From Clostridia bacterium (GTDB taxonomy: Bacteria > Bacillota > Clostridia > Oscillospirales > RGIG8002): a DNA stretch of 64,000 nt. The position numbers and the translations under genes are program-made. Position 1 is the first letter of the stretch; each line of letters starts with the position of its first letter. This document shows, in pieces, positions 1 through 64,000 of this stretch. The stretch lies in the NCBI GenBank assembly GCA_017438525.1, contig JAFRVI010000004.1, forward strand, positions 79,281 through 143,280, in the 5' to 3' direction. Under the pieces are notes generated by a model. The model ran no database searches. It had not been told where the DNA came from and saw only the letters and a list, made by a program, of their open reading frames with translations.

Positions 1-1
1 C

Positions 2-127
2 GGCGAATCCGCATGGGATATTTCAAAGAAATACGGCGCTTCTTTCAGCGAAGTAATATCCGAAAACACGCTTGACGGCGATGAAATAACAACGGCTAAA
101 ATGCTTATTATTCCGTTGAAGAGGTGA
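2..127 (+). CDS. C-terminal fragment of a LysM-domain protein (5' end outside the window)
   Basis: An open frame enters from the window edge and stops at TGA 125-127. The translation ...AWDISKKYGASFSEVISENTLDGDEITTAKMLIIPLKR fits the LysM consensus (W.I..KYG.....l...N.l......G..L.IP). Confidence 0.45.
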   Translation, partial: GESAWDISKKYGASFSEVISENTLDGDEITTAKMLIIPLKR

Positions 128-141
128 AAGGAGTGAATAAG

Positions 142-1620
142 ATGATTAACACTAATATTTACGCCGATATTGCAAAGCGCACCTCGGGAGACGTTTACGT
201 AGGCGTCGTCGGACCGGTGAGAACGGGCAAATCCACTTTTATCAAAAAGTTTATGGAAAAGCTTGTCATCCCGAATATACCGGACGGCGTGAAAGCCGAA
301 AGGGCAACGGATGAACTTCCCCAAAGCTCCGCCGGCAGAACGATAATGACTACCGAGCCGAAATTCATACCGAACGAGGCGGTCGAGGTCGCGTTTGCCG
401 GCAATACGAGCGCAAGGGTAAGAATGGTCGACTGCGTGGGATTCGTTGTTCCGGGCGCCCTCGGCTACACTGAGGGCGATGCGCCGCGCATGGTCACGAC
501 CCCGTGGTTTGAGGAACAGATCCCGTTTGAACAGGCGGCTGAAATCGGAACAAAGAAGGTCATCAGCGATCACTCGACAATCGGTATCATGGTCACAACG
601 GACGGCACGATAGGGGAGTTGTCATACGACGACTACAGAGACGCGGAAGAACGCGTCGCGGCTGAATTGAAAGCGCTCGACAAGCCGTTCGTAATACTGC
701 TCAATTCGGCGTTTCCGAACGACCCCGATACGATCGCGCTTCGCAAGCAGCTTGAGGATAAATACGAAGTGCCGGTGCTTCTGATGAACGTCATCGAGCT
801 TCAGGAAGAGCAGATAAGAGATATAATAGAAAAGGTGCTTCTCGAGTTTCCCGTTAAAGAGATCGGCATATCTCTTCCGCGATGGGTTAATTCCTTACCT
901 GCGGATCATTGGCTTCGCGCCTCCGTGTATACGGATATAAAAGCGAATATGCTTTCGCTACGGAAGGTCAGGGAAGTGGCAAACGCCGTTGAAGCGTTAG
1001 CGAAAAACGAATATATTTCTCACGCCTCGGTCGTTTCAATAGACCTCGGCAGCGGCTCCGGTACCGTCGATCTCAAGATAGAGGATCGGCTCCTTTACAG
1101 AGTAATCAGCGAAAGCAGCGGAACGGAGATCGCCGACGAATCCGATCTCATCGAACTCGTTATGGAAACCTCGCGGCTGAAAAAAGAATACAGCAAATTC
1201 GAAAGCGCTCTGCGAGAAGTGGAATCGACCGGCTACGGTATCGTTAATCCGACAATTTCGGATATGCAGCTTGAACCGCCGGAAATCGTGAAGCAGGGTG
1301 GGAAATACGGCATCAGACTGAAGGCGTCCGCACCTTCGATACATATGATGAAAGCGAACGTCCGCACCGAAGTCGCTCCGATAGTCGGCTCTGAAAAACA
1401 GTCCGAAGAGCTTGTCAACTACCTTCTCTCCGAATACGAATCCGATCCCGAGAAAATCTGGGATTCGGATATTTTCGGCAAGTCGCTTCATGAGCTGGTG
1501 AATGAAGGCCTCAACAACAAGATATACCGCATGCCCTCGGACGCGCGTTTTAAGATCCAGGAAACTCTGCAGCGCGTAATAAACGACGGCTGCAACGGTC
1601 TGGTCTGCATAATTCTCTGA
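142..1620 (+). CDS. spoIVA: Stage IV sporulation protein A (spore-coat morphogenetic ATPase)
   Basis: Collinear over its full length with the SpoIVA I remember from Bacillus. Shared segments: DIAKRT.GDVY.GVVGPVRTGKSTFIKKFME (Walker A), TTEPKFIPNEA, VDCVG, DIFGKSLHELVNEG and the C-terminal GLVCIIL. ATG 142 sits 8 nt after an AAAGGAG RBS. The ORF-track start at 124 is an upstream GTG overlapping the preceding stop. Confidence 0.95.
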   Translation: MINTNIYADIAKRTSGDVYVGVVGPVRTGKSTFIKKFMEKLVIPNIPDGVKAERATDELPQSSAGRTIMTTEPKFIPNEAVEVAFAGNTSARVRMVDCVGFVVPGALGYTEGDAPRMVTTPWFEEQIPFEQAAEIGTKKVISDHSTIGIMVTTDGTIGELSYDDYRDAEERVAAELKALDKPFVILLNSAFPNDPDTIALRKQLEDKYEVPVLLMNVIELQEEQIRDIIEKVLLEFPVKEIGISLPRWVNSLPADHWLRASVYTDIKANMLSLRKVREVANAVEALAKNEYISHASVVSIDLGSGSGTVDLKIEDRLLYRVISESSGTEIADESDLIELVMETSRLKKEYSKFESALREVESTGYGIVNPTISDMQLEPPEIVKQGGKYGIRLKASAPSIHMMKANVRTEVAPIVGSEKQSEELVNYLLSEYESDPEKIWDSDIFGKSLHELVNEGLNNKIYRMPSDARFKIQETLQRVINDGCNGLVCIIL

Positions 1621-1634
1621 ATAATGCACCAAAA

Positions 1635-1668
1635 GGCGCGGAACAAAGCGTTCCGCGCCTTTAATATT
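1635..1668 (+). terminator. Rho-independent terminator after spoIVA
   Basis: Perfect 10-bp GC-rich stem GGCGCGGAAC (1635-1644) / GTTCCGCGCC (1650-1659) with a 5-nt loop, followed by TTTAATATT. Confidence 0.7.
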
Positions 1669-1695
1669 GACAAATTTATCTAATGATATTATAAT
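1667..1695 (+). promoter_or_regulatory. SigmaA-type promoter for the ABC exporter operon
   Basis: TTGACA (1667-1672), a 17-nt spacer, then TATAAT (1690-1695). Both hexamers match consensus perfectly, directly downstream of the spoIVA terminator. Confidence 0.6.
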
Positions 1696-1712
1696 ATGAC
1701 TATCAACCGAAA

Positions 1713-3536
1713 GTGACCCCGAGTGAAATGAAAAACAGAAATCTTAAAAACAAAAGCGTGCTCAGCCGTTTCATGAAAGGCGCGGCTGGCTTTTTTGCGC
1801 TTACAATAATCGCTTCTGTTATGGTCACTGTGCTTGACGCCATATTCCCTCAGGTGATAAGATACACCGTGGACACGCTTATCGGCGACGGACAGCCCAC
1901 CGCGATAACAGGATACTTCGCCTCGCTTTTAGGCGGACGCGAATATCTGCGTATGAACCTCTGGGTAATTGCGCTGGTTATCCTCGCAACAGCGCTTCTG
2001 ACGGCTTTTTTCCGTTATCTGACACGCGTCGCGACCGCCCGCGGATCCGAAACGCTGGCAGAGAATATGCGAAACACGCTGTTCATGCATATTCAGAAGT
2101 TGCCTTTCACATGGCATAACAAGAATCAAACCGGCGATATTATCCAGCGCTGCACGTCGGACGTCGACACATTCCGGAACTTCATTTCGGAACAGCTCGT
2201 CAATATGTTCCGTATCGTGTTCCTTATCATATTCTCTCTGTTTATGATGTTCTCGATGAACGTAACGCTTGCGCTTATAGCGACGGCGTTCGTACCCGTA
2301 GTTCTGTTTTATACAAACTATTTCCGCCATAGGATACGCAATAAGTTTACCGAAGTCGACGAGCAGGAGGGCGTCCTCTCCGCAATGGCGCAGGAGAATC
2401 TCACCGGCGTTCGTGTCGTTCGCGCGTTCGGCAGGGAAAAGTTCGAAAAAGACAAGTTCAATAAGCAGAACGAGAAGTACACGGGACTGTGGGTACAGCT
2501 CGGCAATATCCTCAGTTGGTTCTGGGGCATAGGCGACCTCATGAGCTGTCTTCAGGTCATGACGATCGTCTGTGTCGGAACGGTGTTTGCGGTAAACGGA
2601 ACGATAACCACCGGCGAGCTGATCGCGTTCATTTCCTACAACGGCATGCTCGTTTGGCCCGTGAGAGGTCTCGGAAGGATAATTTCCGAGATGAGCAAAG
2701 CGCGCGTTTCGATCGGCAGGTTGCGTTATATTCTCGATTCCGAAGAAGAAACCGACCGCCCCGGTGCCACAGAACCCGATATGCACGGGGATATCGTATT
2801 CGACAACGTGTCCTTCGGTTACTTTGAGGACAAGCCGGTCATCAAGAACGTCAGCTTTGAAATAAAGGCGGGAACTACCCTTGGTATACTCGGCGCGACC
2901 GGCTCCGGCAAATCAACGCTTATTCAGCTCCTCGACAGACTTTATCCGCTTCCCGAAGGCAGCGGGCGCATTACGATCGGCGGCGTAGATATCAATGATA
3001 TAAAAGCGTCGTGGCTGCGCAAAAACGTCGGACTCGTTCTTCAGGAGCCGTTCCTTTTCTCACGTTCCATAGGCGAGAACATCGCTTTGACGGACGCCGA
3101 AGCTTCGGAAGAGCGTATAGAACACGCCGCTTCGATAGCGAGCATAGCGGGCGACGTAGGCGAAATGACGCAGCGTTATGATACGATAGTAGGCGAGAGG
3201 GGAGTTACCCTTTCAGGCGGGCAAAAGCAGCGCGTGGCGATCGCCCGCACCATCATGCTCGACACGCCTATCATCGCATTCGACGATTCGCTTTCCGCCG
3301 TCGATACCGAAACCGACAAGAAAATCCGCGAAGCACTGCGCGATAAGACGAACGGTAAAACCGTTATTCTTATTTCGCACCGCATAGTTTCTCTTATGGA
3401 GGCGGATAAGATTCTCGTGCTCGAAAAGGGCGAGGCCGTACAATTCGGCACCCACGCCGAGCTGGTTGCGCAGGACGGCATCTACAAGCGCATATACGAC
3501 GCCCAATCGTCGATAACGGAGGAGGGGAGAGTATGA
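1713..3536 (+). CDS. ABC exporter fused permease/ATPase, chain 1 of a heterodimer (degenerate Walker B glutamate)
   Basis: N-terminal six-helix exporter TMD. NBD has Walker A GATGSGKST, signature LSGGQKQR and Walker B IIAFDDS, with Asp at the catalytic-Glu position (3285-3287). The start is ambiguous: GTG 1713 or ATG 1728. The stop overlaps the next start (ATGA). Confidence 0.88.
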   Translation: MTPSEMKNRNLKNKSVLSRFMKGAAGFFALTIIASVMVTVLDAIFPQVIRYTVDTLIGDGQPTAITGYFASLLGGREYLRMNLWVIALVILATALLTAFFRYLTRVATARGSETLAENMRNTLFMHIQKLPFTWHNKNQTGDIIQRCTSDVDTFRNFISEQLVNMFRIVFLIIFSLFMMFSMNVTLALIATAFVPVVLFYTNYFRHRIRNKFTEVDEQEGVLSAMAQENLTGVRVVRAFGREKFEKDKFNKQNEKYTGLWVQLGNILSWFWGIGDLMSCLQVMTIVCVGTVFAVNGTITTGELIAFISYNGMLVWPVRGLGRIISEMSKARVSIGRLRYILDSEEETDRPGATEPDMHGDIVFDNVSFGYFEDKPVIKNVSFEIKAGTTLGILGATGSGKSTLIQLLDRLYPLPEGSGRITIGGVDINDIKASWLRKNVGLVLQEPFLFSRSIGENIALTDAEASEERIEHAASIASIAGDVGEMTQRYDTIVGERGVTLSGGQKQRVAIARTIMLDTPIIAFDDSLSAVDTETDKKIREALRDKTNGKTVILISHRIVSLMEADKILVLEKGEAVQFGTHAELVAQDGIYKRIYDAQSSITEEGRV

Positions 3537-5374
3537 GCAAGGAGCAATCGACAAGCCCGTACGACGTAAAACTCCCGTTCTTCGGGCTGAAGAAGATTTT
3601 CCCGTACATATTGCGGCATAAACGACTGCTGATCACCGTCGCGGTCGCCATGGGAATTACGTCGTTGGTTGATATCGTGCTTCCGCTGTTCCAGCGCTAC
3701 GCGATAAACAATTACATAGCAAACGGCACGCTGAGCAGGATATGGATATTCATACTTGTATATCTTGCGGTCATACTTCTGCAGACGGCGACGACGGTAA
3801 TAATGCTCCGTAAGGCATGTACCGCCGAAATGCTTATCGGCCGCGACCTGAAGCGCGACGCATTTGACAAGCTTCAGACGCTCCCGTTTTCGTATTTCAA
3901 CCGCAACTCCGTCGGATATCTCCATTCAAGAGTTATGAGCGACACCGCGAGAATTGGTGAAACGCTGTCTTGGCATCTGGTCGACGGCGTATGGGCTGTA
4001 ATTTATATCGTCGGCTCATTTATAGTTATGTTTTCGCTTAACTGGAAACTTTCGCTTATTATCCTGGCCGTCGTGCCGGTAGTTACGCTTATAGCTGCCG
4101 TTTTCCAGCGCAAGCTCGTCTTCGCGAATCGAAAGGTAAGAGAAACCAACTCGCAGATCACCGGCAAATACAACGAGGGAATTACCGGCGCGAAGACCAC
4201 GAAATCGCTTGTTATCGAAGATAAGATGTTCGACGATTTCTCCGAAACGACGCGGGCAATGAACCGTATATCCACAAAAGCTGCGCGTTTCAGAGGGCTT
4301 TTCGTCGCGACTACTACGTTTTTCTGCATGTTCGCGATAGCTGTAGTCATGTGGTACGGCGGCAAGCTTTCTATTGAGCAGCTTATGGAGATCGGCACGC
4401 TTTCAGCGTTCGCTTCCTACGCGATCGGCCTCGTCGACCCGATACAGAATATCGCGCATATCATCGCCACTATGATAAATATGCAGGTCAACATCGAACG
4501 TGTGACGCGCCTTATCGAAACGGAACCGGAAATTGTCGATTCACAGGAAGTCATCGAGAAATACGGCGACGCATTCATGCCGAAGCGCGAGAATTGGGAG
4601 CCGCTGAAAGGCGACATCGAGTTTAAAGACGTTTCCTTCATGTATCCCGACGGCGACGAGTACGTACTCGAGAACTTCAACCTGAAAATCGACGCGGGAA
4701 CGACCGTCGCGATTGTCGGCGAAACGGGCGCGGGAAAAAGCACGATAGTAAACCTCGTATGCCGTTTTTACGAGCCGACGTCCGGACAGGTGCTGATCGA
4801 CGGGCGCGATTACCGCGAGCGTTCGCAGCTTTGGCTTCACAGCAATATCGGTTACGTGCTTCAGACGCCGCATCTGTTTTCGGGCAGCGTGCTGGATAAT
4901 CTTCGCTACGGCGATCCGGATGCCGATATGGAAACGATAAAAGCCGCCGTACGCAGCGTTCAGGCGGAAGAAATAATCGAGCGCATGGACAACGGATACG
5001 ACAGTGACGTCGGAGAGGGGGGAGACCTCCTTTCGACCGGCGAAAAACAGCTGATTTCCTTTGCCAGAGCGATAATCGCCGATCCGCGCATCCTGATACT
5101 CGACGAAGCGACTTCTTCGATCGATACGCTTACGGAACAGAAAATACAAAACGCGCTCGAAAAAGTCCTTGTCGGCAGAACGTCGTTTTTGATCGCTCAC
5201 AGACTTTCCACGATAAGACGGGCGGATATCATTCTCGTCGTAAAAGACGGCAAAATTATCGAAAGAGGCACCCACAAAGAACTGTTTGCGCAAAACGGGT
5301 ATTATCACAATCTTTATGCGCAGCAGTTTGATAAAGAAGCGGCCGAACAGATATTGAGAAACAATCTGAACTGA
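3533..5374 (+). CDS. ABC exporter fused permease/ATPase, chain 2 of a heterodimer (degenerate signature motif)
   Basis: Exporter-type TMD. Walker A is GETGAGKST and Walker B is the canonical ILILDEATS. The signature is degenerate, LSTGEKQL (5030-5044). A GGAGGGGAG RBS precedes the ATG, and the start overlaps the chain 1 stop. Confidence 0.88.
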   Translation: MSKEQSTSPYDVKLPFFGLKKIFPYILRHKRLLITVAVAMGITSLVDIVLPLFQRYAINNYIANGTLSRIWIFILVYLAVILLQTATTVIMLRKACTAEMLIGRDLKRDAFDKLQTLPFSYFNRNSVGYLHSRVMSDTARIGETLSWHLVDGVWAVIYIVGSFIVMFSLNWKLSLIILAVVPVVTLIAAVFQRKLVFANRKVRETNSQITGKYNEGITGAKTTKSLVIEDKMFDDFSETTRAMNRISTKAARFRGLFVATTTFFCMFAIAVVMWYGGKLSIEQLMEIGTLSAFASYAIGLVDPIQNIAHIIATMINMQVNIERVTRLIETEPEIVDSQEVIEKYGDAFMPKRENWEPLKGDIEFKDVSFMYPDGDEYVLENFNLKIDAGTTVAIVGETGAGKSTIVNLVCRFYEPTSGQVLIDGRDYRERSQLWLHSNIGYVLQTPHLFSGSVLDNLRYGDPDADMETIKAAVRSVQAEEIIERMDNGYDSDVGEGGDLLSTGEKQLISFARAIIADPRILILDEATSSIDTLTEQKIQNALEKVLVGRTSFLIAHRLSTIRRADIILVVKDGKIIERGTHKELFAQNGYYHNLYAQQFDKEAAEQILRNNLN

Positions 5375-5393
5375 TAATACTGATAATAAGAAA

Positions 5394-5425
5394 AACCGAT
5401 CCGGATAAACGGGTCGGTTTTTTTA
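5394..5425. terminator. Bidirectional rho-independent terminator
   Basis: 10-bp stem AACCGATCCG / CGGGTCGGTT (one G-U pair) with a 6-nt loop. It is flanked by an A-run on the 5' side and TTTTTTT on the 3' side. Confidence 0.75.
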
Positions 5426-5477
5426 TACGTAAATACGGAGGGAAGAGGTTTCAACCGCCTCCGAAAAAACATAAGCA

Positions 5478-5505
5478 ATTATACAAAATCAATATTTTGT
5501 ATAAT
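5478..5505. repeat. Perfect 12-bp-arm inverted repeat in an AT-rich spacer (function unknown)
   Basis: ATTATACAAAAT-caat-ATTTTGTATAAT read directly from the sequence. It lies between two convergent 3' ends. Confidence 0.9.
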
Positions 5506-5708
5506 ACGAGGTAGGTTTTCAGTGGTTATTAAGGTTTCATCTGCTTGATTGCGCATTTTTGCGCCTTCAAACGCCCGATTACATAATTTCTTATTGTTTG
5601 TATTATTATTTCTTTTATAAATCATATTTGTGTTTACTTAAATGAATTTTCAAATAAATAATCTATTAGTTCTGATATTTATATTACTCAATTTATTATT
5701 CGAAATCT

Positions 5709-7001
5709 TTATTCGTTTTTCCACGCTTTTATTTCAGCCGCGCACATACTTACAGCTTCACTTTCAACAGCTAATTGCTCGTATCCGTAAAACGCTGCTC
5801 CTGAGGCGTTTGCTTTCTCCCGAACGTACCGTAGTTGCTCCGAGACCTGCGTTATCCGGTCCCATCCCGGAGTCTCGGTCTCATTCAGTCTGTACGCGGC
5901 TATTCCCGGTATCAATTTGACGCCGGTTCCTTTAACGGTTTCAGACCACCATTCATACACGTTTTTGAATGGAGTTTTTTCACTTTCAAAGCTCCAGTAA
6001 ATCTGCGGACAAATATAATCGATATATCCGCCGTCGATCCACGCGGTCGCGTCCGCGAATAAATCATAATATCCTTCGGTAGACGCCTCGGTCGCGGATC
6101 CGCCGTTGGCGCCGTCGTCGTTAGCCCAAATCCCGAATGGCGAAATACCGAATTCGAGCTCTTGGTTGACAATTTTCAGAGAGGTATACAATCCTTTTAC
6201 AAGCTCGTTTACGCAGTCTCTGCGCCAGTTTTCGAGCGTTTTTTCGACGCCGTACCGCTCATACTGCGCCGAATCGTCAAATTCGAGCGTTTGCCCGTCC
6301 GAATCTATCGGATACGGATAGAAATAATCGTCCATATGTACGCCCGCAACGTCGTAATTCTCCGCTATTTCGACCGCGCCGTCGATTATCAGCTGCCTTA
6401 CCTCCGGAATCCCGGGGTTGAAATACAGCGCGCCTCCGTACCGGACAACCCATTCAGGATGCAACCGCGCGGGGTGATTTTCGCCGAGCGAATCAAGGTC
6501 GGTATTCGGATACTTTAGCGATCCGACGGTGACGCGGTAAGGGTTTATCCACGCGTGCACGCGAATATCCTTTTTCTTTGCTTCATTTATGAATAGTTCC
6601 AGCGGATCGCATCCGGGATCCTTTCCCTGAACGCCTGTCAGAACGTCGGACCACGGGAATATTTCGGATTTACAGAGCGAATCCGCGCTCGGACGAACCT
6701 GCAAATAGACGGTATTAAGCCCCAATGAAACGCATTTTTCGCATATTTCCGCGGCTTCCGACGCAAGCTCATCTGACGTCATATTATATTTGGTGGGATA
6801 ATTAAGATTATAGACTGAGGCGATCCATACCGCGAAGGTCTCCCCTTTTTCCCCTGCCCGTTCGGTCTCCCCTTCCGGTACGGAAAAAGAGGCGCTGTTA
6901 AACGCCTCTTTAACGGATTTTGAAGTAAACACATACGGAATAAGCGCCGACGCGACGCAGAACAACGCTATAACAAGAACAAGTACGCCGTTTCGCTTCA
7001 T
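5709..7001 (-). CDS. Glycoside-hydrolase-like family 10 (GHL10, YngK/YddW-type) secreted or membrane-anchored protein
   Basis: N-terminal hydrophobic anchor (MKRNGVLVLVIALFCVASALI). The motifs FAVWIASVYNLNYP..., LGLNTVYLQVRPSADS and VHAWINPYRV are typical of the GHL10 TIM-barrel family. I chose ATG 7001, because the ORF-track extension to 7118 overlaps the upstream gene. Confidence 0.78.
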   Translation of the reverse strand: MKRNGVLVLVIALFCVASALIPYVFTSKSVKEAFNSASFSVPEGETERAGEKGETFAVWIASVYNLNYPTKYNMTSDELASEAAEICEKCVSLGLNTVYLQVRPSADSLCKSEIFPWSDVLTGVQGKDPGCDPLELFINEAKKKDIRVHAWINPYRVTVGSLKYPNTDLDSLGENHPARLHPEWVVRYGGALYFNPGIPEVRQLIIDGAVEIAENYDVAGVHMDDYFYPYPIDSDGQTLEFDDSAQYERYGVEKTLENWRRDCVNELVKGLYTSLKIVNQELEFGISPFGIWANDDGANGGSATEASTEGYYDLFADATAWIDGGYIDYICPQIYWSFESEKTPFKNVYEWWSETVKGTGVKLIPGIAAYRLNETETPGWDRITQVSEQLRYVREKANASGAAFYGYEQLAVESEAVSMCAAEIKAWKNE

Positions 7002-7002
7002 A

Positions 7003-9297
7003 TCAATAGTAAGCTTCTCCGCTGTAATACTGATAAAGCATATTATAGTAATCGTCCATCGCCTTGTTGTAATTCGCGTGGATATCGGCGAACGGAACGT
7101 CCGCAGAGGCGGCCTCATACTGTTCCGCGAAGTTCGCTACCTCGGCGTCGGTTTCGCAGCCCATGAATCGCGCTGCCTGCTCAACGGTTCCGCTGTCAAG
7201 CAGCTTTCCGAGCGTCATTTCGAGGTCGATGGTTTCCGGCGTATACCCGTAAATCGCAATCATTTCGGGGAAACTGTCCACGCCGGTTTCTTCTGCTTCT
7301 TTAGCGAAGGTTTCTTTATAGAACGAAAGCTTTATCGCGTTATAGAAGTCGGAGTATGACGACCTTAAATTCACGTTGTCGTCAAGATGATAAGTCTCTT
7401 TAAACTCTGATAACGTAGTTCCGTCCTGCTGAAGCATCCACTGAACCGTGAATCTGCCGGCGGTAAGATACTGAGCGAGGTCTTTTTCATATACGCATTC
7501 GGTGCTCAGCTCGTAGAAATTCTTGACCGGCTGCCCCTTCGCCCCGTAAGAGCATTCATACCAGCTGCCGTACTGCGCTATATATGCGTTCCATTCGTCC
7601 GCGTTTGTGTTTATGTATTTGTAGTACTCGTCGTATATTTCAAAATAACGCTTGCTGATCGTCGCAAACTTATCGTCGGGAGAAGCTCCGAAATAAGCGG
7701 CGAAATCGCCGATTTTTTCCGGATCGAAGCCGAGGTATTCCGCGCTTACGCTGATCGGCGCAGCGTCAAGTACTTCCCCGAGCGACTTACCGAGCGTATC
7801 GTCGGAAGACAAGCCGAAGAAGCGGATTATCTCGTCGTATTCGTCTACGCTGTTTTCCTTGAAATACGCGAGCGTCATACCGTTGCTGAACTCGGCATAA
7901 GTCGATTTCTCGGTAACGGAATCGTTAAGATGATACTCCGCCTTGATCTCATCAAACGTCTTACCGGTCGCATCCATAAGCTGCTTCACGGAAAAACTCC
8001 CGTCTGAAGGCGCTTCGGGAGCGATTCTGACGGAGTCGTATATCGGCTCTTTCGCGGGACCGCCACGATCGATTTTTATGAAATTAAGCGCAAATACGCC
8101 GCCGAAGAAAACCACGAAGGTTATAAGCATTATGATGATGGGATGGGATTTTGCCTTGAAATACTTCGTCTGCAGAGCGCCTTTCTTCGGACACGCGGCT
8201 ACGCAACGCTGGCATGCTATACATTCGGCGAAATCCATCCTGCCGTTGACGGAAGCGACGTCGATGCCCATAGGACAAGCTTCGGAGCATTTCCCGCAGT
8301 TTACGCAGTAACTGTCTCCGGATTCATTACGGCCGTCCGTCTCCGGCTCGACATCATATTCCTGATAGTCTTCATCATCGAATGTCTCATCGCCTTCGTC
8401 ATATTCATCGTTACAATAGTCTATCTCAACGGCTTCTTCAGTATTTTCTCTTTCGTCGATCTCTTCAAGTTCTTCGGCCTCTTCGCTGTCTATCGGAGTG
8501 ACGGATTCATCGACGAGCGCGTCGGGCGCGGACTGAAGTGCGCAATCTTCGCATTCCGGCTTGACGTTGCGGAAAACGTGAAGTCCGCTTAAGCTGCCGA
8601 AAACAGCGTACAGCGCGCCGAGCGGGCAAGCGTACTTGCAGTAGAACCTCTGAAAGAAAAACGAACCCACGAGCGAAATAACAAGCACAACAAAGCTTGC
8701 GATATATCCGCCTACTATCAGGTTGTTGGAAAGTATGCTCTTGAAAGCGATCCACGGATCTATGTATGCAAAAGCATCCGAGCCCTGCGCTAGCCCGAGA
8801 AAACTGCGGAAGAACTCGATTCCGGTAAAATACGCAAGCAGGACGGAAAGCACAAGGAATACGTACTTCAGAGTGCGAAGGGCTTTATCGACCTTCGCGG
8901 GAATTGTCGGTCGTTTTTTAAGAACTTTCGCACCGAGGTTACCAATAAACTCCTGCAGCGCGCCGAAGGCGCAGAGAAATCCGCAGAAAACGCGGTTGAG
9001 CAGTATCGCCATCAAAATAAGAAACAGGAAAAACACGCTCGCCGAGGCAAAAGGATCAGAGAAGAATTCGAGCCCTGTTATCGTATTAAGAAATCTGCCG
9101 AACGCCTCAAACGGACAGAGCGCATGAAATGCGGGCACTTCGGCATAACGGTTTATGAACCCGTGTATCACCGCTTCTGCCACCATATAGCCGAGTATCG
9201 CTCCGAGCGACACGTAGCGCAGAACGGTAAATACTTTCATCGACTTCTGTTTTTTCATTGAGTTCACCTTTTCCTTACTGTTTGCAAACGCAGTCAT
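7003..9297 (-). CDS. Membrane polyferredoxin (NapH/MauN-like 4Fe-4S protein) with an acidic insert and a large duplicated C-terminal extracytoplasmic domain
   Basis: Multiple TM helices carry CGFLCAFG and CKYACPLG motifs. Two ferredoxin motifs are present: CVNCGKCSEACP and CIACQRCVAACP. A further TM follows, then about 355 aa containing an internal two-fold repeat. An alternative start is ATG 9258. Confidence 0.7.
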   Translation of the reverse strand: MTAFANSKEKVNSMKKQKSMKVFTVLRYVSLGAILGYMVAEAVIHGFINRYAEVPAFHALCPFEAFGRFLNTITGLEFFSDPFASASVFFLFLILMAILLNRVFCGFLCAFGALQEFIGNLGAKVLKKRPTIPAKVDKALRTLKYVFLVLSVLLAYFTGIEFFRSFLGLAQGSDAFAYIDPWIAFKSILSNNLIVGGYIASFVVLVISLVGSFFFQRFYCKYACPLGALYAVFGSLSGLHVFRNVKPECEDCALQSAPDALVDESVTPIDSEEAEELEEIDERENTEEAVEIDYCNDEYDEGDETFDDEDYQEYDVEPETDGRNESGDSYCVNCGKCSEACPMGIDVASVNGRMDFAECIACQRCVAACPKKGALQTKYFKAKSHPIIIMLITFVVFFGGVFALNFIKIDRGGPAKEPIYDSVRIAPEAPSDGSFSVKQLMDATGKTFDEIKAEYHLNDSVTEKSTYAEFSNGMTLAYFKENSVDEYDEIIRFFGLSSDDTLGKSLGEVLDAAPISVSAEYLGFDPEKIGDFAAYFGASPDDKFATISKRYFEIYDEYYKYINTNADEWNAYIAQYGSWYECSYGAKGQPVKNFYELSTECVYEKDLAQYLTAGRFTVQWMLQQDGTTLSEFKETYHLDDNVNLRSSYSDFYNAIKLSFYKETFAKEAEETGVDSFPEMIAIYGYTPETIDLEMTLGKLLDSGTVEQAARFMGCETDAEVANFAEQYEAASADVPFADIHANYNKAMDDYYNMLYQYYSGEAYY

Positions 9298-10997
9298 TTT
9301 ACCAGCTTATTGACAAAGCGTGTCATGAACGGCTTTTTAAGGAATCCGCCGACAATCGGCACGGTCGAAAGATCGCCTTTATCAACAGCCCTGAACTTCA
9401 AGGCAAAAATGAAATACGTCAATCCGCCGACAGCGACACACACCGCGGCAAGGACGGCGTTCGTGATATATGCATAGTTGCCTGTACGGATAAGGAGATA
9501 CCGAACGCCGTACATAATCCCGAAAACAACCGCGGCCATTACGGCGGTCGCCAAAAGCGGTCTCATCGAAAGCCCGGGAAGATTCAGTTTTATTCCCGTT
9601 CTGCGAACGACAGCGGCGTAATCAAGCGCCAGAACAAGCAGATAGCAAACGTACGTGCTGATGATGGCCCCCATAATATTAAGTTTAGTGGAAATCAATA
9701 GGTAGTTCAAAGCGAGCTTGACCGCAAGGCCGATTGTCATATTGATAGGCGCGGTTTTAAAATCTCCCGTTCCCTGCAGTATCGACGTCATGACCTGGAC
9801 GATGCTGACGATTATTATAGACCATACGCCCGAAATTATCAGAACATGAGGATCCGCGACTCCGGCGACCGGCGTGACACGGTTCCCCGGGAAAAGCAGA
9901 TAAATGATCGGATTTGCAAGTATCGCCAGACCGGCGCAGCAAGGCATCGTTATAAGGAACGACGCTCTTACGGAGTTTTTCATTTTGCGCTCAAGAAGGG
10001 ATTTGTCGTTCTTTGCGGCGACCTGTGAAATACCCGGAAGTATAGTCGCCGGAAGTGTTGCGGCAATGCCGAGGACTATGTTCGTCGTCTTATGGTACTG
10101 CGTTGAGAAAATACCGTAGATCGTGTTTCTCAAGTTTTCATCGGCAAATCCGGCGGCGACGAGGCGGCGCTTTATAAAACTGACGTCTATCAGATTAGCG
10201 AGATAGACCATCGCCGCGCCGAGCACTATCGGAATCGCGGTAGAGATGATTATCTTTACCAGCTTCATATTACTCTCTCTTAAGAGAGTTTTATTCTCGA
10301 TATAATCCTTGTTCGCTTCCGCCTTTATCGGCTTATAGTGCCTGCCGAGAACAAACAGAAGATACAGCGAACTGCCGAGCGCGCCGAGGAACGTTCCGAG
10401 CGCGCCGCCGCCCGCGCCGTAGACGAGCTGCATCCCGCGATCCATCCCCTGCCCTTTCGCGTATTCAATGAAGAGATACGCGAGAAGCGGCGTCGTAATT
10501 GCGTTGAGAATCTGCTCGATTATCTGCGAGACGCTCGTATAGGTCATATTCTTCTGCCCCTGGAAGAAACCGCGTATCGCTCCGGAGAAGGAGCTGAAGA
10601 GGATCGCGGGCGAAAGGAGCAGAATTGTCATCCAGGCGTCTTTTGTATCAAGTATCTTATCGGCGATAGGGCGGCAGAATACCGCCATAACACCGCCGCA
10701 AATCAGTCCGAGCAAAACAAGAAGACCTGCCGCAAACTTAAACGTACGCAGCGAATCAAAATAGCGTTTCTCGGCGTTGTATTTCGCGACCATACGTGAA
10801 ATAGCGACCGGAATTCCCATATACGTAATTTCGAAAAGGAGTGTGAATACCGTATATCCCGCGCTGTATATACCGTTGCCTACGTCGCCGAGGAATCTGG
10901 TAAGTATCGGGATATAGAGTATGCTCAAACTACGGCAAATCAGATTTGCCGTTGACATGAATGCGAATCCTTTTGCGGTGGACTGTTCTTTGATCAT
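9294..10997 (-). CDS. MOP-superfamily flippase (SpoVB / MurJ-like polysaccharide or lipid II flippase)
   Basis: About 14 predicted TM helices. The N-terminus FAFMSTANLICRSLSILYIPILTRFLG..GNGIYSAGYT is typical of SpoVB/MurJ-type proteins. ATG 10997 has an AAAGGA RBS. The stop overlaps the next start (ATGA at 9294-9297). Confidence 0.8.
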   Translation of the reverse strand: MIKEQSTAKGFAFMSTANLICRSLSILYIPILTRFLGDVGNGIYSAGYTVFTLLFEITYMGIPVAISRMVAKYNAEKRYFDSLRTFKFAAGLLVLLGLICGGVMAVFCRPIADKILDTKDAWMTILLLSPAILFSSFSGAIRGFFQGQKNMTYTSVSQIIEQILNAITTPLLAYLFIEYAKGQGMDRGMQLVYGAGGGALGTFLGALGSSLYLLFVLGRHYKPIKAEANKDYIENKTLLRESNMKLVKIIISTAIPIVLGAAMVYLANLIDVSFIKRRLVAAGFADENLRNTIYGIFSTQYHKTTNIVLGIAATLPATILPGISQVAAKNDKSLLERKMKNSVRASFLITMPCCAGLAILANPIIYLLFPGNRVTPVAGVADPHVLIISGVWSIIIVSIVQVMTSILQGTGDFKTAPINMTIGLAVKLALNYLLISTKLNIMGAIISTYVCYLLVLALDYAAVVRRTGIKLNLPGLSMRPLLATAVMAAVVFGIMYGVRYLLIRTGNYAYITNAVLAAVCVAVGGLTYFIFALKFRAVDKGDLSTVPIVGGFLKKPFMTRFVNKLVK

Positions 10998-11022
10998 AAG
11001 TATCCTTTTTCCGCGCTGCCGT

Positions 11023-11787
11023 TTATGAATTGCGCTTGTGGATCTCAAGAAGCCCGTAAAGCATCAGATCAGTATCGATGGCGATCTTGTTTCTGCAATG
11101 CGGGACAATGTATTTGCTCATACCGCCGGTAGCGACGACCGTGAAGGTGCGTTCTTTTTCTTCGGAAATGCGATCGATCATCCCGTCGATAAGCGACGCC
11201 GCTCCGAAAACGACTCCGGACTTCATGGAGTCGACCGTGTTTTTGCCTATCACGCTTGCCGGAGCTTCGACGTTTATATCGGGCAGCTGTGAGGTCCTTT
11301 CGGTGAGCGCGTCAAGGGACGTGCGCACTCCTGCAGTGATCACGCCGCCGAGGAATGTGCGCGTCTCGTCAACAACGGAGAAAGTCATGGCCGTGCCGAG
11401 ATCTATTATTATGACGGGGAGCTGATAACGCGAAACGGCGCCGGCGGCATTCGCGACCATGTCGCTGCCGAGCTGCGCGGGATTATCGATCATAATGTTT
11501 ATACCGGTTTTCAGTCCCGCGGCTACAACGACGGGCTTGCAGGACGCTATTTTTTCTACGGCTTCAACAAGTCTGTCGGTGAGTTTGGGGACAACGCTGG
11601 AAATCACGCATCCGTCTATTTCAGACGGGTCGATCCCGTCAAGACGGAACAGATCGTTGAGCAGCACCGAATACTCGTCTGCGAGCGCGTCCTTGCGCGT
11701 GAAAACGCGGGACGAAGAAATAAGCTTTTCCCCGTCGAATACGCCGAGAACTATGTTTGTATTACCTACGTCGATTGCAAGGAACAT
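11023..11787 (-). CDS. coaX: Type III pantothenate kinase
   Basis: MFLAIDVGNTN..., DLGTA.T and VATGG motifs of the CoaX/acetate-sugar-kinase fold. Size is about 254 aa. ATG 11787 is preferred over the TTG at 11793. Confidence 0.9.
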   Translation of the reverse strand: MFLAIDVGNTNIVLGVFDGEKLISSSRVFTRKDALADEYSVLLNDLFRLDGIDPSEIDGCVISSVVPKLTDRLVEAVEKIASCKPVVVAAGLKTGINIMIDNPAQLGSDMVANAAGAVSRYQLPVIIIDLGTAMTFSVVDETRTFLGGVITAGVRTSLDALTERTSQLPDINVEAPASVIGKNTVDSMKSGVVFGAASLIDGMIDRISEEKERTFTVVATGGMSKYIVPHCRNKIAIDTDLMLYGLLEIHKRNS

Positions 11788-11802
11788 TGTCAACTCACTT
11801 CC

Positions 11803-13164
11803 TCAATTCTGGTTGATAATCATTTTGGAAACAGCGTTTATGTCGCCCGCACCCATAATGATTATCATATCGTCAGGGCCGGCTTCGGAACGGAGGTAAT
11901 CGGCTATCTCGCCGAAACTTCCGCAGGAAAACGCTCCCGGAATCAGATCCGCAATGTCATCCGAAGAAATACCCGTCGTGTTCGTTTCACGAGCGGCGTA
12001 TATCGGCGCGAGGACGACAACGTCGGCGATGGAAAGCGCCTGCGCCATTTCTTCCTTGAACGCCTCGGTCCTTGTATATGTGTGCGGCTGAAAAACGCAT
12101 ATCACCCGATTCTTGCCGAACAGTTTAGCGGCTTTAAGCGTAACCGACATTTCGTGAGGGTGATGGGCGTAATCGTCATAAACGTCGGCGCCGTTGCAAG
12201 TTCCGACGTGTCTGAAGCGTCTGTCCGCGCCGGTAAAGTCATAAAGACCGCTGACTATCGAGCGCATATCAATACCGACAGTCCGCGCGAGCGCGATAGC
12301 GGCAAGAGCGTTCTCAACGTTGAAGACTCCTGGTACGGAAAGCTTGATTCTGCCGACGTTTTCGCCTCTTTCGATGAGATCGAAAGAAGGATGTCCGGCT
12401 TCAAACGCGATATGGTCGGCGTAATAATCTCCGCTGTGAAGCCCGAAGGTTATCGCTTCCCTGCCCGCTGAAGAAAGTGCCTTTGCGGCGTTTTCGTCAG
12501 AAGCGTTGATTATTACCGCGCCGGTTGTCTGTTCGATAAACTTCGAAAAAGACCTGATAACGTCGTCGATCGTCGGGAAGTAATCGGTGTGATCGTGCTC
12601 GACGTTTGTTATCACGGAATATTTCGGAGTAAGATTCAGAAACGAATCGACGTATTCGCACGCTTCGCACACGAACCAATCGCTGTCGGATGCGCGCGCG
12701 TTGCTGCCGATCGCGGGGATCACTCCGCCGGCACAAACACAGGGATCGAAGCCGGCCGCCAAAAGAATAAGCGATATCATAGAAGTTACCGTCGTCTTAC
12801 CGTGCGTACCGGCAACCGCGACGGATTCGGAAAACCCGCGCTGCACGCTGCCGAGAAGTTCCGCGCGCTCGGCGGTGCGGATCCCCTTTTCCTTCGCGGC
12901 GGCAAGCTCCGGATTGTCAGCTTTGACCGCGGCGGTGTAAACGAGCAGATCGCAGTCGTCGACAAATTCGGCACAGTTGCCCTTTTCAATTGTCACGCCG
13001 AGCGCCTCGAGCCGTTCGGTTATCGGAGACGTGTTGATATCCGAGCCGCTGATTCTGTATCCGCGTCGCTCGAGGATCTCGGCCAGCGCGCTCATCCCTA
13101 TTCCGCCGATACCGGTGAAATGGATAGAAGATACGCCTTCAAGAACGTTGTGTTTATTCTCCAT
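11803..13164 (-). CDS. murC: UDP-N-acetylmuramate--L-alanine ligase
   Basis: IHFTGIGGIGMSALAEIL..GY.ISGSD, GTHGKTTVTSM and DDYAHHP motifs. ATG 13164 with an AGGAAG RBS is preferred over the TTG at 13182. Confidence 0.93.
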   Translation of the reverse strand: MENKHNVLEGVSSIHFTGIGGIGMSALAEILERRGYRISGSDINTSPITERLEALGVTIEKGNCAEFVDDCDLLVYTAAVKADNPELAAAKEKGIRTAERAELLGSVQRGFSESVAVAGTHGKTTVTSMISLILLAAGFDPCVCAGGVIPAIGSNARASDSDWFVCEACEYVDSFLNLTPKYSVITNVEHDHTDYFPTIDDVIRSFSKFIEQTTGAVIINASDENAAKALSSAGREAITFGLHSGDYYADHIAFEAGHPSFDLIERGENVGRIKLSVPGVFNVENALAAIALARTVGIDMRSIVSGLYDFTGADRRFRHVGTCNGADVYDDYAHHPHEMSVTLKAAKLFGKNRVICVFQPHTYTRTEAFKEEMAQALSIADVVVLAPIYAARETNTTGISSDDIADLIPGAFSCGSFGEIADYLRSEAGPDDMIIIMGAGDINAVSKMIINQN

Positions 13165-13262
13165 CAGATTACTTCCTATCAAATCGGCATGCTGCCACTA
13201 ATTAGCATTTTATATATTATATTACATTTCTTCAAATAATTAAACCCCTAATTTCATTTTTC

Positions 13263-13291
13263 TTCAAATCTCTTGCAAAATGTGATATAAT
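13263..13291 (+). promoter_or_regulatory. Candidate sigmaA promoter upstream of cca
   Basis: TTCAAA (13263-13268), a 17-nt spacer, then TGaTATAAT (13283-13291, extended -10). It sits only about 8 nt before the first possible start codon, so the start and leader remain uncertain. Confidence 0.35.
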
Positions 13292-13298
13292 TCTCGCG

Positions 13299-14462
13299 GT
13301 GAGAGTTATGTTACCGATACCAAAACACGCGCTCGAAATAATAAAAACAATAAGAAACGCCGGATTTGAAGCATACGCGGTCGGCGGTTGTGTTCGCGAC
13401 GCGCTTCTCGGCAACACGGCCGCAGACGTAGACGTCACGACGTCCGCGTCGTCGGAGGTAATACTGTCGCTCTTCCCCGATTCGATGCTTACCGGCGGCA
13501 GATTCATGACGGTCACCGTGCTTTACGCGGGCGGAAAGGCGGAGATCACGCCGTACAGAAGCGAAAGCGGATATTCGGATTCGCGCCGCCCCGACAACGT
13601 TACAGAGGCATCCGGACTCACCGAGGACCTGAAGCGCCGAGATTTCACGATAAACGCTCTGTGCTTCGACGGCGAAAAAGTGATCGACCTGCTCGGAGGT
13701 ATATCCGATTTGGAATCGCGGATAATTCGCTGCGTAGGCGATCCGGAGAGGAGATTCGACGAAGACGCGCTGCGAATTATGCGTGCGTTCAGGTTCTCCG
13801 CCGAGCTCGGATTCGAGATCGAGCCCGAAACCATGCGCGCCGCGCTCGCTGCCTCGGAAAAACTCAAAAGAATAAGCGTAGAAAGAATACGCGACGAGCT
13901 TATCAAAACCTTGCTTTCGCCGTCACCTGAACGAATCTCCCCACTGCTTGAAACAAGCGCGTTATCTTTCCTCGGTATAAACAATTCGCCGCAGATTGCA
14001 AATCTCAAATCGCTGGTGATAAACGAAACGGCACGCCTCGCCGCCTTCTTTGATATCTGCGGACGCGGCGCCGCTAATACGATGAAGCTCCCAACGCGTC
14101 AAAAGCGCGTTATAAACGGTGTTTTCTCTGTTCTCGATTCCCTGCCGCCGCCGGCAGAAAACGCCGTAAAACGAGCGATAAGCCGTTCCTCGCCGGAAAC
14201 TTTTGAAATCGCCGCGGAGATCGCCGAAAAGCTATATGATAACGCCGGCGACTACTTATCGATACTACGCCGGATAACCGAAAGCGGCGAACCCTACCGC
14301 GTTTCCGACCTCGCCGTCAACGGCTCGGACCTTATCGAGTCGGGCATTCGCGAAACCGACGTCGGACGCACGCTTGAACGGCTGCTTGAAACCGTGATCG
14401 ACCATCCGGAGCTGAACACGCGCGAAACGCTGTTAAACATTATCCGCAAAAGGAACAAATAG
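13299..14462 (+). CDS. cca: CCA-adding tRNA nucleotidyltransferase / poly(A) polymerase family protein
   Basis: The N-terminus G..AY.VGGCVRD.LLG....DVDVTT (polymerase-beta nucleotidyltransferase motif), plus RRDFTINAL and the downstream RNA-binding region. The start is either GTG 13299 or ATG 13308. Confidence 0.85.
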   Translation: MRVMLPIPKHALEIIKTIRNAGFEAYAVGGCVRDALLGNTAADVDVTTSASSEVILSLFPDSMLTGGRFMTVTVLYAGGKAEITPYRSESGYSDSRRPDNVTEASGLTEDLKRRDFTINALCFDGEKVIDLLGGISDLESRIIRCVGDPERRFDEDALRIMRAFRFSAELGFEIEPETMRAALAASEKLKRISVERIRDELIKTLLSPSPERISPLLETSALSFLGINNSPQIANLKSLVINETARLAAFFDICGRGAANTMKLPTRQKRVINGVFSVLDSLPPPAENAVKRAISRSSPETFEIAAEIAEKLYDNAGDYLSILRRITESGEPYRVSDLAVNGSDLIESGIRETDVGRTLERLLETVIDHPELNTRETLLNIIRKRNK

Positions 14463-14512
14463 TGCCGCAAACCTCCCCGCTCTTTCATAGAATGAGTTGA
14501 GGAGGTTATTTT

Positions 14513-15286
14513 ATGGATAAAACGATCAGTTTCGCGCTTATCGGAAACGATCCGCGTCTGTACTGGTGCGCCGAACGGCTTCGCGCGCGAGGAATCCGCG
14601 CCGCGCAATACCCCAACGGCGATGTACCGGAAACGTGCTGCTTCATTTTCGCGCCGCCTTTTACGGCCGCAAAACTAACGAATACGAATTTCGCCAAGAA
14701 AGGCGCAACGGTATTCGCCGGCGCTGCGGACGATGAGGCGAAAAAGCTTGTCACTTCACGCGGAGCCGTACTGATAGACTACTGCGAATGCGAATTCTTC
14801 GCATCCGAAAACGCGCAGCTTACCGCCGAAGCGGCGATCACCGTCTATATCGGCGCTGCCGCAACGTCGCTGAAAGGAGCCCGTTCGCTCGTATGCGGCT
14901 TCGGAAGGATCGGCAAAGCGCTCGCGTTTCTGCTTAAAGCGCACGGCTCTGACGTCACCGTTTCGGCACGGAGAATTACGGACATAGAGCTTATCCGCGC
15001 TTACGGCTGCGCGCCGATCGAAACGACGGGCATACGCGGTGATTATGATGTCATATTCAACACGGTACCCGCGCATATTTTCACGCGAGACGCGCTTGAC
15101 AGAACCTCAACCGACTGTTATATAGAGCTTGCGTCAGCGCCTTACGGCATGGAAGATCCGCGCGCATGGGGCGCAGGCGCGAAAATTATCAAAGCTTCGG
15201 GACTGCCCGGAAAGGTTCTGCCTGTTTCCGCTGGCAAGCTTATTGCAGACACGGTATGCACGCTATTGAAGGAGGCGCGAATATAA
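14513..15286 (+). CDS. dpaA: Dipicolinate synthase subunit A
   Basis: Collinear with the SpoVFA I remember: IALIG.D.R start, a Rossmann GFGRIGKALA segment, and a C-terminal LAS.P.G......GAK.IKASGLPGKV.P..AG segment. A GAGGAGG RBS is present. The subunit B gene lies directly downstream. Confidence 0.85.
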   Translation: MDKTISFALIGNDPRLYWCAERLRARGIRAAQYPNGDVPETCCFIFAPPFTAAKLTNTNFAKKGATVFAGAADDEAKKLVTSRGAVLIDYCECEFFASENAQLTAEAAITVYIGAAATSLKGARSLVCGFGRIGKALAFLLKAHGSDVTVSARRITDIELIRAYGCAPIETTGIRGDYDVIFNTVPAHIFTRDALDRTSTDCYIELASAPYGMEDPRAWGAGAKIIKASGLPGKVLPVSAGKLIADTVCTLLKEARI

Positions 15287-15319
15287 TGGTAACAAACGTA
15301 TACCGAAAGGAAATCCGAT

Positions 15320-15895
15320 ATGGAAATAATACGCGTCGGATTCGCGATGTGCGGCTCCTTTTGCATGCTTAAAAAAACACTTGAGCAGCTGCCGCTTTTG
15401 ACCGGATCCGGATTTGATATAACTCCGATAATGTCGGAAACAGCGTACGGAACGGACACGCGATTCGGCGCCGCGGAAGAATTCAGAAAAGCGCTTTCCG
15501 AAATAACGGGCAAAGATATAATCCGCTCTGTACCGCAAGCCGAACCCATCGGACCGAAAAAGCTGCTCGATCTGCTTATAATCGCGCCGTGCACCGGAAA
15601 CACGCTCGGCAAACTCGCGGGAGGAATAACCGACACGGCGGTAACGATGGCGGCAAAGGCGCATCTGAGAAACAGGCGTCCGCTGCTGATTGCGGTGTCG
15701 ACGAACGACGGGCTATCCTCTTCCGCCAAAAACATCGGTACTCTGCTGAACGTTAAAAACGTATACTTCGTACCCATCAAGCAGGACGATCCCGAAAACA
15801 AAGAAAACTCGCTCGTCGCGGATATGAGTCTGCTGCTCCCCGCTTCCCTGGCGGCGCTTGAAGGAAAACAGCTTCAGCCGCTGCTGCTGTCATAA
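15320..15895 (+). CDS. dpaB: Dipicolinate synthase subunit B (flavoprotein)
   Basis: GFAMCGSFC... and IAPCTGNTLGKLAGGITDTAVTMAAKAHLRN.RP motifs of the SpoVFB/flavoprotein family. Confidence 0.9.
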   Translation: MEIIRVGFAMCGSFCMLKKTLEQLPLLTGSGFDITPIMSETAYGTDTRFGAAEEFRKALSEITGKDIIRSVPQAEPIGPKKLLDLLIIAPCTGNTLGKLAGGITDTAVTMAAKAHLRNRRPLLIAVSTNDGLSSSAKNIGTLLNVKNVYFVPIKQDDPENKENSLVADMSLLLPASLAALEGKQLQPLLLS

Positions 15896-15898
15896 CGC

Positions 15899-15928
15899 AA
15901 AACCGGACCGCTTCCGCGGCCCGGTTTC
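15899..15928. terminator. Bidirectional terminator between convergent dpaB and the AAA+ gene
   Basis: Stem AAACCGGACCGC / GCGGCCCGGTTT (one A-C mismatch) with a 4-nt loop, flanked by an A-run on the 5' side and TTT on the 3' side. Confidence 0.55.
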
Positions 15929-15932
15929 ATTA

Positions 15933-17870
15933 TCAGAAGCCAATCCGTTTTTTCTGTTCGAGCTTCTCGCTGAACTCTTTCTCCGAGCTTGCCGCGATAA
16001 AGTCGTCGCGTGAAAGCGTTATCTTGTTCACTCCCGCGTGAGATGCGCGGAGCGCGGCCTTCGACCACGTTCGTTCGTAGAGATTGCGAACGAAGCGGGC
16101 GTTCGCGAATTCGCGCGATGAAAGCAGCTCGTCCGAAAGCGAGAGGAAATAGTCGTGCGCGTCCTTCTCGAATTCCGGCGTGAAATCGAAATGCTTCCGC
16201 ACCATAAGCATAAATATTTCAAACAACTGCTCCCGCGTGTAATTCTCAAACGTAAGCGCATAAGGCATACGGCTGCGCAGACCGGCGTTGCCCTTCATCA
16301 GCGTTTCCATATCGTCGGTATAACCCGCCATTATGACAAGCATATCGTCTCTGTGGTTCTCCATTTCGGAGATCAGCGTCGTCAGGGCCTCCTTGCCGTA
16401 ATCGTTGGTATGAGTGTCATCCTGATACAGCGCGTACGCCTCGTCTATAAACAGCACGGAGCCGTAGGAATCACGGCATACGGCCGCCGTTCTCGCGGCA
16501 GTCTGACCGACGTATTCGGCGCAGAGCGAGCGTGCCGTGTATTCCATGAACGCGCCTTTTCTCAGCAGGCCTTCCTCGCGGAATATCTGACCAATAATGC
16601 GTGCGACTGTGGTCTTGCCCGTTCCGGGCGCGCCGAGAAAGCGCATATGTATACAAGGCCTGTCAAGTCGCTCGTCCGCAGCGGCAAGCTTCACCTGCGA
16701 AACGATTTCTTTAACTCGCTCGGTGATCTTCTCCATGCCGATCAGCTCGGAAAGCTGTTCATAGCCGCTCTTATCCGTCTTTTTGACGGCGGCAAAGCCG
16801 TAAACGTCGGCGGGAGAAATAGTCGAGCCGGCGGCGGTTTCTCCGTTCGCTTCATTAAGCGAATCGTGCGCGGCCTTTTGAAGGACAGCTTCCTGCGCTA
16901 TCTTTTCAACGGTCTTGAAACCGTAAAATCGTCCGTCGCGTTTCTCCTCTCTCACTCTGTCGAAAAACGTTTCGGCAAGCGAGTCGTCGATCGTGTAGCC
17001 GTACTTTGTAATGACGTCGTAAAAGCATTCCATCAGCACCGCGTCATGAAGCGGCGGTATCTGAACGACCCTGAACGAAGCGACGTCGGAAAGTATTGCC
17101 GCAACGTCATCCAACGCCTTCTTCTCCAAAAACGGGACGCGGAATACGAACACGAATTCATTCTGCAGCTCATGCAGCTTTTTAACGAAATCCCTCAGCT
17201 CGTCGAGTTTGTCATCGCCGAGAAAGTAGCTTATATCAACACCTATAACGTTATAGATGTTATCTTTCAATATGTTCTTAAGATCCTTTGCCGTATCGTA
17301 CGCGGTGCACATTCCGTTTTCCGTTTCTCCGCCGATACGGTATTCGGCGTAATTTGCGCGTTTCTTATCGGGATCGTCATAAACGCTCATACGGTTAAGA
17401 TAATCGCCGAATGAAGAGAGCAGAGTCGTAAAACCGCATCCGGAATCGATCGCAAAAAGATAGTTCTGCCTGCGAAGGGCTTCAAGCGCGCCTTTCTCGC
17501 GAAGAATCGCTATCTGCGCGGTCAGCTCGGTCGTCATCTGCTGATAAGGGAGAACGCCGTAGTATCCTTTATAGATCGCAGCCATAAGGTCGGCGGCGTC
17601 GTCTCCGGTATCCGGAGTTATCAAAAAACTCATATCGCCGGCGTTTTCGGGGCATTGCTCCTTCCAGACGTACGAAAGCGCTTCGAGGCATTCTTTTCGC
17701 GATTCGGCTTCAACGCGCAGTACGCAGAAGGTGTATCGGAGAAGAAGCCGCTCAACCGTCATCTTTTCCTGCAGCGCCGAATAATAGAGGTCTAGCTGTT
17801 TTTGCCCTTTCATTATGCAGTCTAAAGCAAACGAATAAGTCAAGGAAGCGCGGACAATATACTTACTCAT
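15933..17870 (-). CDS. AAA+ ATPase of the SpoVK/CbxX type with a long N-terminal region
   Basis: The C-terminal module has Walker A GAPGTGKTTVARIIG, Walker B VLFIDEAY, and ...VIMAGY then LRSRMPY, matching the CbxX/SpoVK pattern. The N-terminal ~400 aa include a degenerate P-loop-like segment, FAIDSGCGFTT. Confidence 0.8.
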   Translation of the reverse strand: MSKYIVRASLTYSFALDCIMKGQKQLDLYYSALQEKMTVERLLLRYTFCVLRVEAESRKECLEALSYVWKEQCPENAGDMSFLITPDTGDDAADLMAAIYKGYYGVLPYQQMTTELTAQIAILREKGALEALRRQNYLFAIDSGCGFTTLLSSFGDYLNRMSVYDDPDKKRANYAEYRIGGETENGMCTAYDTAKDLKNILKDNIYNVIGVDISYFLGDDKLDELRDFVKKLHELQNEFVFVFRVPFLEKKALDDVAAILSDVASFRVVQIPPLHDAVLMECFYDVITKYGYTIDDSLAETFFDRVREEKRDGRFYGFKTVEKIAQEAVLQKAAHDSLNEANGETAAGSTISPADVYGFAAVKKTDKSGYEQLSELIGMEKITERVKEIVSQVKLAAADERLDRPCIHMRFLGAPGTGKTTVARIIGQIFREEGLLRKGAFMEYTARSLCAEYVGQTAARTAAVCRDSYGSVLFIDEAYALYQDDTHTNDYGKEALTTLISEMENHRDDMLVIMAGYTDDMETLMKGNAGLRSRMPYALTFENYTREQLFEIFMLMVRKHFDFTPEFEKDAHDYFLSLSDELLSSREFANARFVRNLYERTWSKAALRASHAGVNKITLSRDDFIAASSEKEFSEKLEQKKRIGF

Positions 17871-18092
17871 ACCGTTCCCCTTTCGGATTCGATAACTGTA
17901 TTATAATTTTATCATCTTTTGCGTGATAATACAAGGTGTTTTTGCAGACAAGAAATGTCCGGTATTCATATTCCATCTCAAATAGATGTGCCTTGATTCT
18001 CGCTTGCGCAACGCGCCCCCGGCGCGTTGCTGCCGATCCGCTGAAGGCGGATCGGAGCTCGTTTCAAGTCCCACCGGAACACGATATATACA

Positions 18093-18120
18093 AATATACC
18101 GCCCGAAAGGGCGGTATATT
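18093..18120. terminator. Bidirectional terminator hairpin downstream of tRNA-Pro
   Basis: Perfect 12-bp stem AATATACCGCCC / GGGCGGTATATT with a GAAA loop. Tails are U-rich on both strands. Confidence 0.6.
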
Positions 18121-18124
18121 TGTA

Positions 18125-18201
18125 TGGTCGGAGTGACGGGACTTGAACCCACGGCCTCTTGGTCCCGAACCAAGCGCTCTACCAAACTGAGCTACACCCC
18201 G
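18125..18201 (-). tRNA. tRNA-Pro (anticodon CGG), CCA encoded
   Basis: The reverse complement is CGGGGTGTAGCTCAGTTTGGTAGAGCGCTTGGTTCGGGACCAAGAGGCCGTGGGTTCAAGTCCCGTCACTCCGACCA. It folds as a cloverleaf with a 7-bp acceptor, GCTC/GAGC D-stem, CTTGG/CCAAG anticodon stem, TTCGGGA loop (anticodon CGG) and a TTCAAGT T-loop. Confidence 0.93.
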
Positions 18202-18230
18202 ATCGACCGTTGCGCGACGCAACAGTTGAT

Positions 18231-18259
18231 ATTATGACAAATTTAAAGCAAAAAGTCAA
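18231..18259 (-). promoter_or_regulatory. SigmaA-type promoter for tRNA-Pro
   Basis: The minus strand reads TTGACT (18259-18254), a 17-nt spacer, then TGtCATAAT (-10 at 18236-18231). This is about 30 nt upstream of the mature tRNA 5' end. Confidence 0.55.
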
Positions 18260-18268
18260 GTGATTTTT

Positions 18269-19291
18269 CTATTTTTTCGAAAAAGCGTACACGGTTTCGG
18301 ATTTCCACTCCTCGCCGCTCTTTAACACGGCGGACGGGAACTGCGGTTTATTCGGCGCGTCCGGAAATCCCTGGGTTTCAAGGCAGAACGCCTGACGGCG
18401 GAAATACGGCGCTCCGCTCTTCCCCGTTCCCTCGCTTTCGCCGAGGAAATTCGAGGTGTAAAGCTGCATCCCGGGACGATCCGTGCGGCACTCCATGCAT
18501 ATGCCGCTCTTTTCGGAAAAGGCGCACGCGGCAGCGCGCATGCCCTCCCCGTCGATAACGAAGTTGTGGTCGAAGCCCGCGCCGATTCGGATTTGCGGAT
18601 CGTCCGCGTCTATTCCGTCGCCGATCCTCTTGAATTCTCTGAAATCAAACGGCGTGCCTTCAACGTTCATAAAGCTGCCGTCCGGGACGCACAGATCGTT
18701 CAACGGCGTTATTTCGGACGCGTTGATTTTAAGATACTGACCGAGCGCGTCGCCTTCGCCGTCGAGATTGAAATAACTGTGATTCGTCAGACTTATGACG
18801 GTGTCTTTATCGGAAACGGCGGAGTATTTAATGCGCAGCCCGCCGCCGGAAAGCGTGAAAGCGACCGAAACGCGCAGCTCTCCGGGGTATCCCATATCCC
18901 CGTCCGGCGAAACGTGCGTAAAAATCACCGCCGGCTCAACGCCGTCCGTCGCTTCATAACTCCATATCGCTCTGTCGAATCCGACATCGCCGCCGTGCAG
19001 ATGCACCTTTCCGGAGTTTCTGCCGACGTCGTATTCAACGCCGTTCAGCGTGAATCTGCCGGCATCTATGCGGTTGGCGAAACGGCCCACGGTCGCCCCC
19101 TGATACGCGGTGCATTTTTCATATCCCGCGGCGTCGTCATAACCGAGCACAACGTCGACGCCGCCGAAAACGACAGACTGAACGCGCGCGCCGTAATCGA
19201 GCAGCGTTACGTTCAGAATTCCGTTGTCGAGCGTAATCGCCGTGACGTTCACGCCGTCGCTGAGTTTTCCGAAATCTCTTACATTTATCAT
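18269..19291 (-). CDS. galM: Aldose 1-epimerase (galactose mutarotase)
   Basis: GATVGRFANRI, HLHGG and the downstream F.LETQ..PD motifs of the mutarotase family. Size is 340 aa. Confidence 0.9.
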   Translation of the reverse strand: MINVRDFGKLSDGVNVTAITLDNGILNVTLLDYGARVQSVVFGGVDVVLGYDDAAGYEKCTAYQGATVGRFANRIDAGRFTLNGVEYDVGRNSGKVHLHGGDVGFDRAIWSYEATDGVEPAVIFTHVSPDGDMGYPGELRVSVAFTLSGGGLRIKYSAVSDKDTVISLTNHSYFNLDGEGDALGQYLKINASEITPLNDLCVPDGSFMNVEGTPFDFREFKRIGDGIDADDPQIRIGAGFDHNFVIDGEGMRAAACAFSEKSGICMECRTDRPGMQLYTSNFLGESEGTGKSGAPYFRRQAFCLETQGFPDAPNKPQFPSAVLKSGEEWKSETVYAFSKK

Positions 19292-19379
19292 ATCGCATCT
19301 CCGTGATCGTATTATAATGATATGTTACATTAAAACCGCGCTCGTTTCAAGTGTTTTTTGATACTTGCGGCGATAATTC

Positions 19380-19408
19380 TTGATGTTAAGTCAAAAACGT
19401 GGTATAAT
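19380..19408 (+). promoter_or_regulatory. SigmaA-type promoter for the CDF transporter gene
   Basis: TTGATG (19380-19385), a 17-nt spacer, then TGgTATAAT (-10 at 19403-19408). It sits 22 nt upstream of the ATG, which is preceded by GGAGG. Confidence 0.5.
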
Positions 19409-19429
19409 CGCTTTTACGGAGGCGAAAGT

Positions 19430-20599
19430 ATGACTGCATTACTTTCCAGATTATTCATTAAAGACAGAAAAAACGTGACTTCCCCGAATGTCAGAGGAGC
19501 ATACGGCATGCTTTTCGGCGCGGTCGGGATATTTCTCAATATAATCCTTTTCGGATTCAAGCTCGCCGCGGGAATGATAAGCGGATCTATCGCGATAACG
19601 GCGGACGCGCTGAATAATATAGCGGACAGCGGCTCTTCGGCGGTAACCCTTATCGGATTCAAGCTCGCCGGCAAGAAGCCCGACCCGACCCATCCTTTCG
19701 GCCACGGAAGAATAGAGTATATCTCCGGCCTCATAGTCGCGATGGCGATACTGCTGATGGGATTCGAGCTCGGCATCTCGTCGGTGCAGAAGATATTCAA
19801 CCCCACCGCAATCGATTTCAGCGCGATGATCGTCGTCATCCTCGCCGTTTCCGTCGCCGTCAAGTTCGGAATGTTCCTCGACGGTCTTCATATCGCCAAG
19901 CTGATCGACTCCCCCGCTATCAGGGCTACCGCAAAAGACAGCATCAGCGACGCTGTAACGACTACCGTCGTCCTGATCAGTACGATCCTTTCGCGCTTCA
20001 CGGACTTCAACGCGGACGCCTGGGGCGGCTGCATAGTCGCGCTGTTCATCCTCTATTCCGGATTCGGCGCCGCGAAGGATACTATTAGTCCGCTGCTGGG
20101 ACAAAAGCCGGACGAAGAGTTCGTTAAGCGCATAAACGAAATCGTTTCATCAAATCCCGCCGTCCTCGGCGTCCACGACCTTATCGTTCACGACTACGGT
20201 CCCGGCCGGCTTATCGTTTCTCTTCACGCCGAAGTATCCGCCTCCGCGGATATGCTCGAAACGCACGACCACATCGACAACATCGAGCGTGAGCTCGCGG
20301 AAAAACTCGGCTGCCACGCGGTGATCCATATGGATCCGATAGTGACGGAAGACGAAACCGTCGCGGTAACGCGCGAGAAGGTCGCGGCGCTCCTGAAAGA
20401 GCATATAGACGAGCGCCTGACTCTCCACGATTTCCGCATGGTCGTCGGCCCGACGCACACAAATCTGATTTTTGACGTCGTCGTGCCGTTCGACATCAAG
20501 ACCGGCGACGGAGAACTCGAGCGCGAGATCGGCGTTTTGGTAAAAACGCTCGACGAAAACTACTTCGCCGTCGTTGATTTCGACAGAGCGTATGCGTGA
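19430..20599 (+). CDS. Cation diffusion facilitator (CDF) family metal efflux transporter
   Basis: Six TM helices with ...ADALNNIADS... and HPFGHGR.EY motifs, plus a C-terminal cytoplasmic domain (HDL.VHDYGPG). ATG 19430 has a GGAGG RBS. The ORF-track start at 19358 lies upstream of the promoter. Confidence 0.9.
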   Translation: MTALLSRLFIKDRKNVTSPNVRGAYGMLFGAVGIFLNIILFGFKLAAGMISGSIAITADALNNIADSGSSAVTLIGFKLAGKKPDPTHPFGHGRIEYISGLIVAMAILLMGFELGISSVQKIFNPTAIDFSAMIVVILAVSVAVKFGMFLDGLHIAKLIDSPAIRATAKDSISDAVTTTVVLISTILSRFTDFNADAWGGCIVALFILYSGFGAAKDTISPLLGQKPDEEFVKRINEIVSSNPAVLGVHDLIVHDYGPGRLIVSLHAEVSASADMLETHDHIDNIERELAEKLGCHAVIHMDPIVTEDETVAVTREKVAALLKEHIDERLTLHDFRMVVGPTHTNLIFDVVVPFDIKTGDGELEREIGVLVKTLDENYFAVVDFDRAYA

Positions 20600-20606
20600 G
20601 GCGGAT

Positions 20607-20795
20607 ATGGAGGATAAAGCAAAACGCATCGCCGGGCGCTTCACCGCCATCGCCCGCGAAGGCGGTATCGAAAAAGCGGTAGAATATTACGAGCGTGAAG
20701 CGGTATTCGACGATATAGAAATTCCGGCGCGGACCGAATCACGCGAGCGTTGCACTCCGCCGATGAACGAACTGTACAAAGGTATAAAAGACTGA
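20607..20795 (+). CDS. Small hypothetical protein (62 aa)
   Basis: The ORF follows the CDF gene with a GAGGCGG RBS-like sequence before ATG 20607. No recognisable motif is present. It is supported only by position and the downstream terminator. Confidence 0.3.
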   Translation: MEDKAKRIAGRFTAIAREGGIEKAVEYYEREAVFDDIEIPARTESRERCTPPMNELYKGIKD

Positions 20796-20810
20796 ATATA
20801 TAAAGAAAAG

Positions 20811-20844
20811 AAAACGCCCGAAGGGATCATCCTTCGGGCGTTTG
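20811..20844. terminator. Bidirectional rho-independent terminator closing the 31-kb minus-strand block
   Basis: Perfect 10-bp stem CGCCCGAAGG (20815-20824) / CCTTCGGGCG (20831-20840), flanked by an A-rich run on the 5' side and TTT on the 3' side. Confidence 0.72.
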
Positions 20845-20860
20845 ATTATGTTATCGCGAA

Positions 20861-23230
20861 TTACGCAAGGCCGCACTCGAAGCGGAGCGCGATAAGCGCG
20901 TCGGCCACGTCTACCCTGCCGTCGCCGTTCAGGTCGCCGTTTTCAACGGCTGCGAGTCCCGCAGCCGCGCGGAGTATTCCCAGCGCGGAAGGCAAGGCGG
21001 CCTTCGCCGACTTCGCGCTCGCGCTTGAAAGAAGATCGACGCCCTCGATACGGATAACCGCACCGATTGAAGCGTTAATGAACTCCAGCTTGAGTTGAGT
21101 TATTTCTCCTTCCGGAATCGCGAAGCAATACTCGCCGCTCGTTATCAGCGCGCGTTCAACCGTCACGGAGCTGTCTCCGCCGGCGGTAGTGAAGGTCGTC
21201 TTTACGGCAAAGTCGCCCGCGGTGAAATCCGGATATATCGATGCGAGTCTGAAACATATCGCGCCGTAAGTACCGGCGATTTCAGGCAGGTTATCAAACG
21301 TAACCGACGCATCGGCGGAACCGCAGTAGACGTCAAGAACTCCATCGTTCAACGCTACGGCCGCGGAAGAAACGCCGAAAGAGTCCGCGTTGGCCGCAAC
21401 AAGACCGAATTCTTCAGCGGACAGAGGTATACGCACGAGCGAGTCTATCTTACTAAGCAGGTCAAGTTTCGCGGTATATCTGTCGGCCCTTGTAACAGCC
21501 GCCTTGAAAGTTTCAAACGACGTTTCAAACGCCGAGAAGCTTGCGGCGGTGTACTCATAGGCGTCCTTGCCGGAAGCGAGCCCGAGGACCTCGTAATAAT
21601 TCATTCCCTCATCAACTTTATAAGCATGTATGAAGTCAAGCTTGATCGTGGATTTCGCAGTGCATCCTTCCGTTGAGAACTTGAAAGTATCCAGGCCGAC
21701 CGCGTTCTCTGCTGTTATCGCGGGTTCAAAATCCGAATACGGAAGAAGGATTTCGCCGTATTCGTTCTTCATATCCTCCGTGACGGTGATCGAAGCGGAG
21801 AAATCGGTTCCCTTGCCGACGGTAAGCTCGAAGGAGTTGTCGCCGAGGCCCGATCCGATGAGCACAAATCCGTCGTAAGCGGAAAGATCGGCGCTGCCGC
21901 CGTTCTTAAGCTTGAACGGAGTCGCGAGAGGAGCGGTGACGGTGAGTGCGAAGCCGACCCTTGCGTTTGCCATAACGACCAGCGAGCCCTTAGAGCACAT
22001 AGCGGTTACCGCGGAGTTGTTCGCGGACGTGGTTTCAAGCGTGACGCCGGAAACGTGGCTGTTCTTCTTGATATTTGTGAACGACCAGGAAGAGAAAGAG
22101 TTCAACTCGTCAACGATATAATCGTCAGCGAAGGACATCGGAGCGGAATCAAGCGCGAAATCATGAACGCCCACAGAGGTCGCAATAAACTTAGGTACGT
22201 CCGTGCTTCTGTGTTCGCCTGTGAGCGCGGAAGCGTTCTTACCGTAGGTATAAAGCGCGGTATTCAAAGCGCTGGTGCCGTATCTCTTGAAGCATGAGTT
22301 GGTGGTGTTGCCTGAATTCGGCCTGTCGTTGAGCTTCAGCTCACCGGCTTCGGCGTCGCCGGCTACGACGAGAAGCGTATCGGGATGCTCGTCGACGTAC
22401 GCTTTGGCGAGTCCGACGACTTCGTCAAACTTAACGAGTTCTTCAACCATCTTAGTCATGTTTCTCTCAAAGCAGTACTTATCAATAAGTCCGCCTTCGG
22501 CAACGAGGAAGAATCCGTTTTCATTTTCAAGCAGTTCCGTTGCTTTTGAGAACATAGCGGAAAGCGTCGGCACCTGATATCCCGTGTCGAACGAATAGTT
22601 GCTGAACGCTCCGAGGATCTTCTTGTCAAGCGTGAGCTCGGCAAGTCTTCCGGGAGAAGTTACGTAGTTATATCCCGCGGCTTTGATTTCGGCTCTGTAA
22701 TTATCAAAGTACTTCGAGCCGCCGCCGAGGAAAAGATCGATCCCGCTGGCAATCTCCTGACGGGCTATCCCGTAGAGATCGGATTTCAGAGGATTATGCA
22801 CGGCGAAAGCGGCGGGAGTTGCATCGTTCAGGTACTTGTCGGTTATAACGCCTATCTTCTTGCCCGCTTCGCGCAGAGCTTCGGTAATAAGCCGCACCGA
22901 GTTACCCTCATGATCGATGCCGAGGTTGTAATTCAGCGTCCTCTTGCCGGTGGAAAGCGCAGTCGCGGCAGCAGCCGGATCTGCAATCGCGTTATCGGAG
23001 TTCGTCGTTTCCAGCGTGCCGGTGTAGGTCAAATCCAGCAGATTGAGCTGTCTGCCGGTCTTGATCTTAGCCGCGGTAACGTGCGCCGGACTTACGCCGC
23101 TGGCGATAAGCAGAATGACGTTCTTTGCCGTGAGGTCGGTCTGGGGCGCTTCGGCGCCGACGCCTATACCCGCAAACAGCGAAAGAACGAGCACGAGCGC
23201 AATGATGAACGATGCTGATCTTTTAAGCAT
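20861..23230 (-). CDS. Secreted alkaline-phosphatase-fold protein with degenerate active site, unassigned central region and a C-terminal single dockerin-like segment
   Basis: Signal peptide is present. The N-terminal ~330 aa are collinear with PhoA-type alkaline phosphatase (NVILLI..G, DPAAAATALSTGKRT, NDATPAAF, FFLVAEGGLIDK, LLVVAGDAE), but key catalytic residues are substituted. The C-terminus is NGDLNGDGRVDVADALIALR. A GGAGG RBS precedes the start. Confidence 0.72.
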   Translation of the reverse strand: MLKRSASFIIALVLVLSLFAGIGVGAEAPQTDLTAKNVILLIASGVSPAHVTAAKIKTGRQLNLLDLTYTGTLETTNSDNAIADPAAAATALSTGKRTLNYNLGIDHEGNSVRLITEALREAGKKIGVITDKYLNDATPAAFAVHNPLKSDLYGIARQEIASGIDLFLGGGSKYFDNYRAEIKAAGYNYVTSPGRLAELTLDKKILGAFSNYSFDTGYQVPTLSAMFSKATELLENENGFFLVAEGGLIDKYCFERNMTKMVEELVKFDEVVGLAKAYVDEHPDTLLVVAGDAEAGELKLNDRPNSGNTTNSCFKRYGTSALNTALYTYGKNASALTGEHRSTDVPKFIATSVGVHDFALDSAPMSFADDYIVDELNSFSSWSFTNIKKNSHVSGVTLETTSANNSAVTAMCSKGSLVVMANARVGFALTVTAPLATPFKLKNGGSADLSAYDGFVLIGSGLGDNSFELTVGKGTDFSASITVTEDMKNEYGEILLPYSDFEPAITAENAVGLDTFKFSTEGCTAKSTIKLDFIHAYKVDEGMNYYEVLGLASGKDAYEYTAASFSAFETSFETFKAAVTRADRYTAKLDLLSKIDSLVRIPLSAEEFGLVAANADSFGVSSAAVALNDGVLDVYCGSADASVTFDNLPEIAGTYGAICFRLASIYPDFTAGDFAVKTTFTTAGGDSSVTVERALITSGEYCFAIPEGEITQLKLEFINASIGAVIRIEGVDLLSSASAKSAKAALPSALGILRAAAGLAAVENGDLNGDGRVDVADALIALRFECGLA

Positions 23231-24083
23231 TTTCTTTTCCTCCTTGGATACTTGCTGCGTTAATTGTGTTTTTTAATAACATAACCCTCGTCATGGGGCC
23301 TACGCCGCCAGGGACGGGTGTGATACACGACGCTTTTGCGGCGCAGGAGTCGAACTCGCAATCGCCGCGGAGCTTGCCGTCGGCGCATCTGTTGATGCCA
23401 ACGTCGATAACGACTGCCCCTTCTTTCACCATATCTCCGGTCACGAATCCGGGCTTGCCGACAGCGCAGACGAGAACGTCGGCGCCGCGCGTTATCTCCG
23501 CGAGATTTTTCGTGCGCGAATGGCACACGGTAACCGTGCCGTTCGCCTGCATAAGCAGCATTGCCATCGGCTTGCCGACGATGTTGCTGCGTCCGATCAC
23601 GACGCAGTTTTTGCCTTCAACCGATATACCGGAGAGCTTTATAAGTTCCATACACCCGGCAGGAGTACACGGAACGAACGAATAGTCGCCGGTCATTATC
23701 CGGCCGACGTTGTAATACGAGAACGCGTCAACGTCCTTTTCCGGAGCTATAAGCTGAGTTATCTCCGAATCGTCGAGACCTTCGGGAAGCGGAAGCTGAA
23801 CGAGTATTCCGTGAACCGACGCGTCGTTATTCAGCGACCGTATTATACCCGCCAGCTCTTCCCTGCCGGTATCCGCGGAGAGCGTTATGCTCTGTGAAAC
23901 TATACCGACTTCTTCGCAATCACGCTTTTTATTGCGAACGTAAACCTGCGACGCGGGATCGTCCCCGACAAGGATTACCGCGAGCTTCGGATACACGCCT
24001 TCGCTCTGCAGCGCGGAAACCTGCTTCTTGATTTCCTCTTTCAGTTTTGCGGCAAGCGCCTTGCCGTCAAGAATCGTTGCCAC
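23223..24083 (-). CDS. folD: Bifunctional methylenetetrahydrofolate dehydrogenase / methenyl-THF cyclohydrolase
   Basis: ILDGKALA...LAVILVGDDPASQVYVRNK, LP.P and GRSNIVGKPMA..L motifs. GTG start at 24083 with a GGAGGA RBS. It overlaps the lgt stop by 1 nt. Confidence 0.93.
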   Translation of the reverse strand: MATILDGKALAAKLKEEIKKQVSALQSEGVYPKLAVILVGDDPASQVYVRNKKRDCEEVGIVSQSITLSADTGREELAGIIRSLNNDASVHGILVQLPLPEGLDDSEITQLIAPEKDVDAFSYYNVGRIMTGDYSFVPCTPAGCMELIKLSGISVEGKNCVVIGRSNIVGKPMAMLLMQANGTVTVCHSRTKNLAEITRGADVLVCAVGKPGFVTGDMVKEGAVVIDVGINRCADGKLRGDCEFDSCAAKASCITPVPGGVGPMTRVMLLKNTINAASIQGGKENA

Positions 24084-25006
24084 TATTCAGCGTCCTCCGT
24101 AGGTATGTCAATAATCAGACTGTCGTCATCTTCCTGAGACAGCGACTTGCCGCGTTTGCCCCGCTTGCTTTTGATTCTGAACACTATTATCAGCACAACG
24201 GCCGTTACAAAAGTCACCGCGGCGACAACCTGCGAAATGCGGATGTTCGCAAAAAGAATCAGGCTGTCCGTACGCAGACCTTCTACGAACATACGCTCAA
24301 AGCCGTACCACGCGCAGTAAGCAAGCGCGACCTCGCCGTCAAACTTCTTGAACTTTTTATAGAACAGCCAAAGCACAAGCACTCCGATGAGACACCAGAG
24401 CGACTCGTAAAGAAACGTCGGATGCACGGGCTTCGACGAATCGAGCAGTATGCCGAATCTGTCTTTGATATCCGCGGCTTCGCTGCGGATATTCTCCGCG
24501 ACGATATTGCCGGTCATGCCCCACGGCAGACCGGTGTTGACACCGAACGCCTCCTGATTGAAGAAGTTGCCCCAGCGGCCGATGCCCTGCCCTATGAGCA
24601 ACGCGGGAGCCGCTATATCGGCGAGCTTCAGGAACGGCTGCTTCTTGACGCGGCAATATACGAACGACGCGAGGACGGCGAGGATAACTCCTCCGTAGAT
24701 TGCGAGTCCGCCTTTCCAAATGTAAAGAATGCTTATCGGGTCTTTTATATACTGATCCAGACGGAACAGAACGTAATATAAACGCGCTCCGATAAGACCG
24801 AACACCATTGCGATGATTGCAAGATCGATAAATATATCGCTCTTAAATCCCTGTTTCTTACCTTGAACGAGCACGTAAACGATCGCGAGCGCAAACCCGA
24901 GCATAATGCAGAGGGCGTACCACTTGATTTCAACCGAACCGATCTTAAAAGCGGTAGGCGAAACGTTTATCGTAATTCCGAGCCCTGGAAAGCTTACATA
25001 ATCCAT
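24083..25006 (-). CDS. lgt: Prolipoprotein diacylglyceryl transferase
   Basis: GLAIYGGVI, GRWGNFFNQEAFG and the HPTFLYESLW signature of Lgt. ATG 25006 has a GGAGGAG RBS. Confidence 0.92.
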   Translation of the reverse strand: MDYVSFPGLGITINVSPTAFKIGSVEIKWYALCIMLGFALAIVYVLVQGKKQGFKSDIFIDLAIIAMVFGLIGARLYYVLFRLDQYIKDPISILYIWKGGLAIYGGVILAVLASFVYCRVKKQPFLKLADIAAPALLIGQGIGRWGNFFNQEAFGVNTGLPWGMTGNIVAENIRSEAADIKDRFGILLDSSKPVHPTFLYESLWCLIGVLVLWLFYKKFKKFDGEVALAYCAWYGFERMFVEGLRTDSLILFANIRISQVVAAVTFVTAVVLIIVFRIKSKRGKRGKSLSQEDDDSLIIDIPTEDAE

Positions 25007-25036
25007 TATAACTCCTCCGGAGAAAAATATCAACTA

Positions 25037-26107
25037 CTAAAAAGTATCAATGAGTTTCGCGACGTAGCGCATAATGATCAGTACGTCCGAAACGGTAACG
25101 ACGCCGTCAAGATCGACGTCGGCGGCTTTACGCTGATTGGCGGTCGGCTTTTTGATACCGAGCGAATAGCGGAGCGCGAGCAGCGCGTCTTCGATATCGG
25201 TCTCGCCGTCCTTGTTCGGATCGCCGAGCGTATAGGTGGGCTTCACGACAGGGAGCTTGATATCCGCAATAAGCGGCCAGTGATCCGACGCCGCTCTGAT
25301 TGCCTCATCCCTGACCTGCGCGGTATGCAGACAGGTGGCTTCAACGCTGCAGAAGATATGGTCAACGCAGCCGCTGATGGGGTTCGGATCGGCATCAAAC
25401 AGAACGTTGCTGTTAGCGATATTCTGATACGGTACCTCGTCGATCGTGGCATTCATATCGCCGGTTGAAATAAACGGGCACTTGTTTTTACTGAGCCAGC
25501 TCTGCGCCTTTTTGATCAGCTCGCCCGCCTGAATGGTTCTCTGCGGAGTATTGTCGCCGCCGGAACCTTCCCAGCCGGAATTGAGGTGAGTCGAGCTTAC
25601 CGCGAACTTTCTGCCGTCGGTCTTGCTCTCGAACAGAGCTATACACATATGGCGCATCTGTATGGCGTTGGATACCGAATACTTATAAAGCTCGGTCTTG
25701 ACGACGTTGTATTTTGTCTTATCATACAAAAGCAGAGAGCAGTTTTCATCGTCCCCCTCTCTTTCGAGATCAGGATAGATAAATTCATACTTATCGCCGA
25801 GCAGTTCGCGGATACCCTCGTGCCAAAGCTTTGAGCACTCTTGCAGACCGACTACGTCCGGTTTGTAATAATTGACAAAATCGGCGAATAACTGCGGACG
25901 TGTGCCAATATTCCACGGGCTCCAGCTGAAGTCTTCCTTTGCGACGAGCACGTTATACGAAATGATTCGTATATCCGCCCCTTCGGCCAGCTGCTCGGGA
26001 TACGTCCCGACGTAGCCGTCGGCGGAAGCGGAAATCGCCGCAGCCGCGGGAAAAGCGGTCAGCAGCAGCGTCAGCGAAAGCAATACTGCAATGATTCTTC
26101 TTTTCAT
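25037..26107 (-). CDS. Secreted EEP (endonuclease/exonuclease/phosphatase) family enzyme with C-terminal dockerin (EEP copy 1)
   Basis: Signal peptide is present. EEP motifs are IISYNVL, GLQEC, STGDMN and SDHWPL. A two-segment dockerin, DPNKDGETDIEDALLALR ... DVDLDGVVTVSDVLIIMR, lies at 25040-25228. Confidence 0.8.
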   Translation of the reverse strand: MKRRIIAVLLSLTLLLTAFPAAAAISASADGYVGTYPEQLAEGADIRIISYNVLVAKEDFSWSPWNIGTRPQLFADFVNYYKPDVVGLQECSKLWHEGIRELLGDKYEFIYPDLEREGDDENCSLLLYDKTKYNVVKTELYKYSVSNAIQMRHMCIALFESKTDGRKFAVSSTHLNSGWEGSGGDNTPQRTIQAGELIKKAQSWLSKNKCPFISTGDMNATIDEVPYQNIANSNVLFDADPNPISGCVDHIFCSVEATCLHTAQVRDEAIRAASDHWPLIADIKLPVVKPTYTLGDPNKDGETDIEDALLALRYSLGIKKPTANQRKAADVDLDGVVTVSDVLIIMRYVAKLIDTF

Positions 26108-26144
26108 AGCGATACCTCCTGAAGAAAAAGAAGATAAGTATTTA

Positions 26145-29100
26145 TCAATCGTTCAGACCGGCGGCTTTGCGGAGTATCCGCAGAGCGTCGGAAACCGTTA
26201 TTTCTCCGTCGCCGTCAAGATCGGCGGCGAGACTCTGATAACCCTCCGGCTCTGCAAGCCCTACGGAAATGCGCAGCGCGGCAAGCGCGTCTGCGACGGT
26301 TATCTCCCCATCTTCGTCAAGATCCCCCATCGTGTAAGGAGGAGGCGTAGTGTCGACGACGATAAACCTAACGGTAGTTGAATACTCGTCGTATCCGTTC
26401 ACGACCTTGAGTTCATATTCGCCGGGCTCGGTCACATCGGCTTCTCCGTAGCGGCGCTCGCCGTTGAGATACGCGATATGCCCACAGTTCCAGGACGCGT
26501 GCACCTGATCGGTGTAAAGGTCGTAAATCGCTCCGTTCTCGACGCCGGTAATAACGGGAGCTCCGAGCGGTACGAATTCGAACTTGGTCGGATTGTTTTC
26601 GGCAAACGTCTGCGCATACGAACCCTCAACGCCGTAGAGCTTGACGATCTTTCTGTTTCCGCCGAAAAGCGTTCCGCTTATAGATGTGACGCTCTCGGGG
26701 ATATATACGGATTCCATAAGGTACTGTGTGCCGAGGTTGGCGCTTACGCTCGTCGTGCCTTCTCTTACGATAAGCTCTCTCGCGCGGTAGTTTCCGTTAA
26801 GCGCGGTGGAAGAAAAGGACGTTCCGTTCCCTACCGTCACGGTGCCGACGCCGGTGTTGCGGAACGCGTAAGTATTGACCGAAGTACCGTCAGGAATATC
26901 CGCGGCGCCGAGCAGTCTGCAGTCGTTGAAAGCGTACTGCCCTATCGTTTTAAGCGATGACGGGAACTCTATTTCGCGCAGCGAGCTGCACGCCTGGAAG
27001 GCGTACTGGTCGATCTTAGTAAGCGTATCAGGCAGCTTAACGGTCATATGATGCACGGTTCGGCCGTAGCCGGCAAAAGCGTACTGCCCGATAACCGTGA
27101 CGGGATATCCTTCTATTTCGTTCGGAATGACGACGTCGCGCAAACCGGAGATACAGTCGGTTATCGTGACCTGCTCGTTATTGATAGAATACATAAACTC
27201 ATCGGTCGCTGTTTTCGTCCCGTCGACAGTAAAGTCGGCCGCAGCGAACGACTTTCCCCGCTCCTCGTCAACAAGCTGCACGCGGTAGCTGCCGCCTTCG
27301 GGAATACGAACCCTGATAAAGCGGGTTAACTTCAGATAATTTGCGTCCGCTTCAAGTGAAAGCAGATTATCCTTATCAAGAGGAATTATCACTTCCGTAT
27401 CGTCGTCAAGGTTCTTCACCCTGACGGACGGATGCTCGTAATAAGGCGAGTTGACGGTTTCAAGATATACGTAGCCGTTACGGTTTATGGTAACGGTATC
27501 CGAGAACTCGTGACCGTCCGCCGAAACCCTGATGAAATCGTAAATAACCGTAGGCCTCGGACCGATCGCGGTCATCATTTTGTCTATCATGTGAGGCGTC
27601 GCGTACTTCATGTAGGCAACCTTCGAGGCGATCCTGTAATACGGCGAAGAGGGACTGAGCCGCGCGACCGCCGCCTGCAGAGCGGATTTGTCATACTCCT
27701 TCGGAAGCGCCCACTTCTGCAGCGAATGCGGATAGGTGCGCTCACCGAAGAAAACGTATGAGCTGTCGGGCGTGAATTTGATGCGCGAAACGATATACCC
27801 CTCGAGGTTGGCGTCGGTCTCTCCCGCTTTCAGCGTTTCGAGATACGTGCCGTCGGACGCAAAGAGCTTTGCGCCGCCGTCGTAAGACGCGACGACTATA
27901 TATTTGCCGTTCGGCGAATACGCGGCTTCTCTGATAACGTTGCCGAAGCCGCCGAGCAGCGAAACTAGTTCACCGCTTTCAACGTCGAACAAGCGGGCGG
28001 CGCCATAGGTGGACGTGCAGAGTATATTCTTATCGTCGGGCGAAAACTCGAGGCGTCTTACCGAACCGGTGTTGACGTTGTTGAGTTTCTTTATAAGCGT
28101 CTTGCTCTCGACGTCCCAAAGGCAGACGACTCCGTTATCGTCCGAGGTGGCGAGAAGGCGTCCGTCCGATGAGAAATCCGCGCCGCGGATCGCTCTGACG
28201 TGGCCTTCGGCAAGGTGAGCGTATTCGGTCCAGTCGGCAACGTTGTAGACAAAAGTACCGTTGCTCGTCGTCGTAACCGCGACTTTTGAACCGTCGTCTG
28301 TGATCGCTATGAAGCGCGGGTCGCTGCCAACGTCGATTTCCTGCAGTTTGGCGCCGGTGGTCGCGTTAAAAACGCGGAACTTCCATTTCCCGGTGCCGTT
28401 TGAATACTTCTGGGAGCCGCCGTTAAATCCGCCCACTATCAAGGCGCTGCTGTCTTTAGTGAATACCACGCTCTCCTGAATGACCGCGCCGTTGTATATC
28501 CTGCGCGGCGCCTTTGTGTAATCGGAGGTATCGAAAACCGCGATATTCCCCTGCGTGGATGCGACCGCAAGCTTGCTGCCGTCGGGAGAATAAAGAACGC
28601 GCAGCGCTCTGTCGAATCCGGTGGAAAGCACGTGCTTCGTCACGTTCGTGACCGGATCCATGATATAGACCTTCTTCATGTGGTCGGCGGAAGCGATCTC
28701 GGTGCCGTCGGGCTTGACGTCCGTCGGGAAGTTTATATCCCAGTAATCGTTGACGGCGACTGCGTTGAGACCGGTGGAATAGTTTACGCTTTCATCGGTC
28801 GTGTAGTCCTCGGTGCCGTCGGTCAGCTCGCCCGCTTCAAGGAAGCAGCGGACGTAGTCGACGTCGATGACGTATTCTTTCTCGGCGCCCCAGGATTCGT
28901 CGACCGTATTGCCCCATGAATCTGATGTCCTTGCGCGCGGTGTGTTATTGAAAACAATATATCTGGCGGTATCGCCGAAGGCAAACTTCTTTCCTTCACT
29001 GTTATAAAGAAGCGAATTGTACTGCATTCCGTCGAAGTAGTACCTGATCATATCGCGGTCCATTTCAAGACCGTAGGTGTGGTAATCGTCGCTCAGGTAC

Positions 29101-30854
29101 TTCTCGCCGTATCCGTTGATATTCATATATATAACCTTGGCCCAGTCCTTTTTGCCCTCGTCATCCGTCCAGTGGACGGTGCCGATGACCGTGCCGTTTT
29201 TGGCTATATCATCTTCGACGACCATTTCCATTATGTCGACTTCGCCGGCGCCCATATTCATCATATCGGTCGGCATAAGCCAGAACGCCGGGAACTGACC
29301 AGTGCCGTACGCCAGCTTTGCGCGGATCTCGATCTTGCCGTAGCCGAACGCAAACTTGCCGCTGGTGTTCATATACGTTCCGGACATTTCATAAGCGTCG
29401 TATCTGCCGTATCTGCCCTTGAAATGCATATTGCCGTCGGAAACGTCGATAAGGTCGTCGTCATCCGGATAAATCGCGCCGTCGGAATAACCGTCGTTCA
29501 CGTTCCACTTGGTGCGGTCGAGCGAGTTGCCGTCAAACTCGTCGCTCCAGCTCTGAACGTATTCTTCTTCAACGACTTTATACAGATAGAACTTTTTATA
29601 CGTCGAACTGGTAGTGGCTTTAACGGTTTCACCCGAAACGGTTAACCTTCCGACATTGCGTACCTGAATAGTCGCCTTTCCACCCGTAATGCTGATAGAC
29701 CACTCTTGGCGCGTGTTATTGAGGTTCGGTTCTTTCGCCTCGATACTTGTGCCGGATTCCGAAATCGTAAGCACGTTTGTGCTCGATTTATTGATTATCC
29801 TAAACGCACCGTTGCCGGAGGGAGACATTGAAAGCTGCCACATCTGCGTGCGGTCGCCTTCCCTGTTTTCTTCAAGCGAGTATTTGAGCGAACTGTCTTC
29901 GATCGCGAGAGTATTGTCTCCCCATCTGATAGCCGTTTCAGGAACGGGAGGCCCGAGTGTTATCGCTTTACCCGAGGAAGACTCAATGATTTTATAGTAT
30001 GCGTTATTGACTATCTGACTGCGGGCGGTGATCTGCGTCTCGGAATAAGCGGTCGCCGCGCTGCTTTCGAGTATCTCATTATAAGCGTTCAGATCCGCAA
30101 CCGAAAACGACGTACCGTTCGACTCTATACGGATATAGTTCATGCTGCCGTCCTTCGCGAGCGGCGAATCGCCTGCTGCAGTAAAGATTTCAAACGGGAT
30201 ATAGATATAACCGAATCCCCATACAACAATATCAGAGGCGGTGTAAGTATAGTTATCCTCGGCCGAACGCAGTCCTATTGTAAAGCTGAAAACGTTGCCG
30301 TCATTCGGCGCGAGCCACAGTTTCAGACCATCCGCCTTCGACATATCAAGGCCGAACGGAGACTGACCGGCGACGCCGCTTCTCGACGCGCCGTTGGAAA
30401 GGACGGTCCCGTTTTCATCTCCACTCACCGAGACGGAAAACTCAACGCCTTCCGGCTTATGCTCTTTGTCGAGAACGGGAGCCGAGGAGGACTCGTTCAT
30501 CGAGGCAAGATCCTCGGACGTCCAGCCGTTGAAGCCGTTAAGCTGAATAAGCTCGACGTCATGCATCGGCTCGAGCATATTCTCGGCGTTTTTGACCTCG
30601 TTAAATGCGGCTTCGCGTTCTTCGTCGGTCGCAAGGTCGTTATACGCCGCAAAAGTAGCTTCCCATCTCTCGATGCGGTCGGCGAGGTATTTTCTCGACT
30701 GCTCGCTGTAACCTTTATAAAGAAGGGATCTGGCGTAAGCATATTCGTCGATCGCTTCCGGCTCGTCAGCGCCGACGGTCACCGCCGCCGAAAACGGCAG
30801 CATAGAAAGCGCGAAAGCAAGCGTAAGCAGTATGGCGATGAGTCTTCTTTTCAT
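26145..30854 (-). CDS. Giant secreted multidomain protein, paralogue 1 of 4: ricin-type lectin + GH16 + WD40/PD40 propeller + BspA-type LRR + dockerin
   Basis: 1,569 aa. Signal peptide MKRRLIAILLTLAFALSMLPFSA. Two QxW motifs (QMWQLS, QEWSIS). GH16 elements WSDEFDG...GKIEIRAKL...FPAFWLMP...GEVDIMEM. Propeller repeats YSPDGSKLAVAS, FSSDGRLLATSDDNGVVCLWDV and FSPDDKNIL...ARLFDV. LRR elements IEGYPVTVIGQYAF and LPDTLTKIDQYAFQACSSLREIEFP. The dockerin is at the C-terminus. A GGAGG RBS precedes the start. Confidence 0.85.
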   Translation of the reverse strand: MKRRLIAILLTLAFALSMLPFSAAVTVGADEPEAIDEYAYARSLLYKGYSEQSRKYLADRIERWEATFAAYNDLATDEEREAAFNEVKNAENMLEPMHDVELIQLNGFNGWTSEDLASMNESSSAPVLDKEHKPEGVEFSVSVSGDENGTVLSNGASRSGVAGQSPFGLDMSKADGLKLWLAPNDGNVFSFTIGLRSAEDNYTYTASDIVVWGFGYIYIPFEIFTAAGDSPLAKDGSMNYIRIESNGTSFSVADLNAYNEILESSAATAYSETQITARSQIVNNAYYKIIESSSGKAITLGPPVPETAIRWGDNTLAIEDSSLKYSLEENREGDRTQMWQLSMSPSGNGAFRIINKSSTNVLTISESGTSIEAKEPNLNNTRQEWSISITGGKATIQVRNVGRLTVSGETVKATTSSTYKKFYLYKVVEEEYVQSWSDEFDGNSLDRTKWNVNDGYSDGAIYPDDDDLIDVSDGNMHFKGRYGRYDAYEMSGTYMNTSGKFAFGYGKIEIRAKLAYGTGQFPAFWLMPTDMMNMGAGEVDIMEMVVEDDIAKNGTVIGTVHWTDDEGKKDWAKVIYMNINGYGEKYLSDDYHTYGLEMDRDMIRYYFDGMQYNSLLYNSEGKKFAFGDTARYIVFNNTPRARTSDSWGNTVDESWGAEKEYVIDVDYVRCFLEAGELTDGTEDYTTDESVNYSTGLNAVAVNDYWDINFPTDVKPDGTEIASADHMKKVYIMDPVTNVTKHVLSTGFDRALRVLYSPDGSKLAVASTQGNIAVFDTSDYTKAPRRIYNGAVIQESVVFTKDSSALIVGGFNGGSQKYSNGTGKWKFRVFNATTGAKLQEIDVGSDPRFIAITDDGSKVAVTTTSNGTFVYNVADWTEYAHLAEGHVRAIRGADFSSDGRLLATSDDNGVVCLWDVESKTLIKKLNNVNTGSVRRLEFSPDDKNILCTSTYGAARLFDVESGELVSLLGGFGNVIREAAYSPNGKYIVVASYDGGAKLFASDGTYLETLKAGETDANLEGYIVSRIKFTPDSSYVFFGERTYPHSLQKWALPKEYDKSALQAAVARLSPSSPYYRIASKVAYMKYATPHMIDKMMTAIGPRPTVIYDFIRVSADGHEFSDTVTINRNGYVYLETVNSPYYEHPSVRVKNLDDDTEVIIPLDKDNLLSLEADANYLKLTRFIRVRIPEGGSYRVQLVDEERGKSFAAADFTVDGTKTATDEFMYSINNEQVTITDCISGLRDVVIPNEIEGYPVTVIGQYAFAGYGRTVHHMTVKLPDTLTKIDQYAFQACSSLREIEFPSSLKTIGQYAFNDCRLLGAADIPDGTSVNTYAFRNTGVGTVTVGNGTSFSSTALNGNYRARELIVREGTTSVSANLGTQYLMESVYIPESVTSISGTLFGGNRKIVKLYGVEGSYAQTFAENNPTKFEFVPLGAPVITGVENGAIYDLYTDQVHASWNCGHIAYLNGERRYGEADVTEPGEYELKVVNGYDEYSTTVRFIVVDTTPPPYTMGDLDEDGEITVADALAALRISVGLAEPEGYQSLAADLDGDGEITVSDALRILRKAAGLND
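26148..26333 (-). other. Dockerin module of paralogue 1
   Basis: Two EF-hand-like segments: GDLDEDGEITVADALAALR and ADLDGDGEITVSDALRILR. Confidence 0.8.
26625..27197 (-). other. BspA-type leucine-rich repeat (LRR_5-like) region of paralogue 1 (residues ~1220-1410)
   Basis: Repeating (I/L)P..(V/L)..I...AF..C..L..(I/V) units, for example LPDTLTKIDQYAFQACSSLREIEFPSSLKTIGQYAFNDCRLL. Confidence 0.75.
27705..28757 (-). other. WD40/PD40-type beta-propeller region of paralogue 1 (residues ~700-1050)
   Basis: Seven to eight ~40-45-aa repeats, each with an SPDG/SSDG/TDDG turn followed by a hydrophobic strand and x(F/W)(D/N)V endings. Confidence 0.7.
28839..29567 (-). other. GH16 catalytic module of paralogue 1 (residues ~430-672)
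   Basis: WSDEFDG start. ExDxxE catalytic motif EVDIME is encoded at 29226-29243. The module ends ...YVIDVDYVRCF. Confidence 0.8.
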
Positions 30855-30912
30855 AGTTTACCTCCGTTTCTTTTGCGGAAAAGACGAAGTAATAATTTGA
30901 GTTGATTGACGA

Positions 30913-33900
30913 TTATTGTTCAAAGGGAGCGTCAATCTTCGCGGCGACGCGAAGGATGCGGAGCACGTCGGAAACTGTCACTTCGCCGTCTTTGTCGACG
31001 TCGGCGGCCTCCGCCTGATAGCCCTCCGGCTCGACGATCCCGAGTGCTATGCGGAGCGCCGTGAGCGCGTCGGTAACCGTGACTTCTCCGTCGTCGTCAA
31101 CATCACCAATAGTGTACGGAGGAGGCGTCGTATCGACGACCGTGAAGGTCACGGTCGTTTTATACTCGTCGTAGCCGTTTATAACTTCGAGCGTGTATTC
31201 GCCGGGCTCGGTCACGTCGGCGTGTCTGTAGCACGCTTCGCCGTTGAGGTATCCGATGTGTCCGTTTTCCCACGTCGCTGAAACGGGCGCTTCATAGAGG
31301 TCGTAGGTCGCGCCGTCTTCGACTCCGTGAACGATGGGAGCGCCTATCGGAACAAATATAAACTTTGTCGGATACGACTCGGCGTAAGTCTGCGCATAGC
31401 TTCCCTCGACGCCGTAGATCTTGGCAAGGTATTTTGTGTGCAGATCGCTTACGTTATTGTCTACAAAACTGTAAATACCGCCGCTTATGGAAGTTACGCT
31501 CTCGGGAATATAAACAGCTTCGAGAAGATACTGAGAAGAAATATTGAGCGAGAGACTTTGTATTCCGTCAGCAACGATTATTTCTCTTACGCGCGACATA
31601 CCGGAAAGAGCGCCGCTTGCGATACCCGATCCGGAGTTGAGCTTTATAGTTCCGACGCCGGCGTTGTTAAAAGCGTTGGAACTGACGGTCGTGCCGGCGG
31701 GAATATCAACGACGCTGAGCAGTCTGCATCTGCTGAAAGCGTACTGTTCTATCTTTTCAAGTCCTGCGGGGAACTTTATCTCGCGCAGAGACCAGCAGTT
31801 ATAGAATGCGTAACTGCCGATAACCTTAAGCGTGTCGGGAAGCGTAACGGCCATATGCATAACGTTGGTTCCGTAGCCGTCGAAAGCATAAGAACCGATC
31901 TTGGTGACCGGGTACCCCTCTATCTCACTCGGAACAACGACGTTGCGCCTTCCGGAGATGCACTTCGTTATCGTGACCTCTCCGTCCTTTATAGAATAGA
32001 GGAATCCTTCCGCGGCGGTAGCGTCACCGTTGACGGCAGCGCTTGCCTTCGGGAACGCCTTGTTGGAATCAAGGCCGACAAGTTCGAACTCGAATACGCC
32101 TGCTTCCGCCATCTTGACCTTGAAATCGTAACGGCAATACGCCTCAATTTCGTCGTTTTCATTATAATCCATAAAGAATCCGGCGTCGTCCGCGGGAATA
32201 AGCTCGCTTGTGCCGTCATCGGTATTCGTAATCTTAAGCGCGAGATCCGCGTATTCCGGAGACGCTCCTGCAGTAACGTAGACGAACGCGTTTTTATTGA
32301 CGGTAACGCTCGGCGGCGTCGTGTATCTGTCGGGAGAAACGCTGATGAATTCGTCGGTCTTCGCCGTTCCGCCGATGCCGGTATACGCCTTGTAGATCAT
32401 CTGCGGAGTAGCATACTTCAAGCCGGCAATCTTCGCGGCGTAAGCGTATTCGGGCGTGGTCTTGTCCGCGCAGTTGCTCATGGCAAGCTTAAGCTGCGTT
32501 TTGTCGTACTGCTTAGGAAGATCCCACTTCTGCACCGCGTACGGATCGGTACGAGTGGTGAACATAACGTAATCGTCCTTATACGGCGAAAACTTGATGC
32601 GGGAAAGAATGAAACCCTCGCCGTTCTCGTCGGTCTCTCCCGCTTTCAGCGTTTCGAGATATGTGCCGTCTGCGGCGAAAAGCTTCGCGCCGCCGTCATA
32701 GGAAGCGACGGCGATATATTTGCCTTCCGTCGAATAGGTCGCCTCGCGGATGACATTGCCGAAGCCGCCGAGCAGCGAGATAAGCTCTCCGCTCTCGACC
32801 TCAAACAGACGCGCGGCGCCGTAGGTCGCGGTCGCGAGGACGTTCTTATCGTCCGGCGAGAAGACTACGCGCCTTACCGAGCCGGAGTTGACGTTGTTGA
32901 GCTTCTTGTTGAGCGAAAGATCGGAAACGTTCCAGACGTTTATGACGCCCTTGTCGTCGGAAGTCACGAGCAGGCTGCCGTCCGAAGAAAAGTCGGCGCC
33001 GCGGATCGCTCCGTCGTGGCCTTCGGTTATATGGCCGTATTCGCTCCAGTCGGAAACGTTATAGATGAACGTGCCGTTGCTTGTTGTAGTTACCGCTACT
33101 TTAGAACCGTCGTCGGAGAGCGCTATGAAGCGCGGATCGCTGCCGACGTCTATATCCTGAAGCTTCGCGCCGCTCGAGGCGTCAAAGACGCGGAAATGCC
33201 ACTTTTCAGTTTTGCCGCCGGTCTGCGGATTCTGATACGCCTGCGAGCCGCCGTTGTAACCGCCGACTATCAGGTATTTACTGTCCGGCGTAAACAGAAC
33301 GTTCTCTTGAATAACGGCGCCGTTATAGATTCTGACCGGCGTGTTATCGTAATTGGAAGTATCATAAATCTGTATGCATCCCTGCGTATTTGCGACAGCG
33401 AGTTTCGTGGCATCCGGCGAATACAGAACGCGGAAGGATCTGGTGTACTTAGACATCGCAGAAGCAAGGTTGATGTATTTGAGTGTTTCTCCGGTATACG
33501 GATCGAATATGTAGAGATTTGAGAAATGATCCGCCGCGGCGCCTTCGTTGCCGTAGCAGTTGATATCCATCGGCATATTGATATCCCACGCGTCGTTGGT
33601 GGCAACGGCCTCTATGCCGGATGAATAGTTGACGCTGTCGTCAGTCGTGAAGTCGACGGTATTATCGCTCATTTCACCGGCTTCAAGATAGCATCTGACG
33701 TAGTCTATCTGGGTTTCGTATTTATCCTCGAGACCCCACGCTTCTCTGACGATGCTTGCGCCGTCGCCTTTGGTGGAGTTATTTATGATGATATATCTTG
33801 CGATATCTCCGAAGGCGAATTCCTTGCCTTCGCTGTTTATCACGAGCGAATTGTACTGCATCCCGTCAAAGTAGAATCTTATCTGATCGCGATCCATCTC

Positions 33901-35691
33901 CACGCCATAGGTGTGGAATTCATCGCTGAGATACTTTTCTCCGTAACCGTAGATACCCATATAATGGACTTTTGACCAGTGAGTATATCCGTCGTCGGTA
34001 GTCCAGTGTATCGTGCCGATCTGCGTGCCGTTTTCCCTGATATCATCCGTGACGACGATCTCCATAATATCGATCTCGCCGCCGCCCATATTCATCATAT
34101 CGGTCGGCATCATCCAGAACGCTGGGAACTGACCGTTGCCGTAAGCAAGCTTTGCGCGTATCTCGACCTTGCCGTAACTCAAAGCGAACCTGCCGCTGGT
34201 GCTCATATAAGTGCCCTGCATTTCAAAAGCGCCGTATCTGTCAGGTGTGACGGTCATATTCAGCATACCGTCCGAAACCTTGAGCTGCTCGTCGTCATCG
34301 GTGTGCATAGTTGAAACTGTTCCGCCGAACCAGAAGCCGTCATCAACGGACCACTTATTGCGGTCGAGCTCATCGCCGTCGAATTCGTCGCTCCAGCTCT
34401 GAACGTATTCGGTTTCCACCGTCTCATAAAGCTCAAACTTTTTGTACGCGGACCCTGTTGTTGCCTTTACGGTGTCCCCGGCGGTGGTAAGCTTGCCGAC
34501 GTTACGCACTTGTATAGTAGCTTTGCCGCCGGAAATGCTTATTGACCACTCTTGAAGGGTATTGTTGAGATTCGGCTCTTTCGCTTCAATGCTGCCTCCG
34601 GATCCGGAGATGGTGAGCGTGTTCGTACTCGACTTATTGATAAACCTGAAGGTTCCGTTGCCGGACGGAGACGGCGAAAGCTGCCACATCTGAGTGCGGT
34701 CGCCTTCCCTGTTTTCCTGAAGGGAATACTTGAGATTACTGTCTTCAATGGCAAGAGTATTATCCCATCTTATCGCAGTTTCAGCGACCTCCGGTCCGAG
34801 CGTAATGGCCTTGCCGCTCGTGGGCTCGATTATTTTATAATAAGCGTTGTTGTTGATCTGATTGCGTGAAACGACCTTCGTTTCGGAATAAGCCGTGCGG
34901 GTGCTGCCTTCGATGATCTCATTGTAGGCGTTGAGATCCGCAAATCTGAAAGAGTCAACGCCTACTGCACGGATAGACAGCATATTCAAACTGCCGTCCT
35001 TGATAATGCTATCGCCTTTGAAGCAGTCAAAAGGAACGTGGATATATCCGGTTTCCGCAACGTAAACATCTTCTGCCGTTGAAAAACTGACGCCGTCGTA
35101 GGAAAGGTATCCGAGCACAATAGTCAGTGTCGCGGGCGCATCGACAGAAACCCAAAGCTTCAATCCGTCCGCCTTAGTCATATCCTTCCCGAATGGCGAA
35201 GCCGTGTGCATGGCGTTAATATCGGGCGTTTCATTCGAGAAGAAGGCGCTGCCGTCACTTCCGGGAACAGATATCGAGAAAGCGGCTTCTGCAGGTTTAT
35301 TTACAGCGTCAATGACCGGGACGCCGCTGCAAGCCGTCATCATAGAAAGCGCTGCTTCGTCCCAGACATCGATCCCGTCGAGCGCAATCTGCTCATAGGC
35401 ATACATCTGCGCAAGCGAATCGACCGCAAAGCGAAGCGCTTCACTCGCGGCGGCAACGTCGTCTTCAGTCGCATAATCGTTATATACGACTGCTTCCGCA
35501 CGCTGCACACGGTCGGCAAGATATTTGCGCGACTGCTCGCCGTAGCCCTTGTAGATAAGCGCTTTTGCGCTCATCACCTGCTCCTGAAGCTCCGAAGTGT
35601 CAATAGCTTTAGCTGAAATGACGCCCGAAAGAGTCGCAAGTGACATAAGAAGGGTTAGAGTAAGGATAATCGCTATAAGCTTTCTTTTCAT
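30913..35691 (-). CDS. Giant secreted multidomain protein, paralogue 2 of 4 (same architecture)
   Basis: Collinear with paralogue 1. GH16 motif EIDIME is at 34060-34077 and the dockerin at 30916-31110. ATG 35691 with a GGAGGG RBS is preferred over the TTG at 35709. Confidence 0.85.
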   Translation of the reverse strand: MKRKLIAIILTLTLLMSLATLSGVISAKAIDTSELQEQVMSAKALIYKGYGEQSRKYLADRVQRAEAVVYNDYATEDDVAAASEALRFAVDSLAQMYAYEQIALDGIDVWDEAALSMMTACSGVPVIDAVNKPAEAAFSISVPGSDGSAFFSNETPDINAMHTASPFGKDMTKADGLKLWVSVDAPATLTIVLGYLSYDGVSFSTAEDVYVAETGYIHVPFDCFKGDSIIKDGSLNMLSIRAVGVDSFRFADLNAYNEIIEGSTRTAYSETKVVSRNQINNNAYYKIIEPTSGKAITLGPEVAETAIRWDNTLAIEDSNLKYSLQENREGDRTQMWQLSPSPSGNGTFRFINKSSTNTLTISGSGGSIEAKEPNLNNTLQEWSISISGGKATIQVRNVGKLTTAGDTVKATTGSAYKKFELYETVETEYVQSWSDEFDGDELDRNKWSVDDGFWFGGTVSTMHTDDDEQLKVSDGMLNMTVTPDRYGAFEMQGTYMSTSGRFALSYGKVEIRAKLAYGNGQFPAFWMMPTDMMNMGGGEIDIMEIVVTDDIRENGTQIGTIHWTTDDGYTHWSKVHYMGIYGYGEKYLSDEFHTYGVEMDRDQIRFYFDGMQYNSLVINSEGKEFAFGDIARYIIINNSTKGDGASIVREAWGLEDKYETQIDYVRCYLEAGEMSDNTVDFTTDDSVNYSSGIEAVATNDAWDINMPMDINCYGNEGAAADHFSNLYIFDPYTGETLKYINLASAMSKYTRSFRVLYSPDATKLAVANTQGCIQIYDTSNYDNTPVRIYNGAVIQENVLFTPDSKYLIVGGYNGGSQAYQNPQTGGKTEKWHFRVFDASSGAKLQDIDVGSDPRFIALSDDGSKVAVTTTSNGTFIYNVSDWSEYGHITEGHDGAIRGADFSSDGSLLVTSDDKGVINVWNVSDLSLNKKLNNVNSGSVRRVVFSPDDKNVLATATYGAARLFEVESGELISLLGGFGNVIREATYSTEGKYIAVASYDGGAKLFAADGTYLETLKAGETDENGEGFILSRIKFSPYKDDYVMFTTRTDPYAVQKWDLPKQYDKTQLKLAMSNCADKTTPEYAYAAKIAGLKYATPQMIYKAYTGIGGTAKTDEFISVSPDRYTTPPSVTVNKNAFVYVTAGASPEYADLALKITNTDDGTSELIPADDAGFFMDYNENDEIEAYCRYDFKVKMAEAGVFEFELVGLDSNKAFPKASAAVNGDATAAEGFLYSIKDGEVTITKCISGRRNVVVPSEIEGYPVTKIGSYAFDGYGTNVMHMAVTLPDTLKVIGSYAFYNCWSLREIKFPAGLEKIEQYAFSRCRLLSVVDIPAGTTVSSNAFNNAGVGTIKLNSGSGIASGALSGMSRVREIIVADGIQSLSLNISSQYLLEAVYIPESVTSISGGIYSFVDNNVSDLHTKYLAKIYGVEGSYAQTYAESYPTKFIFVPIGAPIVHGVEDGATYDLYEAPVSATWENGHIGYLNGEACYRHADVTEPGEYTLEVINGYDEYKTTVTFTVVDTTPPPYTIGDVDDDGEVTVTDALTALRIALGIVEPEGYQAEAADVDKDGEVTVSDVLRILRVAAKIDAPFEQ

Positions 35692-35750
35692 AATCGTCCC
35701 TCCGTTCAAAGCGTTGAGAATAATTAAATGATAGTACTTAATTATAGGGT

Positions 35751-38700
35751 TTATCTGTTTGCTATGCCCGCGGCAATTCGCAGAATCCTCAAAGCGTCGG
35801 AAACTGTCACGGCACCGTCGCCGTCAACGTCGGCAACGGCGAGCGCATCTCCTTCCGGTTGATCGGCAAGACCGACAGCCATACGGAGTGCGGCAAGAGC
35901 GTCCGCAACGGTAACTTCATCGTCGCCGTCTATGTCACCGATGAGCACGTAGGCGATTATCGTGACGTCAAAGGTGTCGGTGAATCCGTTATAGGTAACA
36001 GTCAGTGTCTGCGATCCTACGACGGTGTTATCAAAGCCATCGACCATTTCAGCCGTGAGATCGACTTCTTCGGATGAACCGTTATCGTAAGTGACCGTTA
36101 CCTTTCCGCCGGACAGGTCGAGCTCTTCCCTGCCCTCAACGTATTCTACCTTTTCGGGCGCGGTAACTTCGATGCCGGTGATCTGCGGCATTGCGGTCAA
36201 TTTGAAATCGCCGATGAGCGGATAGTGATCGGACGTTCCCTGGAGGTCAGCGTCGGTCACGCGCGCGGTGAAAAGGCATTCGGTGCCTACGGTGTGGAAG
36301 ATGTGGTCGACAACGCCGGGATCCGGATGATCGTCGGCGTCGACAAATACTCCGCTGTTCACGATAGTATTATAAGGAATATCGCCGGCCGGGCAGTTCA
36401 TATCACCGGTGGAAATGAAGGGGCAGTTCCACCGGTTGATATATTCTCTCGCCTTAACGACGAGCTCACCCGCCTGAATGTTTCTTTGCTCGGTGTGATC
36501 GTCGTCGTCCCAGCCCGGATCGAGGTGCGTAGAGCTGACTATGAATCTTCTGCCGTCGCTGATGCGCTCGAAAACGCCGATGTCGATAAGGCGGAATCTC
36601 GGGCTGTTGCCTATCGTGTAGGAATAGACTTCGCTCGCGATAACGCGGAGCTTGGTCTTGTCATATATAATCGGGCTGCAGTTCATACCTGCCTGACCGC
36701 CGAAATCGGGGTTGAGGAACTCGTAGGTATCGCTGAGCAGACGGTTGATGCCCTCGTGCCACTTCTCGGAGCATTCCTGCAGACCGACGACGTCGGGCTT
36801 GTAGTAATCGATAAACGCCTTGAACTTCTCAGGTCTTTCGCCGATCACCCAGGGGCTCCAACTGAAGTCTTCCTGTGCAACGAGCACATTGAAAGATACT
36901 ATTCTGATATCGGCGCCTTCAACGAGCTGCTCGGGGTATTCGCCGAAATAACCGCTGCCGTCTCTGTGAATGATCTCAACGTCGTCGATATATATGGCGC
37001 TGCCGTCGGGGGAGCTGCCCGCGGAGAAGTTGACGTACCAGTCGGAATAGTCGCCGCTGTTGAATGCGATGGCATAGCGTCTCCATTCGTCAGTCAACGC
37101 TATCGAATTGGAACAAAGCTTCTCCTTGTCGCCGAAAACGTAGCTGTGATACTGCTTCGTTCCGCCGGCTTCGGAGTCCCACTTCGCCCAGAAGATCAAG
37201 ATGTATTCGGTGTTCTTTGTGAGAATCAGACCGGTCTGCTTGGCAACGCTCTGATAGTAGCTGCTGCCCATTAGGCGAAGCGAATGTCCGCCTTCGTGAG
37301 CAACGTCGCTGAGAGCGGTCGTGCCGCCGGTGGTCCAGGGAGAGTATCCGTTCTCTTCAAATCCGCCGTTTCTAATAAGTATCTCGTCGGGCTTCTCTTC
37401 AAGTACGACGTCATCGATTATCATACCGGCTCCGTCGGGCGAGCTGGAGGCGGAGAAGTTGATATAGCAGGAAGTAACGTCGCCGCTGTTAAATGAAATT
37501 GTGTGGAAAGTCCACTCAGAAGGTATCGCTATGTACTCGCTCACGATCTTGGTTCCGCCCGCGTCATAAACTCCGGCGTGGTATCCCTTCGAGCCCTGGG
37601 CGGTCTGATCGCCCTTCGCCCAGAAGGAAAGGATATAATCGGTGTTCGGCTTTATGGTGATGCCGCTCTGCCTTGCGGCTTTAGCATATGAACCCGTAGC
37701 GAGAAGGCAAAGCGCCTTTTCGCCCGAATGAGCGTCCACGGTGACTGCGGTGTTCTCGTAAAGCGTCCAGGGGTCTACGGTCGCGGCTTCAAAGTTGCCG
37801 TTCTTAACAAGCGTTGTGTCTGCAGAAACTTCCATAGCAAAATCATCAACTACCACGGCGCTGCCGTCGGGCGAGCTGCCGGCTGAAAAATGGATGTAAC
37901 ACTCGGTAAAGTCACCGCTGTTGAATCTGACGGTATAGAGTGTCCAATCATTAGTGATATCTATCGTCTTGTCGGTAAACTTGTTATCCTGTCCGGAGCT
38001 TCCGCCGAAAACGTAGGCGTGATATGGCTTTGCTCCGGTGCTGGTCTCGGCGGCTTTTGCCCAGAAGGTGTAAACATAATCGGTATTCGGCTCAATCTTC
38101 AATCCCATCTGCCTGGCAACCTTCGCATAATAAGATGAGCCGGAGAGGATCAGCGCCTTGCTTCCGGTATGAGCGTCGGAAGTTATCGCGCTGCCGTTGA
38201 AGATTTCCCACGGGTCGATGGCGGCGTTCTCAAAACCGCCGTTTTTGATTATAGCTGCATCGACAACGACCTTCTCTTCCATAAACAGATCATCGATGAC
38301 GATAGCAGTGCCGTCCGGCGAGCTGCCGGTCGAGAAATTGATATAGCAGGAAGTAAAATCTCCGCTGTTGAACTCAATGGTATACTGCCTCCATTCAGCA
38401 GTGGGAGAGAAAGAATTATCAGCAAGCTTGTTGCTGCTGTTGCCGAAAACGTAGGCGTGGTAGCCCTTCGTACCGGTGTTGTCGGAAGCCGCCTTCGCCC
38501 AGAAAGTGAATGTGTAGTCCGTATTTGCATTAAGGGCGATGCCTTCTTGCCTTGCAACCTTTGTGTAGTTGCCGGATCCGGCAGGCACCTTCAGGCAGAG
38601 CGCTTTGCTTCCCTCGTGCGCTTCGGTAGTGAGCGCGGTTTCGGAATAAATGAGCCACGGATCGATGGTGGCGTTCTCAAAACCGCCGTTCTTAATCATC

Positions 38701-39698
38701 GCGTCGTCAACGACGACCTTCTCTTCCATAAACAGATCGTCTATGATAAGCGCGGTGCCGTCGGGCGAGCTGCCGGTCGAGAAGTTTATGAAGCAGGAAG
38801 TGAAATCGCCGCTGTTGAACTCAATGGTGTACTGCATCCACTCGGTAGTTACGGCGATGGAGTTCTGCGCAAGTCTGTTGCTGCTGTCGCCGAAAACGTA
38901 GGCGTGATAGCCCTTCGTTCCGGTGTTGTCGGAAGCCGCCTTCGCCCAGAAGGTGAAAACGTAGTCCTTATTCGCCTCGATAGCTATGCCGTTCTGTCTG
39001 GCGACCTTGGTGTAGTTCGCGGAGCCGGCGGGAGCTTTAAGGCAGAGCGCCTTGGCGCCCTCGTGCGCTTCCGCAGTGAGCGCGGTTTCGGAATAAACGA
39101 GCCACGGATCGATGGTGGCGTTCTCGAAGCCGCCGTTCTTGATCATGGCGGTGTCGGGATCCTCGACCTTCTGCATAACGAGGTCGTCAATAACGGCGAT
39201 ACCGCCGTCCGGCGCGCTGGGAGTGGATATATTGATATAGCACTCGGTAAAATCGCCGCTGTTGAAATCGACCGTGTATTCTCTCCAATCGGAGGTAAGG
39301 CCGAAATAAACGGTTCCTATCTTGGTAGCGCCGCTTTTATCCATAATATACATATGGAAACCCTTGGAAGCGCCCTGGGCGGAATTCGACGCGACCTTCG
39401 CCCAGAAGGTAAAGGTGTAATCCTTATTCGCCTCAAGAGCGATACCGGTCTGTCTGGCTACCTTTTCGTATTTGTTTGAGCCGAAAAGACTCAACGCGTT
39501 GCTGCCGGTATGCGCTTCGGTAGACAGCGTCGTGCCGGAATAGATGAGCCATCCGTCCGTGCCGTCTTCAAAACCGCCGTTGACGATAAGGTTATCGCCG
39601 GTGGTCTTCGCCGCCGCAGGCAGCGACACGGCGCAAAGCGTTGCGATCATAGTGAACGCAATAAGCGCCGCAAGGATTCTTTTGATGCCGGTTTTCAT
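35751..39698 (-). CDS. Secreted protein: six tandem CBM4/9-like modules + EEP catalytic domain (copy 2) + Ig-like (Big_3-like) module + dockerin
   Basis: 1,315 aa with a signal peptide. It carries six ~145-150-aa units, each starting (I/V)(K/R/V)NGGFE...W and ending SSPDG....IDD. EEP motifs are VSFNVL, GLQEC, STGDMN and SDHYPL (36198-36947). The Ig-like module is ITGIEVTAPEKVEYVEG..LDLSGGKVTVTY (35955-36185). The dockerin is at 35754-35945. Confidence 0.85.
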   Translation of the reverse strand: MKTGIKRILAALIAFTMIATLCAVSLPAAAKTTGDNLIVNGGFEDGTDGWLIYSGTTLSTEAHTGSNALSLFGSNKYEKVARQTGIALEANKDYTFTFWAKVASNSAQGASKGFHMYIMDKSGATKIGTVYFGLTSDWREYTVDFNSGDFTECYINISTPSAPDGGIAVIDDLVMQKVEDPDTAMIKNGGFENATIDPWLVYSETALTAEAHEGAKALCLKAPAGSANYTKVARQNGIAIEANKDYVFTFWAKAASDNTGTKGYHAYVFGDSSNRLAQNSIAVTTEWMQYTIEFNSGDFTSCFINFSTGSSPDGTALIIDDLFMEEKVVVDDAMIKNGGFENATIDPWLIYSETALTTEAHEGSKALCLKVPAGSGNYTKVARQEGIALNANTDYTFTFWAKAASDNTGTKGYHAYVFGNSSNKLADNSFSPTAEWRQYTIEFNSGDFTSCYINFSTGSSPDGTAIVIDDLFMEEKVVVDAAIIKNGGFENAAIDPWEIFNGSAITSDAHTGSKALILSGSSYYAKVARQMGLKIEPNTDYVYTFWAKAAETSTGAKPYHAYVFGGSSGQDNKFTDKTIDITNDWTLYTVRFNSGDFTECYIHFSAGSSPDGSAVVVDDFAMEVSADTTLVKNGNFEAATVDPWTLYENTAVTVDAHSGEKALCLLATGSYAKAARQSGITIKPNTDYILSFWAKGDQTAQGSKGYHAGVYDAGGTKIVSEYIAIPSEWTFHTISFNSGDVTSCYINFSASSSPDGAGMIIDDVVLEEKPDEILIRNGGFEENGYSPWTTGGTTALSDVAHEGGHSLRLMGSSYYQSVAKQTGLILTKNTEYILIFWAKWDSEAGGTKQYHSYVFGDKEKLCSNSIALTDEWRRYAIAFNSGDYSDWYVNFSAGSSPDGSAIYIDDVEIIHRDGSGYFGEYPEQLVEGADIRIVSFNVLVAQEDFSWSPWVIGERPEKFKAFIDYYKPDVVGLQECSEKWHEGINRLLSDTYEFLNPDFGGQAGMNCSPIIYDKTKLRVIASEVYSYTIGNSPRFRLIDIGVFERISDGRRFIVSSTHLDPGWDDDDHTEQRNIQAGELVVKAREYINRWNCPFISTGDMNCPAGDIPYNTIVNSGVFVDADDHPDPGVVDHIFHTVGTECLFTARVTDADLQGTSDHYPLIGDFKLTAMPQITGIEVTAPEKVEYVEGREELDLSGGKVTVTYDNGSSEEVDLTAEMVDGFDNTVVGSQTLTVTYNGFTDTFDVTIIAYVLIGDIDGDDEVTVADALAALRMAVGLADQPEGDALAVADVDGDGAVTVSDALRILRIAAGIANR
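36960..39602 (-). repeat. Six tandem in-frame coding repeats (~430-450 bp each) encoding CBM4/9-like modules
   Basis: Repeat boundaries from the translation: residues 33-182, 183-331, 332-480, 481-627, 628-770 and 771-913. Units 2 and 3 are nearly identical at protein level and share long identical DNA stretches. Confidence 0.9.
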
Positions 39699-39752
39699 GT
39701 TTTTGCCTCCTGAAAATATATTTAATTATTTTACTCGCAATATAAGCAGCCG

Positions 39753-40586
39753 TTATTCCAAATTGAAATCGGCGTATAAAGGAAGGTGGTCCGAAGCGCC
39801 TTTGACGCTCTCGTCGTCGCCGAGCGTGACGCCGAGCGATTTCGCGCCGGAGGTGTGAAAGATGTGATCGACGACGTGCGGAAGCGGAGCGGCATCGGCG
39901 TCGCTGAAAACTCCGTTTTCCGTCAGAGCTTTGTATTCGGGCTTATCCGGCGTTATGTTCATATCGCCGGTGGAGATATACGGGCAACCGTATTCCTCAA
40001 CGAAACGCTTTGCGACCCCGATGAGCTCATCGATCTGCACGAGGCGTTCGGCGGTCCTGTCGCCCGGGTACTCCGAATCGAGATGCGTGCTCGAAACGGC
40101 AAAACGCTTACCGTCGGATATACGCTCGAAAACGCCGACGTCGATAAGACGCATACGCTCGTTGTTTGAAACGGAATAGATATACTGTTCGCTCGCAATA
40201 AGGCGGAGTTTTTTCACGTCGAACATCAAACCGGTGCAGCTGCCGTCCGTAATGTCGCCGAAGTCCGGCTCTACGAAATCGTATTCTTCTTTAAGCTGTT
40301 TTCTGAACGCCGAATACCAGCCGCGGCTTGCCTCCTGGATGCCGATAACGTCCGGTCTGACGCGCAGGATATACTCGACCGCGCCGCTCGGACGATCGCC
40401 CAAAGGGGTGCCCCAATCGTAGTCGTCGTTGTCTACGAGCAGGTTATAAGACATAACCCGCAAAACCGCGTTTTCCGACTCCGGATTTGGTTTTTTCCCT
40501 GTTAAAAAACACGTCATTATTCCGAATCCCAACAAAAGCAGAATTACTATAGTCAACACGATATGGTTGACAAACGGCTTTTTCAT
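39753..40586 (-). CDS. Membrane-anchored EEP family enzyme (copy 3, N-terminal TM helix, no dockerin)
   Basis: N-terminal TM segment IVLTIVILLLLGFGIMTCFL. EEP motifs are MSYNLL, GIQEA, STGDMN and SDHLPL. The central segment RLIDVGVFERISDGKRFAVSSTHLD is nearly identical to copy 2. Confidence 0.8.
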   Translation of the reverse strand: MKKPFVNHIVLTIVILLLLGFGIMTCFLTGKKPNPESENAVLRVMSYNLLVDNDDYDWGTPLGDRPSGAVEYILRVRPDVIGIQEASRGWYSAFRKQLKEEYDFVEPDFGDITDGSCTGLMFDVKKLRLIASEQYIYSVSNNERMRLIDVGVFERISDGKRFAVSSTHLDSEYPGDRTAERLVQIDELIGVAKRFVEEYGCPYISTGDMNITPDKPEYKALTENGVFSDADAAPLPHVVDHIFHTSGAKSLGVTLGDDESVKGASDHLPLYADFNLE

Positions 40587-40594
40587 AGGCGTTA

Positions 40595-41716
40595 TTACTT
40601 CTTCGAGTAGAGATAGAGCAAACCGGCCGCAAGAGCAAGACCGATAAGGACCGCGATAGCGACACGCAGCGCGGATACCGGCGACTTTCCGCCGACCTTT
40701 CCGGTTTCGCCGTTGACCATGAATTGAAATATCTTCTCTTTAAATTTGAACGAAGAAAGCCATACGGGCAGCAACAGGTATTTATACTTAATATCGAAAT
40801 ACTTAGTCGCCATTCTGACGTTGTTGACGTGATCGGCGTGGTGCGCTCTGCGGACTTGATCAGTAATATCGGATTCAAGGCGGGAGGAAATGAAACCTTT
40901 TCCCTTCTCCCACGCGTCGTTGAGCCCGATGGAATAGCGCTCGGAAATGAATCCCGCTATGTATTCGGGCTTGTACTTCTTATTATTCGCGGTATCATAC
41001 GGCTCGATCGAACGAAGCGTCGCCTCGTTATAACGCGTGGTGCCGCAGACGGCCTGATCGTCTATGAAGCAGGAATAATGCCCGGAGGTGTTGTACCACG
41101 TCGTGGTTGTGTGAGTATTTCCGTTGCTGTCTGTGTATGTGTGGTCAATGCCGTAGCGGGCGGTATAGTCCGTCTCGGTCTGTGAATCGAACGTCCAGTA
41201 AGGCAGATAAACGCCTTTGAAAGATTCGGGTCGGGCGCTCTGCTTCGCTTTTGACGGGCAGAAAAGCTTTTTCTTGATCCACGCGGTGAATCTTTCGCCT
41301 GCGGTCTTCGCGTCGATCCTGAAGGGGCAAACGCCGCCCGGGGCAAGCGTGTTGACCGCGGCCTCCTCCATAACCTGATTCGAGCCGCAGTAGGGGCATA
41401 CGTCAGCTATCTGCAGCGCGTCGTAAATCGATTCGCCGCCGCAGGATTTGCAGATGACGGTCTTCTTCTCGACGCCCCAGTCGCAGTTTCCCCTTTCGGC
41501 CGCCGAGTAGAAATCCTGCTCCATGCAGCGTTCCTCGTTCGACTCATGAGGCGGTATCGCCTGCTGATGCCCGCAGTACGGACAAAGCAGTCCGCCGGAA
41601 ACCGGATCGAAATCCATAACGCCGCCGCAGGACGGACACTTCTTGTCCGTCTCTTCCCTCGTTGTCGTTTGCTGGATCACTTCGACTTCATTGTTGTACT
41701 CGTTAACGTCGCTCAC
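40595..41716 (-). CDS. Tail-anchored protein with two N-terminal zinc ribbons (function unknown)
   Basis: CPSCGG...CPYCG and CKSCGG...CPYCG motifs. A single C-terminal TM helix (AIAVLIGLALAAGLLYLY) lies 3 residues from the end. I prefer GTG 41716, 8 nt after GGAGG. The ORF-track start is the TTG at 41743. Confidence 0.65.
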   Translation of the reverse strand: MSDVNEYNNEVEVIQQTTTREETDKKCPSCGGVMDFDPVSGGLLCPYCGHQQAIPPHESNEERCMEQDFYSAAERGNCDWGVEKKTVICKSCGGESIYDALQIADVCPYCGSNQVMEEAAVNTLAPGGVCPFRIDAKTAGERFTAWIKKKLFCPSKAKQSARPESFKGVYLPYWTFDSQTETDYTARYGIDHTYTDSNGNTHTTTTWYNTSGHYSCFIDDQAVCGTTRYNEATLRSIEPYDTANNKKYKPEYIAGFISERYSIGLNDAWEKGKGFISSRLESDITDQVRRAHHADHVNNVRMATKYFDIKYKYLLLPVWLSSFKFKEKIFQFMVNGETGKVGGKSPVSALRVAIAVLIGLALAAGLLYLYSKK

Positions 41717-41757
41717 TTGGTGTTCCTCCAGACTATTTTTCAAATATTATTTATAAA

Positions 41758-44700
41758 TCAGAGACCTATCGCTTTCCTGAGAACCGCAAGGGCGTCTGCT
41801 ACCGTGATCTCTCCGTCTCCGTCGAGATCTATGGCAGCCGTCACTTTTTCACTCGGAGCGTAAAGTCTCGCCGCGGCGCGCAGCGTAAGCAGAGCGTCGG
41901 ATACGGTGATTTCTCCGTCTCCGTCAGCGTCGCCCGGAACGGGCGTGGTATCAACCACGGTAAAGCTCACCTCTGTGGTGAACTCGTCGTAGCCGTTGAC
42001 GACTTTGAGCGTGTATTCGCCGGGCTGAGTGATCGGCTTTCCCGCGTCGTAATACTCGCCGTTCAGGTATGCGACGTGACCGTCGTCCCACGTTGCGCTC
42101 ACGGCTCCGTCGTAAAGGTCGTATGTCTCCCCGTCTTCGACGCCGCTTATCACCGGAGCGGCGAGCGGGACGAATACAAGTTTGTCGCTCGTCGCCGCGT
42201 ATGTTTCGGCGGCGGTGCCGGGATAGCCGTAAACCTTGACGGTGTAATACGGTCCGCGCAGGCAGTTTGCGTTGACGGTCGTCGCGCTTCTCGGGATATA
42301 AACGCGCTCAAGCAGAAACGCCAGATTCGAAACGTTTGCGTTGATCGTTTTCACGCCCTCGGCGAAGATGTAGCATCTGTTGCCTATCGACGACGGGAAG
42401 GTGTTTCCCGGCACCGTAGTCAATCCGCCGCCGATCTTGACGTATCTCGCTCCGCGGACGTAATGGAAAGCGTTCGAAGAGAGGGTTGTGACGCTGTCGG
42501 GTATTTCGACGCATGCGAGACTGAGGCAGCGCTGGAACGCATACTGCCCGATGTATTCAAGGCCTTCCGGCAGCTCGAGCTCCTCAAGCGAAGCGCACTC
42601 GCTGAACGAATAGTTGCCTATGCGTTTAAGTGTTGCCGGCAGACGGAGCTTCATATGGCGTACTGTCCTGCCGTAGTTCGCGAAAGCGTAGTCGGCGATC
42701 TTCGTCACGGGATAGCCGTCTATGTAATCCGGTATATACAGATACTCGGCTCCGGACTTACAGGAGTTAATCGTGACGGTATCGTCGGAGTTTACGGTGT
42801 AGAGGAAATCGCGCGTCGTGGCGTTCTCATCAACCGAAACGGTAACAGCGGAGGAAACTTCGCCGGTGTCAGCGTTTACGAGGCGAATGCGGTAGTTCCC
42901 CGCCTTCTCGATATAAGTGCGCATGAGCACGCTTTCATAAGGCGCGTCGATAAGCTCACCGCCCATCTTAATTTGACCGGCGGGTATCCTTACGCTGCTC
43001 TCTTCGGCGGTGTTTAGTATCTCGACGAAAACGTTATCCGCAAGGATCGAAACGTCGGCTTTGACGTAGATCCAGCCGTCGCGGAAAACGTTCGCAGAAG
43101 CGGCGTAGTCCGCGGCGTCGGCGGAAACCGAGACCGCGCGGAACGTCGCGGCCGCGCTTTCGCCGGTAAGGTCGGCGACCGCCATCGAAACCATCGTGCT
43201 CGTGGCGTATTTCAGAGAACAGACCTTTTGCGCGTTCTCGAGCTTTTCATCCTGCTCCTCGTATTCGTCTATCGCCGCTTTCAGCGCGGACTTGTCAACG
43301 TTTTTGGGCAGCTCCCAGCGGTTCACGCAGCACGGGAGCGAAATCTCGGTGCAAAGCACGTATTTGCTGTCCGGGGTAAAGCATATCGCGGACGAAACGT
43401 GACCTTCGGACTGGAGATCGTTTTTCTGAAGCAGAGTGCTGATATACGTTCCGTCGGCGGCGAAAAGCTTGAGCGTATGGTCGAACGAGGAAACGACAAT
43501 GTATTTGCCGTCCGGCGAATATGCCGCCTCGTTGATTATGCCGTCGAATCCGCCGAGAAGCGAAACGCATCTGCCGCTTTCAACGCTGTAAACGCGGGCG
43601 GCGGTGTCGTTGCTGTTTGTGACGATATATCTGCCGTCCGGCGAGAACGAGAGGGTTCTGACCGAGCTTTCGTTGACGGTGTCGAGGCGGCTTACCGCGA
43701 CTTTGTCGGCTACATTCCAGAAAACGACCTCTCCGGCTTCATCCGCAGTTGCGAGCAAAGTCCCGTCCGGAGAGAACCTGCAGCGGTTGATCGTATTTAT
43801 GTGCTCGGTCGTGAAGCGAGCGTATTCGCTCCAATCTCCGGTATTAAAAATGAATATTCCGGCGCTGGTGGTCGTCGCCGCAAGCTTTGTCCCGTCGGGC
43901 GAAAGGTCGATCGAAAGCGGATCGCTTTCGACGAAGAGCTCGTGCTCCTTCGCGCCGCTCACCGCGTTGAATACACGGAGATAGTGCGGCTCGGTAACGG
44001 AACTGTTTATCGGGTTTTTCAGCGCCTGCGCGCCGCCATTGAAGCCGCCGGTTATGATATGCTGACCGTCGGCAGTGAAGCAAAGCGAATACTGCATAGT
44101 CGCGCCGTTGTGTATTTTCACAGGCGACTTTGAAAAATCAGAAGTGTCATATATGATAACCGAACCGGTCATGGTCGCCGCGGCGACCTTGCTTCCGTCG
44201 GGCGAATACGCGACCGAGAGGAAGGCGTTATACTTTTCAGTTGAAACGGTATCGAGCAGCTCGTTTGTGCGCGGATCGTAGACGCAGAGGAAGCCGGCCT
44301 GGTCGGCCATTACCGCCTGCGTTCCGTCCGGCGAGATCGCCATCGGGAAGTTATACATAAAGCTATTGTAGTTTCTTCCCATGTATTCGACGGCGCTCGC
44401 TTTCTGCACGGAGTGATCCGTCGTGAAATCGGGCGTACTGTCGGTAAACTGCTCCTCGCGGACGGAAACGCGGACGTAATCGACAACCATTTCCCTGTCG
44501 TAATACTCATACTGCGGATATACGACGCAGTAGTCGTCGCCCTGTATACCGCCGGAGGAAAGGATGATATACCTCGGCACGTCGCCGTAAGCGAACCTGA
44601 TGCCGTCGTTGACAAGATTGAGCGTAACGATAAGCGCGCCGTCGAAGTACATCCTAACCTGATCGGTATCGATTTCTACGGCGTAATCATGATAATCCTC

Positions 44701-46500
44701 ATCGAGCGAAACTTTGTTTTCCGAATAGATATACAGCGGTTTCGCCCAGTTTTTCTTTCCGCTCGCGTCGCTCCAGTGGAACGTCGCTATCTGCTGACCG
44801 TAAAGGTCGTCGCCGTATTTTACGTAATCTTTGTGCTGAACAGGCATTTCCATAAGGTCGATCTCGGAGCGCGCCATATTCATCGAATCGACCGGCATAA
44901 GCCAGATCGCAGGCCACATTCCCATGCCCTTCGGCATTTTCGCTCGGATCTCGAATCTGCCGTAGGTCATCGCGTATTTGCCGTTCGTCTTCAGGTGCGG
45001 CGCTTTGGACTGGTAGCCGTTATAATCGCCGGCGTAAGTGCGGAGTATGAGGTTGCCGTCCTCGAGAAATGCGGTGTCGTCGGAATCGACGTAGAGCGCG
45101 CTGTTGCCGCCGCCGAAGAAGAACCCGCTGTCCGCCTGCCAGATGGATCTGTCAAGCGTTTCGCCGTCGAATTCGTCGCTCCAGGTGCTGACATAATCTC
45201 CGTCGTGTACTTTGCAGATTATAAACTTCTTATATGCCGATCCGTTCGTTGCTTTCAGCGTAGTGCCGGTATACGTCAGCTTGCCGACGCTTCTGACCTG
45301 TATTGTGAACTCTCCCTTCGCGGCGGAAAGCGCGAATTCCTCGTAAATATCGTTATAGTCGACCTTGTCGAAAGAGACCGATGCGGCGGAAGGTATTCTC
45401 ATCGCGCACGCGCTGGCCTTGTTGATTATTCTGAACGTTCCGTTCCCGGAGGGATCCGGCGAAAGCTGCCAGAGCTGAGTAAGCAGACCTTCTTCAGCCG
45501 GCTCGATACTGAAAGACATACTTTCATCTTTCGTATTTATAGCGCCTTCCCAAAGAAGCGCCGTCTCATCCGGAACCGGACCGAGCGTGAGCGCTTTGGG
45601 AGAATCGGTTCCGTAGGAATCAACGGTATAAATCTTGTAATAAGCGTTGTCCTCTATCGCGCCCCTTGAAGTTATTTTTTCTTCGGAATAGGGCTTGCGG
45701 TTTGAAACGTCGACGATTTCGCGGTAGGCGCAAAGTCCGGCGATACGAAGCACGGAGGCGCCCTCGCACTCGACGCGAATACTGTTCATTAGGCCGTTGG
45801 TTTCGATCTCAGCGCCGTCGTCGAACGGAACGAAGAAGTAATACGGAACGGTGATATATCCTTCACCCTCAACGGGAATATCCGAAACGGCGAGCGAATA
45901 ACCGCCGGATGCTGAAACCTTGCCGACGGTAAGCGCGAGGGTTGAAGGCGCGTCAACGCTCACCCAGAGGCGTAAGCCGTCAGTATCGGAGGCGTCCATG
46001 CCGAAGGGGGAAACGCCGGCAATCCCGCCGGGAATAGAGTTATCGTAAACGAGAACGCCGTCGCCGGATATTTCGACCGACTGCGCCGCGCCTTCCGGCT
46101 TATGCTCCGCGTCGAGACGAAGCGCGCCGACCGAGGAAGACATCTGAGCGATATCGGCGTCTGTCAGCGTGTCAAACGAAAGCTGCCTGACGTCCTCTCT
46201 GCCCTTCATGGGCGCGAGCAGTTCGATTCCGGAGGAAAGCTCGGAGATGAGCGCGGCAAGCTCATCTTCCGCGGCAAACCGATTATACAACGCCGCTTCT
46301 GCGCGAAGATATCTGTCGTAAAGATATTTCTCCGTCTGCTCGCTGTTGTCTTTAAAAAGCAGCGGGCGTACGGACTCCATCACGACGGAAAGCTGCTGAC
46401 GCAGTTGATCCGACGGCGCGTCCGCGGAAATCACCGCGGACGGAAGCAGCGATATCGCAAACGCGAATATCACGATGGCGGTAATGGCTCTTTTAATCAT
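41758..46500 (-). CDS. Giant secreted multidomain protein, paralogue 3 of 4 (same architecture)
   Basis: 1,580 aa, collinear with the other three. GH16 motif EIDLME is at 44848-44865 and the dockerin at 41761-41937. A GGAGG RBS precedes the start. Confidence 0.85.
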   Translation of the reverse strand: MIKRAITAIVIFAFAISLLPSAVISADAPSDQLRQQLSVVMESVRPLLFKDNSEQTEKYLYDRYLRAEAALYNRFAAEDELAALISELSSGIELLAPMKGREDVRQLSFDTLTDADIAQMSSSVGALRLDAEHKPEGAAQSVEISGDGVLVYDNSIPGGIAGVSPFGMDASDTDGLRLWVSVDAPSTLALTVGKVSASGGYSLAVSDIPVEGEGYITVPYYFFVPFDDGAEIETNGLMNSIRVECEGASVLRIAGLCAYREIVDVSNRKPYSEEKITSRGAIEDNAYYKIYTVDSYGTDSPKALTLGPVPDETALLWEGAINTKDESMSFSIEPAEEGLLTQLWQLSPDPSGNGTFRIINKASACAMRIPSAASVSFDKVDYNDIYEEFALSAAKGEFTIQVRSVGKLTYTGTTLKATNGSAYKKFIICKVHDGDYVSTWSDEFDGETLDRSIWQADSGFFFGGGNSALYVDSDDTAFLEDGNLILRTYAGDYNGYQSKAPHLKTNGKYAMTYGRFEIRAKMPKGMGMWPAIWLMPVDSMNMARSEIDLMEMPVQHKDYVKYGDDLYGQQIATFHWSDASGKKNWAKPLYIYSENKVSLDEDYHDYAVEIDTDQVRMYFDGALIVTLNLVNDGIRFAYGDVPRYIILSSGGIQGDDYCVVYPQYEYYDREMVVDYVRVSVREEQFTDSTPDFTTDHSVQKASAVEYMGRNYNSFMYNFPMAISPDGTQAVMADQAGFLCVYDPRTNELLDTVSTEKYNAFLSVAYSPDGSKVAAATMTGSVIIYDTSDFSKSPVKIHNGATMQYSLCFTADGQHIITGGFNGGAQALKNPINSSVTEPHYLRVFNAVSGAKEHELFVESDPLSIDLSPDGTKLAATTTSAGIFIFNTGDWSEYARFTTEHINTINRCRFSPDGTLLATADEAGEVVFWNVADKVAVSRLDTVNESSVRTLSFSPDGRYIVTNSNDTAARVYSVESGRCVSLLGGFDGIINEAAYSPDGKYIVVSSFDHTLKLFAADGTYISTLLQKNDLQSEGHVSSAICFTPDSKYVLCTEISLPCCVNRWELPKNVDKSALKAAIDEYEEQDEKLENAQKVCSLKYATSTMVSMAVADLTGESAAATFRAVSVSADAADYAASANVFRDGWIYVKADVSILADNVFVEILNTAEESSVRIPAGQIKMGGELIDAPYESVLMRTYIEKAGNYRIRLVNADTGEVSSAVTVSVDENATTRDFLYTVNSDDTVTINSCKSGAEYLYIPDYIDGYPVTKIADYAFANYGRTVRHMKLRLPATLKRIGNYSFSECASLEELELPEGLEYIGQYAFQRCLSLACVEIPDSVTTLSSNAFHYVRGARYVKIGGGLTTVPGNTFPSSIGNRCYIFAEGVKTINANVSNLAFLLERVYIPRSATTVNANCLRGPYYTVKVYGYPGTAAETYAATSDKLVFVPLAAPVISGVEDGETYDLYDGAVSATWDDGHVAYLNGEYYDAGKPITQPGEYTLKVVNGYDEFTTEVSFTVVDTTPVPGDADGDGEITVSDALLTLRAAARLYAPSEKVTAAIDLDGDGEITVADALAVLRKAIGL

Positions 46501-46554
46501 ATTGTCCTCCGTTCCGAACGCATAGCGTTCATTTATCTGTCAAACGGTTTCAAC

Positions 46555-49500
46555 TCAATCAAGACCGACGGCGATCCTCAAAACCGCCAGGGCGTCGGCA
46601 ACGGTTATTTCTCCGTCGCCGTCAAGATCAATGGCGGCTATCACTTTCTCCGCGGGAGCGTAAAGCCGCGCCGCGGCGCGGAGCGTAAGCAGCGCGTCGG
46701 AAACGGTAATGACTCCGTCGCCGTCGGCGTCGCCCCTGAGCGGAGTGGTATCGACAACGGTAAAGCTGACTTCGGTCGTGAACTCATCATATCCGTTGAC
46801 GACCTTCAGCGTATATTCGCCGGGCTCGGTAATCGGTCTGCCGGCGTAGTAGGTCTTTCCGTTCAGATACGCAATATGACCGTCATCCCAGGACGCCGCG
46901 ACAGATCCGTCATAAAGGTCGTAGGTCTTCCCTTCCTCAACGCCGGTGATCGCCGGAGCCGCAAGCGGCACGAACTCAAAGCGCGCGTCCGAAGCGGCGA
47001 ATGTTTCCGCGTAGGTCCCGGGATATCCGTAAAGCTTTACGGTACCGAGCATATTCGATATGAAATTTCTGTTCATATTCGTCATACTGCGCGGAACGTA
47101 CACTCTTTTTATAAGTCTGGCGTTGGACGAAATATACCCCTGAACGGTCTGCACTCCCTCATCAAAGATGAAGCAGCGGTTGCTGACCGTCATATAGAAA
47201 GTATTGCCCGAAACGTTTTTAAGACCGCTTCCGATCTTTATATACGACGTGCCGCGGGCGTAATAGAAAGCGTTGTATCCGAGCGTTCGGACGCTCGACG
47301 GAACGTCGATGTGCGCCAGCGACAGGCATCTGCCGAACGCGTATGTTCCTATCGATTCAAGTCCGTTCGGGAGATCGAGCTCCTCAAGCGAGGTGCATTC
47401 GTAGAAGGCGTATGCGCCGATGGTTTTCAAAGTCGACGGGAGACGGAGCTTCATGTGCAGCACGGTCTGGCCGTAGTTCTGGAACGCGTAGTCGCCTATC
47501 GCGGTCACGGGATAACCATCGATATAGTCGGGAATATAAACCGATTCGGTTCCGCACTTGGCGCCGGTTATCGTGACCTCGCCGCCGGATACCGTGTAGA
47601 AGAAATCGCGGGTAGTCGCAACATCGCTCACGCTGACGGACGCGCTCACGGAAACTTCGCCGTCGGAATCAACGAAATATACCGTGTATTCGCCTTCGGT
47701 GATATGCGTTCTCAAAAGAAGTCTGACGTAACCGTCGCCCGCGTCGTCATACGAAATCTTGAATTGATCGACGGGCATTTCGACCGGAAGCTCGCCGTTC
47801 TTTTTGATAACGACAGAGGGCTCGCACGCGCGCGAAACCTCGGCGCTTATATAAAGCCAACCGCCGCGGTATATCGAAGCGGATTCCGCGAAGGATTCGC
47901 CGTCCGCCGAAACGGATACGGTTCTGAAAGAAGCCGGAAGCGCGGTACCGGTCAGCGCGGCGGCCGCTGAAGCGACCGACTTCGCGGAAGCGTGCTTCAT
48001 AGCGTAGACCGCTTTCGCGTTCTCAAGCTCGGGCGACTGCCCGGAGCAGGCATCGATCGCGGCCTTGAGGACGGATTTGTCGACCGCCTGAGGCAGCTCC
48101 CATCTGTTGACGCAGGACGGGAAAGAATAACTCGACGTATAAACGTATTTACCGTCGGGAGTGAAGCATATCTTAGACGCGATGTGACCGTAATTGGATT
48201 GGCCGCCGGGAATCAGAGTGCTTACGTAAGTCCCGTCCGCATAGAAAAGCTTCATCGTCCTGTCAAGCGAAGCCGCGGCGATGAATCTGCCGTCCGGCGA
48301 ATACGCGACCTCGTGGATCTGTCCGGAAAAGCCGCCGAGCAGCGATACGCAGCGTCCGCTTTCAACGCCGTAAACGCGGGCGGCGCTGTCGGTGCAGGTG
48401 GTAACTATGTATTTTCCGTCCGGAGACCAGGCGAATTTCCTGACCGAGCTTTCGTTGACGGTATCGAGTCTGCGCACGGCGTTTTTACCGGCAACGCTCC
48501 AGATAACGACTTCGCCCGCTTCGTCAGAGGTCGCAAGCAGCGAACCGTCCGGAGAAAAGCGGCAGAACTGCACGGTGTTCACGTGTTCGGTCGTGAAGTG
48601 AGCGTATTCGCTCCAGTCGTCGACGTTGAAAACAAACACGCCGGCGCTCGTGGTGGTAACCGCAAGTTTGCTTCCGTCCGGCGAAAGATCGGCGGAGAGC
48701 GGGTCGCTTTCAACGAATATCTCATTTTCAAGCGCGCCGGTAGAAGCGTTGAAAACTCTGATATAATGCGCTTTAGTAACCGAGCTGTTATTGGGGTTCT
48801 GCAACGCCTGCGCACCTCCGTTAAAGCCGCCGGCGATCAGATGTTCGCCGTCTTTTGTGAAGGCGAGACAGTAATGCATAGTAGCGCCGTTGTTGATCCT
48901 GACGGGCGCTTTTAAGAAATCGGAAGTATCGTATATTACCGCGCAGCCGTTCATAGTGCCGGCCGCGAACTTTTTGCCGTCCGGAGAATACGCGGCGCTG
49001 ATAAACGCCCTGTAGTTTATCGTGGTGGGCACCGTCCGAAGGACCTCGCCCGTGCGCGGATCGAAAACGCAGAGTATGCCGGACTGATCCGCCATTATCC
49101 CCTGCGTTCCGTCCTGAGAAATATCCATCGGGAAGCTGGACATAAAGAAGTTGGAATCCCTGCCGAGATACTCGACGCCCTGCGACGTAACGGTGGAATA
49201 CTCGGAAGTGAAATCCGGCGTATCGTCTGTTCCCTGCTCGGAGCGGATATAGGCGCGGACGTAATCGACGCGGAGTTCCTTGTCGCCGTAATATCTGTCG
49301 GGATCAAGGACGGCGCTGCTGATTCCTTCGATGCCGCCGGAGGAAAGAATGATATACCTCGCGACGTCGCCGTACGCGAATTTCTTTCCGTCGTCGTCGA
49401 GATTGAGCGACATACACAGCGCACCGTCGAAATACATACGCACCTGATCGGTATCCAGCTCAACCGTATAAGTGTGATAATCGTTCGCGAGATCCTCGAA

Positions 49501-51243
49501 ATTCTCGGCGTATATATCTACGCGTTTATCAAGGTATTCAGTCCCGGCCGGATTCGTCCAGTGCAGAGTTCCGATCTGCCTGGCGTAGAGCTTGTCGCCC
49601 TGGCTGTCGTATTCGTCGGCGGTGACGGGCATTTCCATAAGGTCTATCTCGGAACGAGCCATATTCATCGAGTCGACCGGCATCATCCAGAGCGCGGGCC
49701 ACATACCGAATCCCTTCGGCATCTTGGCGCGTATCTCTACGCGTCCGTAACTTATAGCGTACTTGCCGCTGGAAAGAATATGCGGAGCGACGGACTCGTA
49801 GCCGTTATGATCTCTGTTGAGCGTTCTCAGGACGAGATCGCCGTCTTCAACGAAGGCGGTCTCTTCTGAATCGATATAAAGCGCGGTGTTTTTTCCGCCG
49901 AAGAAGAATCCTGTGTCGGCGCGCCAGATGTTAGAGTCGAGCTTGTCGCCGTCGAACTCATCGCCCCACGTCTGTACGTACCCGCCGTCGTTGACCTTGC
50001 AGACGACAAACTTCTTAAAGGAGTTGGAAGCCGTGCCTTTGACCGTCGTACCCGCGTAAGTAAGCTTCGCAACGCCGCGCACCTGTATGGTGAATTCGCC
50101 TCTTGAAACGGTGAGACCGAATTCCTGCGTCGTATCGTTATAATCGATCGTGTCATATGTAAGCACCGTCGCGGCGTTACCCATCGTCATGGCGTAGGCG
50201 GTGGCTTTGTTGATTATCCTGTAAGTCGAATTACCCGACGGGTCCGGCGTAAACTGCCAGAGCTGCGCCGGATCGCCCTCCGCCGCGGGTTCAAGCGTGA
50301 AAGCGTAGTTGTTCTGCTGGAGGGTTATTGTTACCGCTTTCGGATCATCGGTGCCGTAGGAATCAACGGAGTAGATTTTATAATAAGCGTTATCGACGAT
50401 TCCGCCTCTGGTCGTGATGCGTTCTTCGGAATATGGCGTTTTTCCGGAAATGTCGACGGTCTCGCGATAAGCGTGGAGATCCGCGATATAAAGCGTATCC
50501 GCGCCCTCACATGCGATGCGGATATAGTTCATCAGCCCGTCGGTCTCGATCCGAGCGCCGTCCGTGTCGGGAACGAACATATAATACGGGATCGTTATAT
50601 ACCCTTCGCAGTCAACAGGAATACCTGAAGCGGTAAGCGAATAGCAGCCGGCCTCGGCGCGCTTGCCTACGGTCAGAGAAACAATTGCGGGCGCGTCGGC
50701 GGATATCCAAATACGAAGTCCGTCCGTATCGAACATATCCATACCGAACGGAGAGGCACCGGAAACGCCGCCTTCAACGGAGTTGTCGTATACGATGCCG
50801 CCGTCGGAAACGATCTTAAGCGACTGCCTCGCGGCTTCCGGTTTATTCACGGCGTCAACGCTGACGACGCCGACGCTGTTTGCCATAAGCGCGATATCAT
50901 CGGCAGTGATATAATCGAACGACATAAGCCGGACGCGCTCACTGCCCTTCATCGGCGCGAGGAAGTCGACTCCGTTACACACGTCTTCCAGAAGCCCGTA
51001 AAGCGTTTCCGCGTCGGCGCTACCTTCAAACAGCGCCGCCTCCGCGCGAAGAATCCGGTCATAAAGATACTTCTCGGTCTGCTCGCTGTTGTCTTTATAA
51101 AGCAGCGAATGCGCGAACTCAATCGCTTCCGAAAGCTGCGCACGGAGCGCGTCGGTATCACCTTCGGCGTGTATCCACGCGGAAGGAAACAGCGAAGCCA
51201 GCATGGCGATTATTATAAGCGCGGTAATCGTCTTTTTAACCAT
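46555..51243 (-). CDS. Giant secreted multidomain protein, paralogue 4 of 4 (same architecture)
   Basis: Collinear with paralogue 3. GH16 motif EIDLME is at 49633-49650 and the dockerin at 46558-46737. ATG 51243 (GGGGTGA RBS) is preferred over the GTG at 51252. Confidence 0.85.
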   Translation of the reverse strand: MVKKTITALIIIAMLASLFPSAWIHAEGDTDALRAQLSEAIEFAHSLLYKDNSEQTEKYLYDRILRAEAALFEGSADAETLYGLLEDVCNGVDFLAPMKGSERVRLMSFDYITADDIALMANSVGVVSVDAVNKPEAARQSLKIVSDGGIVYDNSVEGGVSGASPFGMDMFDTDGLRIWISADAPAIVSLTVGKRAEAGCYSLTASGIPVDCEGYITIPYYMFVPDTDGARIETDGLMNYIRIACEGADTLYIADLHAYRETVDISGKTPYSEERITTRGGIVDNAYYKIYSVDSYGTDDPKAVTITLQQNNYAFTLEPAAEGDPAQLWQFTPDPSGNSTYRIINKATAYAMTMGNAATVLTYDTIDYNDTTQEFGLTVSRGEFTIQVRGVAKLTYAGTTVKGTASNSFKKFVVCKVNDGGYVQTWGDEFDGDKLDSNIWRADTGFFFGGKNTALYIDSEETAFVEDGDLVLRTLNRDHNGYESVAPHILSSGKYAISYGRVEIRAKMPKGFGMWPALWMMPVDSMNMARSEIDLMEMPVTADEYDSQGDKLYARQIGTLHWTNPAGTEYLDKRVDIYAENFEDLANDYHTYTVELDTDQVRMYFDGALCMSLNLDDDGKKFAYGDVARYIILSSGGIEGISSAVLDPDRYYGDKELRVDYVRAYIRSEQGTDDTPDFTSEYSTVTSQGVEYLGRDSNFFMSSFPMDISQDGTQGIMADQSGILCVFDPRTGEVLRTVPTTINYRAFISAAYSPDGKKFAAGTMNGCAVIYDTSDFLKAPVRINNGATMHYCLAFTKDGEHLIAGGFNGGAQALQNPNNSSVTKAHYIRVFNASTGALENEIFVESDPLSADLSPDGSKLAVTTTSAGVFVFNVDDWSEYAHFTTEHVNTVQFCRFSPDGSLLATSDEAGEVVIWSVAGKNAVRRLDTVNESSVRKFAWSPDGKYIVTTCTDSAARVYGVESGRCVSLLGGFSGQIHEVAYSPDGRFIAAASLDRTMKLFYADGTYVSTLIPGGQSNYGHIASKICFTPDGKYVYTSSYSFPSCVNRWELPQAVDKSVLKAAIDACSGQSPELENAKAVYAMKHASAKSVASAAAALTGTALPASFRTVSVSADGESFAESASIYRGGWLYISAEVSRACEPSVVIKKNGELPVEMPVDQFKISYDDAGDGYVRLLLRTHITEGEYTVYFVDSDGEVSVSASVSVSDVATTRDFFYTVSGGEVTITGAKCGTESVYIPDYIDGYPVTAIGDYAFQNYGQTVLHMKLRLPSTLKTIGAYAFYECTSLEELDLPNGLESIGTYAFGRCLSLAHIDVPSSVRTLGYNAFYYARGTSYIKIGSGLKNVSGNTFYMTVSNRCFIFDEGVQTVQGYISSNARLIKRVYVPRSMTNMNRNFISNMLGTVKLYGYPGTYAETFAASDARFEFVPLAAPAITGVEEGKTYDLYDGSVAASWDDGHIAYLNGKTYYAGRPITEPGEYTLKVVNGYDEFTTEVSFTVVDTTPLRGDADGDGVITVSDALLTLRAAARLYAPAEKVIAAIDLDGDGEITVADALAVLRIAVGLD

Positions 51244-51299
51244 ATCAGTCACCCCGTTAAATCAGTCTTTCAATCCGTTCGGTTAAAGCGGAAAAAGAA

Positions 51300-52043
51300 T
51301 CACTCGCATCTGCCGTAAATATCGCACGCTTTATGTATGCAGTCGCGGAGGATGGCGAATTCCTCATCTGAAATATTATCCGGCTTGAAGGTCGAATCGT
51401 AAATCGAACCGCCGGTCACGACCTCAAAGAAGACGCCTCCAGCGAGATACTGCCCTTTAGCGTTTGCGTGGAAGCCGTCCTCGCAGAGAGTATCGCCGAT
51501 AGCGCTCGCTCTGGCAAGCTGAAACGCTTCGCCCGACGGAACTATATGCTTCGCGCCGATCGCTTCGGCCGCGCGGAAGTACGCTTCTTTTACACACTTG
51601 AACATATACTCCTGATCGCAGTTGAAATCAGGGAAATGCTCGTGTGTTGAATCGTGCTGATACGCCCAGGTCTGATGTATCATTATCTCCGCGTTCGGGA
51701 CGCGTTTGTGAACGTAGTTGTAAACGTAATCGAGATACGGCTGGTAGGTATCGAAGTTACCGGCAAGTCCGCTGACCTGCTGAAGAGAAATATGAGTCCA
51801 GTCGTCGCTCTCAAGAGCGGTATTTATATCACAGGAACCGTTGCTTCTTCTGCGAGTATGCTCATAACCGTATACCTCCGCGCCGGTCTCGAAAAAGTTC
51901 TTATGCATCTGCAGACTGCATCCGCCGTAGCACAGATCGCCGACCTTGAGCTTCATCGGGCTGCCGTCCGCGATGCTCTGCAGATATGTGTAAGCGTTCC
52001 ATGAAAAGCTGTTTCCGATCATCAGGAGTTTTCTTTCTTCCAT
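51300..52043 (-). CDS. Cytoplasmic SGNH/GDSL-like hydrolase-fold protein (DUF4886-like)
   Basis: No signal peptide. The block I-like motif is LLMIGNSFS at the N-terminus and the block V-like motif is DGFHAN near the C-terminus. Size is 247 aa. Confidence 0.6.
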   Translation of the reverse strand: MEERKLLMIGNSFSWNAYTYLQSIADGSPMKLKVGDLCYGGCSLQMHKNFFETGAEVYGYEHTRRRSNGSCDINTALESDDWTHISLQQVSGLAGNFDTYQPYLDYVYNYVHKRVPNAEIMIHQTWAYQHDSTHEHFPDFNCDQEYMFKCVKEAYFRAAEAIGAKHIVPSGEAFQLARASAIGDTLCEDGFHANAKGQYLAGGVFFEVVTGGSIYDSTFKPDNISDEEFAILRDCIHKACDIYGRCE

Positions 52044-52097
52044 AGGTTTTGACCTCGATTCCGAAAATTGCGTATAATATACCCTTATACATTGTTG

Positions 52098-52126
52098 ATT
52101 ATATCACAAGGCACGAGCATAATCAA
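52098..52126 (-). promoter_or_regulatory. SigmaA-type promoter at the head of the 31-kb minus-strand block
   Basis: The minus strand reads TTGATT (52126-52121), a 17-nt spacer, then TGaTATAAT (-10 at 52103-52098). It is about 55 nt upstream of ATG 52043, in a 178-bp AT-rich gap. Confidence 0.45.
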
Positions 52127-52221
52127 GTATATATTCGTATATTTTTTAATATACAAGCGCAAAAATTTCGGCGGCGAGCTCGCAAAAACCGCGCGTTCGC
52201 CGTCGATACGATCATTTATTG

Positions 52222-55200
52222 TCAATACTCAACTTCGACGTGTTTTTCTCCTCCGTCGAGGCGGATGAAATCGACCTCGACCCCGTCGATAACAATTCGT
52301 TTTACACCCGTGTTCCTTGCAAGAATCACGACTTCGGTCCCTTCCAGCTTCGCTTTCACCTCAAAATCCCGCCACGAGTCCGGAACGCGAGGCGAAATAT
52401 AAAGCTTATCGCCGCGCTTTTTCAACCCGAGCATCTCCTCTATGACAGCGCGGTAATACCACGCAGCCGCGCCGGTGTAGATCGTCCAGCCGCCTCTGCC
52501 TTCACGATGCGGCGCGGTGTAAATATCCGCGGCCAGAAAATACGGTTCGGTCTTATATCGCGGCTCGAACGAATGCGTTATCGGCCCGATCATCTCGAGA
52601 ATGTCCGACCCGTCGTTACGCTTCCCGAGTCTGAACGCCGCCATTGCGAGCCACACGGCCGCATGAGTGTACTGTCCGCCGTTTTCTCTGATTCCTGCGG
52701 GATAACGCTTGATATATCCGACTTCTTTCCTCGTATTGCGGAATGGAGGATCAAAAAGACGGACCATGTTTTCGTCTTTATCGACCAGGCGTTTGATTGC
52801 CGTTTCAACGGCGATCGCGGAACGCTTTTCGTCAAGTCCCGCAAAAACGGCAAAGCTCTGCGGAAGACTGTCTATGCGGCATTCGGCGCAATCTTCGCTT
52901 CCGAGTTTCGCGCCGTCGTCATGATAGCCGCGTATATACCTATCGCTTTCCCAGCAGTTTTCCGACGCGGCCTTCAGAGACGCGCTCCTTTTGCGCAGCG
53001 TTTCGGCGAACGGGGCGTCACCGAATGCGCCGGCTATCGCCGCGAATCTCTCCATTACGACGGCGGCGAACATAGTAAGCCAAACGCTTTCTCCCTTCCC
53101 CTTTACGCCGACCTTGTTCATACCGTCGTTCCAATCCCCGGAGCCGAACAGCAGTAATCCGTGACGCCCGACACGGTATCCTCTCTCAAGCGCGCGTTTA
53201 CAGTGCTCATACAAACTTCCCGCTCCGGACACAACCGGAGAAATATATCTCTCTGACTCGTTGGGCGAAAGATTGTCACCTTTAATAAAGTTTACGATTT
53301 TGCTTAATATTTCAGCGTCATCAGTCACGGAAACGTATTCGGAAACCGCATAAGGAAGCCAGAAAAGATCGTCCGAGCAGCGCGTTCTCACTCCCTTGAA
53401 TCCACCCGCTTCCTTCGGAAGTTTATGCCACCAGTGCAGCACGTCGCCCTCCTCAAACTGCGCGGACGCCGCCTTGAGAATATGCGCTTTCGCAAGCTGC
53501 GGATCGGAGTACAACAGCGCGCAGACATCCTGAAGCTGATCGCGGAAACCGTAAGCGCCGGAGTTTTGCGAAAAGCCCGTTCTGCCGTAGACGCGCGATA
53601 TCTTCGTCTGATAAGGCAAATAGAAGTTTATAAGCCGGTCAAGGTTTTCCGACGGCGTTCGTATCTCGAACGCCGTATCGCCTCCCGACGCTCGCTTTTC
53701 ACTTTCCTGCTTCCGCTCCGCAAAAAGAAGATGCGGATACGCGGCCGCGAGTTTGCCTCCGGCGGCGGAGAGGTAAAACCACACCGTCGCGCCTTCCCCC
53801 GCTTTCAGCCGAAGCGCCGTTACCGCGGCGGCGCACGCGCGTTCCTCAATACCGCTTTTCGTGTCCCAGCGGCCGGAATAGAAGCTGTCTTTGCCGGTCA
53901 CGAAGCATACGTCCGCCGAACACGAAAGGCAAGCGACAGTCCCTTGCCACTCGTCATTATACGGATTCTCCGCAAAGAGCGCGCCGCCGCGCTCGTGAAC
54001 CTTCGCCATACTCTGCGCGCAATCGTTCGGGAACGGCTCCGCGCAGTACGCGAGCTTCAGATCGACCGCATCGGAAGAACGGTTGCGAAGCGTCACGCGA
54101 ATGATCTTCACGGGCAGCTTATCATGAACGGCGACGCGCGTCCGCGCTTCCAGCTTTCCGTTCACGACGCAATACTCGGCGAATCCCTTTCCGAAGCGAG
54201 CCAGACTTCCGCGTATCAGGTCGCGGTATTCTCCGCCGTACTCGGCGATGAGCCGTTCTCCTGTGTTGTCGCTCATATAGTCGTTGCTCCACGGAGTGAT
54301 CTGATTCAGCCGAGAATTGAGATAATACGTGAAACCAAGCGACGAGTCGGACACAAGCGTTCCAAACGACTTGTTGGCAAGCGGAAAGCACCACGGAAGA
54401 GGACTGCTGCTCTTTTGAGGGCACGCGGTAAACGCGTCCTTTTCAAACCATCCGCCCGGGACTGAGCTCTCTATCTTTTCCGTTTCCGTCAGGGGCTCGC
54501 CCGTAATGACGGAAATACCCCTTCCGCGCGGTTCCGGAGCTTCCTCTTCCGTCCCGCAGACCTCACAGTAGACGCTCGCCGCTTTAAGCATCCTCGCCTT
54601 TTCAAATCCGACCTTCTTTTCGTCAATGAGATACACGTTTTTGCAATCCGGCGCAGCGGCCTCTTCAAGAAGCAAACGGAGACCGCCGTCATACGCTCCG
54701 CCCTCACCGTAAATAAAGCAAAGGTCGTATTTCGCGCCCTTGATCGCCGCGGCTTTGTGCGCCTTCAGATGCGTCCGCACGCGGCCGATATCCTCTTCCC
54801 CAGAAACGACGCAGGTAACTATAGGTTCGTCGCCCGAAACCGACATGCTCCATAAATCCTTCCTGCCGAGCGCGTTCAACCTCGCGGCTTCCGCGGCAGC
54901 ACGCGTTTTCGGCATATCGAAAAAGACTCTCGGCAGGATCGTGTTGAGCAGGCGGTTTTCATCCGCGCCGCAGTCAATCGAAGCCGACATGTTTCCTGCC
55001 GCTTCCCAGGAGGATTTCATCATATTATGAATCCCCTCCTTTTTTATAAGGCGGAATCGCGAGAGAGCTTCTTCCCTGCTTCTGCCGGCGCATTGGATGA
55101 ATACGAACGTCTCGTTTTCGCCACCGCGTAAAGCGAACCTCGTCCTGAACGCTGCGCAAGGTATTACCGGCGTGCCGTCGGCGCAGGAAAACTCCGAAGA

Positions 55201-58200
55201 AAACGCCTCACCGAGCGAGAATATCCCGACGCCCTTTTTCAAGACGGCGCTTCTGTCGGTTTCAAAGGCAAACTCACGGTCGCCGGCAAATCCGAACGCC
55301 GCGCACGCCTCCTCCTCGACGTCTCCGCGCCGCCACACAAGCAGACACTTCTCCGCCTCTCGATATTCGCACATGATGAAAAGGTCGGAAAAAGCCGGAT
55401 GCGCCGAATGCCGGCGGTGCTCGCGAAGCACCGGTTCCGCGTATATCATCAGCTCCCCGTCCTTTTTACGCCTGTCGGTATTGCCGACTTTTATCACGCG
55501 GATTTCCGCGGGTATCCTTCCGTGTACGTTTACGCTCATGGCGGCTTCGAGCCCATCGTGAACGGCGGTGAAAACCGCCGAAGCGGACGTGAACTCCGCG
55601 CGGCGCGACACGCCGTCGCGTATCGGATCTGCGGTGATCGCGAACGGCGTATTTCCGCTTTCGCGCAGCACAACGTACACGCCGGACGGAGTCAACCTCA
55701 GGTCGCGCTTTCGAACGGTCATATCTATACCGCCCCACTTCGAAAAACCGCTTCCGCCGTCGGTTATAACGGTGGAAAATTCGCCGTTGGAAAGCAGCAG
55801 CGCGCGCGGACGGGACGGATCGGTCTCCGAACATATCATCCCTTCTTCGGGCCGCTTTTTCAATTTATATTTCGCATCCACGCTCACACCCTTATATAGT
55901 GAAACGCCGTCATATATCGCTTCCTCGAGCAGCTTTTGCGCGGTGCGCATATCGGCGTCGCGCATAAATCGCTTCTGCATAACGTTTCCGAGAAGGCAGT
56001 TCGCCACGGAAACAAGCGACATACCTGTATGATGCGCCATATAACTCTTGACTATCGAGAAGCCGCCGCCCGTTCTCGAAGCAGTGAAGTCGACCGCCTC
56101 ATACAGTCCGAATTCTCCGTTCATCCCCATATTGACGAGCCGCTTAAGGTTCGCTATCGAATCCGCAGGCGAAAACGCAAGCGTGAGAAACGTTGAATAC
56201 GGCGAGATAACGAGTTCTTCGTCAAGCCCGCGTTTCAGGCCAAGCTTCTGCACGCCGAACGCTTTGTACTGGTAATTCTGCCCCATATCGAACGAATAAA
56301 AACCGCTTTCGGAAACTCCCCAGGGCAGCTTCAGCGCGGCGGTGCGCTTTTTCTGGCAGTAAAGCGCGTAACGCAGCGCTTCGTCGGTAAGCGAATCCGA
56401 AACGACCGGCAGCAGCAGATGCGGCATAAAGTATTCGAACATCGTTCCCGTCCAGGATAAAGGACCGACGTATCCGTCCGCGCCGGCGAAAAGTCTGCCG
56501 AGCATTCCCCAGTGGCGTTTATCCGCGACCTTTTTGGCTATCGCGTAATAGCTCGTCATACGCGCTTCGCTCATCAGTATGTCGTACATATTGTTTCCGA
56601 ACGCGCCGTCGGCGGCGTCATAGCCGATATAGAAGAGCTTGCGGCGTTGGTTGTAAAGTTTCGAGATATCCGCCTCGGCCGTCAGCTTTTCGCACAGCGC
56701 GGCGACTCCGCCGAGCTCGGAACATTCCCAGAGGTAGTCTTTCACGCCCTCCTTCAGCGCGGTAAGGCAGCATAACAGATTTCCGCTGTCGACGGTGGAA
56801 ACGTATTCCGGACGCAGCGGTTCGGCGGTCTTGATGTCGTACCAGTTATATAGATTTCCGTGCCATTTCGGGATACTTTTCAGCGTTTCAAGCGTCGCGG
56901 AAGCGCGGCGGCAAAGCTCGATACTGTCAATAAAACCGAGGTCTCTCGCCGCGAGCACACACAGAAGATAGAGCCCTATATTTGTCGGCGAAGTCCGCAT
57001 AGCAACGCGGTACGGCGAATACTGCACGTTATCCGGCGGCAGATAATTCGTCTCTTCGGTCACGTACTTGTCGAAAAAGCGCCACATTGCCGCGGCAAAA
57101 GAATACAACAGCTCCTCGTCTTCCTCGTCGATGTCCCGTCCTTTGCTGATCGCCGGACGGGATATTTCGCAAAAAACCGCCGGCGCGATCATCCAGAGCG
57201 CACCGAGAACGGCGAGCGGCAGCCGTCCGGAAAGCAGCGAAGCGACGCCGAGCACCGCGGTAAAGCGAAAATAGAGATAATAGTCGATTATTCCGTTACG
57301 TTTGCCGGTCTCGGCTTCCGCGGCGGTCAGCCATTCAAGCAGATTTTTGTGGGAAACCGTCATGCGCCAGAGCGACTTGGACAACTCACAGAACGAAACC
57401 GCCGCGAGCTGCGGAAGCATCATAACGTTAAGCGTTATCCTGGCGCAGCCGGCAAGAAACGCGGGTATCCCGCGCGTAATATACCTGCGGAATGCTATCC
57501 GCGGTTTAAACAGTCCGCGCACCGCCGCGACAGCGTCGCCGGCGGAAACCGAAACAAGCGCAAGAGCAAGCAGCGGTATCCTCAGCGGCGCGGATACAAA
57601 AACGCATACTCCGACAGCAATGAAAACCGACAGAGGCGTAATACCGCGCCTTATATTGTCAAACAGCTTGAATCTGTCCGACAGCCCGAACTCATTGCGG
57701 ACCCTCTCTCCGCCTTCGTTCTTACGATGCTTCTTCAAAAAGAACGCGTTCTGGAAATCACCTCTTATCCAGCGTGACTGTCGCGTCAGCCACGATTTAA
57801 CGGTCGTCGGGAACCCGTCCGACAGCTCAGTGCCGGAAACGGTGCACGCCCGCAAAACGCCGCCCTCGATAACGTCGTGACTCAGCACCTTGTTATTCGG
57901 GAATGCTCCGTCGACGACTGCGTAATACGCTTTAACGTCGATCAATCCTTTGCCCGTAAACAATCCGTCGCCGAAAAGATCTCTGTAAAGATCCGCGCCC
58001 GAGCCGCCATAGCTGTGCATCCCGCCCATTCCGGCGAAGACTCGCGAAAACAAACTGCGCGACGACGATTCGATATCAGTAGTCAACCTTGGTACCGCGA
58101 TCCCGAATCCGTTTATCACACGATTGTCAACTACTTCCGCCTTGTTGAGTGGATGCTCCAAAACCGCCGTCAGTTCGGCTGCGGCGTTGATGGAAAGCGA

Positions 58201-59625
58201 AGTGTCCGCATCCAGTGTAAGCAAATAATCGCTTCCGACTACACCTTTCAGGTCTCCGGTCAGCGAAGCGAAATCACATACGCCGGTATTGATATAGCGC
58301 ACGAATTCCGTAATAGCTCCGCGTTTGCGTTCGCGCCCCATATATTTGCCTTCTCCGCCGGAAAAAGTACGCTTTCGCACCGCGGCGAAGAAACCGCCGC
58401 CGAACTCGTTGTTGAGTTTGCGGATTTCATTCTCGAGCACAGAGAGAAGATGTGTATCCTCCGGACGCGTCGCCGTCGCGCTTTCCTTAAAATCCGCGAG
58501 AAGCCCGCATCTGAGCACGCCTCCGGAAAGCCGCACCCGAAGCAGATTCTTCGCAAGCTTTTTAACTTGATCCGCGGACGTAATAAGGCACGATACCGCG
58601 ACCGTCGTTCTGACGTCGCGCGTGATTCTCTCCGGATCGAGCGAGCACACATAGCGGCGTTTTACAAATGACGACGTTACGTTATCCTGCACCGCACACC
58701 AGATAGCCCAAAGCGGAACGGGCAACAGCAGGGTGACGGCCGCGTTTTTCGTCAGTAATGCGAGAATCGTGAGAATAACAAAAGGCGCAGCACAGTATAG
58801 CGCGACATATACTTTCGCGCCGACGCCGCCGCGCTTCGGGATTAGGTACAGCCCGACGTGTTTTTCGCGTTTTCCGCCTGAAGCGGATTCGGCCTTTTTC
58901 AGCGCATTCTCCGCGAATTCCGCCTCGCTTATTCCCTCGCGCCGCGCGCCAAGCGCCACGCAAGCGCGGTAATACTTCTTCGTATCATCGCTCATATCCG
59001 CATATATACCTGCAGGATCGCGTTTCAACAGTGCGTCCGAAACGCTCAACCTTTCTATGCATTCGGACATATCCGCGCCTGACATCACGCGGAGAGTCCC
59101 GACACATCCCGATATCAGCTCCGCGCTGCCGCCGTCCGAAGAAGCAATCGCCGCACATTCCTTCGCGATCGCTTCCGTCACCGCGGCGGAAAGCATATCG
59201 CGAAACACGGAAAGCTCCGCGTTTGAAAGTATATACTTCGTCTGGACGCCCGACAAAAACTCCTCTATCTCGCCGGGTCCGGCCTTCCCCGCGGCGCGAA
59301 GCAGCGAGGCGGCAATGTGATACACAACCGGCAGTCCGTCTATTCCGGTCGGAAGCGGATCGGTGTTTTTCAAACCGGCGGCGGCCGACCTGCCTTCCCT
59401 GTCGATTAGATAATAGTTATCACAAAGCCATTCGCGCGCTGCTCCGTTTTTTGTCGCAGGAAGCGAGCCGAGTAAGGCCTTTCTGTAAGTCGCGCCTATC
59501 AGCTTCAGCCGCGAAAGCGTAAGTCGCCGCAGCGCAGCGGCGTTTGTATTTCGGCACGCGGAACTTGTGATATCCAACCCCGACCCCGCAAGGAACAGTT
59601 TGTTTTCTTTCATTTTATTTGACAT
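52222..59625 (-). CDS. Cyclic beta-1,2-glucan synthase-like giant membrane protein (GT84-type glycosyltransferase + central alpha/alpha-barrel region + C-terminal GH94-type phosphorylase)
   Basis: 2,467 aa. The N-terminal EWLCDNYYLI motif is present. There are six TM helices in a 2+4 arrangement. GT motifs are LTLDADT, LSHDVIEGG and RQSRWIRGD (about 57736-58623). The C-terminal third has GDWNDGMN (53125-53139) and GGWTIYTGAAAWYYRAV, typical of GH94 phosphorylases. Confidence 0.8.
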   Translation of the reverse strand: MSNKMKENKLFLAGSGLDITSSACRNTNAAALRRLTLSRLKLIGATYRKALLGSLPATKNGAAREWLCDNYYLIDREGRSAAAGLKNTDPLPTGIDGLPVVYHIAASLLRAAGKAGPGEIEEFLSGVQTKYILSNAELSVFRDMLSAAVTEAIAKECAAIASSDGGSAELISGCVGTLRVMSGADMSECIERLSVSDALLKRDPAGIYADMSDDTKKYYRACVALGARREGISEAEFAENALKKAESASGGKREKHVGLYLIPKRGGVGAKVYVALYCAAPFVILTILALLTKNAAVTLLLPVPLWAIWCAVQDNVTSSFVKRRYVCSLDPERITRDVRTTVAVSCLITSADQVKKLAKNLLRVRLSGGVLRCGLLADFKESATATRPEDTHLLSVLENEIRKLNNEFGGGFFAAVRKRTFSGGEGKYMGRERKRGAITEFVRYINTGVCDFASLTGDLKGVVGSDYLLTLDADTSLSINAAAELTAVLEHPLNKAEVVDNRVINGFGIAVPRLTTDIESSSRSLFSRVFAGMGGMHSYGGSGADLYRDLFGDGLFTGKGLIDVKAYYAVVDGAFPNNKVLSHDVIEGGVLRACTVSGTELSDGFPTTVKSWLTRQSRWIRGDFQNAFFLKKHRKNEGGERVRNEFGLSDRFKLFDNIRRGITPLSVFIAVGVCVFVSAPLRIPLLALALVSVSAGDAVAAVRGLFKPRIAFRRYITRGIPAFLAGCARITLNVMMLPQLAAVSFCELSKSLWRMTVSHKNLLEWLTAAEAETGKRNGIIDYYLYFRFTAVLGVASLLSGRLPLAVLGALWMIAPAVFCEISRPAISKGRDIDEEDEELLYSFAAAMWRFFDKYVTEETNYLPPDNVQYSPYRVAMRTSPTNIGLYLLCVLAARDLGFIDSIELCRRASATLETLKSIPKWHGNLYNWYDIKTAEPLRPEYVSTVDSGNLLCCLTALKEGVKDYLWECSELGGVAALCEKLTAEADISKLYNQRRKLFYIGYDAADGAFGNNMYDILMSEARMTSYYAIAKKVADKRHWGMLGRLFAGADGYVGPLSWTGTMFEYFMPHLLLPVVSDSLTDEALRYALYCQKKRTAALKLPWGVSESGFYSFDMGQNYQYKAFGVQKLGLKRGLDEELVISPYSTFLTLAFSPADSIANLKRLVNMGMNGEFGLYEAVDFTASRTGGGFSIVKSYMAHHTGMSLVSVANCLLGNVMQKRFMRDADMRTAQKLLEEAIYDGVSLYKGVSVDAKYKLKKRPEEGMICSETDPSRPRALLLSNGEFSTVITDGGSGFSKWGGIDMTVRKRDLRLTPSGVYVVLRESGNTPFAITADPIRDGVSRRAEFTSASAVFTAVHDGLEAAMSVNVHGRIPAEIRVIKVGNTDRRKKDGELMIYAEPVLREHRRHSAHPAFSDLFIMCEYREAEKCLLVWRRGDVEEEACAAFGFAGDREFAFETDRSAVLKKGVGIFSLGEAFSSEFSCADGTPVIPCAAFRTRFALRGGENETFVFIQCAGRSREEALSRFRLIKKEGIHNMMKSSWEAAGNMSASIDCGADENRLLNTILPRVFFDMPKTRAAAEAARLNALGRKDLWSMSVSGDEPIVTCVVSGEEDIGRVRTHLKAHKAAAIKGAKYDLCFIYGEGGAYDGGLRLLLEEAAAPDCKNVYLIDEKKVGFEKARMLKAASVYCEVCGTEEEAPEPRGRGISVITGEPLTETEKIESSVPGGWFEKDAFTACPQKSSSPLPWCFPLANKSFGTLVSDSSLGFTYYLNSRLNQITPWSNDYMSDNTGERLIAEYGGEYRDLIRGSLARFGKGFAEYCVVNGKLEARTRVAVHDKLPVKIIRVTLRNRSSDAVDLKLAYCAEPFPNDCAQSMAKVHERGGALFAENPYNDEWQGTVACLSCSADVCFVTGKDSFYSGRWDTKSGIEERACAAAVTALRLKAGEGATVWFYLSAAGGKLAAAYPHLLFAERKQESEKRASGGDTAFEIRTPSENLDRLINFYLPYQTKISRVYGRTGFSQNSGAYGFRDQLQDVCALLYSDPQLAKAHILKAASAQFEEGDVLHWWHKLPKEAGGFKGVRTRCSDDLFWLPYAVSEYVSVTDDAEILSKIVNFIKGDNLSPNESERYISPVVSGAGSLYEHCKRALERGYRVGRHGLLLFGSGDWNDGMNKVGVKGKGESVWLTMFAAVVMERFAAIAGAFGDAPFAETLRKRSASLKAASENCWESDRYIRGYHDDGAKLGSEDCAECRIDSLPQSFAVFAGLDEKRSAIAVETAIKRLVDKDENMVRLFDPPFRNTRKEVGYIKRYPAGIRENGGQYTHAAVWLAMAAFRLGKRNDGSDILEMIGPITHSFEPRYKTEPYFLAADIYTAPHREGRGGWTIYTGAAAWYYRAVIEEMLGLKKRGDKLYISPRVPDSWRDFEVKAKLEGTEVVILARNTGVKRIVIDGVEVDFIRLDGGEKHVEVEY

Positions 59626-59714
59626 AACACGCTCCGGGATAATTTAGTACGCATTACGCTTATTTTGCTACGTTTTTACGGAATAATACCGACATGTATG
59701 CTAAGATATTTATG

Positions 59715-59743
59715 TTGACATATTACCTCGAAATGTGTATAAT
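59715..59743 (+). promoter_or_regulatory. Consensus sigmaA promoter for the alpha-oxoamine synthase/SDR operon
   Basis: TTGACA (59715-59720), a 17-nt spacer, then TATAAT (59738-59743). Both hexamers are perfect. A GGAGG RBS lies at about 59760 and the ATG at 59772. Confidence 0.62.
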
Positions 59744-59771
59744 TACCGTATAAATATTTGGAGGTCATACT

Positions 59772-60956
59772 ATGCCGTTATTCAAAAAGTGCAGGGATTT
59801 CCATCTTGTAAAAGATATCAAAGCGATGGGGATTTATCCATATTTCCACGAACTTGAATCAAAGCAGGACATCGAGGTAATGATGGAGGGCAAGCGCCGC
59901 ATAATGCTCGGCTCCAATAACTACCTCGGTCTCACCGTTCATCCCGAAGTCATAGAAGCCGGCGTAAAAGCGCTCGAGAAGTACGGCTCCGGCTGCTCCG
60001 GCTCGCGCTTCCTCAACGGCACGCTCGACCTGCACAATCAACTTGAGCACGAACTCGCTGAATTCGTCGGCAAGGAAGAGTGCGTGACATTCTCCACCGG
60101 CTTCCAGTCAAACCTCGGCATTATTTCCGCGATTGCCGGCAAAGGCGACTACATATTCAACGACCGCGAGAATCACGCGAGCATTTACGACGCCTGCAAG
60201 CTCAGCTACGCCGAAACGATCCGCTACAAGCACAACGATATGGCAAGTCTCGAGAAGAAGCTGAGTGAGGTCCCGCTCGAAGCCGGGAAACTCATCGTCA
60301 CCGACGGCGTTTTCAGCATGAGCGGCGACATGTGCAAGCTTCCCGAGATCGTCGCGCTCGCCGAGAAGTATAAGGCGCGCGTCATGGTCGACGACGCCCA
60401 CGGACTCGGAGTCCTCGGCGAAGGCGGACGCGGCACGGCAAGCTATTTCGGACTCACCGACAAGGTCGATATCATAATGGGCACGTTCAGCAAATCGCTG
60501 GCGAGTCTCGGCGGCTATATGGCGGCGAGCAGCGAGGTCTGCGAATTCGTCAGACACAGCTCCCGTCCGTTCATATTCAGCGCCTCCATCCCGCCCGCGT
60601 GCTGCGCGACCGCGATAAAGGCGCTTGAGATTATGAAACGCGAACCCGAACGCGTCGAACGTCTCGGAGATCTCGCGGAATACCTGCGCGACGGGATGAA
60701 GAAGCGCGGTCTCGCTATCCGCGACACCGACAACAAGCGCGTCCCGATCGTCCCCTTTTACACCTACGAACAGGTGCGCACGCTTACCATCGGCAAGATC
60801 CTTTTTGACGAAGGCGTTTACGTCAACCCCGTTCTGCCGCCGGCGACGACTCCTACGGAGTGCCTGCTTCGCACGAGTCTGATGGCGACGCACAACGAGG
60901 AGATAATCGACGAAGCCCTCGATATCATCAAGAGAGTGGTTGAAGAGAATGCCTGA
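59772..60956 (+). CDS. PLP-dependent alpha-oxoamine synthase, serine-palmitoyltransferase-like (BioF/KBL/SPT family)
   Basis: GIYPYFHELES, NNYLGL, GSGCSGSRFLNGT, DDAHG and GTFSKSLASLGGY motifs. The PLP lysine codon is at 60492-60494. Size is 394 aa. Confidence 0.8.
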   Translation: MPLFKKCRDFHLVKDIKAMGIYPYFHELESKQDIEVMMEGKRRIMLGSNNYLGLTVHPEVIEAGVKALEKYGSGCSGSRFLNGTLDLHNQLEHELAEFVGKEECVTFSTGFQSNLGIISAIAGKGDYIFNDRENHASIYDACKLSYAETIRYKHNDMASLEKKLSEVPLEAGKLIVTDGVFSMSGDMCKLPEIVALAEKYKARVMVDDAHGLGVLGEGGRGTASYFGLTDKVDIIMGTFSKSLASLGGYMAASSEVCEFVRHSSRPFIFSASIPPACCATAIKALEIMKREPERVERLGDLAEYLRDGMKKRGLAIRDTDNKRVPIVPFYTYEQVRTLTIGKILFDEGVYVNPVLPPATTPTECLLRTSLMATHNEEIIDEALDIIKRVVEENA

Positions 60957-61755
60957 CGTAAAGGTCGTTGCAATAACCGGCGCTTCAAGCGGGATAGGCC
61001 TTTGCGCCGCGAAGATGTTCGCGGACCGCGGTTACAAGGTCTATTGCCTCAGCCGCACCGCGCCGAAGGATGAACGCATAAAGCATATACCCGCCGACGT
61101 TTCCGACGAAAGCGCCGTCATCGCCGCGTTCGAACGCATAAAGAGCGAAACCGGGCGGCTCGACGTCCTCGTCAACAACGCCGGATTCGGCATTTCCGGA
61201 GCGACCGAGCTGACCGACACCGCCGCGGCGAAGCGGCAGTTTGACGTCAACTTCTTCGGGCAGTTCATCTGTGCGAAGCACGCTGCTCCCATGCTCCGCG
61301 AAACGAAGGGCGCGATTGTCAACGTCAGCTCCGCTGCGGCGATATTCTCAATTCCATATCAGGCGTTCTACTCCGCATCCAAATCCGCGATAAACTCGCT
61401 CACCCTCGCGATGAGAAGCGAGCTGAAGCCCTTCGGCGTCCGCGTCAGCGCCGTCATGCCAGGCGACGTCCGCACCGGCTTCACGGCCGCGAGGATAAAG
61501 GACGACGGCGAGAAGTCGCTCTATTCGGACACGATAAAGGCGTCCGTGGCGGTTATGGAGAAGGACGAGATAAACGGCATGCCGCCGGAAAAAGTCGCGA
61601 AAATCATCGTTAAACTCGCCGAGAAGCGCAGACCGAAGCCACTGACCGTCGCGGGCGGAAAATACAAGCTCTTCGCGGCGCTCAACAAGCTCCTGCCGAC
61701 CGGGCTCGTAAATTCCATAGTCGGCTCGATGTATATCAAAAAAGAAAAGAAATAA
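60949..61755 (+). CDS. Classical short-chain dehydrogenase/reductase (SDR)
   Basis: ITGASSGIG (TGxxxGxG), NNAG, and S...YSASK catalytic motifs. ATG 60949 overlaps the upstream stop by 8 nt. The ORF-track start is the TTG at 60940. Confidence 0.85.
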   Translation: MPDVKVVAITGASSGIGLCAAKMFADRGYKVYCLSRTAPKDERIKHIPADVSDESAVIAAFERIKSETGRLDVLVNNAGFGISGATELTDTAAAKRQFDVNFFGQFICAKHAAPMLRETKGAIVNVSSAAAIFSIPYQAFYSASKSAINSLTLAMRSELKPFGVRVSAVMPGDVRTGFTAARIKDDGEKSLYSDTIKASVAVMEKDEINGMPPEKVAKIIVKLAEKRRPKPLTVAGGKYKLFAALNKLLPTGLVNSIVGSMYIKKEKK

Positions 61756-61763
61756 ATGGAATC

Positions 61764-61788
61764 GGAGACCGCAAGGTCTCTGATTTTC
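61764..61788 (+). terminator. Weak candidate terminator after the SDR gene
   Basis: Stem GGAGACC / GGTCTCT around a GCAA loop, followed by GATTTTC. The stem is short and the T-tract is interrupted. Confidence 0.3.
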
Positions 61789-61806
61789 ATAAACGCGAGG
61801 TGCGAA

Positions 61807-64000
61807 ATGCCGCTTACGATCTTATCAACGACATGTGAATACGCAAAAGAAACTCTCGGCATCGGAAATCCGAATCCGGTCGTCGGCTGGAAGCTTTCGG
61901 GCGGCGAAGGAGCGCGCCAGACCGCCTACCGCGTCGAAGTTTTCGACGAGGACGGCGGGGCGGTCTGGGATTCCGGAAAGATCGCTTCCGACGCGCAGTT
62001 CGGTATCGGAATCAGGCCCGAGCGTCCGCTTCGCCCGATGAGCGAATACTCCTTCACCGTGACGGTGTGGGACGAAAACGACGCGCAGTCGCCCTCCGTT
62101 TCATCAAGCTTTGTCACAGGCTTCTTCAAGTCCCACCAATGGCGCGGCGACTGGCTGAGAATATGGCATTACGGTTCCGTTCACTTTTTCAGGCGCGAGT
62201 TTACGCTCGGCAGCGCGTCCGATATACGCTATGCTTACGCGTTTATCGGCGCGTTCGGCGACAAGGGCAATTCCTGCGTGCCGTTTATCAACGGCGAACG
62301 CATCGGCGACCTGCCGCTCTTCCCCGGCGCGAGCGAATACTTTACCGCGCAGTACGTCTGCCGCGACGTAAAGCCGTTGCTGAAAGAAGGCACGAACGCA
62401 GTCGGCCTTATGCTCGCGCGGACGTCGTCGATAATTATCAAAATCAAGTATAACGACGGTTCGGAAGTCTTCGTCGACTGCCGCCGGTCAGAGTGGAAAT
62501 CAAAGACCGGAGGCGGCTACAGGCTCGGATACGACGAGAGCATGCAGCACGGCAAATTCGAGGAGTTCGACGCGCGCGAGGCGTTCCACGGCTGGGCCGA
62601 AGCCGGATTCGACGATTCCGGCTGGGAGCCCGCGGGCGAGACGAACCCGATAATCGACCTCGCTCCGCTATTTCTTCGTCCGCAGCTTTGCGCGGTCAAA
62701 AGCGGCGAAGAGTTATCGCCAGCGGCGATAACGGATCGCGGCGGCGTAAAGCTTGTCGATTTCGGAACTAACCTCGCCGGCTTCGTCAGCGTCCGCATGA
62801 AAGGCAAGCCGGGCGAAACCGTCACGCTCCGCTTCGCGGAAAAGCTCGGTGAAGACGGCGCTCCCGTCTTCCCAGACTGGCGCGGCGCGTATAACAAATA
62901 CACCTTCGCGACGGACGGCGTTGAGGAATACGCCCCATGCTTTATGTACACCGGCTTCCGCTGCGTCTGCGTTTACGGCGACGCGGAAATCGTTTCCGTA
63001 ACCGCGCGTCCGATACACAGCGACATGCTCGGCGACTCGCGCTTCGAATGCTCCGACGGTGAGATCAACGCGATATGCGAAGCGGCGCGGAAAAGCTTCC
63101 TTTCCAACCTCGTAAACATACCGACGGACTGTCCCGAACGCGAACGCCGCGGCTGGACCGCCGACGCTTACGCCGTTTGCGAGGCGGAGTGCGTGAGCTT
63201 TGACGCTCACGTCTTCTACTCGCAATGGCTCGAAAGCATGCACGACAGCCAGCGCGGGAACGGGTGGATACCCGTCGAGCTTCCGATGCCGACGGACGAC
63301 TGTATCGATGTCAACTGGCCCGCAGCGGCGGTGTTCATCCCTTATACGCTTTACCGGCAGTACGCGGACGCGCGGCTCGTAAGGCGGTTCATGCCGATGA
63401 TGAAGGCGTGGGTGTCGCTGCTCGAAGAGATCTGCGACGGGAATTATGAAATTGCCGAAAGCTATATGAGCTATAAAGACTGGATCGCCGCGGAACCGGC
63501 AAGCCCGCGCTTCCTCTCTTCCGTATACTTTTTCAGATGCGCCGATCTGCTCGCGGAGCTTGCCGAAGCCGTCGGCGAGCGCGCCGACGCGGAATACTTC
63601 TCCGCGCTCGCGCAAAGGATACGCGCAGCGATCAATAAGCGTTATCTTGCCGTCAGCGGCGCGGAAGCGTATTACGATAACGGCAGCCAAAGCGCAAACG
63701 CACACGCGCTCTGTTTCGGCGTCTGCCCCGATGAATTGCGCTCCGCGGTCACCGAAAGTCTCGTAAGCGACGTAGAGAGAAACCGGACCTCCACCTGCGG
63801 ATTCATGGGAACAGCGTGCATACTCGAGGCCCTTTCCGAAAACGGCAGGAGCGACGCCGCATACCGGCTGATAAAAAACCGCAATCAGGGCGGCTGGCTT
63901 TATCTCATCGAAAGCTGCGGCGCGACGACCTTCCCCGAACACTTCAACGGCGGCGGTTCGCAGAACCACGCCTTCCTCGGAAGCGCGCCCGCGCTGTGGG
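61807..64000 (+). CDS. GH78 alpha-L-rhamnosidase (3' end outside the window)
   Basis: This frame is not in the ORF track because it has no stop in the window. My translation from ATG 61807 reads MPLTILSTTCEYAKETLGIGNPNPVVGWKLSGGEGARQTAYRVEVFDEDGGAVWDSGKIASD...YSFTVTVWDEND, matching the GH78 N-terminal domain pattern. Downstream it has IPTDCPERERRGWTADAY. There is no signal peptide. Confidence 0.8.
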   Translation, partial: MPLTILSTTCEYAKETLGIGNPNPVVGWKLSGGEGARQTAYRVEVFDEDGGAVWDSGKIASDAQFGIGIRPERPLRPMSEYSFTVTVWDENDAQSPSVSSSFVTGFFKSHQWRGDWLRIWHYGSVHFFRREFTLGSASDIRYAYAFIGAFGDKGNSCVPFINGERIGDLPLFPGASEYFTAQYVCRDVKPLLKEGTNAVGLMLARTSSIIIKIKYNDGSEVFVDCRRSEWKSKTGGGYRLGYDESMQHGKFEEFDAREAFHGWAEAGFDDSGWEPAGETNPIIDLAPLFLRPQLCAVKSGEELSPAAITDRGGVKLVDFGTNLAGFVSVRMKGKPGETVTLRFAEKLGEDGAPVFPDWRGAYNKYTFATDGVEEYAPCFMYTGFRCVCVYGDAEIVSVTARPIHSDMLGDSRFECSDGEINAICEAARKSFLSNLVNIPTDCPERERRGWTADAYAVCEAECVSFDAHVFYSQWLESMHDSQRGNGWIPVELPMPTDDCIDVNWPAAAVFIPYTLYRQYADARLVRRFMPMMKAWVSLLEEICDGNYEIAESYMSYKDWIAAEPASPRFLSSVYFFRCADLLAELAEAVGERADAEYFSALAQRIRAAINKRYLAVSGAEAYYDNGSQSANAHALCFGVCPDELRSAVTESLVSDVERNRTSTCGFMGTACILEALSENGRSDAAYRLIKNRNQGGWLYLIESCGATTFPEHFNGGGSQNHAFLGSAPALW

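Follow-up and report, generated by a model that had tools for sequence, protein, structure and literature searches.

Four paralogous GH16 proteins with a WD40 propeller, a BspA-type LRR and a dockerin in an uncultured rumen Clostridia lineage

In a 64-kb stretch of DNA, the whole of which is called the window here, four paralogous proteins (P1 to P4) were found to carry a GH16-WD40-LRR combination that is real, rare and unstudied. The host is an uncultured Clostridia lineage represented mainly by ruminant-gut assemblies, and from the sequences we consider it rather likely that P1 to P4 are secreted, surface- or scaffold-tethered endo-beta-1,3(4)-glucanases of uncultured spore-forming rumen Clostridia, equipped with targeting modules. 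The first-pass annotation had seen in them a candidate for an undescribed extracellular system. This was too strong: the recognisable modules are all of known families and are arranged as in modular enzymes of the cellulosome type, no dedicated partner was found, and the proteins are already in GenBank. What is novel is the combination of modules, whereas the overall kind is that of the known modular "cellulosome" enzymes.

All four minus-strand reading frames previously annotated were present at their coordinates (Table 1). The mechanical reading frames of P2 and P4 open further upstream, at TTG 35709 and GTG 51252, respectively; the ATG starts chosen in the annotation (35691 and 51243) each have a Shine-Dalgarno site 6-9 nt upstream and reproduce the deposited proteins MBQ6552141.1 and MBQ6552146.1 exactly. 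The four coding sequences sum to 18,921 nt, that is, 29.6% of the window, in line with the earlier figure of about 30%, and the alignment spanned the full proteins, so that they are collinear end to end as had been proposed. Pairwise identity was 61% for P1/P2, 63% for P3/P4 and 41-44% between the pairs. For the ricin region, P1 and P2 shared 87% amino-acid identity; recent gene conversion was rejected because no near-identical DNA was found, with similarity between paralogue copies reaching at most 84% over 151 nt, and the identity was thus attributed to constraint. The automatic GenBank name of all four proteins is "leucine-rich repeat protein"; no NCBIfam model covers them, and a weak NCBIfam match was to the adhesin HupY/LrrG.

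Table 1. Positions of the paralogues, their modules and neighbouring genes in the window
Feature	Position	Strand	Details	Basis
P1	26145-30854	(-)	1569 aa, MBQ6552140.1	ORF, Pfam, AlphaFold2, Foldseek, exact database match
P1 signal peptide	30768-30854	(-)		
P1 three-helix bundle, N-terminal	30579-30761	(-)		
P1 CBM-like jelly roll	30072-30560	(-)		
P1 ricin-type trefoil	29571-29999	(-)		
P1 GH16	28830-29567	(-)	EVDIME 29226-29243	
P1 WD40 propeller	27705-28739	(-)		
P1 three-helix bundle, post-WD40	27564-27686	(-)		
P1 Ig-like sandwich, first	27207-27539	(-)		
P1 BspA LRR	26565-27197	(-)		
P1 Ig-like sandwich, second	26355-26528	(-)		
P1 dockerin	26160-26333	(-)		
P2	30913-35691	(-)	1592 aa from ATG, MBQ6552141.1; module order as P1	
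P2 CBM-like	34915-35400	(-)		
P2 ricin	34417-34842	(-)		
P2 GH16	33676-34413	(-)	EIDIME 34060-34077	
P2 WD40	32518-33585	(-)		
P2 LRR	31345-32004	(-)		
P2 dockerin	30940-31113	(-)		
P3	41758-46500	(-)	1580 aa, MBQ6552145.1	ORF, Pfam, alignment, database match
P3 CBM-like	45715-46203	(-)		
P3 ricin-like	45205-45642	(-)	Pfam score under gathering score	
P3 GH16	44452-45201	(-)	EIDLME 44848-44865	
P3 WD40	43309-44358	(-)		
P3 LRR	42163-42807	(-)		
P3 dockerin	41767-41934	(-)		
P4	46555-51243	(-)	1562 aa from ATG, MBQ6552146.1	ORF, Pfam, alignment, database match
P4 CBM-like	50458-50946	(-)		
P4 ricin	49990-50385	(-)		
P4 GH16	49237-49986	(-)	EIDLME 49633-49650	
P4 WD40	48094-49143	(-)		
P4 LRR	46963-47604	(-)		
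P4 dockerin	46567-46734	(-)		
EEP-dockerin protein	25037-26107	(-)	356 aa: signal peptide, EEP phosphoesterase, dockerin; downstream of P1	Pfam
6xCBM_4_9-EEP protein	35751-39698	(-)	1315 aa: signal peptide, six CBM_4_9, EEP phosphoesterase, Big_3, dockerin	Pfam
EEP-family protein	39753-40586	(-)	277 aa, hydrophobic anchor at N-terminus	
Double Zn-ribbon protein	40595-41743	(-)	membrane anchor at C-terminus	

The order lectin, GH16, WD40, BspA-type LRR, dockerin that had been read from the translations was supported by HMMs in all four paralogues, with the P3 lectin below threshold. GH16, WD40, LRR_5 and Dockerin_1 each exceeded the gathering score in 4/4 proteins in the Pfam search that the annotation had recommended; because the GH16 and WD40 assignments, on which its architecture depended, passed, that architecture stands. 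Of the WD40 or PD40 match it had expected, WD40 PF00400 occurred in all four, but PD40 appeared merely as a weak secondary match in P4. The motifs it had quoted were roughly right, except that P2 reads GEQS instead of SEQS, P1 reads LSMSPSGNG, and P4 lacks part of the segment ending in TLG; QEWSISI was indeed restricted to P1 and P2.

For the catalytic module, PF00722 (Glyco_hydro_16) scored 41-48 bits in the four paralogues (gathering score 22), and all of them carry the strand E[VI]D[IL]ME. The E-x-D-x-M-E motif, comprising nucleophile, helper Asp and acid/base residues, is intact, and E538, D540 and E543 were invariant across 26 homologues with identity down to 28%. The nearest solved relatives were the Thermotoga laminarinases 4dfs and 3azx (1e-18), followed by PtLam, ZgLamC and LamCAT, all of them beta-1,3- or beta-1,3(4)-glucanases, and the paralogue GEVDIMEM paired with GEIDIMEM of 4dfs/3azx in the alignment. 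The ExDxE motif marks classical lichenases and the beta-bulge motif the laminarinase type. The sequence points to a laminarinase-like, putatively GH16_3-type module, and does not by itself separate a strict laminarinase from a beta-1,3-1,4-glucanase.

WD40 PF00400 scored 45-84 bits in all four proteins (gathering score 27), and the top match of this region was the Nostoc WD40 protein 2ymu (5e-55). In P3 and in P4 the blade HMM counted 8 repeat units, consistent with the 7-8 blades counted earlier, and we predict that GH16 is immediately followed by a propeller with about 8 blades. LRR_5 PF13306 scored 71-119 bits in 4/4 (gathering score 27.7). Foldseek matched the LRR with 4fs7, 6mlx (TM 0.64) and 4oju (TM 0.68), with TpLRR and PcpA among the matches, and the nearest solved LRR relatives (4gt6, PcpA and TpLRR) are surface proteins or adhesins.

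RicinB_lectin_2 PF14200 exceeded the gathering score in P1, P2 and P4; P3 scored 20.3 against 25.6, yet its region aligns. Two of the three QxW-like motifs were recognised in P1 and in P2; P3 and P4 have degenerate versions. This module is a ricin-type beta-trefoil, CBM13-like and predicted to bind sugar. Upstream of it, a helical segment of about 65 aa and a beta-rich module of about 170 aa had been noted, the latter left unassigned, and structure prediction, as then advised, gave folds for this N-terminal part and for the spacer after the WD40 region. AlphaFold2 models of parts of P1 (pLDDT 84.7 for the N-terminal module and 84.6) recast the two N-terminal segments as a three-helix bundle, carrying the conserved EQ[ST]xKYLxDR, and a CBM11/CBM30-like jelly roll. 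The top Foldseek matches of the N-terminal module were CBM11 (1v0a and 6r31; E 1.6e-4, probability 1.0, TM 0.50) and CBM30, with the laminarin-binding CBM 8qx6 also among them, and Pfam gave no match even at E=10. Because the likeness lies in the fold only (TM 0.5, 10-18% identity) and Pfam matches were absent, we term it CBM-like rather than CBM11. As modelled, the bundle and jelly roll together are a probable candidate for a new beta-glucan-binding module. Used as a profile query, the N-terminal module (A2) recovered a single fragment and not even the known family members, an uninformative result. The Ig-like sandwich annotated as a spacer was present, but both the model and Foldseek placed an additional three-helix bundle before it; the second Ig-like module, preceding the dockerin, was likewise seen in the model as an all-beta sandwich of about 60 aa. 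By hhalign, the N-terminal module is not homologous to the spacer that follows the WD40 region (probability 2%), and the spacer sandwich and the second Ig-like module gave a probability of just 51%.

Each of the four proteins has a signal peptide-like N-terminus, read from a basic n-region, a hydrophobic core and an Ala-rich stretch around the cleavage site. Dockerin_1 PF00404 scored 30-39 bits in 4/4 (gathering score 22.9); the dockerins are of type I, with both calcium loops D-x-D-x-D-G-x-[IV]-[TS]-x-x-D intact and a 68-nt repeat occurring twice within each. A divergent relative (P0313) has a lipoprotein-type signal in place of the dockerin, which is an alternative route to the cell surface. 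Neither the 64-kb window nor the ±10-kb flanks that were surveyed yielded a cohesin gene, and no dedicated partner, cohesin or other, was found for the paralogues.

Among the neighbouring genes, the one encoding the 6xCBM_4_9-EEP protein sits between the P1/P2 and P3/P4 pairs; its product is possibly a co-displayed enzyme, and PDB comparison revealed no ligand specificity. The EEP-dockerin protein showed weak similarity, solely to ExeM/NucH DNase and Nocturnin. The EEP genes were kept in close relatives. They were rejected as obligatory partners and are regarded as optional because they are missing from two more divergent loci (L091 and L092), the 6xCBM_4_9-EEP gene included. The Zn-ribbon gene lies between paralogues in every lineage examined, with 65-88% identity across lineages; as a dedicated partner it was rejected, since 49 homologues occurred on other metagenome contigs, mostly human gut, without GH16, WD40, EEP, DUF4886 or GH94 within 6 kb; its product belongs to a widespread family and is probably not dedicated to the paralogues. 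Promoter-like and terminator-like counts at the locus did not exceed the shuffled expectation; the sole strong terminator (20812-20843) follows the alkaline phosphatase gene, and Rfam and tRNA scans found nothing close to the locus.

The combination proved rare in sequence and profile searches. When 1.84 billion cluster representatives were screened with a profile, at least eight clusters at 50% identity had GH16 and WD40 in one continuous match; at 90% identity, a few dozen clusters out of 5.8 billion carried the combination among the matches listed. The full-length locus was found once among the best 80 matches from 185,579 species genomes, and the literature searched made no mention of a GH16-WD40 fusion. 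An apparent single P1/P2-type copy in a goat-rumen species representative (L001) was dropped, since tblastn showed a P1-type gene running past the locus end. Relatives have ricin-GH16-WD40 in common but differ in their C-terminal halves. The LRR is not constant, some relatives having a second CBM-like module in its place, and the anchor is either a dockerin or of the lipoprotein type. Down to about 28-30% identity and across anchoring modes, the WD40 propeller followed GH16 in every relative found. As judged by this conservation, ricin-GH16-WD40 is the functional core.

That four copies are maintained, as first proposed, was borne out by four separate orthologue clades, one per paralogue and spanning several assemblies, and by dN/dS values of 0.09-0.19; the identical gene order was present in at least five independent assemblies. 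Between P1 and its orthologue, dN/dS was 0.03-0.19 in every module, values that are semi-quantitative because dS was about 1 or higher, with 0.076 for WD40 against 0.071 for the catalytic domain. These ratios indicate purifying selection on all modules. The four paralogues diverge most in the CBM-like module and the helix-plus-Ig spacer, which suggests that what sets these old paralogues apart is probably their targeting and not their chemistry.

In the mechanism we propose, the protein would be exported via its Sec-type signal peptide, and the dockerin would plug into a putative cohesin on a scaffoldin or the cell wall. Two lectin-like modules would hold the enzyme on a beta-glucan-containing surface, where GH16 would cut beta-1,3-linked glucan, candidates being fungal or yeast wall glucan, callose and cereal mixed-linkage glucan. 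WD40 and LRR may serve as protein-binding platforms for target-surface proteins or partner subunits. An extended version, a "mycolytic cellulosome" around an extracellular WD40, seems to us quite unlikely: WD40 and LRR would bind surface proteins of rumen eukaryotes (anaerobic fungi, yeasts), GH16 would breach the beta-1,3-glucan layer of their walls, and nucleic acids, phospholipids or phosphomannan would then be degraded by the array's alkaline phosphatase and its dockerin-bearing EEP phosphoesterases.

P1 to P4 could instead be ordinary fibre-degrading cellulosome subunits acting on soluble or plant beta-glucans (cereal mixed-linkage glucan, callose), in which the WD40 and LRR, together with the helical and Ig-like parts, would be rigid spacers or "X modules" that bind no ligand. 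Modular CAZymes with a dockerin share this layout, CBM11 as the top fold match of the N-terminal module binds mixed-linkage glucan, ruminococcal cellulosomes are rich in LRR and other modules of no known role, and relatives swap the LRR for a second CBM-like module. We nevertheless hold this reading somewhat unlikely, because the position of WD40 after GH16 is kept in all relatives found, its constraint matches that of the catalytic domain and exceeds what is expected of a spacer, and the catalytic motif is of the beta-bulge laminarinase type, not the lichenase ExDxE.

The invariance of the catalytic residues in 26/26 homologues, the place of GH16 among the most constrained modules and the retention of GH16-WD40 in several relatives without LRR also make it very improbable that the proteins are primarily adhesins, whose LRR and WD40 would attach to cells or host material while GH16 served mainly in carbohydrate recognition, even though the nearest solved LRR relatives, the NCBI naming by LRR only and the weak HupY/LrrG match would suit such a role. 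Since the window belongs to a metagenome-assembled genome and long repeated genes misassemble easily, a chimeric assembly or decaying, non-functional duplicates were also considered. Identical or near-identical full-length proteins were, however, present on many independently assembled contigs (among them those of 148,611, 148,936, 434,028 and 79,395 bp; NCBI, ENA, JGI and Logan), 4/4 reading frames are uninterrupted, dN/dS is far under 1, the inter-copy DNA similarity given above leaves no near-identical stretch to cause collapse, and a Shine-Dalgarno site precedes every start codon. An artefact is thus effectively refuted.

To our knowledge, true bacterial WD40 propellers come almost only from cytoplasmic signalling proteins, and a WD40 joined to an exported glycoside hydrolase across deep divergence offers a handle on extracellular bacterial WD40 function. 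Likewise, the orphan LRR-dockerin proteins of rumen cellulosomes gain an enzyme-linked relative for study. If fungal or yeast wall glucan is the substrate of P1 to P4, the locus would hint at antagonism between bacteria and fungi, or at recycling of necromass, in the rumen, with a bearing on fibre digestion and yeast feed additives; if it is cereal beta-glucan, the four proteins would be just elaborate fibre enzymes.

The separate GH16-dockerin and LRR-dockerin proteins mentioned in the first-pass annotation are present in Ruminococcus flavefaciens FD-1, where the propeller is absent; GH16-dockerin proteins are listed for this strain, whose 222 dockerin proteins include 28 LRR modules (PMC2930009). 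GH16-dockerin enzymes of the FD-1 type share with the paralogues a signal peptide, GH16, a two-repeat type I dockerin, CBM modularity and a gut or rumen Clostridia host, but carry neither a WD40 propeller nor an LRR on that chain, whereas the paralogues, laminarinase-like and far larger at about 1,570 aa, have a propeller of about 8 blades after GH16 and ricin and CBM11-like flanks. With the R. flavefaciens LRR-dockerin proteins they share a BspA-type LRR adjoining the C-terminal dockerin; those proteins are non-catalytic (signal peptide-LRR-dockerin), whereas the paralogue LRR is an accessory enzyme module, dispensable in relatives.

The nearest solved catalytic domains, Lam16A of Thermotoga maritima/petrophila (3azx, 4dfs) and Zobellia ZgLamC (4crq), matched with E values of 1e-18 to 1e-15 and share the GE[IV]DIME catalytic strand and the WPA-x-W motif region, at about 30% identity; Lam16A has beta-glucan CBMs flanking its catalytic domain, and the propeller, LRR and dockerin are absent from these laminarinases. 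Nostoc punctiforme 2ymu and Thermomonospora PkwA (5yzv) have, like the paralogues, true WD40 repeats with GH...WD signatures. The known bacterial WD40 arrays found in the searches accompany kinase, STAND NTPase, caspase or TIR domains in the Pfam lists, as is typical of cytoplasmic signalling, and unlike them the paralogue propeller lies in a predicted exported protein, fused to a glycoside hydrolase. Finally, CBM11 (1v0a) and CBM30 (2c24) of Clostridium thermocellum are, as the N-terminal module is, jelly rolls of similar size in a cellulosome-type enzyme; this likeness holds at the fold level only, and the paralogues add a conserved three-helix bundle upstream.

An ORF scan of the window found four large minus-strand genes, P1 to P4 (see table), and for P2 and P4 the ATG codons at 35691 and 51243, each with a GGAGG-like site 6-9 nt upstream, were the sensible starts. 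With these starts, all four products were identical to deposited GenBank proteins (MBQ6552140.1, MBQ6552141.1, MBQ6552145.1, and MBQ6552146.1, in that order), which all carry the automatic name "MAG: leucine-rich repeat protein [Clostridia bacterium]" and are encoded on a 148,611-bp contig. The proteins (1562-1592 aa) aligned end to end, with amino acid identities of 61% for P1/P2, 63% for P3/P4, and 41-44% for the cross-pairs. DNA identity between copies reached at most 84%, and only over short stretches, indicating that the duplications are old and that gene conversion has not acted recently.

Coordinates and products of the features discussed (window numbering unless a locus is named)
Feature	Coordinates	Strand	Product
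P1 ORF	26145-30854	-	
P2 ORF	30913-35709	-	
P3 ORF	41758-46500	-	
P4 ORF	46555-51252	-	
SpoIVA	124-1620	+	near window start
tRNA-Pro (CGG)	18125-18201	-	only Rfam/ARAGORN match in the 64-kb window
Alkaline phosphatase and three EEP-family phosphoesterases	20861-23230, 25037-26107, 35751-39698, 39753-40586	- (all)	
Zn-ribbon membrane protein	40595-41743; L001:4501-5622, L091:5793-6914, L092:7046-8161	- (window)	372-382 aa
DUF4886 protein	51300-52043	-	247 aa, no signal peptide
GH94 giant	52222-59625	-	2467 aa; predicted membrane segments ~267-313, 658-703, 788-822
P0222			1080 aa; signal peptide, ricin, GH16, WD40, LRR_5, dockerin
P0217, P0025			~1490 aa; second helix-plus-jelly-roll copy in place of LRR; dockerin kept
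P0313			1002 aa; lipoprotein-type signal; ends directly after propeller; no dockerin
Two tandem GH16-WD40 genes	L088:7040-12839 (also L089, L090)		925 and 1002 aa; one with lipoprotein-type signal

The first-pass annotation had proposed the order lectin, GH16, WD40/PD40 propeller, LRR, and dockerin, and Pfam searches bore out both the modules and their order. Glyco_hydro_16, WD40 (PF00400), LRR_5, and Dockerin_1 exceeded the gathering score in all four paralogues, and PD40 gave only a faint secondary match; RicinB_lectin_2 exceeded it in three, being sub-threshold in P3, where the region nevertheless aligned. A blade HMM built from the four proteins themselves resolved eight repeat units in the propeller. 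Three stretches had no Pfam match and were covered by structure models of P1 aa 28-300 (pLDDT 84.7) and aa 1040-1512 (pLDDT 84.6). In the former, a predicted three-helix bundle (aa ~32-92), which holds the nearly invariant EQ[ST]xKYLxDR motif, was followed by a beta-sandwich (aa ~99-261), whose top solved matches were two C. thermocellum modules that bind beta-glucan, CBM11 and CBM30 (E 1.6e-4, probability 1.0, TM 0.5), with a laminarin-binding CBM further down the list. The latter was predicted to contain another three-helix bundle and an LRR solenoid flanked by two Ig-like sandwiches, the second of them small; Foldseek confirmed relationship to BspA-type LRR proteins (4fs7, TpLRR, PcpA) and returned weak Ig-like matches. 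The full predicted order is thus signal peptide, three-helix bundle, CBM-like jelly roll, ricin trefoil, GH16, WD40, three-helix bundle, Ig-like, LRR, Ig-like, and dockerin.

When the GH16 module alone was compared with the PDB, the top matches were exclusively beta-1,3- and beta-1,3(4)-glucanases, Thermotoga laminarinases scoring 1e-18, and the GEVDIMEM strand of P1 paired with their GEIDIMEM. The three catalytic residues were invariant in a 26-sequence family alignment with identities down to 28%. The additional Met in E-x-D-x-M-E marks the beta-bulge form, which characterises laminarinases rather than classical lichenases. On this basis we read P1 to P4 as probable catalytically competent endo-beta-1,3(4)-glucanases, inferring both activity and exact specificity from sequence.

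To define the reach of the GH16-WD40 fusion, a profile of this segment was searched against 1.84 billion 50%-identity representatives, and the top 150 matches were examined. At least 8 proteins matched in a single stretch spanning the entire profile; the remainder were repetitive WD40 arrays, which may hide more distant fusions. Among these fusions, P0222 lacked the N-terminal module and the Ig-like parts, and the P0313 gene was one of a tandem GH16-WD40 pair that adjoined a dockerin-bearing rhamnosidase-like gene. The tandem genes of contigs L088-L090 encoded neither LRR nor dockerin and neighboured a gene for a dockerin-bearing Bac_rhamnosid6H protein, indicating that the GH16-WD40 core was duplicated in tandem more than once; one member of this contig family came from a ruminant-labelled assembly. 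The invariant core is ricin-GH16-WD40, predicted to be displayed at the cell surface by differing means, and LRR and dockerin are frequent, not obligatory.

When 5.8 billion clusters were searched by word index, full-length relatives were confined to about two dozen, with nothing similar beyond them. In a scan that took one genome for each species, the best 80 matches included a single full-length locus. Each of P1 to P4 formed a separate orthologue cluster and clade, and the goat-rumen representative (L001) carried at least P3-, P2-, and P1-type genes. Recognisable sources were ruminant gut, including the goat-rumen MAG RGIG3742 (RGIG being the ruminant gastrointestinal genome catalogue); XIEF21- and WILK20-labelled assemblies were taken to be ruminant data sets. 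The presence of SpoIVA indicated a spore-forming host. SpoIVA relatives comprised a small clade at ≥80% identity, all others, Ethanoligenens and Ruminiclostridium included, being at ≤62%, a gap indicating that the host belongs to an uncultured, fairly isolated Clostridia lineage.

The gene order GH94 giant, DUF4886, P4, P3, Zn-ribbon, EEP, CBM4_9x6-EEP-dockerin, P2, P1, EEP-dockerin, lgt, folD, alkaline phosphatase recurred whole in other assemblies. Two of the three EEP phosphoesterases bear dockerins and one has six CBM_4_9 repeats; the dockerin-bearing enzymes and the alkaline phosphatase suggest a co-displayed hydrolase set. EEP genes were absent from the more divergent versions of the locus (L091, L092), and the nearest characterised EEP relatives are too distant for a substrate to be named. 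The phosphoesterase cluster is co-directional with the four glucanases and represents a concentration of exported phosphoesterases. The Zn-ribbon protein combines two zinc ribbons (CxxC...CxxC) with a ~200-aa central domain that carries no annotation and a membrane anchor at the C terminus; apart from the ribbons, it had no relative in Pfam, NCBIfam, or the PDB. Its gene lay between paralogues in every lineage looked at, and the protein was 65-88% identical across them, whereas the flanking giant proteins shared only ~50-60% identity. Its family is common in other gut Clostridia, and homologues at 34-60% identity turned up frequently in human-gut metagenome contigs, in neither case beside GH16/WD40 genes. 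The GH94 giant (DUF3131, Glycoamylase PF10091, GH94 supersandwich, and GH94 catalytic domain) resembles cyclic beta-1,2-glucan synthases in their C-terminal half, and no Pfam match covered the first ~840 aa of the giant; it adjoins DUF4886 and a P4-type gene in locus L086 too, and DUF4886 lies directly upstream of the P4-type gene in the window, L086, and L091. No cohesin was seen in the window or the locus flanks examined.

The best-supported reading is that P1 to P4 would be exported, dock through their dockerins, and hydrolyse beta-1,3-linked glucan under the guidance of their lectin modules, with WD40 and LRR as putative protein-binding platforms. Were the propeller a mere spacer, its strict retention and constraint would be hard to explain: P1 and its orthologue gave a Nei-Gojobori dN/dS of 0.09 overall and 0.03-0.19 per module, with WD40 (0.076) as constrained as GH16 (0.071), values that are rough because dS is near saturation. 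This purifying selection, and recovery of the genes on many independent contigs, exclude an assembly artefact or pseudogene, and the invariance of the catalytic residues makes it unlikely that the proteins serve for adhesion alone. That the proteins form a surface complex targeting fungi or yeasts is improbable. Compared with orthologues in locus L081, the P2 type evolved at roughly double the rate of the P1 type (dN/dS 0.185 versus 0.093). Window P2 shared only 61% identity with its goat-rumen counterpart, compared with 80-85% for the P1 and P3 types. Divergence was greatest in the CBM-like module and in the spacer of helices plus Ig-like sandwich.

In R. flavefaciens FD-1, GH16-dockerin and LRR-dockerin proteins are documented as separate proteins (PMC2930009); these lack a propeller. 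Literature searches combining dockerin/cellulosome or GH16 with WD40 returned only incidental co-mentions, and NCBIfam held no model for the family. The architecture is uncharacterised and rare, and its specialist curiosity lies in the link between a glycoside hydrolase and a WD40 domain that is exported. Nevertheless, P1 to P4 combine known modules in the way familiar from modular cellulosomal enzymes, and are not a new category of system.

Follow-up and report, generated by a model that had tools for sequence, protein, structure and literature searches.

The window, i.e., the whole stretch of 64,000 nucleotides analysed here, harbours four paralogous genes arranged in tandem, each with a propeller region. 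Paralogue 1 (P1; 26145..30854, minus strand), delimited from the list of open reading frames (ORFs), its translation and its Pfam domains, encodes a protein of 1569 aa. The segment of interest, 27705-28757, is coding on the minus strand within this ORF and corresponds to residues ~700-1050 of P1; its minus-strand translation is open and includes all five peptides quoted in the original prediction, relative to which the strand is here corrected to minus. A reading of the same segment on the plus strand is ruled out by its many stop codons. In the other paralogues, the linker and propeller lie, always on the minus strand, at 32500..33705 in P2 (ORF 30913-35709, 1598 aa), at 43291..44481 in P3 (ORF 41758-46500, 1580 aa) and at 48076..49266 in P4 (ORF 46555-51252, 1565 aa), as recognised from Pfam matches and from 70, 47 and 45% identity to P1, respectively. 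As such, the equivalent region expected in all four paralogues is indeed there.

The four proteins share the same order of domains, namely (i) a signal peptide, (ii) an unknown beta domain, (iii) a ricin-type lectin, (iv) a catalytic domain of glycoside hydrolase (GH) family 16, (v) the propeller, (vi) helices, (vii) a variable beta domain, (viii) a BspA-type leucine-rich repeat (LRR) module, (ix) an Ig-like module, and (x) a type I dockerin. The signal peptide of P1 (MKRRLIAILLTLAFALSMLPFSAAVTVGA; 30768..30854, minus strand), read directly from the sequence, displays a basic n-region, a hydrophobic core of ~15 residues and small residues ahead of the cleavage site. Judged by the same reading, all four paralogues possess a typical N-terminal signal peptide, and from this N-terminus, as read by eye, the proteins are predicted to be secreted. 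In P1, the unknown region following the signal peptide comprises helical and beta domains and is succeeded by the ricin-type beta-trefoil lectin segment (aa ~336-410; 29625..29849, minus strand; PF14200, 36.8 bits for a cut-off of 25.6). Downstream of the propeller comes a three-helix segment without Pfam match (aa ~1057-1097; 27564..27686, minus strand), which was delineated in the two-domain AlphaFold2 model described below (H633-641, H649-657 and H663-673 in the numbering of that second model, with pLDDT of 73-84). The BspA-type LRR module (aa ~1216-1428; 26571..27209, minus strand) matches LRR_5 (PF13306) with 71.2 bits in P1 and 71-119 bits across the paralogues, for a cut-off of 27.7. 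While the propeller was correctly placed between the GH16 domain and the LRR, the latter is not its immediate neighbour but is set off by the helical segment of ~45 residues and a poorly conserved beta domain of ~115 residues. At the C-terminus, the type I dockerin of P1 (aa ~1504-1569; 26148..26345, minus strand) contains two Ca-binding segments, DLDEDGEITVAD and DLDGDGEITVSD; Dockerin_1 (PF00404) scores 30.0, 35.3, 33.4 and 30.8 bits in P1-P4 for a cut-off of 22.9, and duplicated DxDxDGxITxxD segments are seen in the dockerins of the four paralogues. No cohesin was found among the annotated ORFs of the window. The context originally described for the propeller, i.e., an N-terminal signal peptide (as read by eye), a C-terminal type I dockerin and a position directly C-terminal to GH16, holds in 4 out of 4 paralogues.

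The propeller itself is readily recognised from its sequence. The WD40 model (PF00400) scores 58.9, 45.2, 84.1 and 80.4 bits in P1-P4, respectively, for a gathering cut-off of 27, and dozens of further propeller models of the WD40 clan match residues ~720-1050. When compared with PDB sequences by phmmer, the region retrieves 2ymu, a WD40 protein of Nostoc, at 9e-61 and PkwA at 3.5e-33. In terms of sequence similarity, these matches lie far beyond chance. The full GH...WD signature is present in P1 in blade 5 only (GHVRAIRGADFSSDGRLLATSDDNGVVCLWD); in the other blades, the SPDG-type turn between strands a and b is present and GH or WD is missing, such degenerate repeats being frequent in WD40 and PD40-like propellers. 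As for PD40 in the strict sense, PF07676 is listed for P4 alone, with 33.6 bits over the whole protein for a cut-off of 20.9 and no single stretch that passes. On Pfam scores, the WD40 models far outscore PF07676, and "PD40-like" is a description of the SPDG turns, not a family assignment.

Structure prediction concurs. The AlphaFold2 model of residues 666-1056 of P1 (mean pLDDT 85.6, pTM 0.86) has residues 711-1049 folded into 31 strands, i.e., seven four-stranded blades and a three-stranded eighth, the innermost (a) strands starting at aa 711, 750, 792, 846, 889, 935, 974 and 1022. A long insertion (GGFNGGSQ...) extends the b-c loop of blade 3. In blade 8, the three strands come from the C-terminal end, and the closing strand may be supplied by the acidic linker that precedes the propeller; the candidate, at aa 691-693, has a pLDDT of ~52 in the propeller-only model and ~80 in the two-domain model. 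Hidden Markov models and structure prediction thus both return a propeller, and the WD40/PD40-type propeller originally proposed is borne out by Pfam, PDB sequence matches and AlphaFold2, though with eight predicted blades instead of the five that had been listed. Taken together, region 27705-28757 is almost certainly an eight-bladed WD40-type beta-propeller (P1 aa 711-1049; 27708..28724, minus strand, from Pfam, PDB sequence search, AlphaFold2, Foldseek and the blade map) within a secreted dockerin-bearing GH16 architecture.

By sequence, the closest solved structures are 2ymu from Nostoc punctiforme and PkwA (5yzv) from Thermomonospora curvata, with which the propeller shares the WD40 repeat type and the common SPDG turns between strands a and b. 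2ymu consists of two seven-bladed propellers and PkwA has seven blades, both being tied to cytoplasmic signalling. Unlike them, the propeller described here has eight predicted blades made of mostly degenerate repeats and forms part of a secreted Firmicute glycoside hydrolase. By fold, the best Foldseek TM-scores were obtained with ODA16/DAW1 (5mzh; TMq 0.77), Rsa4/NLE1 (4wjs), Fbw7 (2ovr) and the designed protein Tako8 (6y7o), within a range of TMq 0.72-0.77, rmsd 2.2-3.6 A and ~350 columns. Tako8 is called eight-bladed in its PDB title, and ODA16, Rsa4 and Fbw7 are eight-bladed as well, so that these four proteins have the blade number in common with the propeller, with a sequence identity of just 15-16%. 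ODA16, Rsa4 and Fbw7 work inside the cell as adaptors, in dynein transport, in ribosome assembly and for ubiquitin ligase substrates, respectively; the likeness to such eukaryotic eight-bladed propellers is one of fold alone and implies no shared function.

Propellers are also encountered among carbohydrate-active proteins, where the number of blades is five in GH32/43/62/68, six in sialidases, seven in GH74 and eight in PL11. The proviso that the region could belong to a carbohydrate-active propeller family with a defined function found no match, since the best 50 Foldseek matches in the PDB to the propeller model were all WD40 proteins and Pfam gave WD40-clan models throughout the propeller, except for one sub-threshold RIG-propeller match in P2. 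As far as Pfam and these best 50 Foldseek matches extend, there was no likeness of sequence or fold to GH32/43/62/68, sialidase, GH74, PL11, tachylectin-, AAL- or PVL-type propellers.

Upstream of the propeller, the GH16 catalytic domain (P1 aa ~430-672; 28839..29567, minus strand) is laminarinase-like, as indicated by PF00722 (43.9 bits in P1 and 41-46 bits in the four paralogues for a cut-off of 22), by invariant alignment columns and by its PDB and Foldseek relatives. The catalytic motif E538-x-D540-x-x-E543 (ExDxxE) is invariant in 4 out of 4 paralogues. The best sequence relatives in the PDB are the laminarinases 3azx (6.6e-19), 4dfs, 4crq and 8xph, and the GH16 half of the two-domain model falls on 4dfs, 8xph and 6xof in Foldseek. 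From these sequence relationships, the host enzyme is probably an endo-beta-1,3(4)-glucanase. With the Thermotoga laminarinase (3azx/4dfs) and ZgLamC of Zobellia (4crq), it shares a catalytic domain of the same type (1e-15 to 1e-19) and an intact ExDxxE motif. To our knowledge, the accessory modules of these GH16 laminarinases are beta-sandwich carbohydrate-binding modules (CBMs), e.g., CBM4 and CBM6, and none is a WD40 propeller.

Between the two domains, the acidic linker (P1 aa 673-710, ~38 residues; 28725..28838, minus strand), located from AlphaFold2 pLDDT and strand positions, rises in pLDDT from 39-56 in the propeller-only model to 58-88 in the model comprising GH16, propeller and helices. 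The latter model (676 aa) reaches a pTM of 0.83, a value out of reach for independently placed domains because the larger domain accounts for only 52% of the length. GH16 and propeller are thereby predicted as one rigid body, in a single AlphaFold2 run with 29 sequences. No PDB chain spans both halves of this model, the best TMq being 0.46 in Foldseek. The succession of GH16 then propeller was present in every member of the family found (24 clusters, 42-95% identity). In the most distant relatives, P0413 and P0414, with 27% identity in the propeller, the arrangement ricin/GH16-propeller-dockerin is kept and the LRR is absent; in P0413, the N-terminal beta domain occurs a second time at the place of the LRR. 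Since LRR-less relatives retain GH16-propeller-dockerin and the two-domain model is rigid, the propeller is assigned to the GH16 domain and not to the LRR, a coupling we regard as reasonably likely; the second binding platform alongside the LRR suggested originally fits these observations less well.

Over 12 members of the family, the proportion of invariant positions amounts to 26% in the propeller, 27% in GH16, 26% in the LRR and 4% in the neighbouring beta domain. Conservation of the propeller thus equals that of the catalytic domain and LRR and far exceeds that of the beta domain, which at the sequence level suggests functional constraint. When two clades are compared, 29% of the loop positions are conserved in both, 16% are clade-specific and ~4% vary freely in both. 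With top and bottom faces assigned by canonical WD40 topology rather than measured on the model, invariance within the 12-member family is 27% in top loops, 40% in bottom loops and 20% in strands. Across the 26 sequences of the extended family, only 3 out of 93 top-loop positions are invariant, namely G908, G969 and F970, as are A953 and R954, where strand c of blade 6 begins. R954 and F970 belong to a conserved surface patch on blades 6/7. The positions conserved over this widest set are mostly structural, i.e., the SPDG turns between strands a and b and glycines. Clade-specific positions make up 16% of the top loops and 10% of the positions elsewhere (p = 0.13), a weak and non-significant enrichment. 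The loops predicted to lie on the top face are polar, with a fair number of aromatic residues, e.g., Y817, W824, Y950, the invariant F970 and Y1041, with W824 replaced by His and Y950 by Asp in the P3/P4 clade. The conserved top-face pocket that was to be sought in the paralogues and their homologues did not emerge convincingly, no deeply conserved one being found in the 12-member family, in the 26-sequence extended family or in the comparison of clades.

The family was seen in only a few genomes and metagenomes of ruminant-gut Clostridia. It was recovered with a full-length query, as domain-sized queries gave proteins of up to ~1.75 times the query length and missed multidomain relatives. Intact orthologues of the same architecture occur in independent metagenome-assembled genomes (MAGs) from yak, goat and water buffalo as well as in metagenome assemblies. 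An assembly chimera or a pseudogene is ruled out by these independent intact copies. In a profile search of 1.84 billion representatives, giant multi-WD40 proteins dominated, and the matches to the whole profile in a single stretch were P0121, P0123 and P0129 only. The four tandem paralogues belong to a conserved gene cluster, and their host is an uncultured, spore-forming lineage of rumen Clostridia. Of note, the cluster also encodes proteins with an EEP domain (endonuclease/exonuclease/phosphatase family), one of which is without dockerin match; their similarity to nocturnin and TDP2 is remote and uninformative on function. A 6xCBM4_9 protein is likewise among the secreted products of the cluster.

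The general statement that WD40 propellers are mostly intracellular, from which the original prediction started, reflects a eukaryote-centred view. Among the 99 nearest generic bacterial WD40 matches starting with Met, 46 have signal-peptide-like N-termini according to a crude heuristic, and export alone is therefore no surprise. The rarity of the present case lies in the phylum, i.e., the Firmicutes, and in the fusion partners, not in export. A survey of 2017 counted 5 WD40 proteins in 364 species of Firmicutes (PMC5587647). Full-text searches of the literature found no description of a protein in which a WD40 propeller accompanies a dockerin or GH16; the combination of domains is undescribed and very narrowly distributed. 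In its general organisation, the protein resembles other dockerin-bearing (cellulosome-type) proteins known from Clostridia of the gut and rumen, both modular enzymes and adhesins, LRR-dockerin proteins among them; these likewise combine a signal peptide with catalytic and binding modules and have a type I dockerin at the C-terminus. Extracellular propellers along with dockerins have been reported in giant proteins of gut Clostridia of the family Oscillospiraceae (bioRxiv 10.1101/2023.11.21.568195), but those are of RCC1 type whereas the present one is of WD40 type.

With respect to its role, we infer that the propeller would have no catalytic function of its own and serve as an accessory module to GH16, not to the LRR. 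GH16, ordered linker and propeller would make up one rigid head, the free propeller faces of which could offer a platform for docking or positioning. The catalytic cleft would thereby be kept in place on its target, either a partner molecule or a surface that contains beta-glucan, with ricin lectin, LRR and dockerin potentially giving further attachment. This docking mechanism is put forward tentatively and may well be wrong; considered as a whole, the account of a secreted dockerin-bearing GH16 enzyme with the propeller as a GH16-coupled docking head is the best explanation at hand, and about as apt to hold as to fail. The propeller could alternatively be an independent platform for protein binding or adhesion alongside the LRR and bear no special relation to GH16, recruiting a secreted protein, e.g., a neighbouring EEP-domain protein, or binding a protein of a target cell. 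Binding of peptides and proteins is a classical task of WD40 top faces, a BspA-type LRR is present in the same protein, and the EEP-domain protein without dockerin match could need recruiting. Such a platform appears unlikely nonetheless, as the LRR-less relatives still pair the propeller with GH16, the helical segment and the least conserved domain (4% invariant) separate it from the LRR, AlphaFold2 packs it rigidly on GH16, and conservation of the top face does not extend across subfamilies.

The same rigid packing, together with the conserved place beside GH16 and the polar, aromatic-rich loops of the predicted top face, would also suit a WD40-fold CBM that recognises a cell-wall glycan, such as beta-1,3 or mixed-linkage glucan, and passes it on to the GH16 cleft. 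We know of no CBM or lectin family with a WD40 fold, however, and neither a lectin nor a CAZyme propeller appears in the best 50 Foldseek matches; besides, two of the aromatic residues (W824 and Y950) become His and Asp in the P3/P4 clade, the deeply conserved pocket is missing, and the ricin-type lectin and other beta domains are already available for glycan binding, which leaves this possibility rather improbable. The failure to find a top-face pocket, the predicted rigidity and the predominance of SPDG turns and glycines among the most widely conserved positions are what a purely structural module would leave behind, i.e., a rigid spacer or stabiliser comparable to the Ig-like, Fn3 and "X" modules of cellulosomal enzymes, which would buttress GH16 and project it from the cell surface while binding no ligand. 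A propeller of 340 residues would be costly for a spacer, though, its conservation is on par with that of the catalytic domain, and the constraint on surface loops within each clade suggests that the surfaces matter, so that a mere spacer is also unlikely. By analogy with prolyl oligopeptidase and DPP-IV-type enzymes, where a propeller serves as lid, the module might finally gate the GH16 cleft so that only chain ends or oligosaccharides could enter, turning endo- into exo- or processive action. The sole points in favour of such a lid are the predicted rigid packing and blades that resemble PD40 in their SPDG turns; GH16 laminarinases are open-cleft endo-enzymes, and no glycoside hydrolase with a propeller lid is known to us, making this by far the most improbable of the readings considered.

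The site and mode of action of modular dockerin-bearing glycoside hydrolases are largely set by their accessory modules. As far as we know, the established carbohydrate-binding and "X" modules all have beta-sandwich, beta-trefoil or similar small folds. What stands out here is that the pairing of GH16 and propeller persists in paralogues diverged to 27-45% identity, with a rigid packing predicted by the model. The host lineage is itself unusual, the Firmicutes being nearly devoid of WD40 proteins (PMC5587647). If the propeller were a mere spacer, the finding would amount to an oddity of domain shuffling among rumen Clostridia. At the other extreme, and with little likelihood, it could be the first WD40-fold module working within a glycoside hydrolase, either as a WD40-type CBM or as a lid shaping access to the GH16 cleft, recruited into a Firmicute for extracellular attack on polysaccharides in the rumen. 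The family being small, intact and well defined, the question is directly testable, and a WD40 propeller kept beside a laminarinase would widen both the known tasks of WD40 propellers and the range of accessory modules of glycoside hydrolases.

The stretch at 27705-28757 is an open frame on the minus strand, whose translation contains all the peptides quoted in the original prediction; the plus-strand reading was rejected, having stops throughout. It corresponds to residues ~700-1050 of P1 (ORF 26145-30854, minus strand, 1569 aa), one of four large paralogues, all co-directional, the others being P2 (30913-35709), P3 (41758-46500) and P4 (46555-51252), likewise delineated on the minus strand by ORF and translation. 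Aligned over their full length, P2, P3 and P4 share 61, 43 and 42% identity with P1, respectively. The mechanical ORF starts of P2 and P4 are TTG (35692-35709, minus strand) and GTG (51241-51252, minus strand); an in-frame Met lies a few codons downstream (MKRKL in P2, MVKKT in P4), and from the translated N-termini these Met codons are the likelier true starts, giving normal signal peptides.

The WD40-type propeller originally proposed is borne out by Pfam profiles, sequence searches and a predicted structure. PF00400 (WD40) scores 58.9, 45.2, 84.1 and 80.4 bits in P1 to P4, i.e., above the 27-bit cut-off in all four, dozens of further WD40-clan propeller models in Pfam match residues ~720-1050, and phmmer against all PDB sequences retrieves the Nostoc WD40 protein 2ymu (9e-61) and the Thermomonospora PkwA (3.5e-33). 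The AlphaFold2 model of P1 residues 666-1056, built on a 47-sequence alignment (mean pLDDT 85.6, pTM 0.86), shows the region to be an eight-bladed WD40-type propeller: DSSP assigns to this predicted model 31 strands over residues 711-1049, forming seven four-stranded blades and a three-stranded eighth, with innermost (a) strands starting at 711, 750, 792, 846, 889, 935, 974 and 1022. In the model, linker residues 691-693 may, with some uncertainty, supply the fourth strand of blade 8. The best superposition found by Foldseek in the PDB is ODA16 (TMq 0.77, rmsd 2.2 A), other top ones being Rsa4, Fbw7 and the designed Tako8; the last is named eight-bladed in its PDB title, and the first three are eight-bladed as well. 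The full GH...WD signature occurs in blade 5 only, the remaining P1 blades being degenerate with PD40-like SPDG turns.

Read from its domains, the host protein P1 proves to be a modular laminarinase-type enzyme with a signal peptide and a dockerin. The signal peptide, read at the N-terminus, is followed by a helical stretch and a beta domain of ~170 residues without Pfam match (30045-30557, minus strand, aa ~100-270; motif SPFGxDMxxxDGLxxW), which is probably an undescribed binding module, then by a ricin-type lectin (PF14200) and the GH16 domain (PF00722), in which E538-x-D540-x-x-E543 is invariant and whose nearest solved relatives are the laminarinases 3azx (6.6e-19), 4dfs, 4crq and 8xph. 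An acidic linker of ~38 residues leads to the propeller, C-terminal to which come three helices, a poorly conserved beta domain of ~115 residues, the BspA-type LRR (PF13306, 71-119 bits in Pfam), an Ig-like module and a type I dockerin (PF00404, above the Pfam cut-off in four of four paralogues). The propeller was rightly placed between a glycoside hydrolase and an LRR as regards order, but only the GH16 abuts it, the LRR does not. No other part of the protein is as conserved as the Ig-like module (26346-26570, minus strand, aa ~1429-1503), which is 39% invariant across 12 members and may be an X-module acting jointly with the dockerin; it is also present in two distant relatives returned by the full-length search, namely P0413 (1491 aa, from a ruminant metagenome) and P0414 (1393 aa, from a Logan assembly).

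P0413 and P0414 have in common the signal peptide, beta domain, ricin lectin, GH16, eight-blade propeller and dockerin, their propellers being alignable at 27% identity. The LRR is absent from both, and in P0413 the N-terminal beta domain recurs in its place (aa ~1080-1270, C-terminal to the propeller; 30% identity, E 2e-14). That the propeller works next to the LRR as a protein-binding platform in its own right, as first envisaged, appears unlikely. A second AlphaFold2 run, covering P1 425-1100 (GH16, linker, propeller and helices) with 29 paired family sequences, gave a pLDDT of 81.8 and a pTM of 0.83; since the propeller makes up only ~52% of this chain, such a pTM indicates that the inter-domain arrangement is confidently fixed in the model. 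The linker, at pLDDT 39-56 when the propeller is modelled alone, reaches 58-88 with the GH16 included. No PDB chain spans both the GH16 and propeller halves (best TMq 0.46) and structural precedent is therefore absent. From these relatives and this model, we infer that the propeller belongs as an accessory module to the GH16 domain, not to the LRR: GH16 and propeller would form a rigid head, in which the free propeller faces would offer a platform that docks or positions the catalytic cleft on its target.

Over 12 full-length members, invariant positions amount to 26% in the propeller, 27% in the GH16, 26% in the LRR and 4% in the beta domain after the helices. With propeller faces assigned by canonical WD40 topology (b-c and d-a loops as top), 27% of top-loop, 40% of bottom-loop and 20% of strand positions are invariant. 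The search for a conserved top-face pocket, suggested in the original prediction, turned up little: in a set of 26 sequences to which P0413 and P0414 belong, invariance among the 93 top-loop positions is limited to three (G908, G969 and F970), and A953 and R954, where strand c of blade 6 begins, are invariant too. This leaves a small patch spanning blades 6 and 7 rather than a deeply conserved pocket. Positions fixed differently between the P1/P2 and P3/P4 clades represent 16% of top loops vs 10% elsewhere (p = 0.13). Loop positions free to vary in both clades are only ~4%, so that the propeller surface is under constraint in either clade and has no hypervariable region; a role as pure structural spacer is given just as little credence as the independent platform, and that of a gating lid hardly any. 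A WD40-fold carbohydrate-binding module is slightly less probable than the spacer. No glycoside-hydrolase, lyase or lectin propeller is present among the top 50 Foldseek PDB matches of the P1 model. The two outcomes named in the original prediction as counting against it, a fold other than a propeller and a match to a known carbohydrate-active propeller family, were thus both looked for by HMM and structure prediction and not found.

The distribution of the GH16-propeller family is very narrow. A pattern scan covering one genome per species (185,579 species) found it in three MAGs only, all ruminant and labelled 'Clostridia bacterium', namely from yak (RGIG10334), goat (RGIG3742) and water buffalo (RGIG8183); in each of the latter two, the four paralogues are all present as tandem pairs, and in the yak MAG the family is known only from a 1.8-kb contig with a P1 fragment. 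A metagenome scan gave two family loci, its other matches being generic WD40 at <=31% identity, save one short 38% segment. Among 1.84 billion cluster representatives, the whole propeller profile was matched in one stretch by three proteins, all within the GH16-propeller architecture, the profile-search match P0129 being a fragment starting at the propeller. The full-length query returned 24 clusters that share this domain content at 42-95% identity, among them exact copies of P2 and P3 in an NCBI MAG, named there only 'leucine-rich repeat protein'. SpoIVA, encoded in the window (124-1620, plus strand, 375 bits), shows the bacterium to be an endospore-forming member of the Firmicutes; this matters here, since few WD40 proteins are known in that phylum, with only 5 in 364 species in a systematic survey (PMC5587647).

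The paralogues belong to a co-directional cluster of ~35 kb (24083-59625, minus strand, loci L002-L009) in the order Cgs, DUF4886, P4, P3, Zn-ribbon ORF, EEP (endonuclease/exonuclease/phosphatase family) protein, 6xCBM4_9+EEP+Big_3+dockerin protein, P2, P1, EEP+dockerin protein and Lgt, an order shared with the MAGs from goat and water buffalo as well as with two metagenome contigs; beta-1,2-glucan synthesis, the phosphodiesterase-like EEP proteins and the GH16 enzymes may be functionally linked. Heading the same cluster as the four GH16-propeller genes, the Cgs/NdvB homologue (cyclic beta-1,2-glucan synthase, 2467 aa; 52222-59625, minus strand) matches the Agrobacterium structures 8rf0 and 8rf9 (E = 0, 1088 bits) and bears GH94 and glucoamylase-like domains in Pfam. 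Between P2 and P3 sits a secreted protein of 1315 aa (35751-39698, minus strand) with six CBM4_9, EEP, Big_3 and dockerin domains in Pfam, an EEP enzyme with six glucan-type CBMs being an odd combination. The 382-aa ORF (40595-41743, minus strand), with weak zinc-ribbon matches only and not assigned to any family, is nevertheless ~88% conserved in related MAGs at the same place between P3 and the EEP gene.

The export of a WD40 protein is less unusual than first claimed: signal-peptide-like N-termini occur in 46 of the 99 nearest generic WD40 matches starting with Met, a low count as the crude heuristic missed several further obvious signal peptides. What is unusual in the P1 family is the phylum, the GH16 fusion and the dockerin. 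Full-text literature searches retrieved no description of WD40 with GH16 or dockerin in one protein; gut Clostridia do have giant proteins for which extracellular propellers and dockerins are reported (bioRxiv 10.1101/2023.11.21.568195), but those propellers are of RCC1 type whereas the ones of P1-P4 are of WD40 type. The P1 family represents a dockerin-bearing modular enzyme whose accessory fold is without precedent, and the function of the GH16-propeller pair is directly testable.

Follow-up and report, generated by a model that had tools for sequence, protein, structure and literature searches.

The synthase of cyclic beta-1,2-glucan with which we compared this locus is Cgs (ChvB/NdvB) of Agrobacterium tumefaciens, for which cryo-EM structures are available (8RF0, 8RF9, and 8RFE; Sedzicki et al. 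2024, PMC10901819). Cgs of Brucella abortus is of the same type. Enzymes of this type have six TM helices in a compact arrangement that offers no export channel, and from UDP-glucose they make a cyclic beta-1,2-glucan with a DP of approximately 17-25. In the A. tumefaciens enzyme, Tyr694 on the IF1h loop is the autoglucosylated primer, a 4-helix motif in the cyclisation domain (CY) mediates a back-to-back dimer and not catalysis, and a Rossmann-fold-like subdomain (residues 1847-2012) lies between GP1 and GP2 (PMC10901819). The cyclisation domain of the Thermoanaerobacter italicus enzyme (TiCGSCy, 8WY1) is the founding member of family GH189 (Tanaka et al. 2024), and its products are linear or cyclic depending only on the substrate length (PMC10834661). 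The mentions of GT84 in Firmicutes that we found in the literature are confined to CAZyme tables, and a 2025 review does not discuss the distribution in Gram-positives. Within the collection of papers that was searched, no relevant report on cyclic beta-1,2-glucan in Clostridia or on its occurrence in spores was retrieved.

The cgs-like ORF is located at 52222-59625 on the minus strand of the window (the whole 64-kb stretch of DNA that was analysed), and the positions within the gene given below refer to the same strand. It starts with ATG, preceded 8 nt on its 5' side by GGAG, and encodes 2,467 amino acids without an internal stop. The ORF listing and the translation agree with the preliminary description, and all eight motifs quoted there are present, each exactly once in the protein. 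The gene very probably encodes an intact, compact synthase of cyclic beta-1,2-glucan, with catalysis, product, ring size, and topology assigned by homology. In a PDB search, A. tumefaciens Cgs (8RF0/8RF9) matched the protein with E = 0 (1088 bits); therefore, the resemblance is far beyond chance. Three collinear phmmer stretches against 8RF0 (query residues 314-965, 980-1650, and 1739-2443) lie together within residues 314-2443. The two enzymes share the domain order (N-terminal domain (NTD), predicted TM1-2, GT84, predicted TM3-6, GH189 cyclase, and GH94 phosphorylase), the residues of the GT, CY, and GP sites, the primer tyrosine, and the folds of the NTD and CY. The Pfam matches are in the expected order and comprise DUF3131, Glycoamylase, the GH94 supersandwich domain (PF06165, 1.7e-55), and the GH94 catalytic domain (PF17167, 1.4e-87).

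The sequence identity to A. tumefaciens Cgs is only approximately 30-35%, and the protein has approximately 350 residues fewer than the deposited chain (2,818 residues), in keeping with the earlier remark that it is a few hundred residues shorter. The alignment that the preliminary description had proposed now assigns the missing residues to discrete modules. The query lacks the 4-helix motif, its NTD is without a block of approximately 100 residues, an N-terminal extension of approximately 35 residues is absent, and its GP1/RFL/GP2 segments are approximately 35-60 residues shorter. Of the 21 functional residues that were mapped, 21 are present; they belong to the GT84 site, Y539, E1106/E1020, and, in GH94, the catalytic acid and the phosphate site. 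They are invariant across 100 compact and 20 long homologues, except for one D378A and one R433K among the long forms.

The GT84 domain (approximately residues 320-660; 57646-58668) was delimited by alignment to residues 460-800 of A. tumefaciens Cgs. No Pfam model matched the GT region, and a whole-protein NCBIfam scan matched no family; therefore, the GT84 membership rests on the alignment to the Cgs structure. In the comparison with A. tumefaciens Cgs, residues 314-965 align to its GT84 region with 348 bits, and the key residues are kept, which upholds the Cgs-type GT suggested previously. The counterparts of D527, R586, D624/D626 (DxD), D739, R773-W774, and R776 are D378, R433, D472/D474, D584, R618-W619, and R621, respectively, and all are invariant in the 100 compact homologues. 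Three of the quoted motifs fall here: LDADT (residues 471-475), LSHDVIEGG (581-589), and RQSRWIRGD (615-623). Tyr694 of A. tumefaciens Cgs aligns with Y539 (codon 58009-58011), and all 120 homologues have Tyr at this position. Y539 is a putative autoglucosylated primer tyrosine on an IF1-homology loop. The other A. tumefaciens residues known to be important from mutagenesis or structure, including D1104, E1300, D2393, and D2528, also have identical counterparts.

The NTD (residues 1-270; 58816-59625) contains the motif EWLCDNYYLI (residues 65-74; 59404-59433). A phmmer search of the PDB with the N-terminal 330 residues gave no match at E values up to 10. The AF2 model of the domain has a pLDDT of 90.6 and a pTM of 0.87, and its only significant PDB matches in Foldseek are Cgs 8RF9 and 8RFE (E 2e-5; TMq 0.71 and 0.67). 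The model suggests that the NTD keeps the fold of the Cgs NTD, probably as a reduced form of the scaffold and primer chamber. The block of approximately 100 residues that is present in the long forms is missing after residue ~158; the TPR-like surface that contacts the primer may or may not have been part of it.

Transmembrane segments were predicted from Kyte-Doolittle hydropathy alone (19-residue window, threshold 1.6). Three hydrophobic stretches of 36-40 residues were found at positions homologous to the Cgs TM helices. The first (TM1-TM2, residues 274-313; 58687-58806) has hydropathy peaks of 2.35 and 1.73, and its position agrees with the Cgs topology (PMC10901819). The second (TM3-TM4) covers residues 663-701 (57523-57639), and the third (TM5-TM6) covers residues 787-822 (57160-57267). 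The gap between TM4 and the third hairpin is approximately 85 residues, which is comparable to the 76-residue stretch in A. tumefaciens Cgs (PMC10901819, Fig. 1 legend). Each of the three could accommodate a helical hairpin, and this fits both the 2 + 4 TM helices of the preliminary description and the number of TM helices in A. tumefaciens Cgs, which is six.

The CY (residues 826-1262; 55840-57150) is a GH189 (alpha/alpha)6 barrel, as indicated by the match to 8WY1 (E 4e-117) and by the Pfam domains DUF3131 and Glycoamylase. The preliminary description had noted an alpha-helical barrel region here. The AF2 model is matched by 8WY1 (E 3e-28) and Cgs, at TMq 0.82, and next by beta-1,2-glucanases. 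Among solved structures, TiCGSCy is the nearest to the domain, and it likewise comes from a Firmicute. The key residues are D946, W928, E1020 (acid/base), E1064, E1106 (nucleophile), and H1198/H1199; in the T. italicus numbering, W1109, E1356, E1400, E1442, and H1536/H1537 correspond to W928, E1020, E1064, E1106, and H1198/H1199, respectively. The motifs WHGNLYNWYD (residues 921-930) and GTMFEYFMPHLLLP (residues 1060-1073) belong to this domain. The endo-beta-1,2-glucanases of GH144 and GH162 (CpSGL 5GZH and TfSGL 6IMU) and of newer families share the barrel and the general-acid position (TMq 0.60-0.70 to the CY model). However, GH144 and GH162 enzymes are inverting hydrolases without an E1106-type nucleophile and are fused to neither a GT nor a phosphorylase (PMC10834661).

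A short linker (residues 966-980; 56686-56730) occupies the site of the 4-helix dimerisation motif, which is absent from the query. The alignments join query residues 965/969 to residues 143/302 of the 8WY1 chain, and 965/980 to residues 1123/1260 of the A. tumefaciens enzyme. The characterised Cgs enzymes carry approximately 120-160 residues at this site. The insert in TiCGSCy (chain residues 143-302) is approximately 155 residues, whereas the query has approximately 4-15 residues instead; TiCGS has the long architecture, and the query has the compact one. Among the homologues, the segment is 21-26 residues in compact forms and 113-224 residues in long forms. Firmicute homologues of intermediate length (2,666-2,731 residues), such as those of Caloramator sp. 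(P0109) and [Clostridium] ultunense (P0115), share all catalytic residues with the query and also lack the 4-helix insert (29-36 residues there). Unlike the query, they keep a long NTD (approximately 308 residues in the segment corresponding to query residues 65-270), and an NJ tree places them among the long forms. A hydrophobic N-terminal extension is present in P0105 and P0109 but not in P0115 or P0116. Both TiCGSCy, the only characterised fragment from a Firmicute, and the Agrobacterium enzyme carry the 4-helix motif, which, together with the partial deletion of the NTD, speaks against the reading of the gene as a cyclic glucan synthase.

The GP half (residues 1263-2467; 52225-55839) is of the GH94 type and contains two supersandwich repeats and a catalytic domain (residues 1986-2400). 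D2528 and D2393 of A. tumefaciens Cgs correspond to D2167, the catalytic acid, and D2029. R2313, H2321, and T2384, which we take to be the GH94 phosphate site, are also present. D2167 is part of the motif GDWNDGMN (residues 2163-2170), which was correctly recognised in the preliminary description but spans 53116-53139; the interval given earlier, 53125-53139, stops after the fifth codon of the motif. The motif GGWTIYTGAAAWYYR is located at residues 2378-2392. In the Rossmann region, the phmmer alignment covers A. tumefaciens residues 1847-1945 and then breaks, leaving query residues 1650-1739 opposite residues 1945-2068. A beta-alpha-beta-like sequence pattern at residues ~1585-1705 suggests that a Rossmann-like insert is present there.

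On the model of its homologues, A. tumefaciens Cgs and the T. italicus enzyme, the three TM hairpins would anchor the protein, with the catalytic domains all facing the cytoplasm. The GT84 domain would take UDP-glucose, with D378, D472, and D474 binding UDP, D584 acting as the base, and R618-W619 forming the RW motif. It would first glucosylate Y539 on the IF1h loop to give a covalent primer in the chamber lined by the NTD, and would then lengthen this primer as a beta-1,2 chain. The GH94 domain may shorten the non-reducing end by phosphorolysis to glucose-1-phosphate, using D2167 as the acid and the phosphate site formed by R2313, H2321, and T2384. The GH189 barrel would cut the chain by way of a glycosyl-enzyme intermediate, for which E1106 is the attachment site and E1020 the acid/base, and join the chain to itself, so that the cyclic glucan is freed into the cytoplasm and the primer is restored.

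In the Cgs/Cgt system of Proteobacteria, a dedicated ABC exporter (Cgt/ChvA/NdvA) carries the glucan to the periplasm. This locus differs in that no chvA/ndvA/cgt-type exporter adjoins the gene, which is a further point against the main reading. No Cgt/ChvA/NdvA-type exporter was found within the 64-kb window. The only pair of ABC exporter genes in the window, at 1713-5374 and 47 kb from cgs, was considered as a Cgt/ChvA homologue and rejected as a generic type IV ABC exporter. It scored 345/329 bits against the glucan ABC transporter model (cut-off 733) and 276/236 bits against the chvA model (cut-off 585), and in the PDB it most resembles ABCB1 and TM287/288. The survey was extended to the compact homologues by BLAST clustering of 855 neighbour ORFs and a Pfam census of the 94 immediate neighbours, among which there is no ABC exporter. 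The recurring neighbours are only an M16 peptidase pair with lgt and folD (approximately 9-10 loci) and spoVA/gerA; the survey found no exporter, beta-1,2-glucanase, GH3, or regulator. A DUF4886 gene (51300-52043, minus strand; PF16227, E 3e-69) is located 178 bp downstream of cgs on the same strand, and it follows cgs in six of the six close-clade members (54-100% identity). The sole PDB relative of its product is the uncharacterised 4I8I. The DUF4886 protein is a possible partner of the cgs product.

The same modules could serve another end, with linear or protein-bound beta-1,2-glucan or sophoro-oligosaccharides as the normal product, or with the turnover of imported beta-1,2-glucan by transglycosylation and phosphorolysis as the main role, if the loss of the 4-helix motif and of part of the NTD has changed the handling of the chain. 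The dependence of the TiCGSCy products on substrate length alone is in line with this idea, as are the shortening of the glucan-handling surfaces (the NTD block and the segments around the RFL/GP linker) and the lack of an exporter for a cyclic product in the window and among the 94 flanking ORFs. However, the 4-helix motif has been assigned to dimerisation and not to catalysis, and no variation is seen in the cyclase at the nucleophile, the acid/base residue, E1064, or the two His. Comparison with orthologues gave dN/dS values of 0.04-0.08 for the CY and 0.17-0.20 for the NTD; no part is more constrained than the CY, at a dN/dS of 0.04. A purely catabolic role is hard to reconcile with the invariant GT84 site and primer tyrosine. 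Moreover, the soluble domains are predicted to be cytoplasmic, where an imported polymer would be out of reach without a transporter, and none adjoins the gene. We consider another product or role improbable.

The Pfam names (GH94, Glycoamylase, and DUF3131, with no GT) and the names given at NCBI to members of the cluster ('GH36-type glycosyl hydrolase domain-containing protein', 'DUF3131 domain-containing protein', or hypothetical) could also suggest that a common GH94 enzyme, such as a phosphorylase of cellobiose, cellodextrin, or chitobiose, has been joined to membrane and helical domains unrelated to it, or that the GT is of another family, with a superficial likeness to Cgs. This is very unlikely, because the homology to Cgs is collinear over residues 314-2443, the NTD model has the Cgs fold, and the catalytic residues and RW motif of the GT match those of Cgs GT84 residue by residue. 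SOGP (5H3Z) of Lachnoclostridium phytofermentans, Lin1839 of Listeria innocua, and the cellobiose and chitobiose phosphorylases have the GH94 catalytic fold and the GDWNDG Asp in common with the query. However, these stand-alone enzymes are soluble, catabolic proteins of approximately 800-1,100 residues, whereas the query is a 2,467-residue membrane protein with a GT and a cyclase. The C-terminal alignment to A. tumefaciens residues 2285-2811 reaches approximately 416 bits, compared with at most 147 bits for cellobiose and chitobiose phosphorylases and an E value of only 1.6e-5 for 5H3Z, and the C-terminal half groups with the Cgs phosphorylase domain. A GT of a different family and a grouping with ordinary phosphorylases were among the findings that the preliminary description had named as fatal to itself; all those that could be examined in silico were examined, and none was observed. 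A decaying remnant of a long-form Cgs, which the shortening by ~350 residues and the several internal deletions might suggest, is equally implausible in view of the frame open across 7.4 kb, the overall dN/dS of ~0.11, which shows that the gene is under purifying selection, the complete set of functional residues, the sharing of the compact architecture by most of the closest homologues, and the confinement of the deletions to accessory modules, with both modelled domains (NTD and CY) folding with high confidence.

Of the 120 best homologues, 101 have the compact form, which is thus the commonest in this closest group, and its named carriers are mostly Clostridia and Oscillospiraceae. The preliminary description spoke of homologues in a few Firmicutes, which was too narrow; a scan of genome contigs found relatives across many phyla, in 598 or more species-level genomes, with no representative closer than 38% identity to the query. 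The enzyme type and its occurrence in Firmicutes were already known, and the evidence supports the compact gene as a deletion variant of a known enzyme. Therefore, the result is well founded but no more than moderately surprising.

The host belongs to the class Clostridia and, unlike A. tumefaciens, is presumably single-membraned and without a periplasm for the product. Its earlier labelling as a spore former is corroborated by SpoIVA, which is encoded at 124-1620 in the window (three Pfam domains, E 1e-112). Several dockerin proteins are also encoded in the window. In Clostridiaceae bacterium NSJ-31 and a Hydrogenoanaerobacterium, cgs is directly downstream of co-oriented gerA-gerB-gerC with a gap of 31-36 bp. 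In five loci of the Ruminococcaceae/Acutalibacteraceae/Oscillospiraceae type, it directly follows co-oriented spoVAC-spoVAD, one of them with a spoVAD remnant only. The gerABC and spoVA operons belong to the forespore sigma-G regulon in Bacillus subtilis. The two arrangements occur in two separate subclades and not in the clade of the window, in which no sporulation gene adjoins cgs. This adjacency is a weak hint that the compact cgs is linked to spores.

Candidate promoter elements (59661-59689, minus strand) were found by aligning six upstream regions. The octamer GTATTATT (59682-59689; GTAT(T/G)ATT) is conserved in all six orthologous regions and is followed after ~12-13 nt by a CA(C/T)AnA(A/C)T-like block, which is degenerate in the window as AGCAAAATA (59661-59669). 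The two elements have a sigma-E-like spacing and are weakest in the window itself. CA(C/T)AnA(A/C)TA is present upstream of three of 27 compact loci, compared with 1.2% of background windows. A CATACAT sequence (sigma-E/K -10-like) upstream of the gene in the window was rejected because it is not conserved in the five orthologous upstream regions.

It is conceivable, though unlikely, that in endospore-forming Clostridia the compact Cgs makes, instead of a periplasmic glucan, a cyclic beta-1,2-glucan that is retained in the cytoplasm, perhaps as an osmotic, desiccation, or crowding protectant of the forespore or spore, with expression tied to sporulation. The hints in this direction are the lack of a nearby exporter, the predicted cytoplasmic location of the domains and the release site, and the adjacency to gerABC or spoVA in two subclades.

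What is known of how cyclic beta-1,2-glucans are made derives entirely from the long forms (Agrobacterium and Brucella Cgs) and the isolated T. italicus domain. The compact architecture is widespread yet unannotated, as its cluster is named 'DUF3131 domain-containing protein' at NCBI and is covered by no NCBIfam model. The catalytic elements are all kept in it, whereas the dimerisation motif and part of the NTD scaffold are lost. In presumably single-membraned, spore-forming gut anaerobes, with neither a periplasm nor an obvious exporter, the cyclic glucan would be released into the cytoplasm; cultured relatives include Clostridium methylpentosum DSM 5476, NSJ-31, and NSJ-54. The compact form would mark a smaller conserved core, which may be useful for structural work and for the engineering of cyclic-glucan production, and the prediction that follows from it is that the enzyme can do without the back-to-back dimer.

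The cgs gene (52222–59625, minus strand) is an uninterrupted open reading frame of 2,467 residues according to the ORF listing and translation, and its ATG start is preceded by GGAG 8 nt on the 5' side. Each of the eight peptide motifs quoted in the preliminary description was found once and where expected. The GDWNDGMN motif is present, and its true span is 53116–53139 rather than 53125–53139. A hydropathy analysis gave three hydrophobic stretches of 36–40 residues (residues 274–313, 663–701, and 787–822), which are consistent with the 2 + 4 transmembrane (TM) helices predicted earlier. The host had been called a Gram-positive spore former, and this label is reasonable because SpoIVA (124–1620, E = 1e-112) and several dockerin proteins are encoded in the window, and the NCBI identical-protein cluster is named "[Clostridia bacterium]". 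That cluster and its relatives (MBQ6552148.1 and MBO4934134.1) are annotated as "DUF3131 domain-containing protein", "hypothetical protein", or "GH36-type glycosyl hydrolase domain-containing protein". None of the models in NCBIfam recognises Cgs, and a scan of the whole protein against this database gave no match.

The protein is collinear with the Agrobacterium tumefaciens enzyme (AtCgs) over three stretches, in which residues 314–965, 980–1650, and 1739–2443 correspond to residues 460–1123, 1260–1945, and 2068–2811 of AtCgs, respectively. The cyclisation domain of Thermoanaerobacter italicus CGS (TiCGS; PDB 8WY1) matches the query at 4e-117. In Pfam, the GH94 catalytic domain was found at residues 1986–2400 (1.4e-87) together with GH94 supersandwich repeats, and the "Glycoamylase" and DUF3131 families together span the cyclase barrel. 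The GT region has no Pfam match, and a sequence search of the PDB with the N-terminal domain (NTD) also gave no match.

Functional residues have been defined by structure and mutagenesis in AtCgs (Sedzicki et al., PMC10901819) and TiCGS (Tanaka et al., PMC10834661). The deposited AtCgs chain (8RF0) follows the native numbering, with D624/D626 located within LDADT; therefore, the published residues could be mapped onto the query. In the GT84 domain, AtCgs D527, R586, D624/D626, D739, R773-W774, and R776 correspond to D378, R433, D472/D474, D584, R618-W619, and R621, and the primer tyrosine Y694 corresponds to Y539. In the cyclase, the acid/base (TiCGS E1356, AtCgs E1300) is E1020 and the nucleophile (TiCGS E1442) is E1106, while AtCgs D1104 and TiCGS W1109, E1400, and H1536/7 correspond to D946, W928, E1064, and H1198/9. 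In the phosphorylase, AtCgs D2393 corresponds to D2029, and the catalytic acid D2528 corresponds to D2167 within GDWNDG. Two further conserved elements of this module, RENGGQYTH and YTG, are also present. In a 120-sequence alignment, the 21 mapped positions are invariant or nearly so among the 100 proteins shorter than 2,600 aa, and likewise among the 20 longer proteins, which comprise 16 long or intermediate forms and four compact forms with other insertions. An ordinary phosphorylase fused to something else can be rejected because, over the C-terminal 558 residues, the match to the Cgs phosphorylase domain reaches 416 bits, and no match to a cellobiose, chitobiose, or lactose phosphorylase exceeds 147 bits. 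Every catalytic and architectural hallmark of the Cgs family that was tested is present in the query; its TM count and Rossmann-like subdomain are putative.

The fold is retained in the predicted structures. The NTD (residues 1–272) was modeled from a 21-sequence alignment with a pLDDT of 90.6 and a pTM of 0.87, and the Cgs entries from Agrobacterium were its sole significant structural matches in the PDB (E = 2e-5, TMq 0.71, 16% identity). The cyclase model (residues 826–1262, pLDDT 80, pTM 0.86) matched 8WY1 (E = 3e-28, TMq 0.82) and Cgs, followed by β-1,2-glucanases of GH144, GH162, and newer families. Against three orthologues, dN/dS was 0.11–0.125 for the whole gene, 0.04–0.08 for the cyclase, and 0.17–0.20 for the NTD. 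Purifying selection acts on all parts of cgs.

The shortfall of the query relative to the long enzymes is modular. The cyclase insert, which has 113–224 residues in the long forms and occupies chain residues 143–302 in 8WY1, is replaced by a linker of approximately 15 residues (966–980). This insert forms a four-helix motif that mediates a back-to-back dimer (Sedzicki et al., PMC10901819). The query, unlike the characterised Cgs enzymes, does not have this dimerisation motif; therefore, it is predicted not to form a dimer of the Agrobacterium type. The query also lacks a single contiguous block of ~95–105 residues in the NTD after residue ~158, an N-terminal extension of ~35 residues, ~20 residues before TM1, and ~35–60 residues distributed across the GP1/RFL/GP2 region of the phosphorylase half, where RFL denotes the putative Rossmann-like insert.

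Three architectures were observed among the 120 best matches. The compact form (no cyclase insert, short NTD; typically about 2,330–2,550 aa) accounts for 101, the long form for 15, and an intermediate form (long NTD, no cyclase insert) for four, from Caloramator, [Clostridium] ultunense, and two metagenome contigs. The long and intermediate forms group together in a distance tree, in which the compact forms fall into two groups. The N-terminal extension opens with a hydrophobic helix in the majority of the long forms from Firmicutes (P0097, P0101, P0112, and P0088/P0091) and in P0105 and P0109, two of the four intermediate proteins. In these proteins the strongly hydrophobic segment has ~20 residues and looks like an extra TM helix or a signal anchor; it is missing from the compact forms, the intermediate form P0115, and the Acidobacteria-type long form P0114. 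An otherwise compact protein of 2,630 aa (P0039, JGI) carries an insertion of ~200 residues in the GP region with two near-identical acidic repeats, so that the segment equivalent to query residues 1760–1985 has 441 residues versus the usual 225 or so.

By homology, the whole protein would work as a self-contained assembly line at the cytoplasmic face of the membrane. The GT84 domain would use UDP-glucose to glucosylate Y539 and then extend a β-1,2 chain inside a chamber that the NTD lines. The non-reducing end would be trimmed through phosphorolysis by the GH94 domain. Finally, the GH189 barrel would cut the chain through a glycosyl-E1106 intermediate, close the ring, and regenerate the primer. 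The analysis itself demonstrates homology, conserved residues, a retained fold, and selection, and from these we infer the catalysis, product, ring size, and topology of the protein.

Compact forms occur in metagenome-assembled genomes (MAGs) of Clostridia, Oscillospiraceae, Ruminococcaceae, and Acutalibacteraceae, and in isolates, for example Clostridiaceae NSJ-31, Oscillospiraceae NSJ-54, Hydrogenoanaerobacterium, and Clostridium methylpentosum DSM 5476. The whole family is very widespread, with relatives in at least 598 species-level genomes, including those of Paenibacillus, Acidobacteriota, Planctomycetota, Gemmatimonadota, Chloroflexota, and Bacteroidota. A long-form homologue (L057, 5952–13793; 2,922-aa ORF) lies on a contig binned to a MAG of the archaeon Methanothrix sp., which could be a binning artefact or a horizontal transfer.

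The clade that contains the query comprises six loci (54–100% identity). In all six, a DUF4886 gene and a giant GH16/WD40/dockerin gene come after cgs, and the upstream gene varies, with a pair of Spt-like and KdsR-like genes in some loci and the his operon in another. At about 9–10 distant compact loci, the genes after cgs are an M16 peptidase pair, lgt, and folD. Unlike the proteobacterial Cgs systems, the query has no dedicated exporter nearby: no exporter of the Cgt/ChvA/NdvA type was found in the window or among 94 ORFs flanking compact homologues. The sole ABC exporter pair of the window, considered as a glucan exporter, was rejected; it is generic and lies 47 kb from cgs.

In NSJ-31 and Hydrogenoanaerobacterium, a co-oriented gerA-gerB-gerC operon (L004, 6210–9969, and L006, 4201–7964) ends 31–36 bp before the start of cgs. 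At least four other loci (L007, L012, L023, and L026) have spoVAC-spoVAD upstream, and only a spoVAD fragment is left directly upstream at L008 (7436–7843). The gerABC and spoVA operons are expressed in the forespore in Bacillus. The occurrence of two operons of this type directly upstream of cgs in two subclades is a suggestive but weak link to the spore. A SpoVT-like gene is also located upstream at L026. Approximately 55–60 nt upstream of the cgs start (59661–59689, minus strand), an octamer GTAT(T/G)ATT is conserved in an alignment of six orthologues (A2) despite their differing upstream genes, and it is followed ~12–13 nt on by CA(C/T)AnA(A/C)T.

The DUF4886 protein (51300–52043, minus strand; 247 aa, no signal peptide) could be a glucan modifier. 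Its N-terminal LLMIGNSFS resembles SGNH block I, and its sole PDB relative is the uncharacterised 4I8I. Divergent from cgs, a gene pair (59772–60956 and 60940–61755, plus strand) has a perfect TTGACA-17-TATAAT promoter at 59715–59743. The first product resembles serine palmitoyltransferase (Spt; NF047600, 551 bits against a cut-off of 640), and the second resembles the 3-ketodihydrosphingosine reductase KdsR (NF049977, 227 bits against a cut-off of 400). The pair could synthesise sphingoid bases in this spore-forming member of the Clostridia. It lies beside cgs at L001 and L089, and the his operon takes its place at L092.

Four paralogous secreted proteins of ~1,565–1,600 aa are encoded on the minus strand (26145–30854, 30913–35709, 41758–46500, and 46555–51252). 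Together with the genes interspersed among them, they form a block that separates lgt/folD (23223–25033) from cgs, whereas in distant relatives lgt/folD and cgs are near neighbours. The last two paralogues, whose sequences were read, have long identical stretches in common and a C-terminal dockerin-like repeat, read by eye and outside the Pfam matches shown; a domain scan of the last gave GH16, a WD40 β-propeller, and BspA-type LRR_5. Interspersed among the paralogues are a protein with six CBM4_9 modules, EEP, and dockerin (35751–39698) and two further EEP phosphatase-like genes (25037–26107 and 39753–40586). A 382-aa protein (40595–41743, minus strand) has several CxxC zinc-ribbon-like pairs, a C-terminal hydrophobic helix, and no match in Pfam or NCBIfam.

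The Cgs family is already known, and one of its Firmicute members, TiCGS, is the founding GH189 enzyme. We rate the query as a deletion variant of a known enzyme type. Our literature search found no description of the compact architecture and no report of cyclic β-1,2-glucans from Clostridia. The value of the compact cgs is that it points to a minimal conserved core of the Cgs machine and raises the question, which experiments could address, of what cyclic glucans do in bacteria that have no periplasm.
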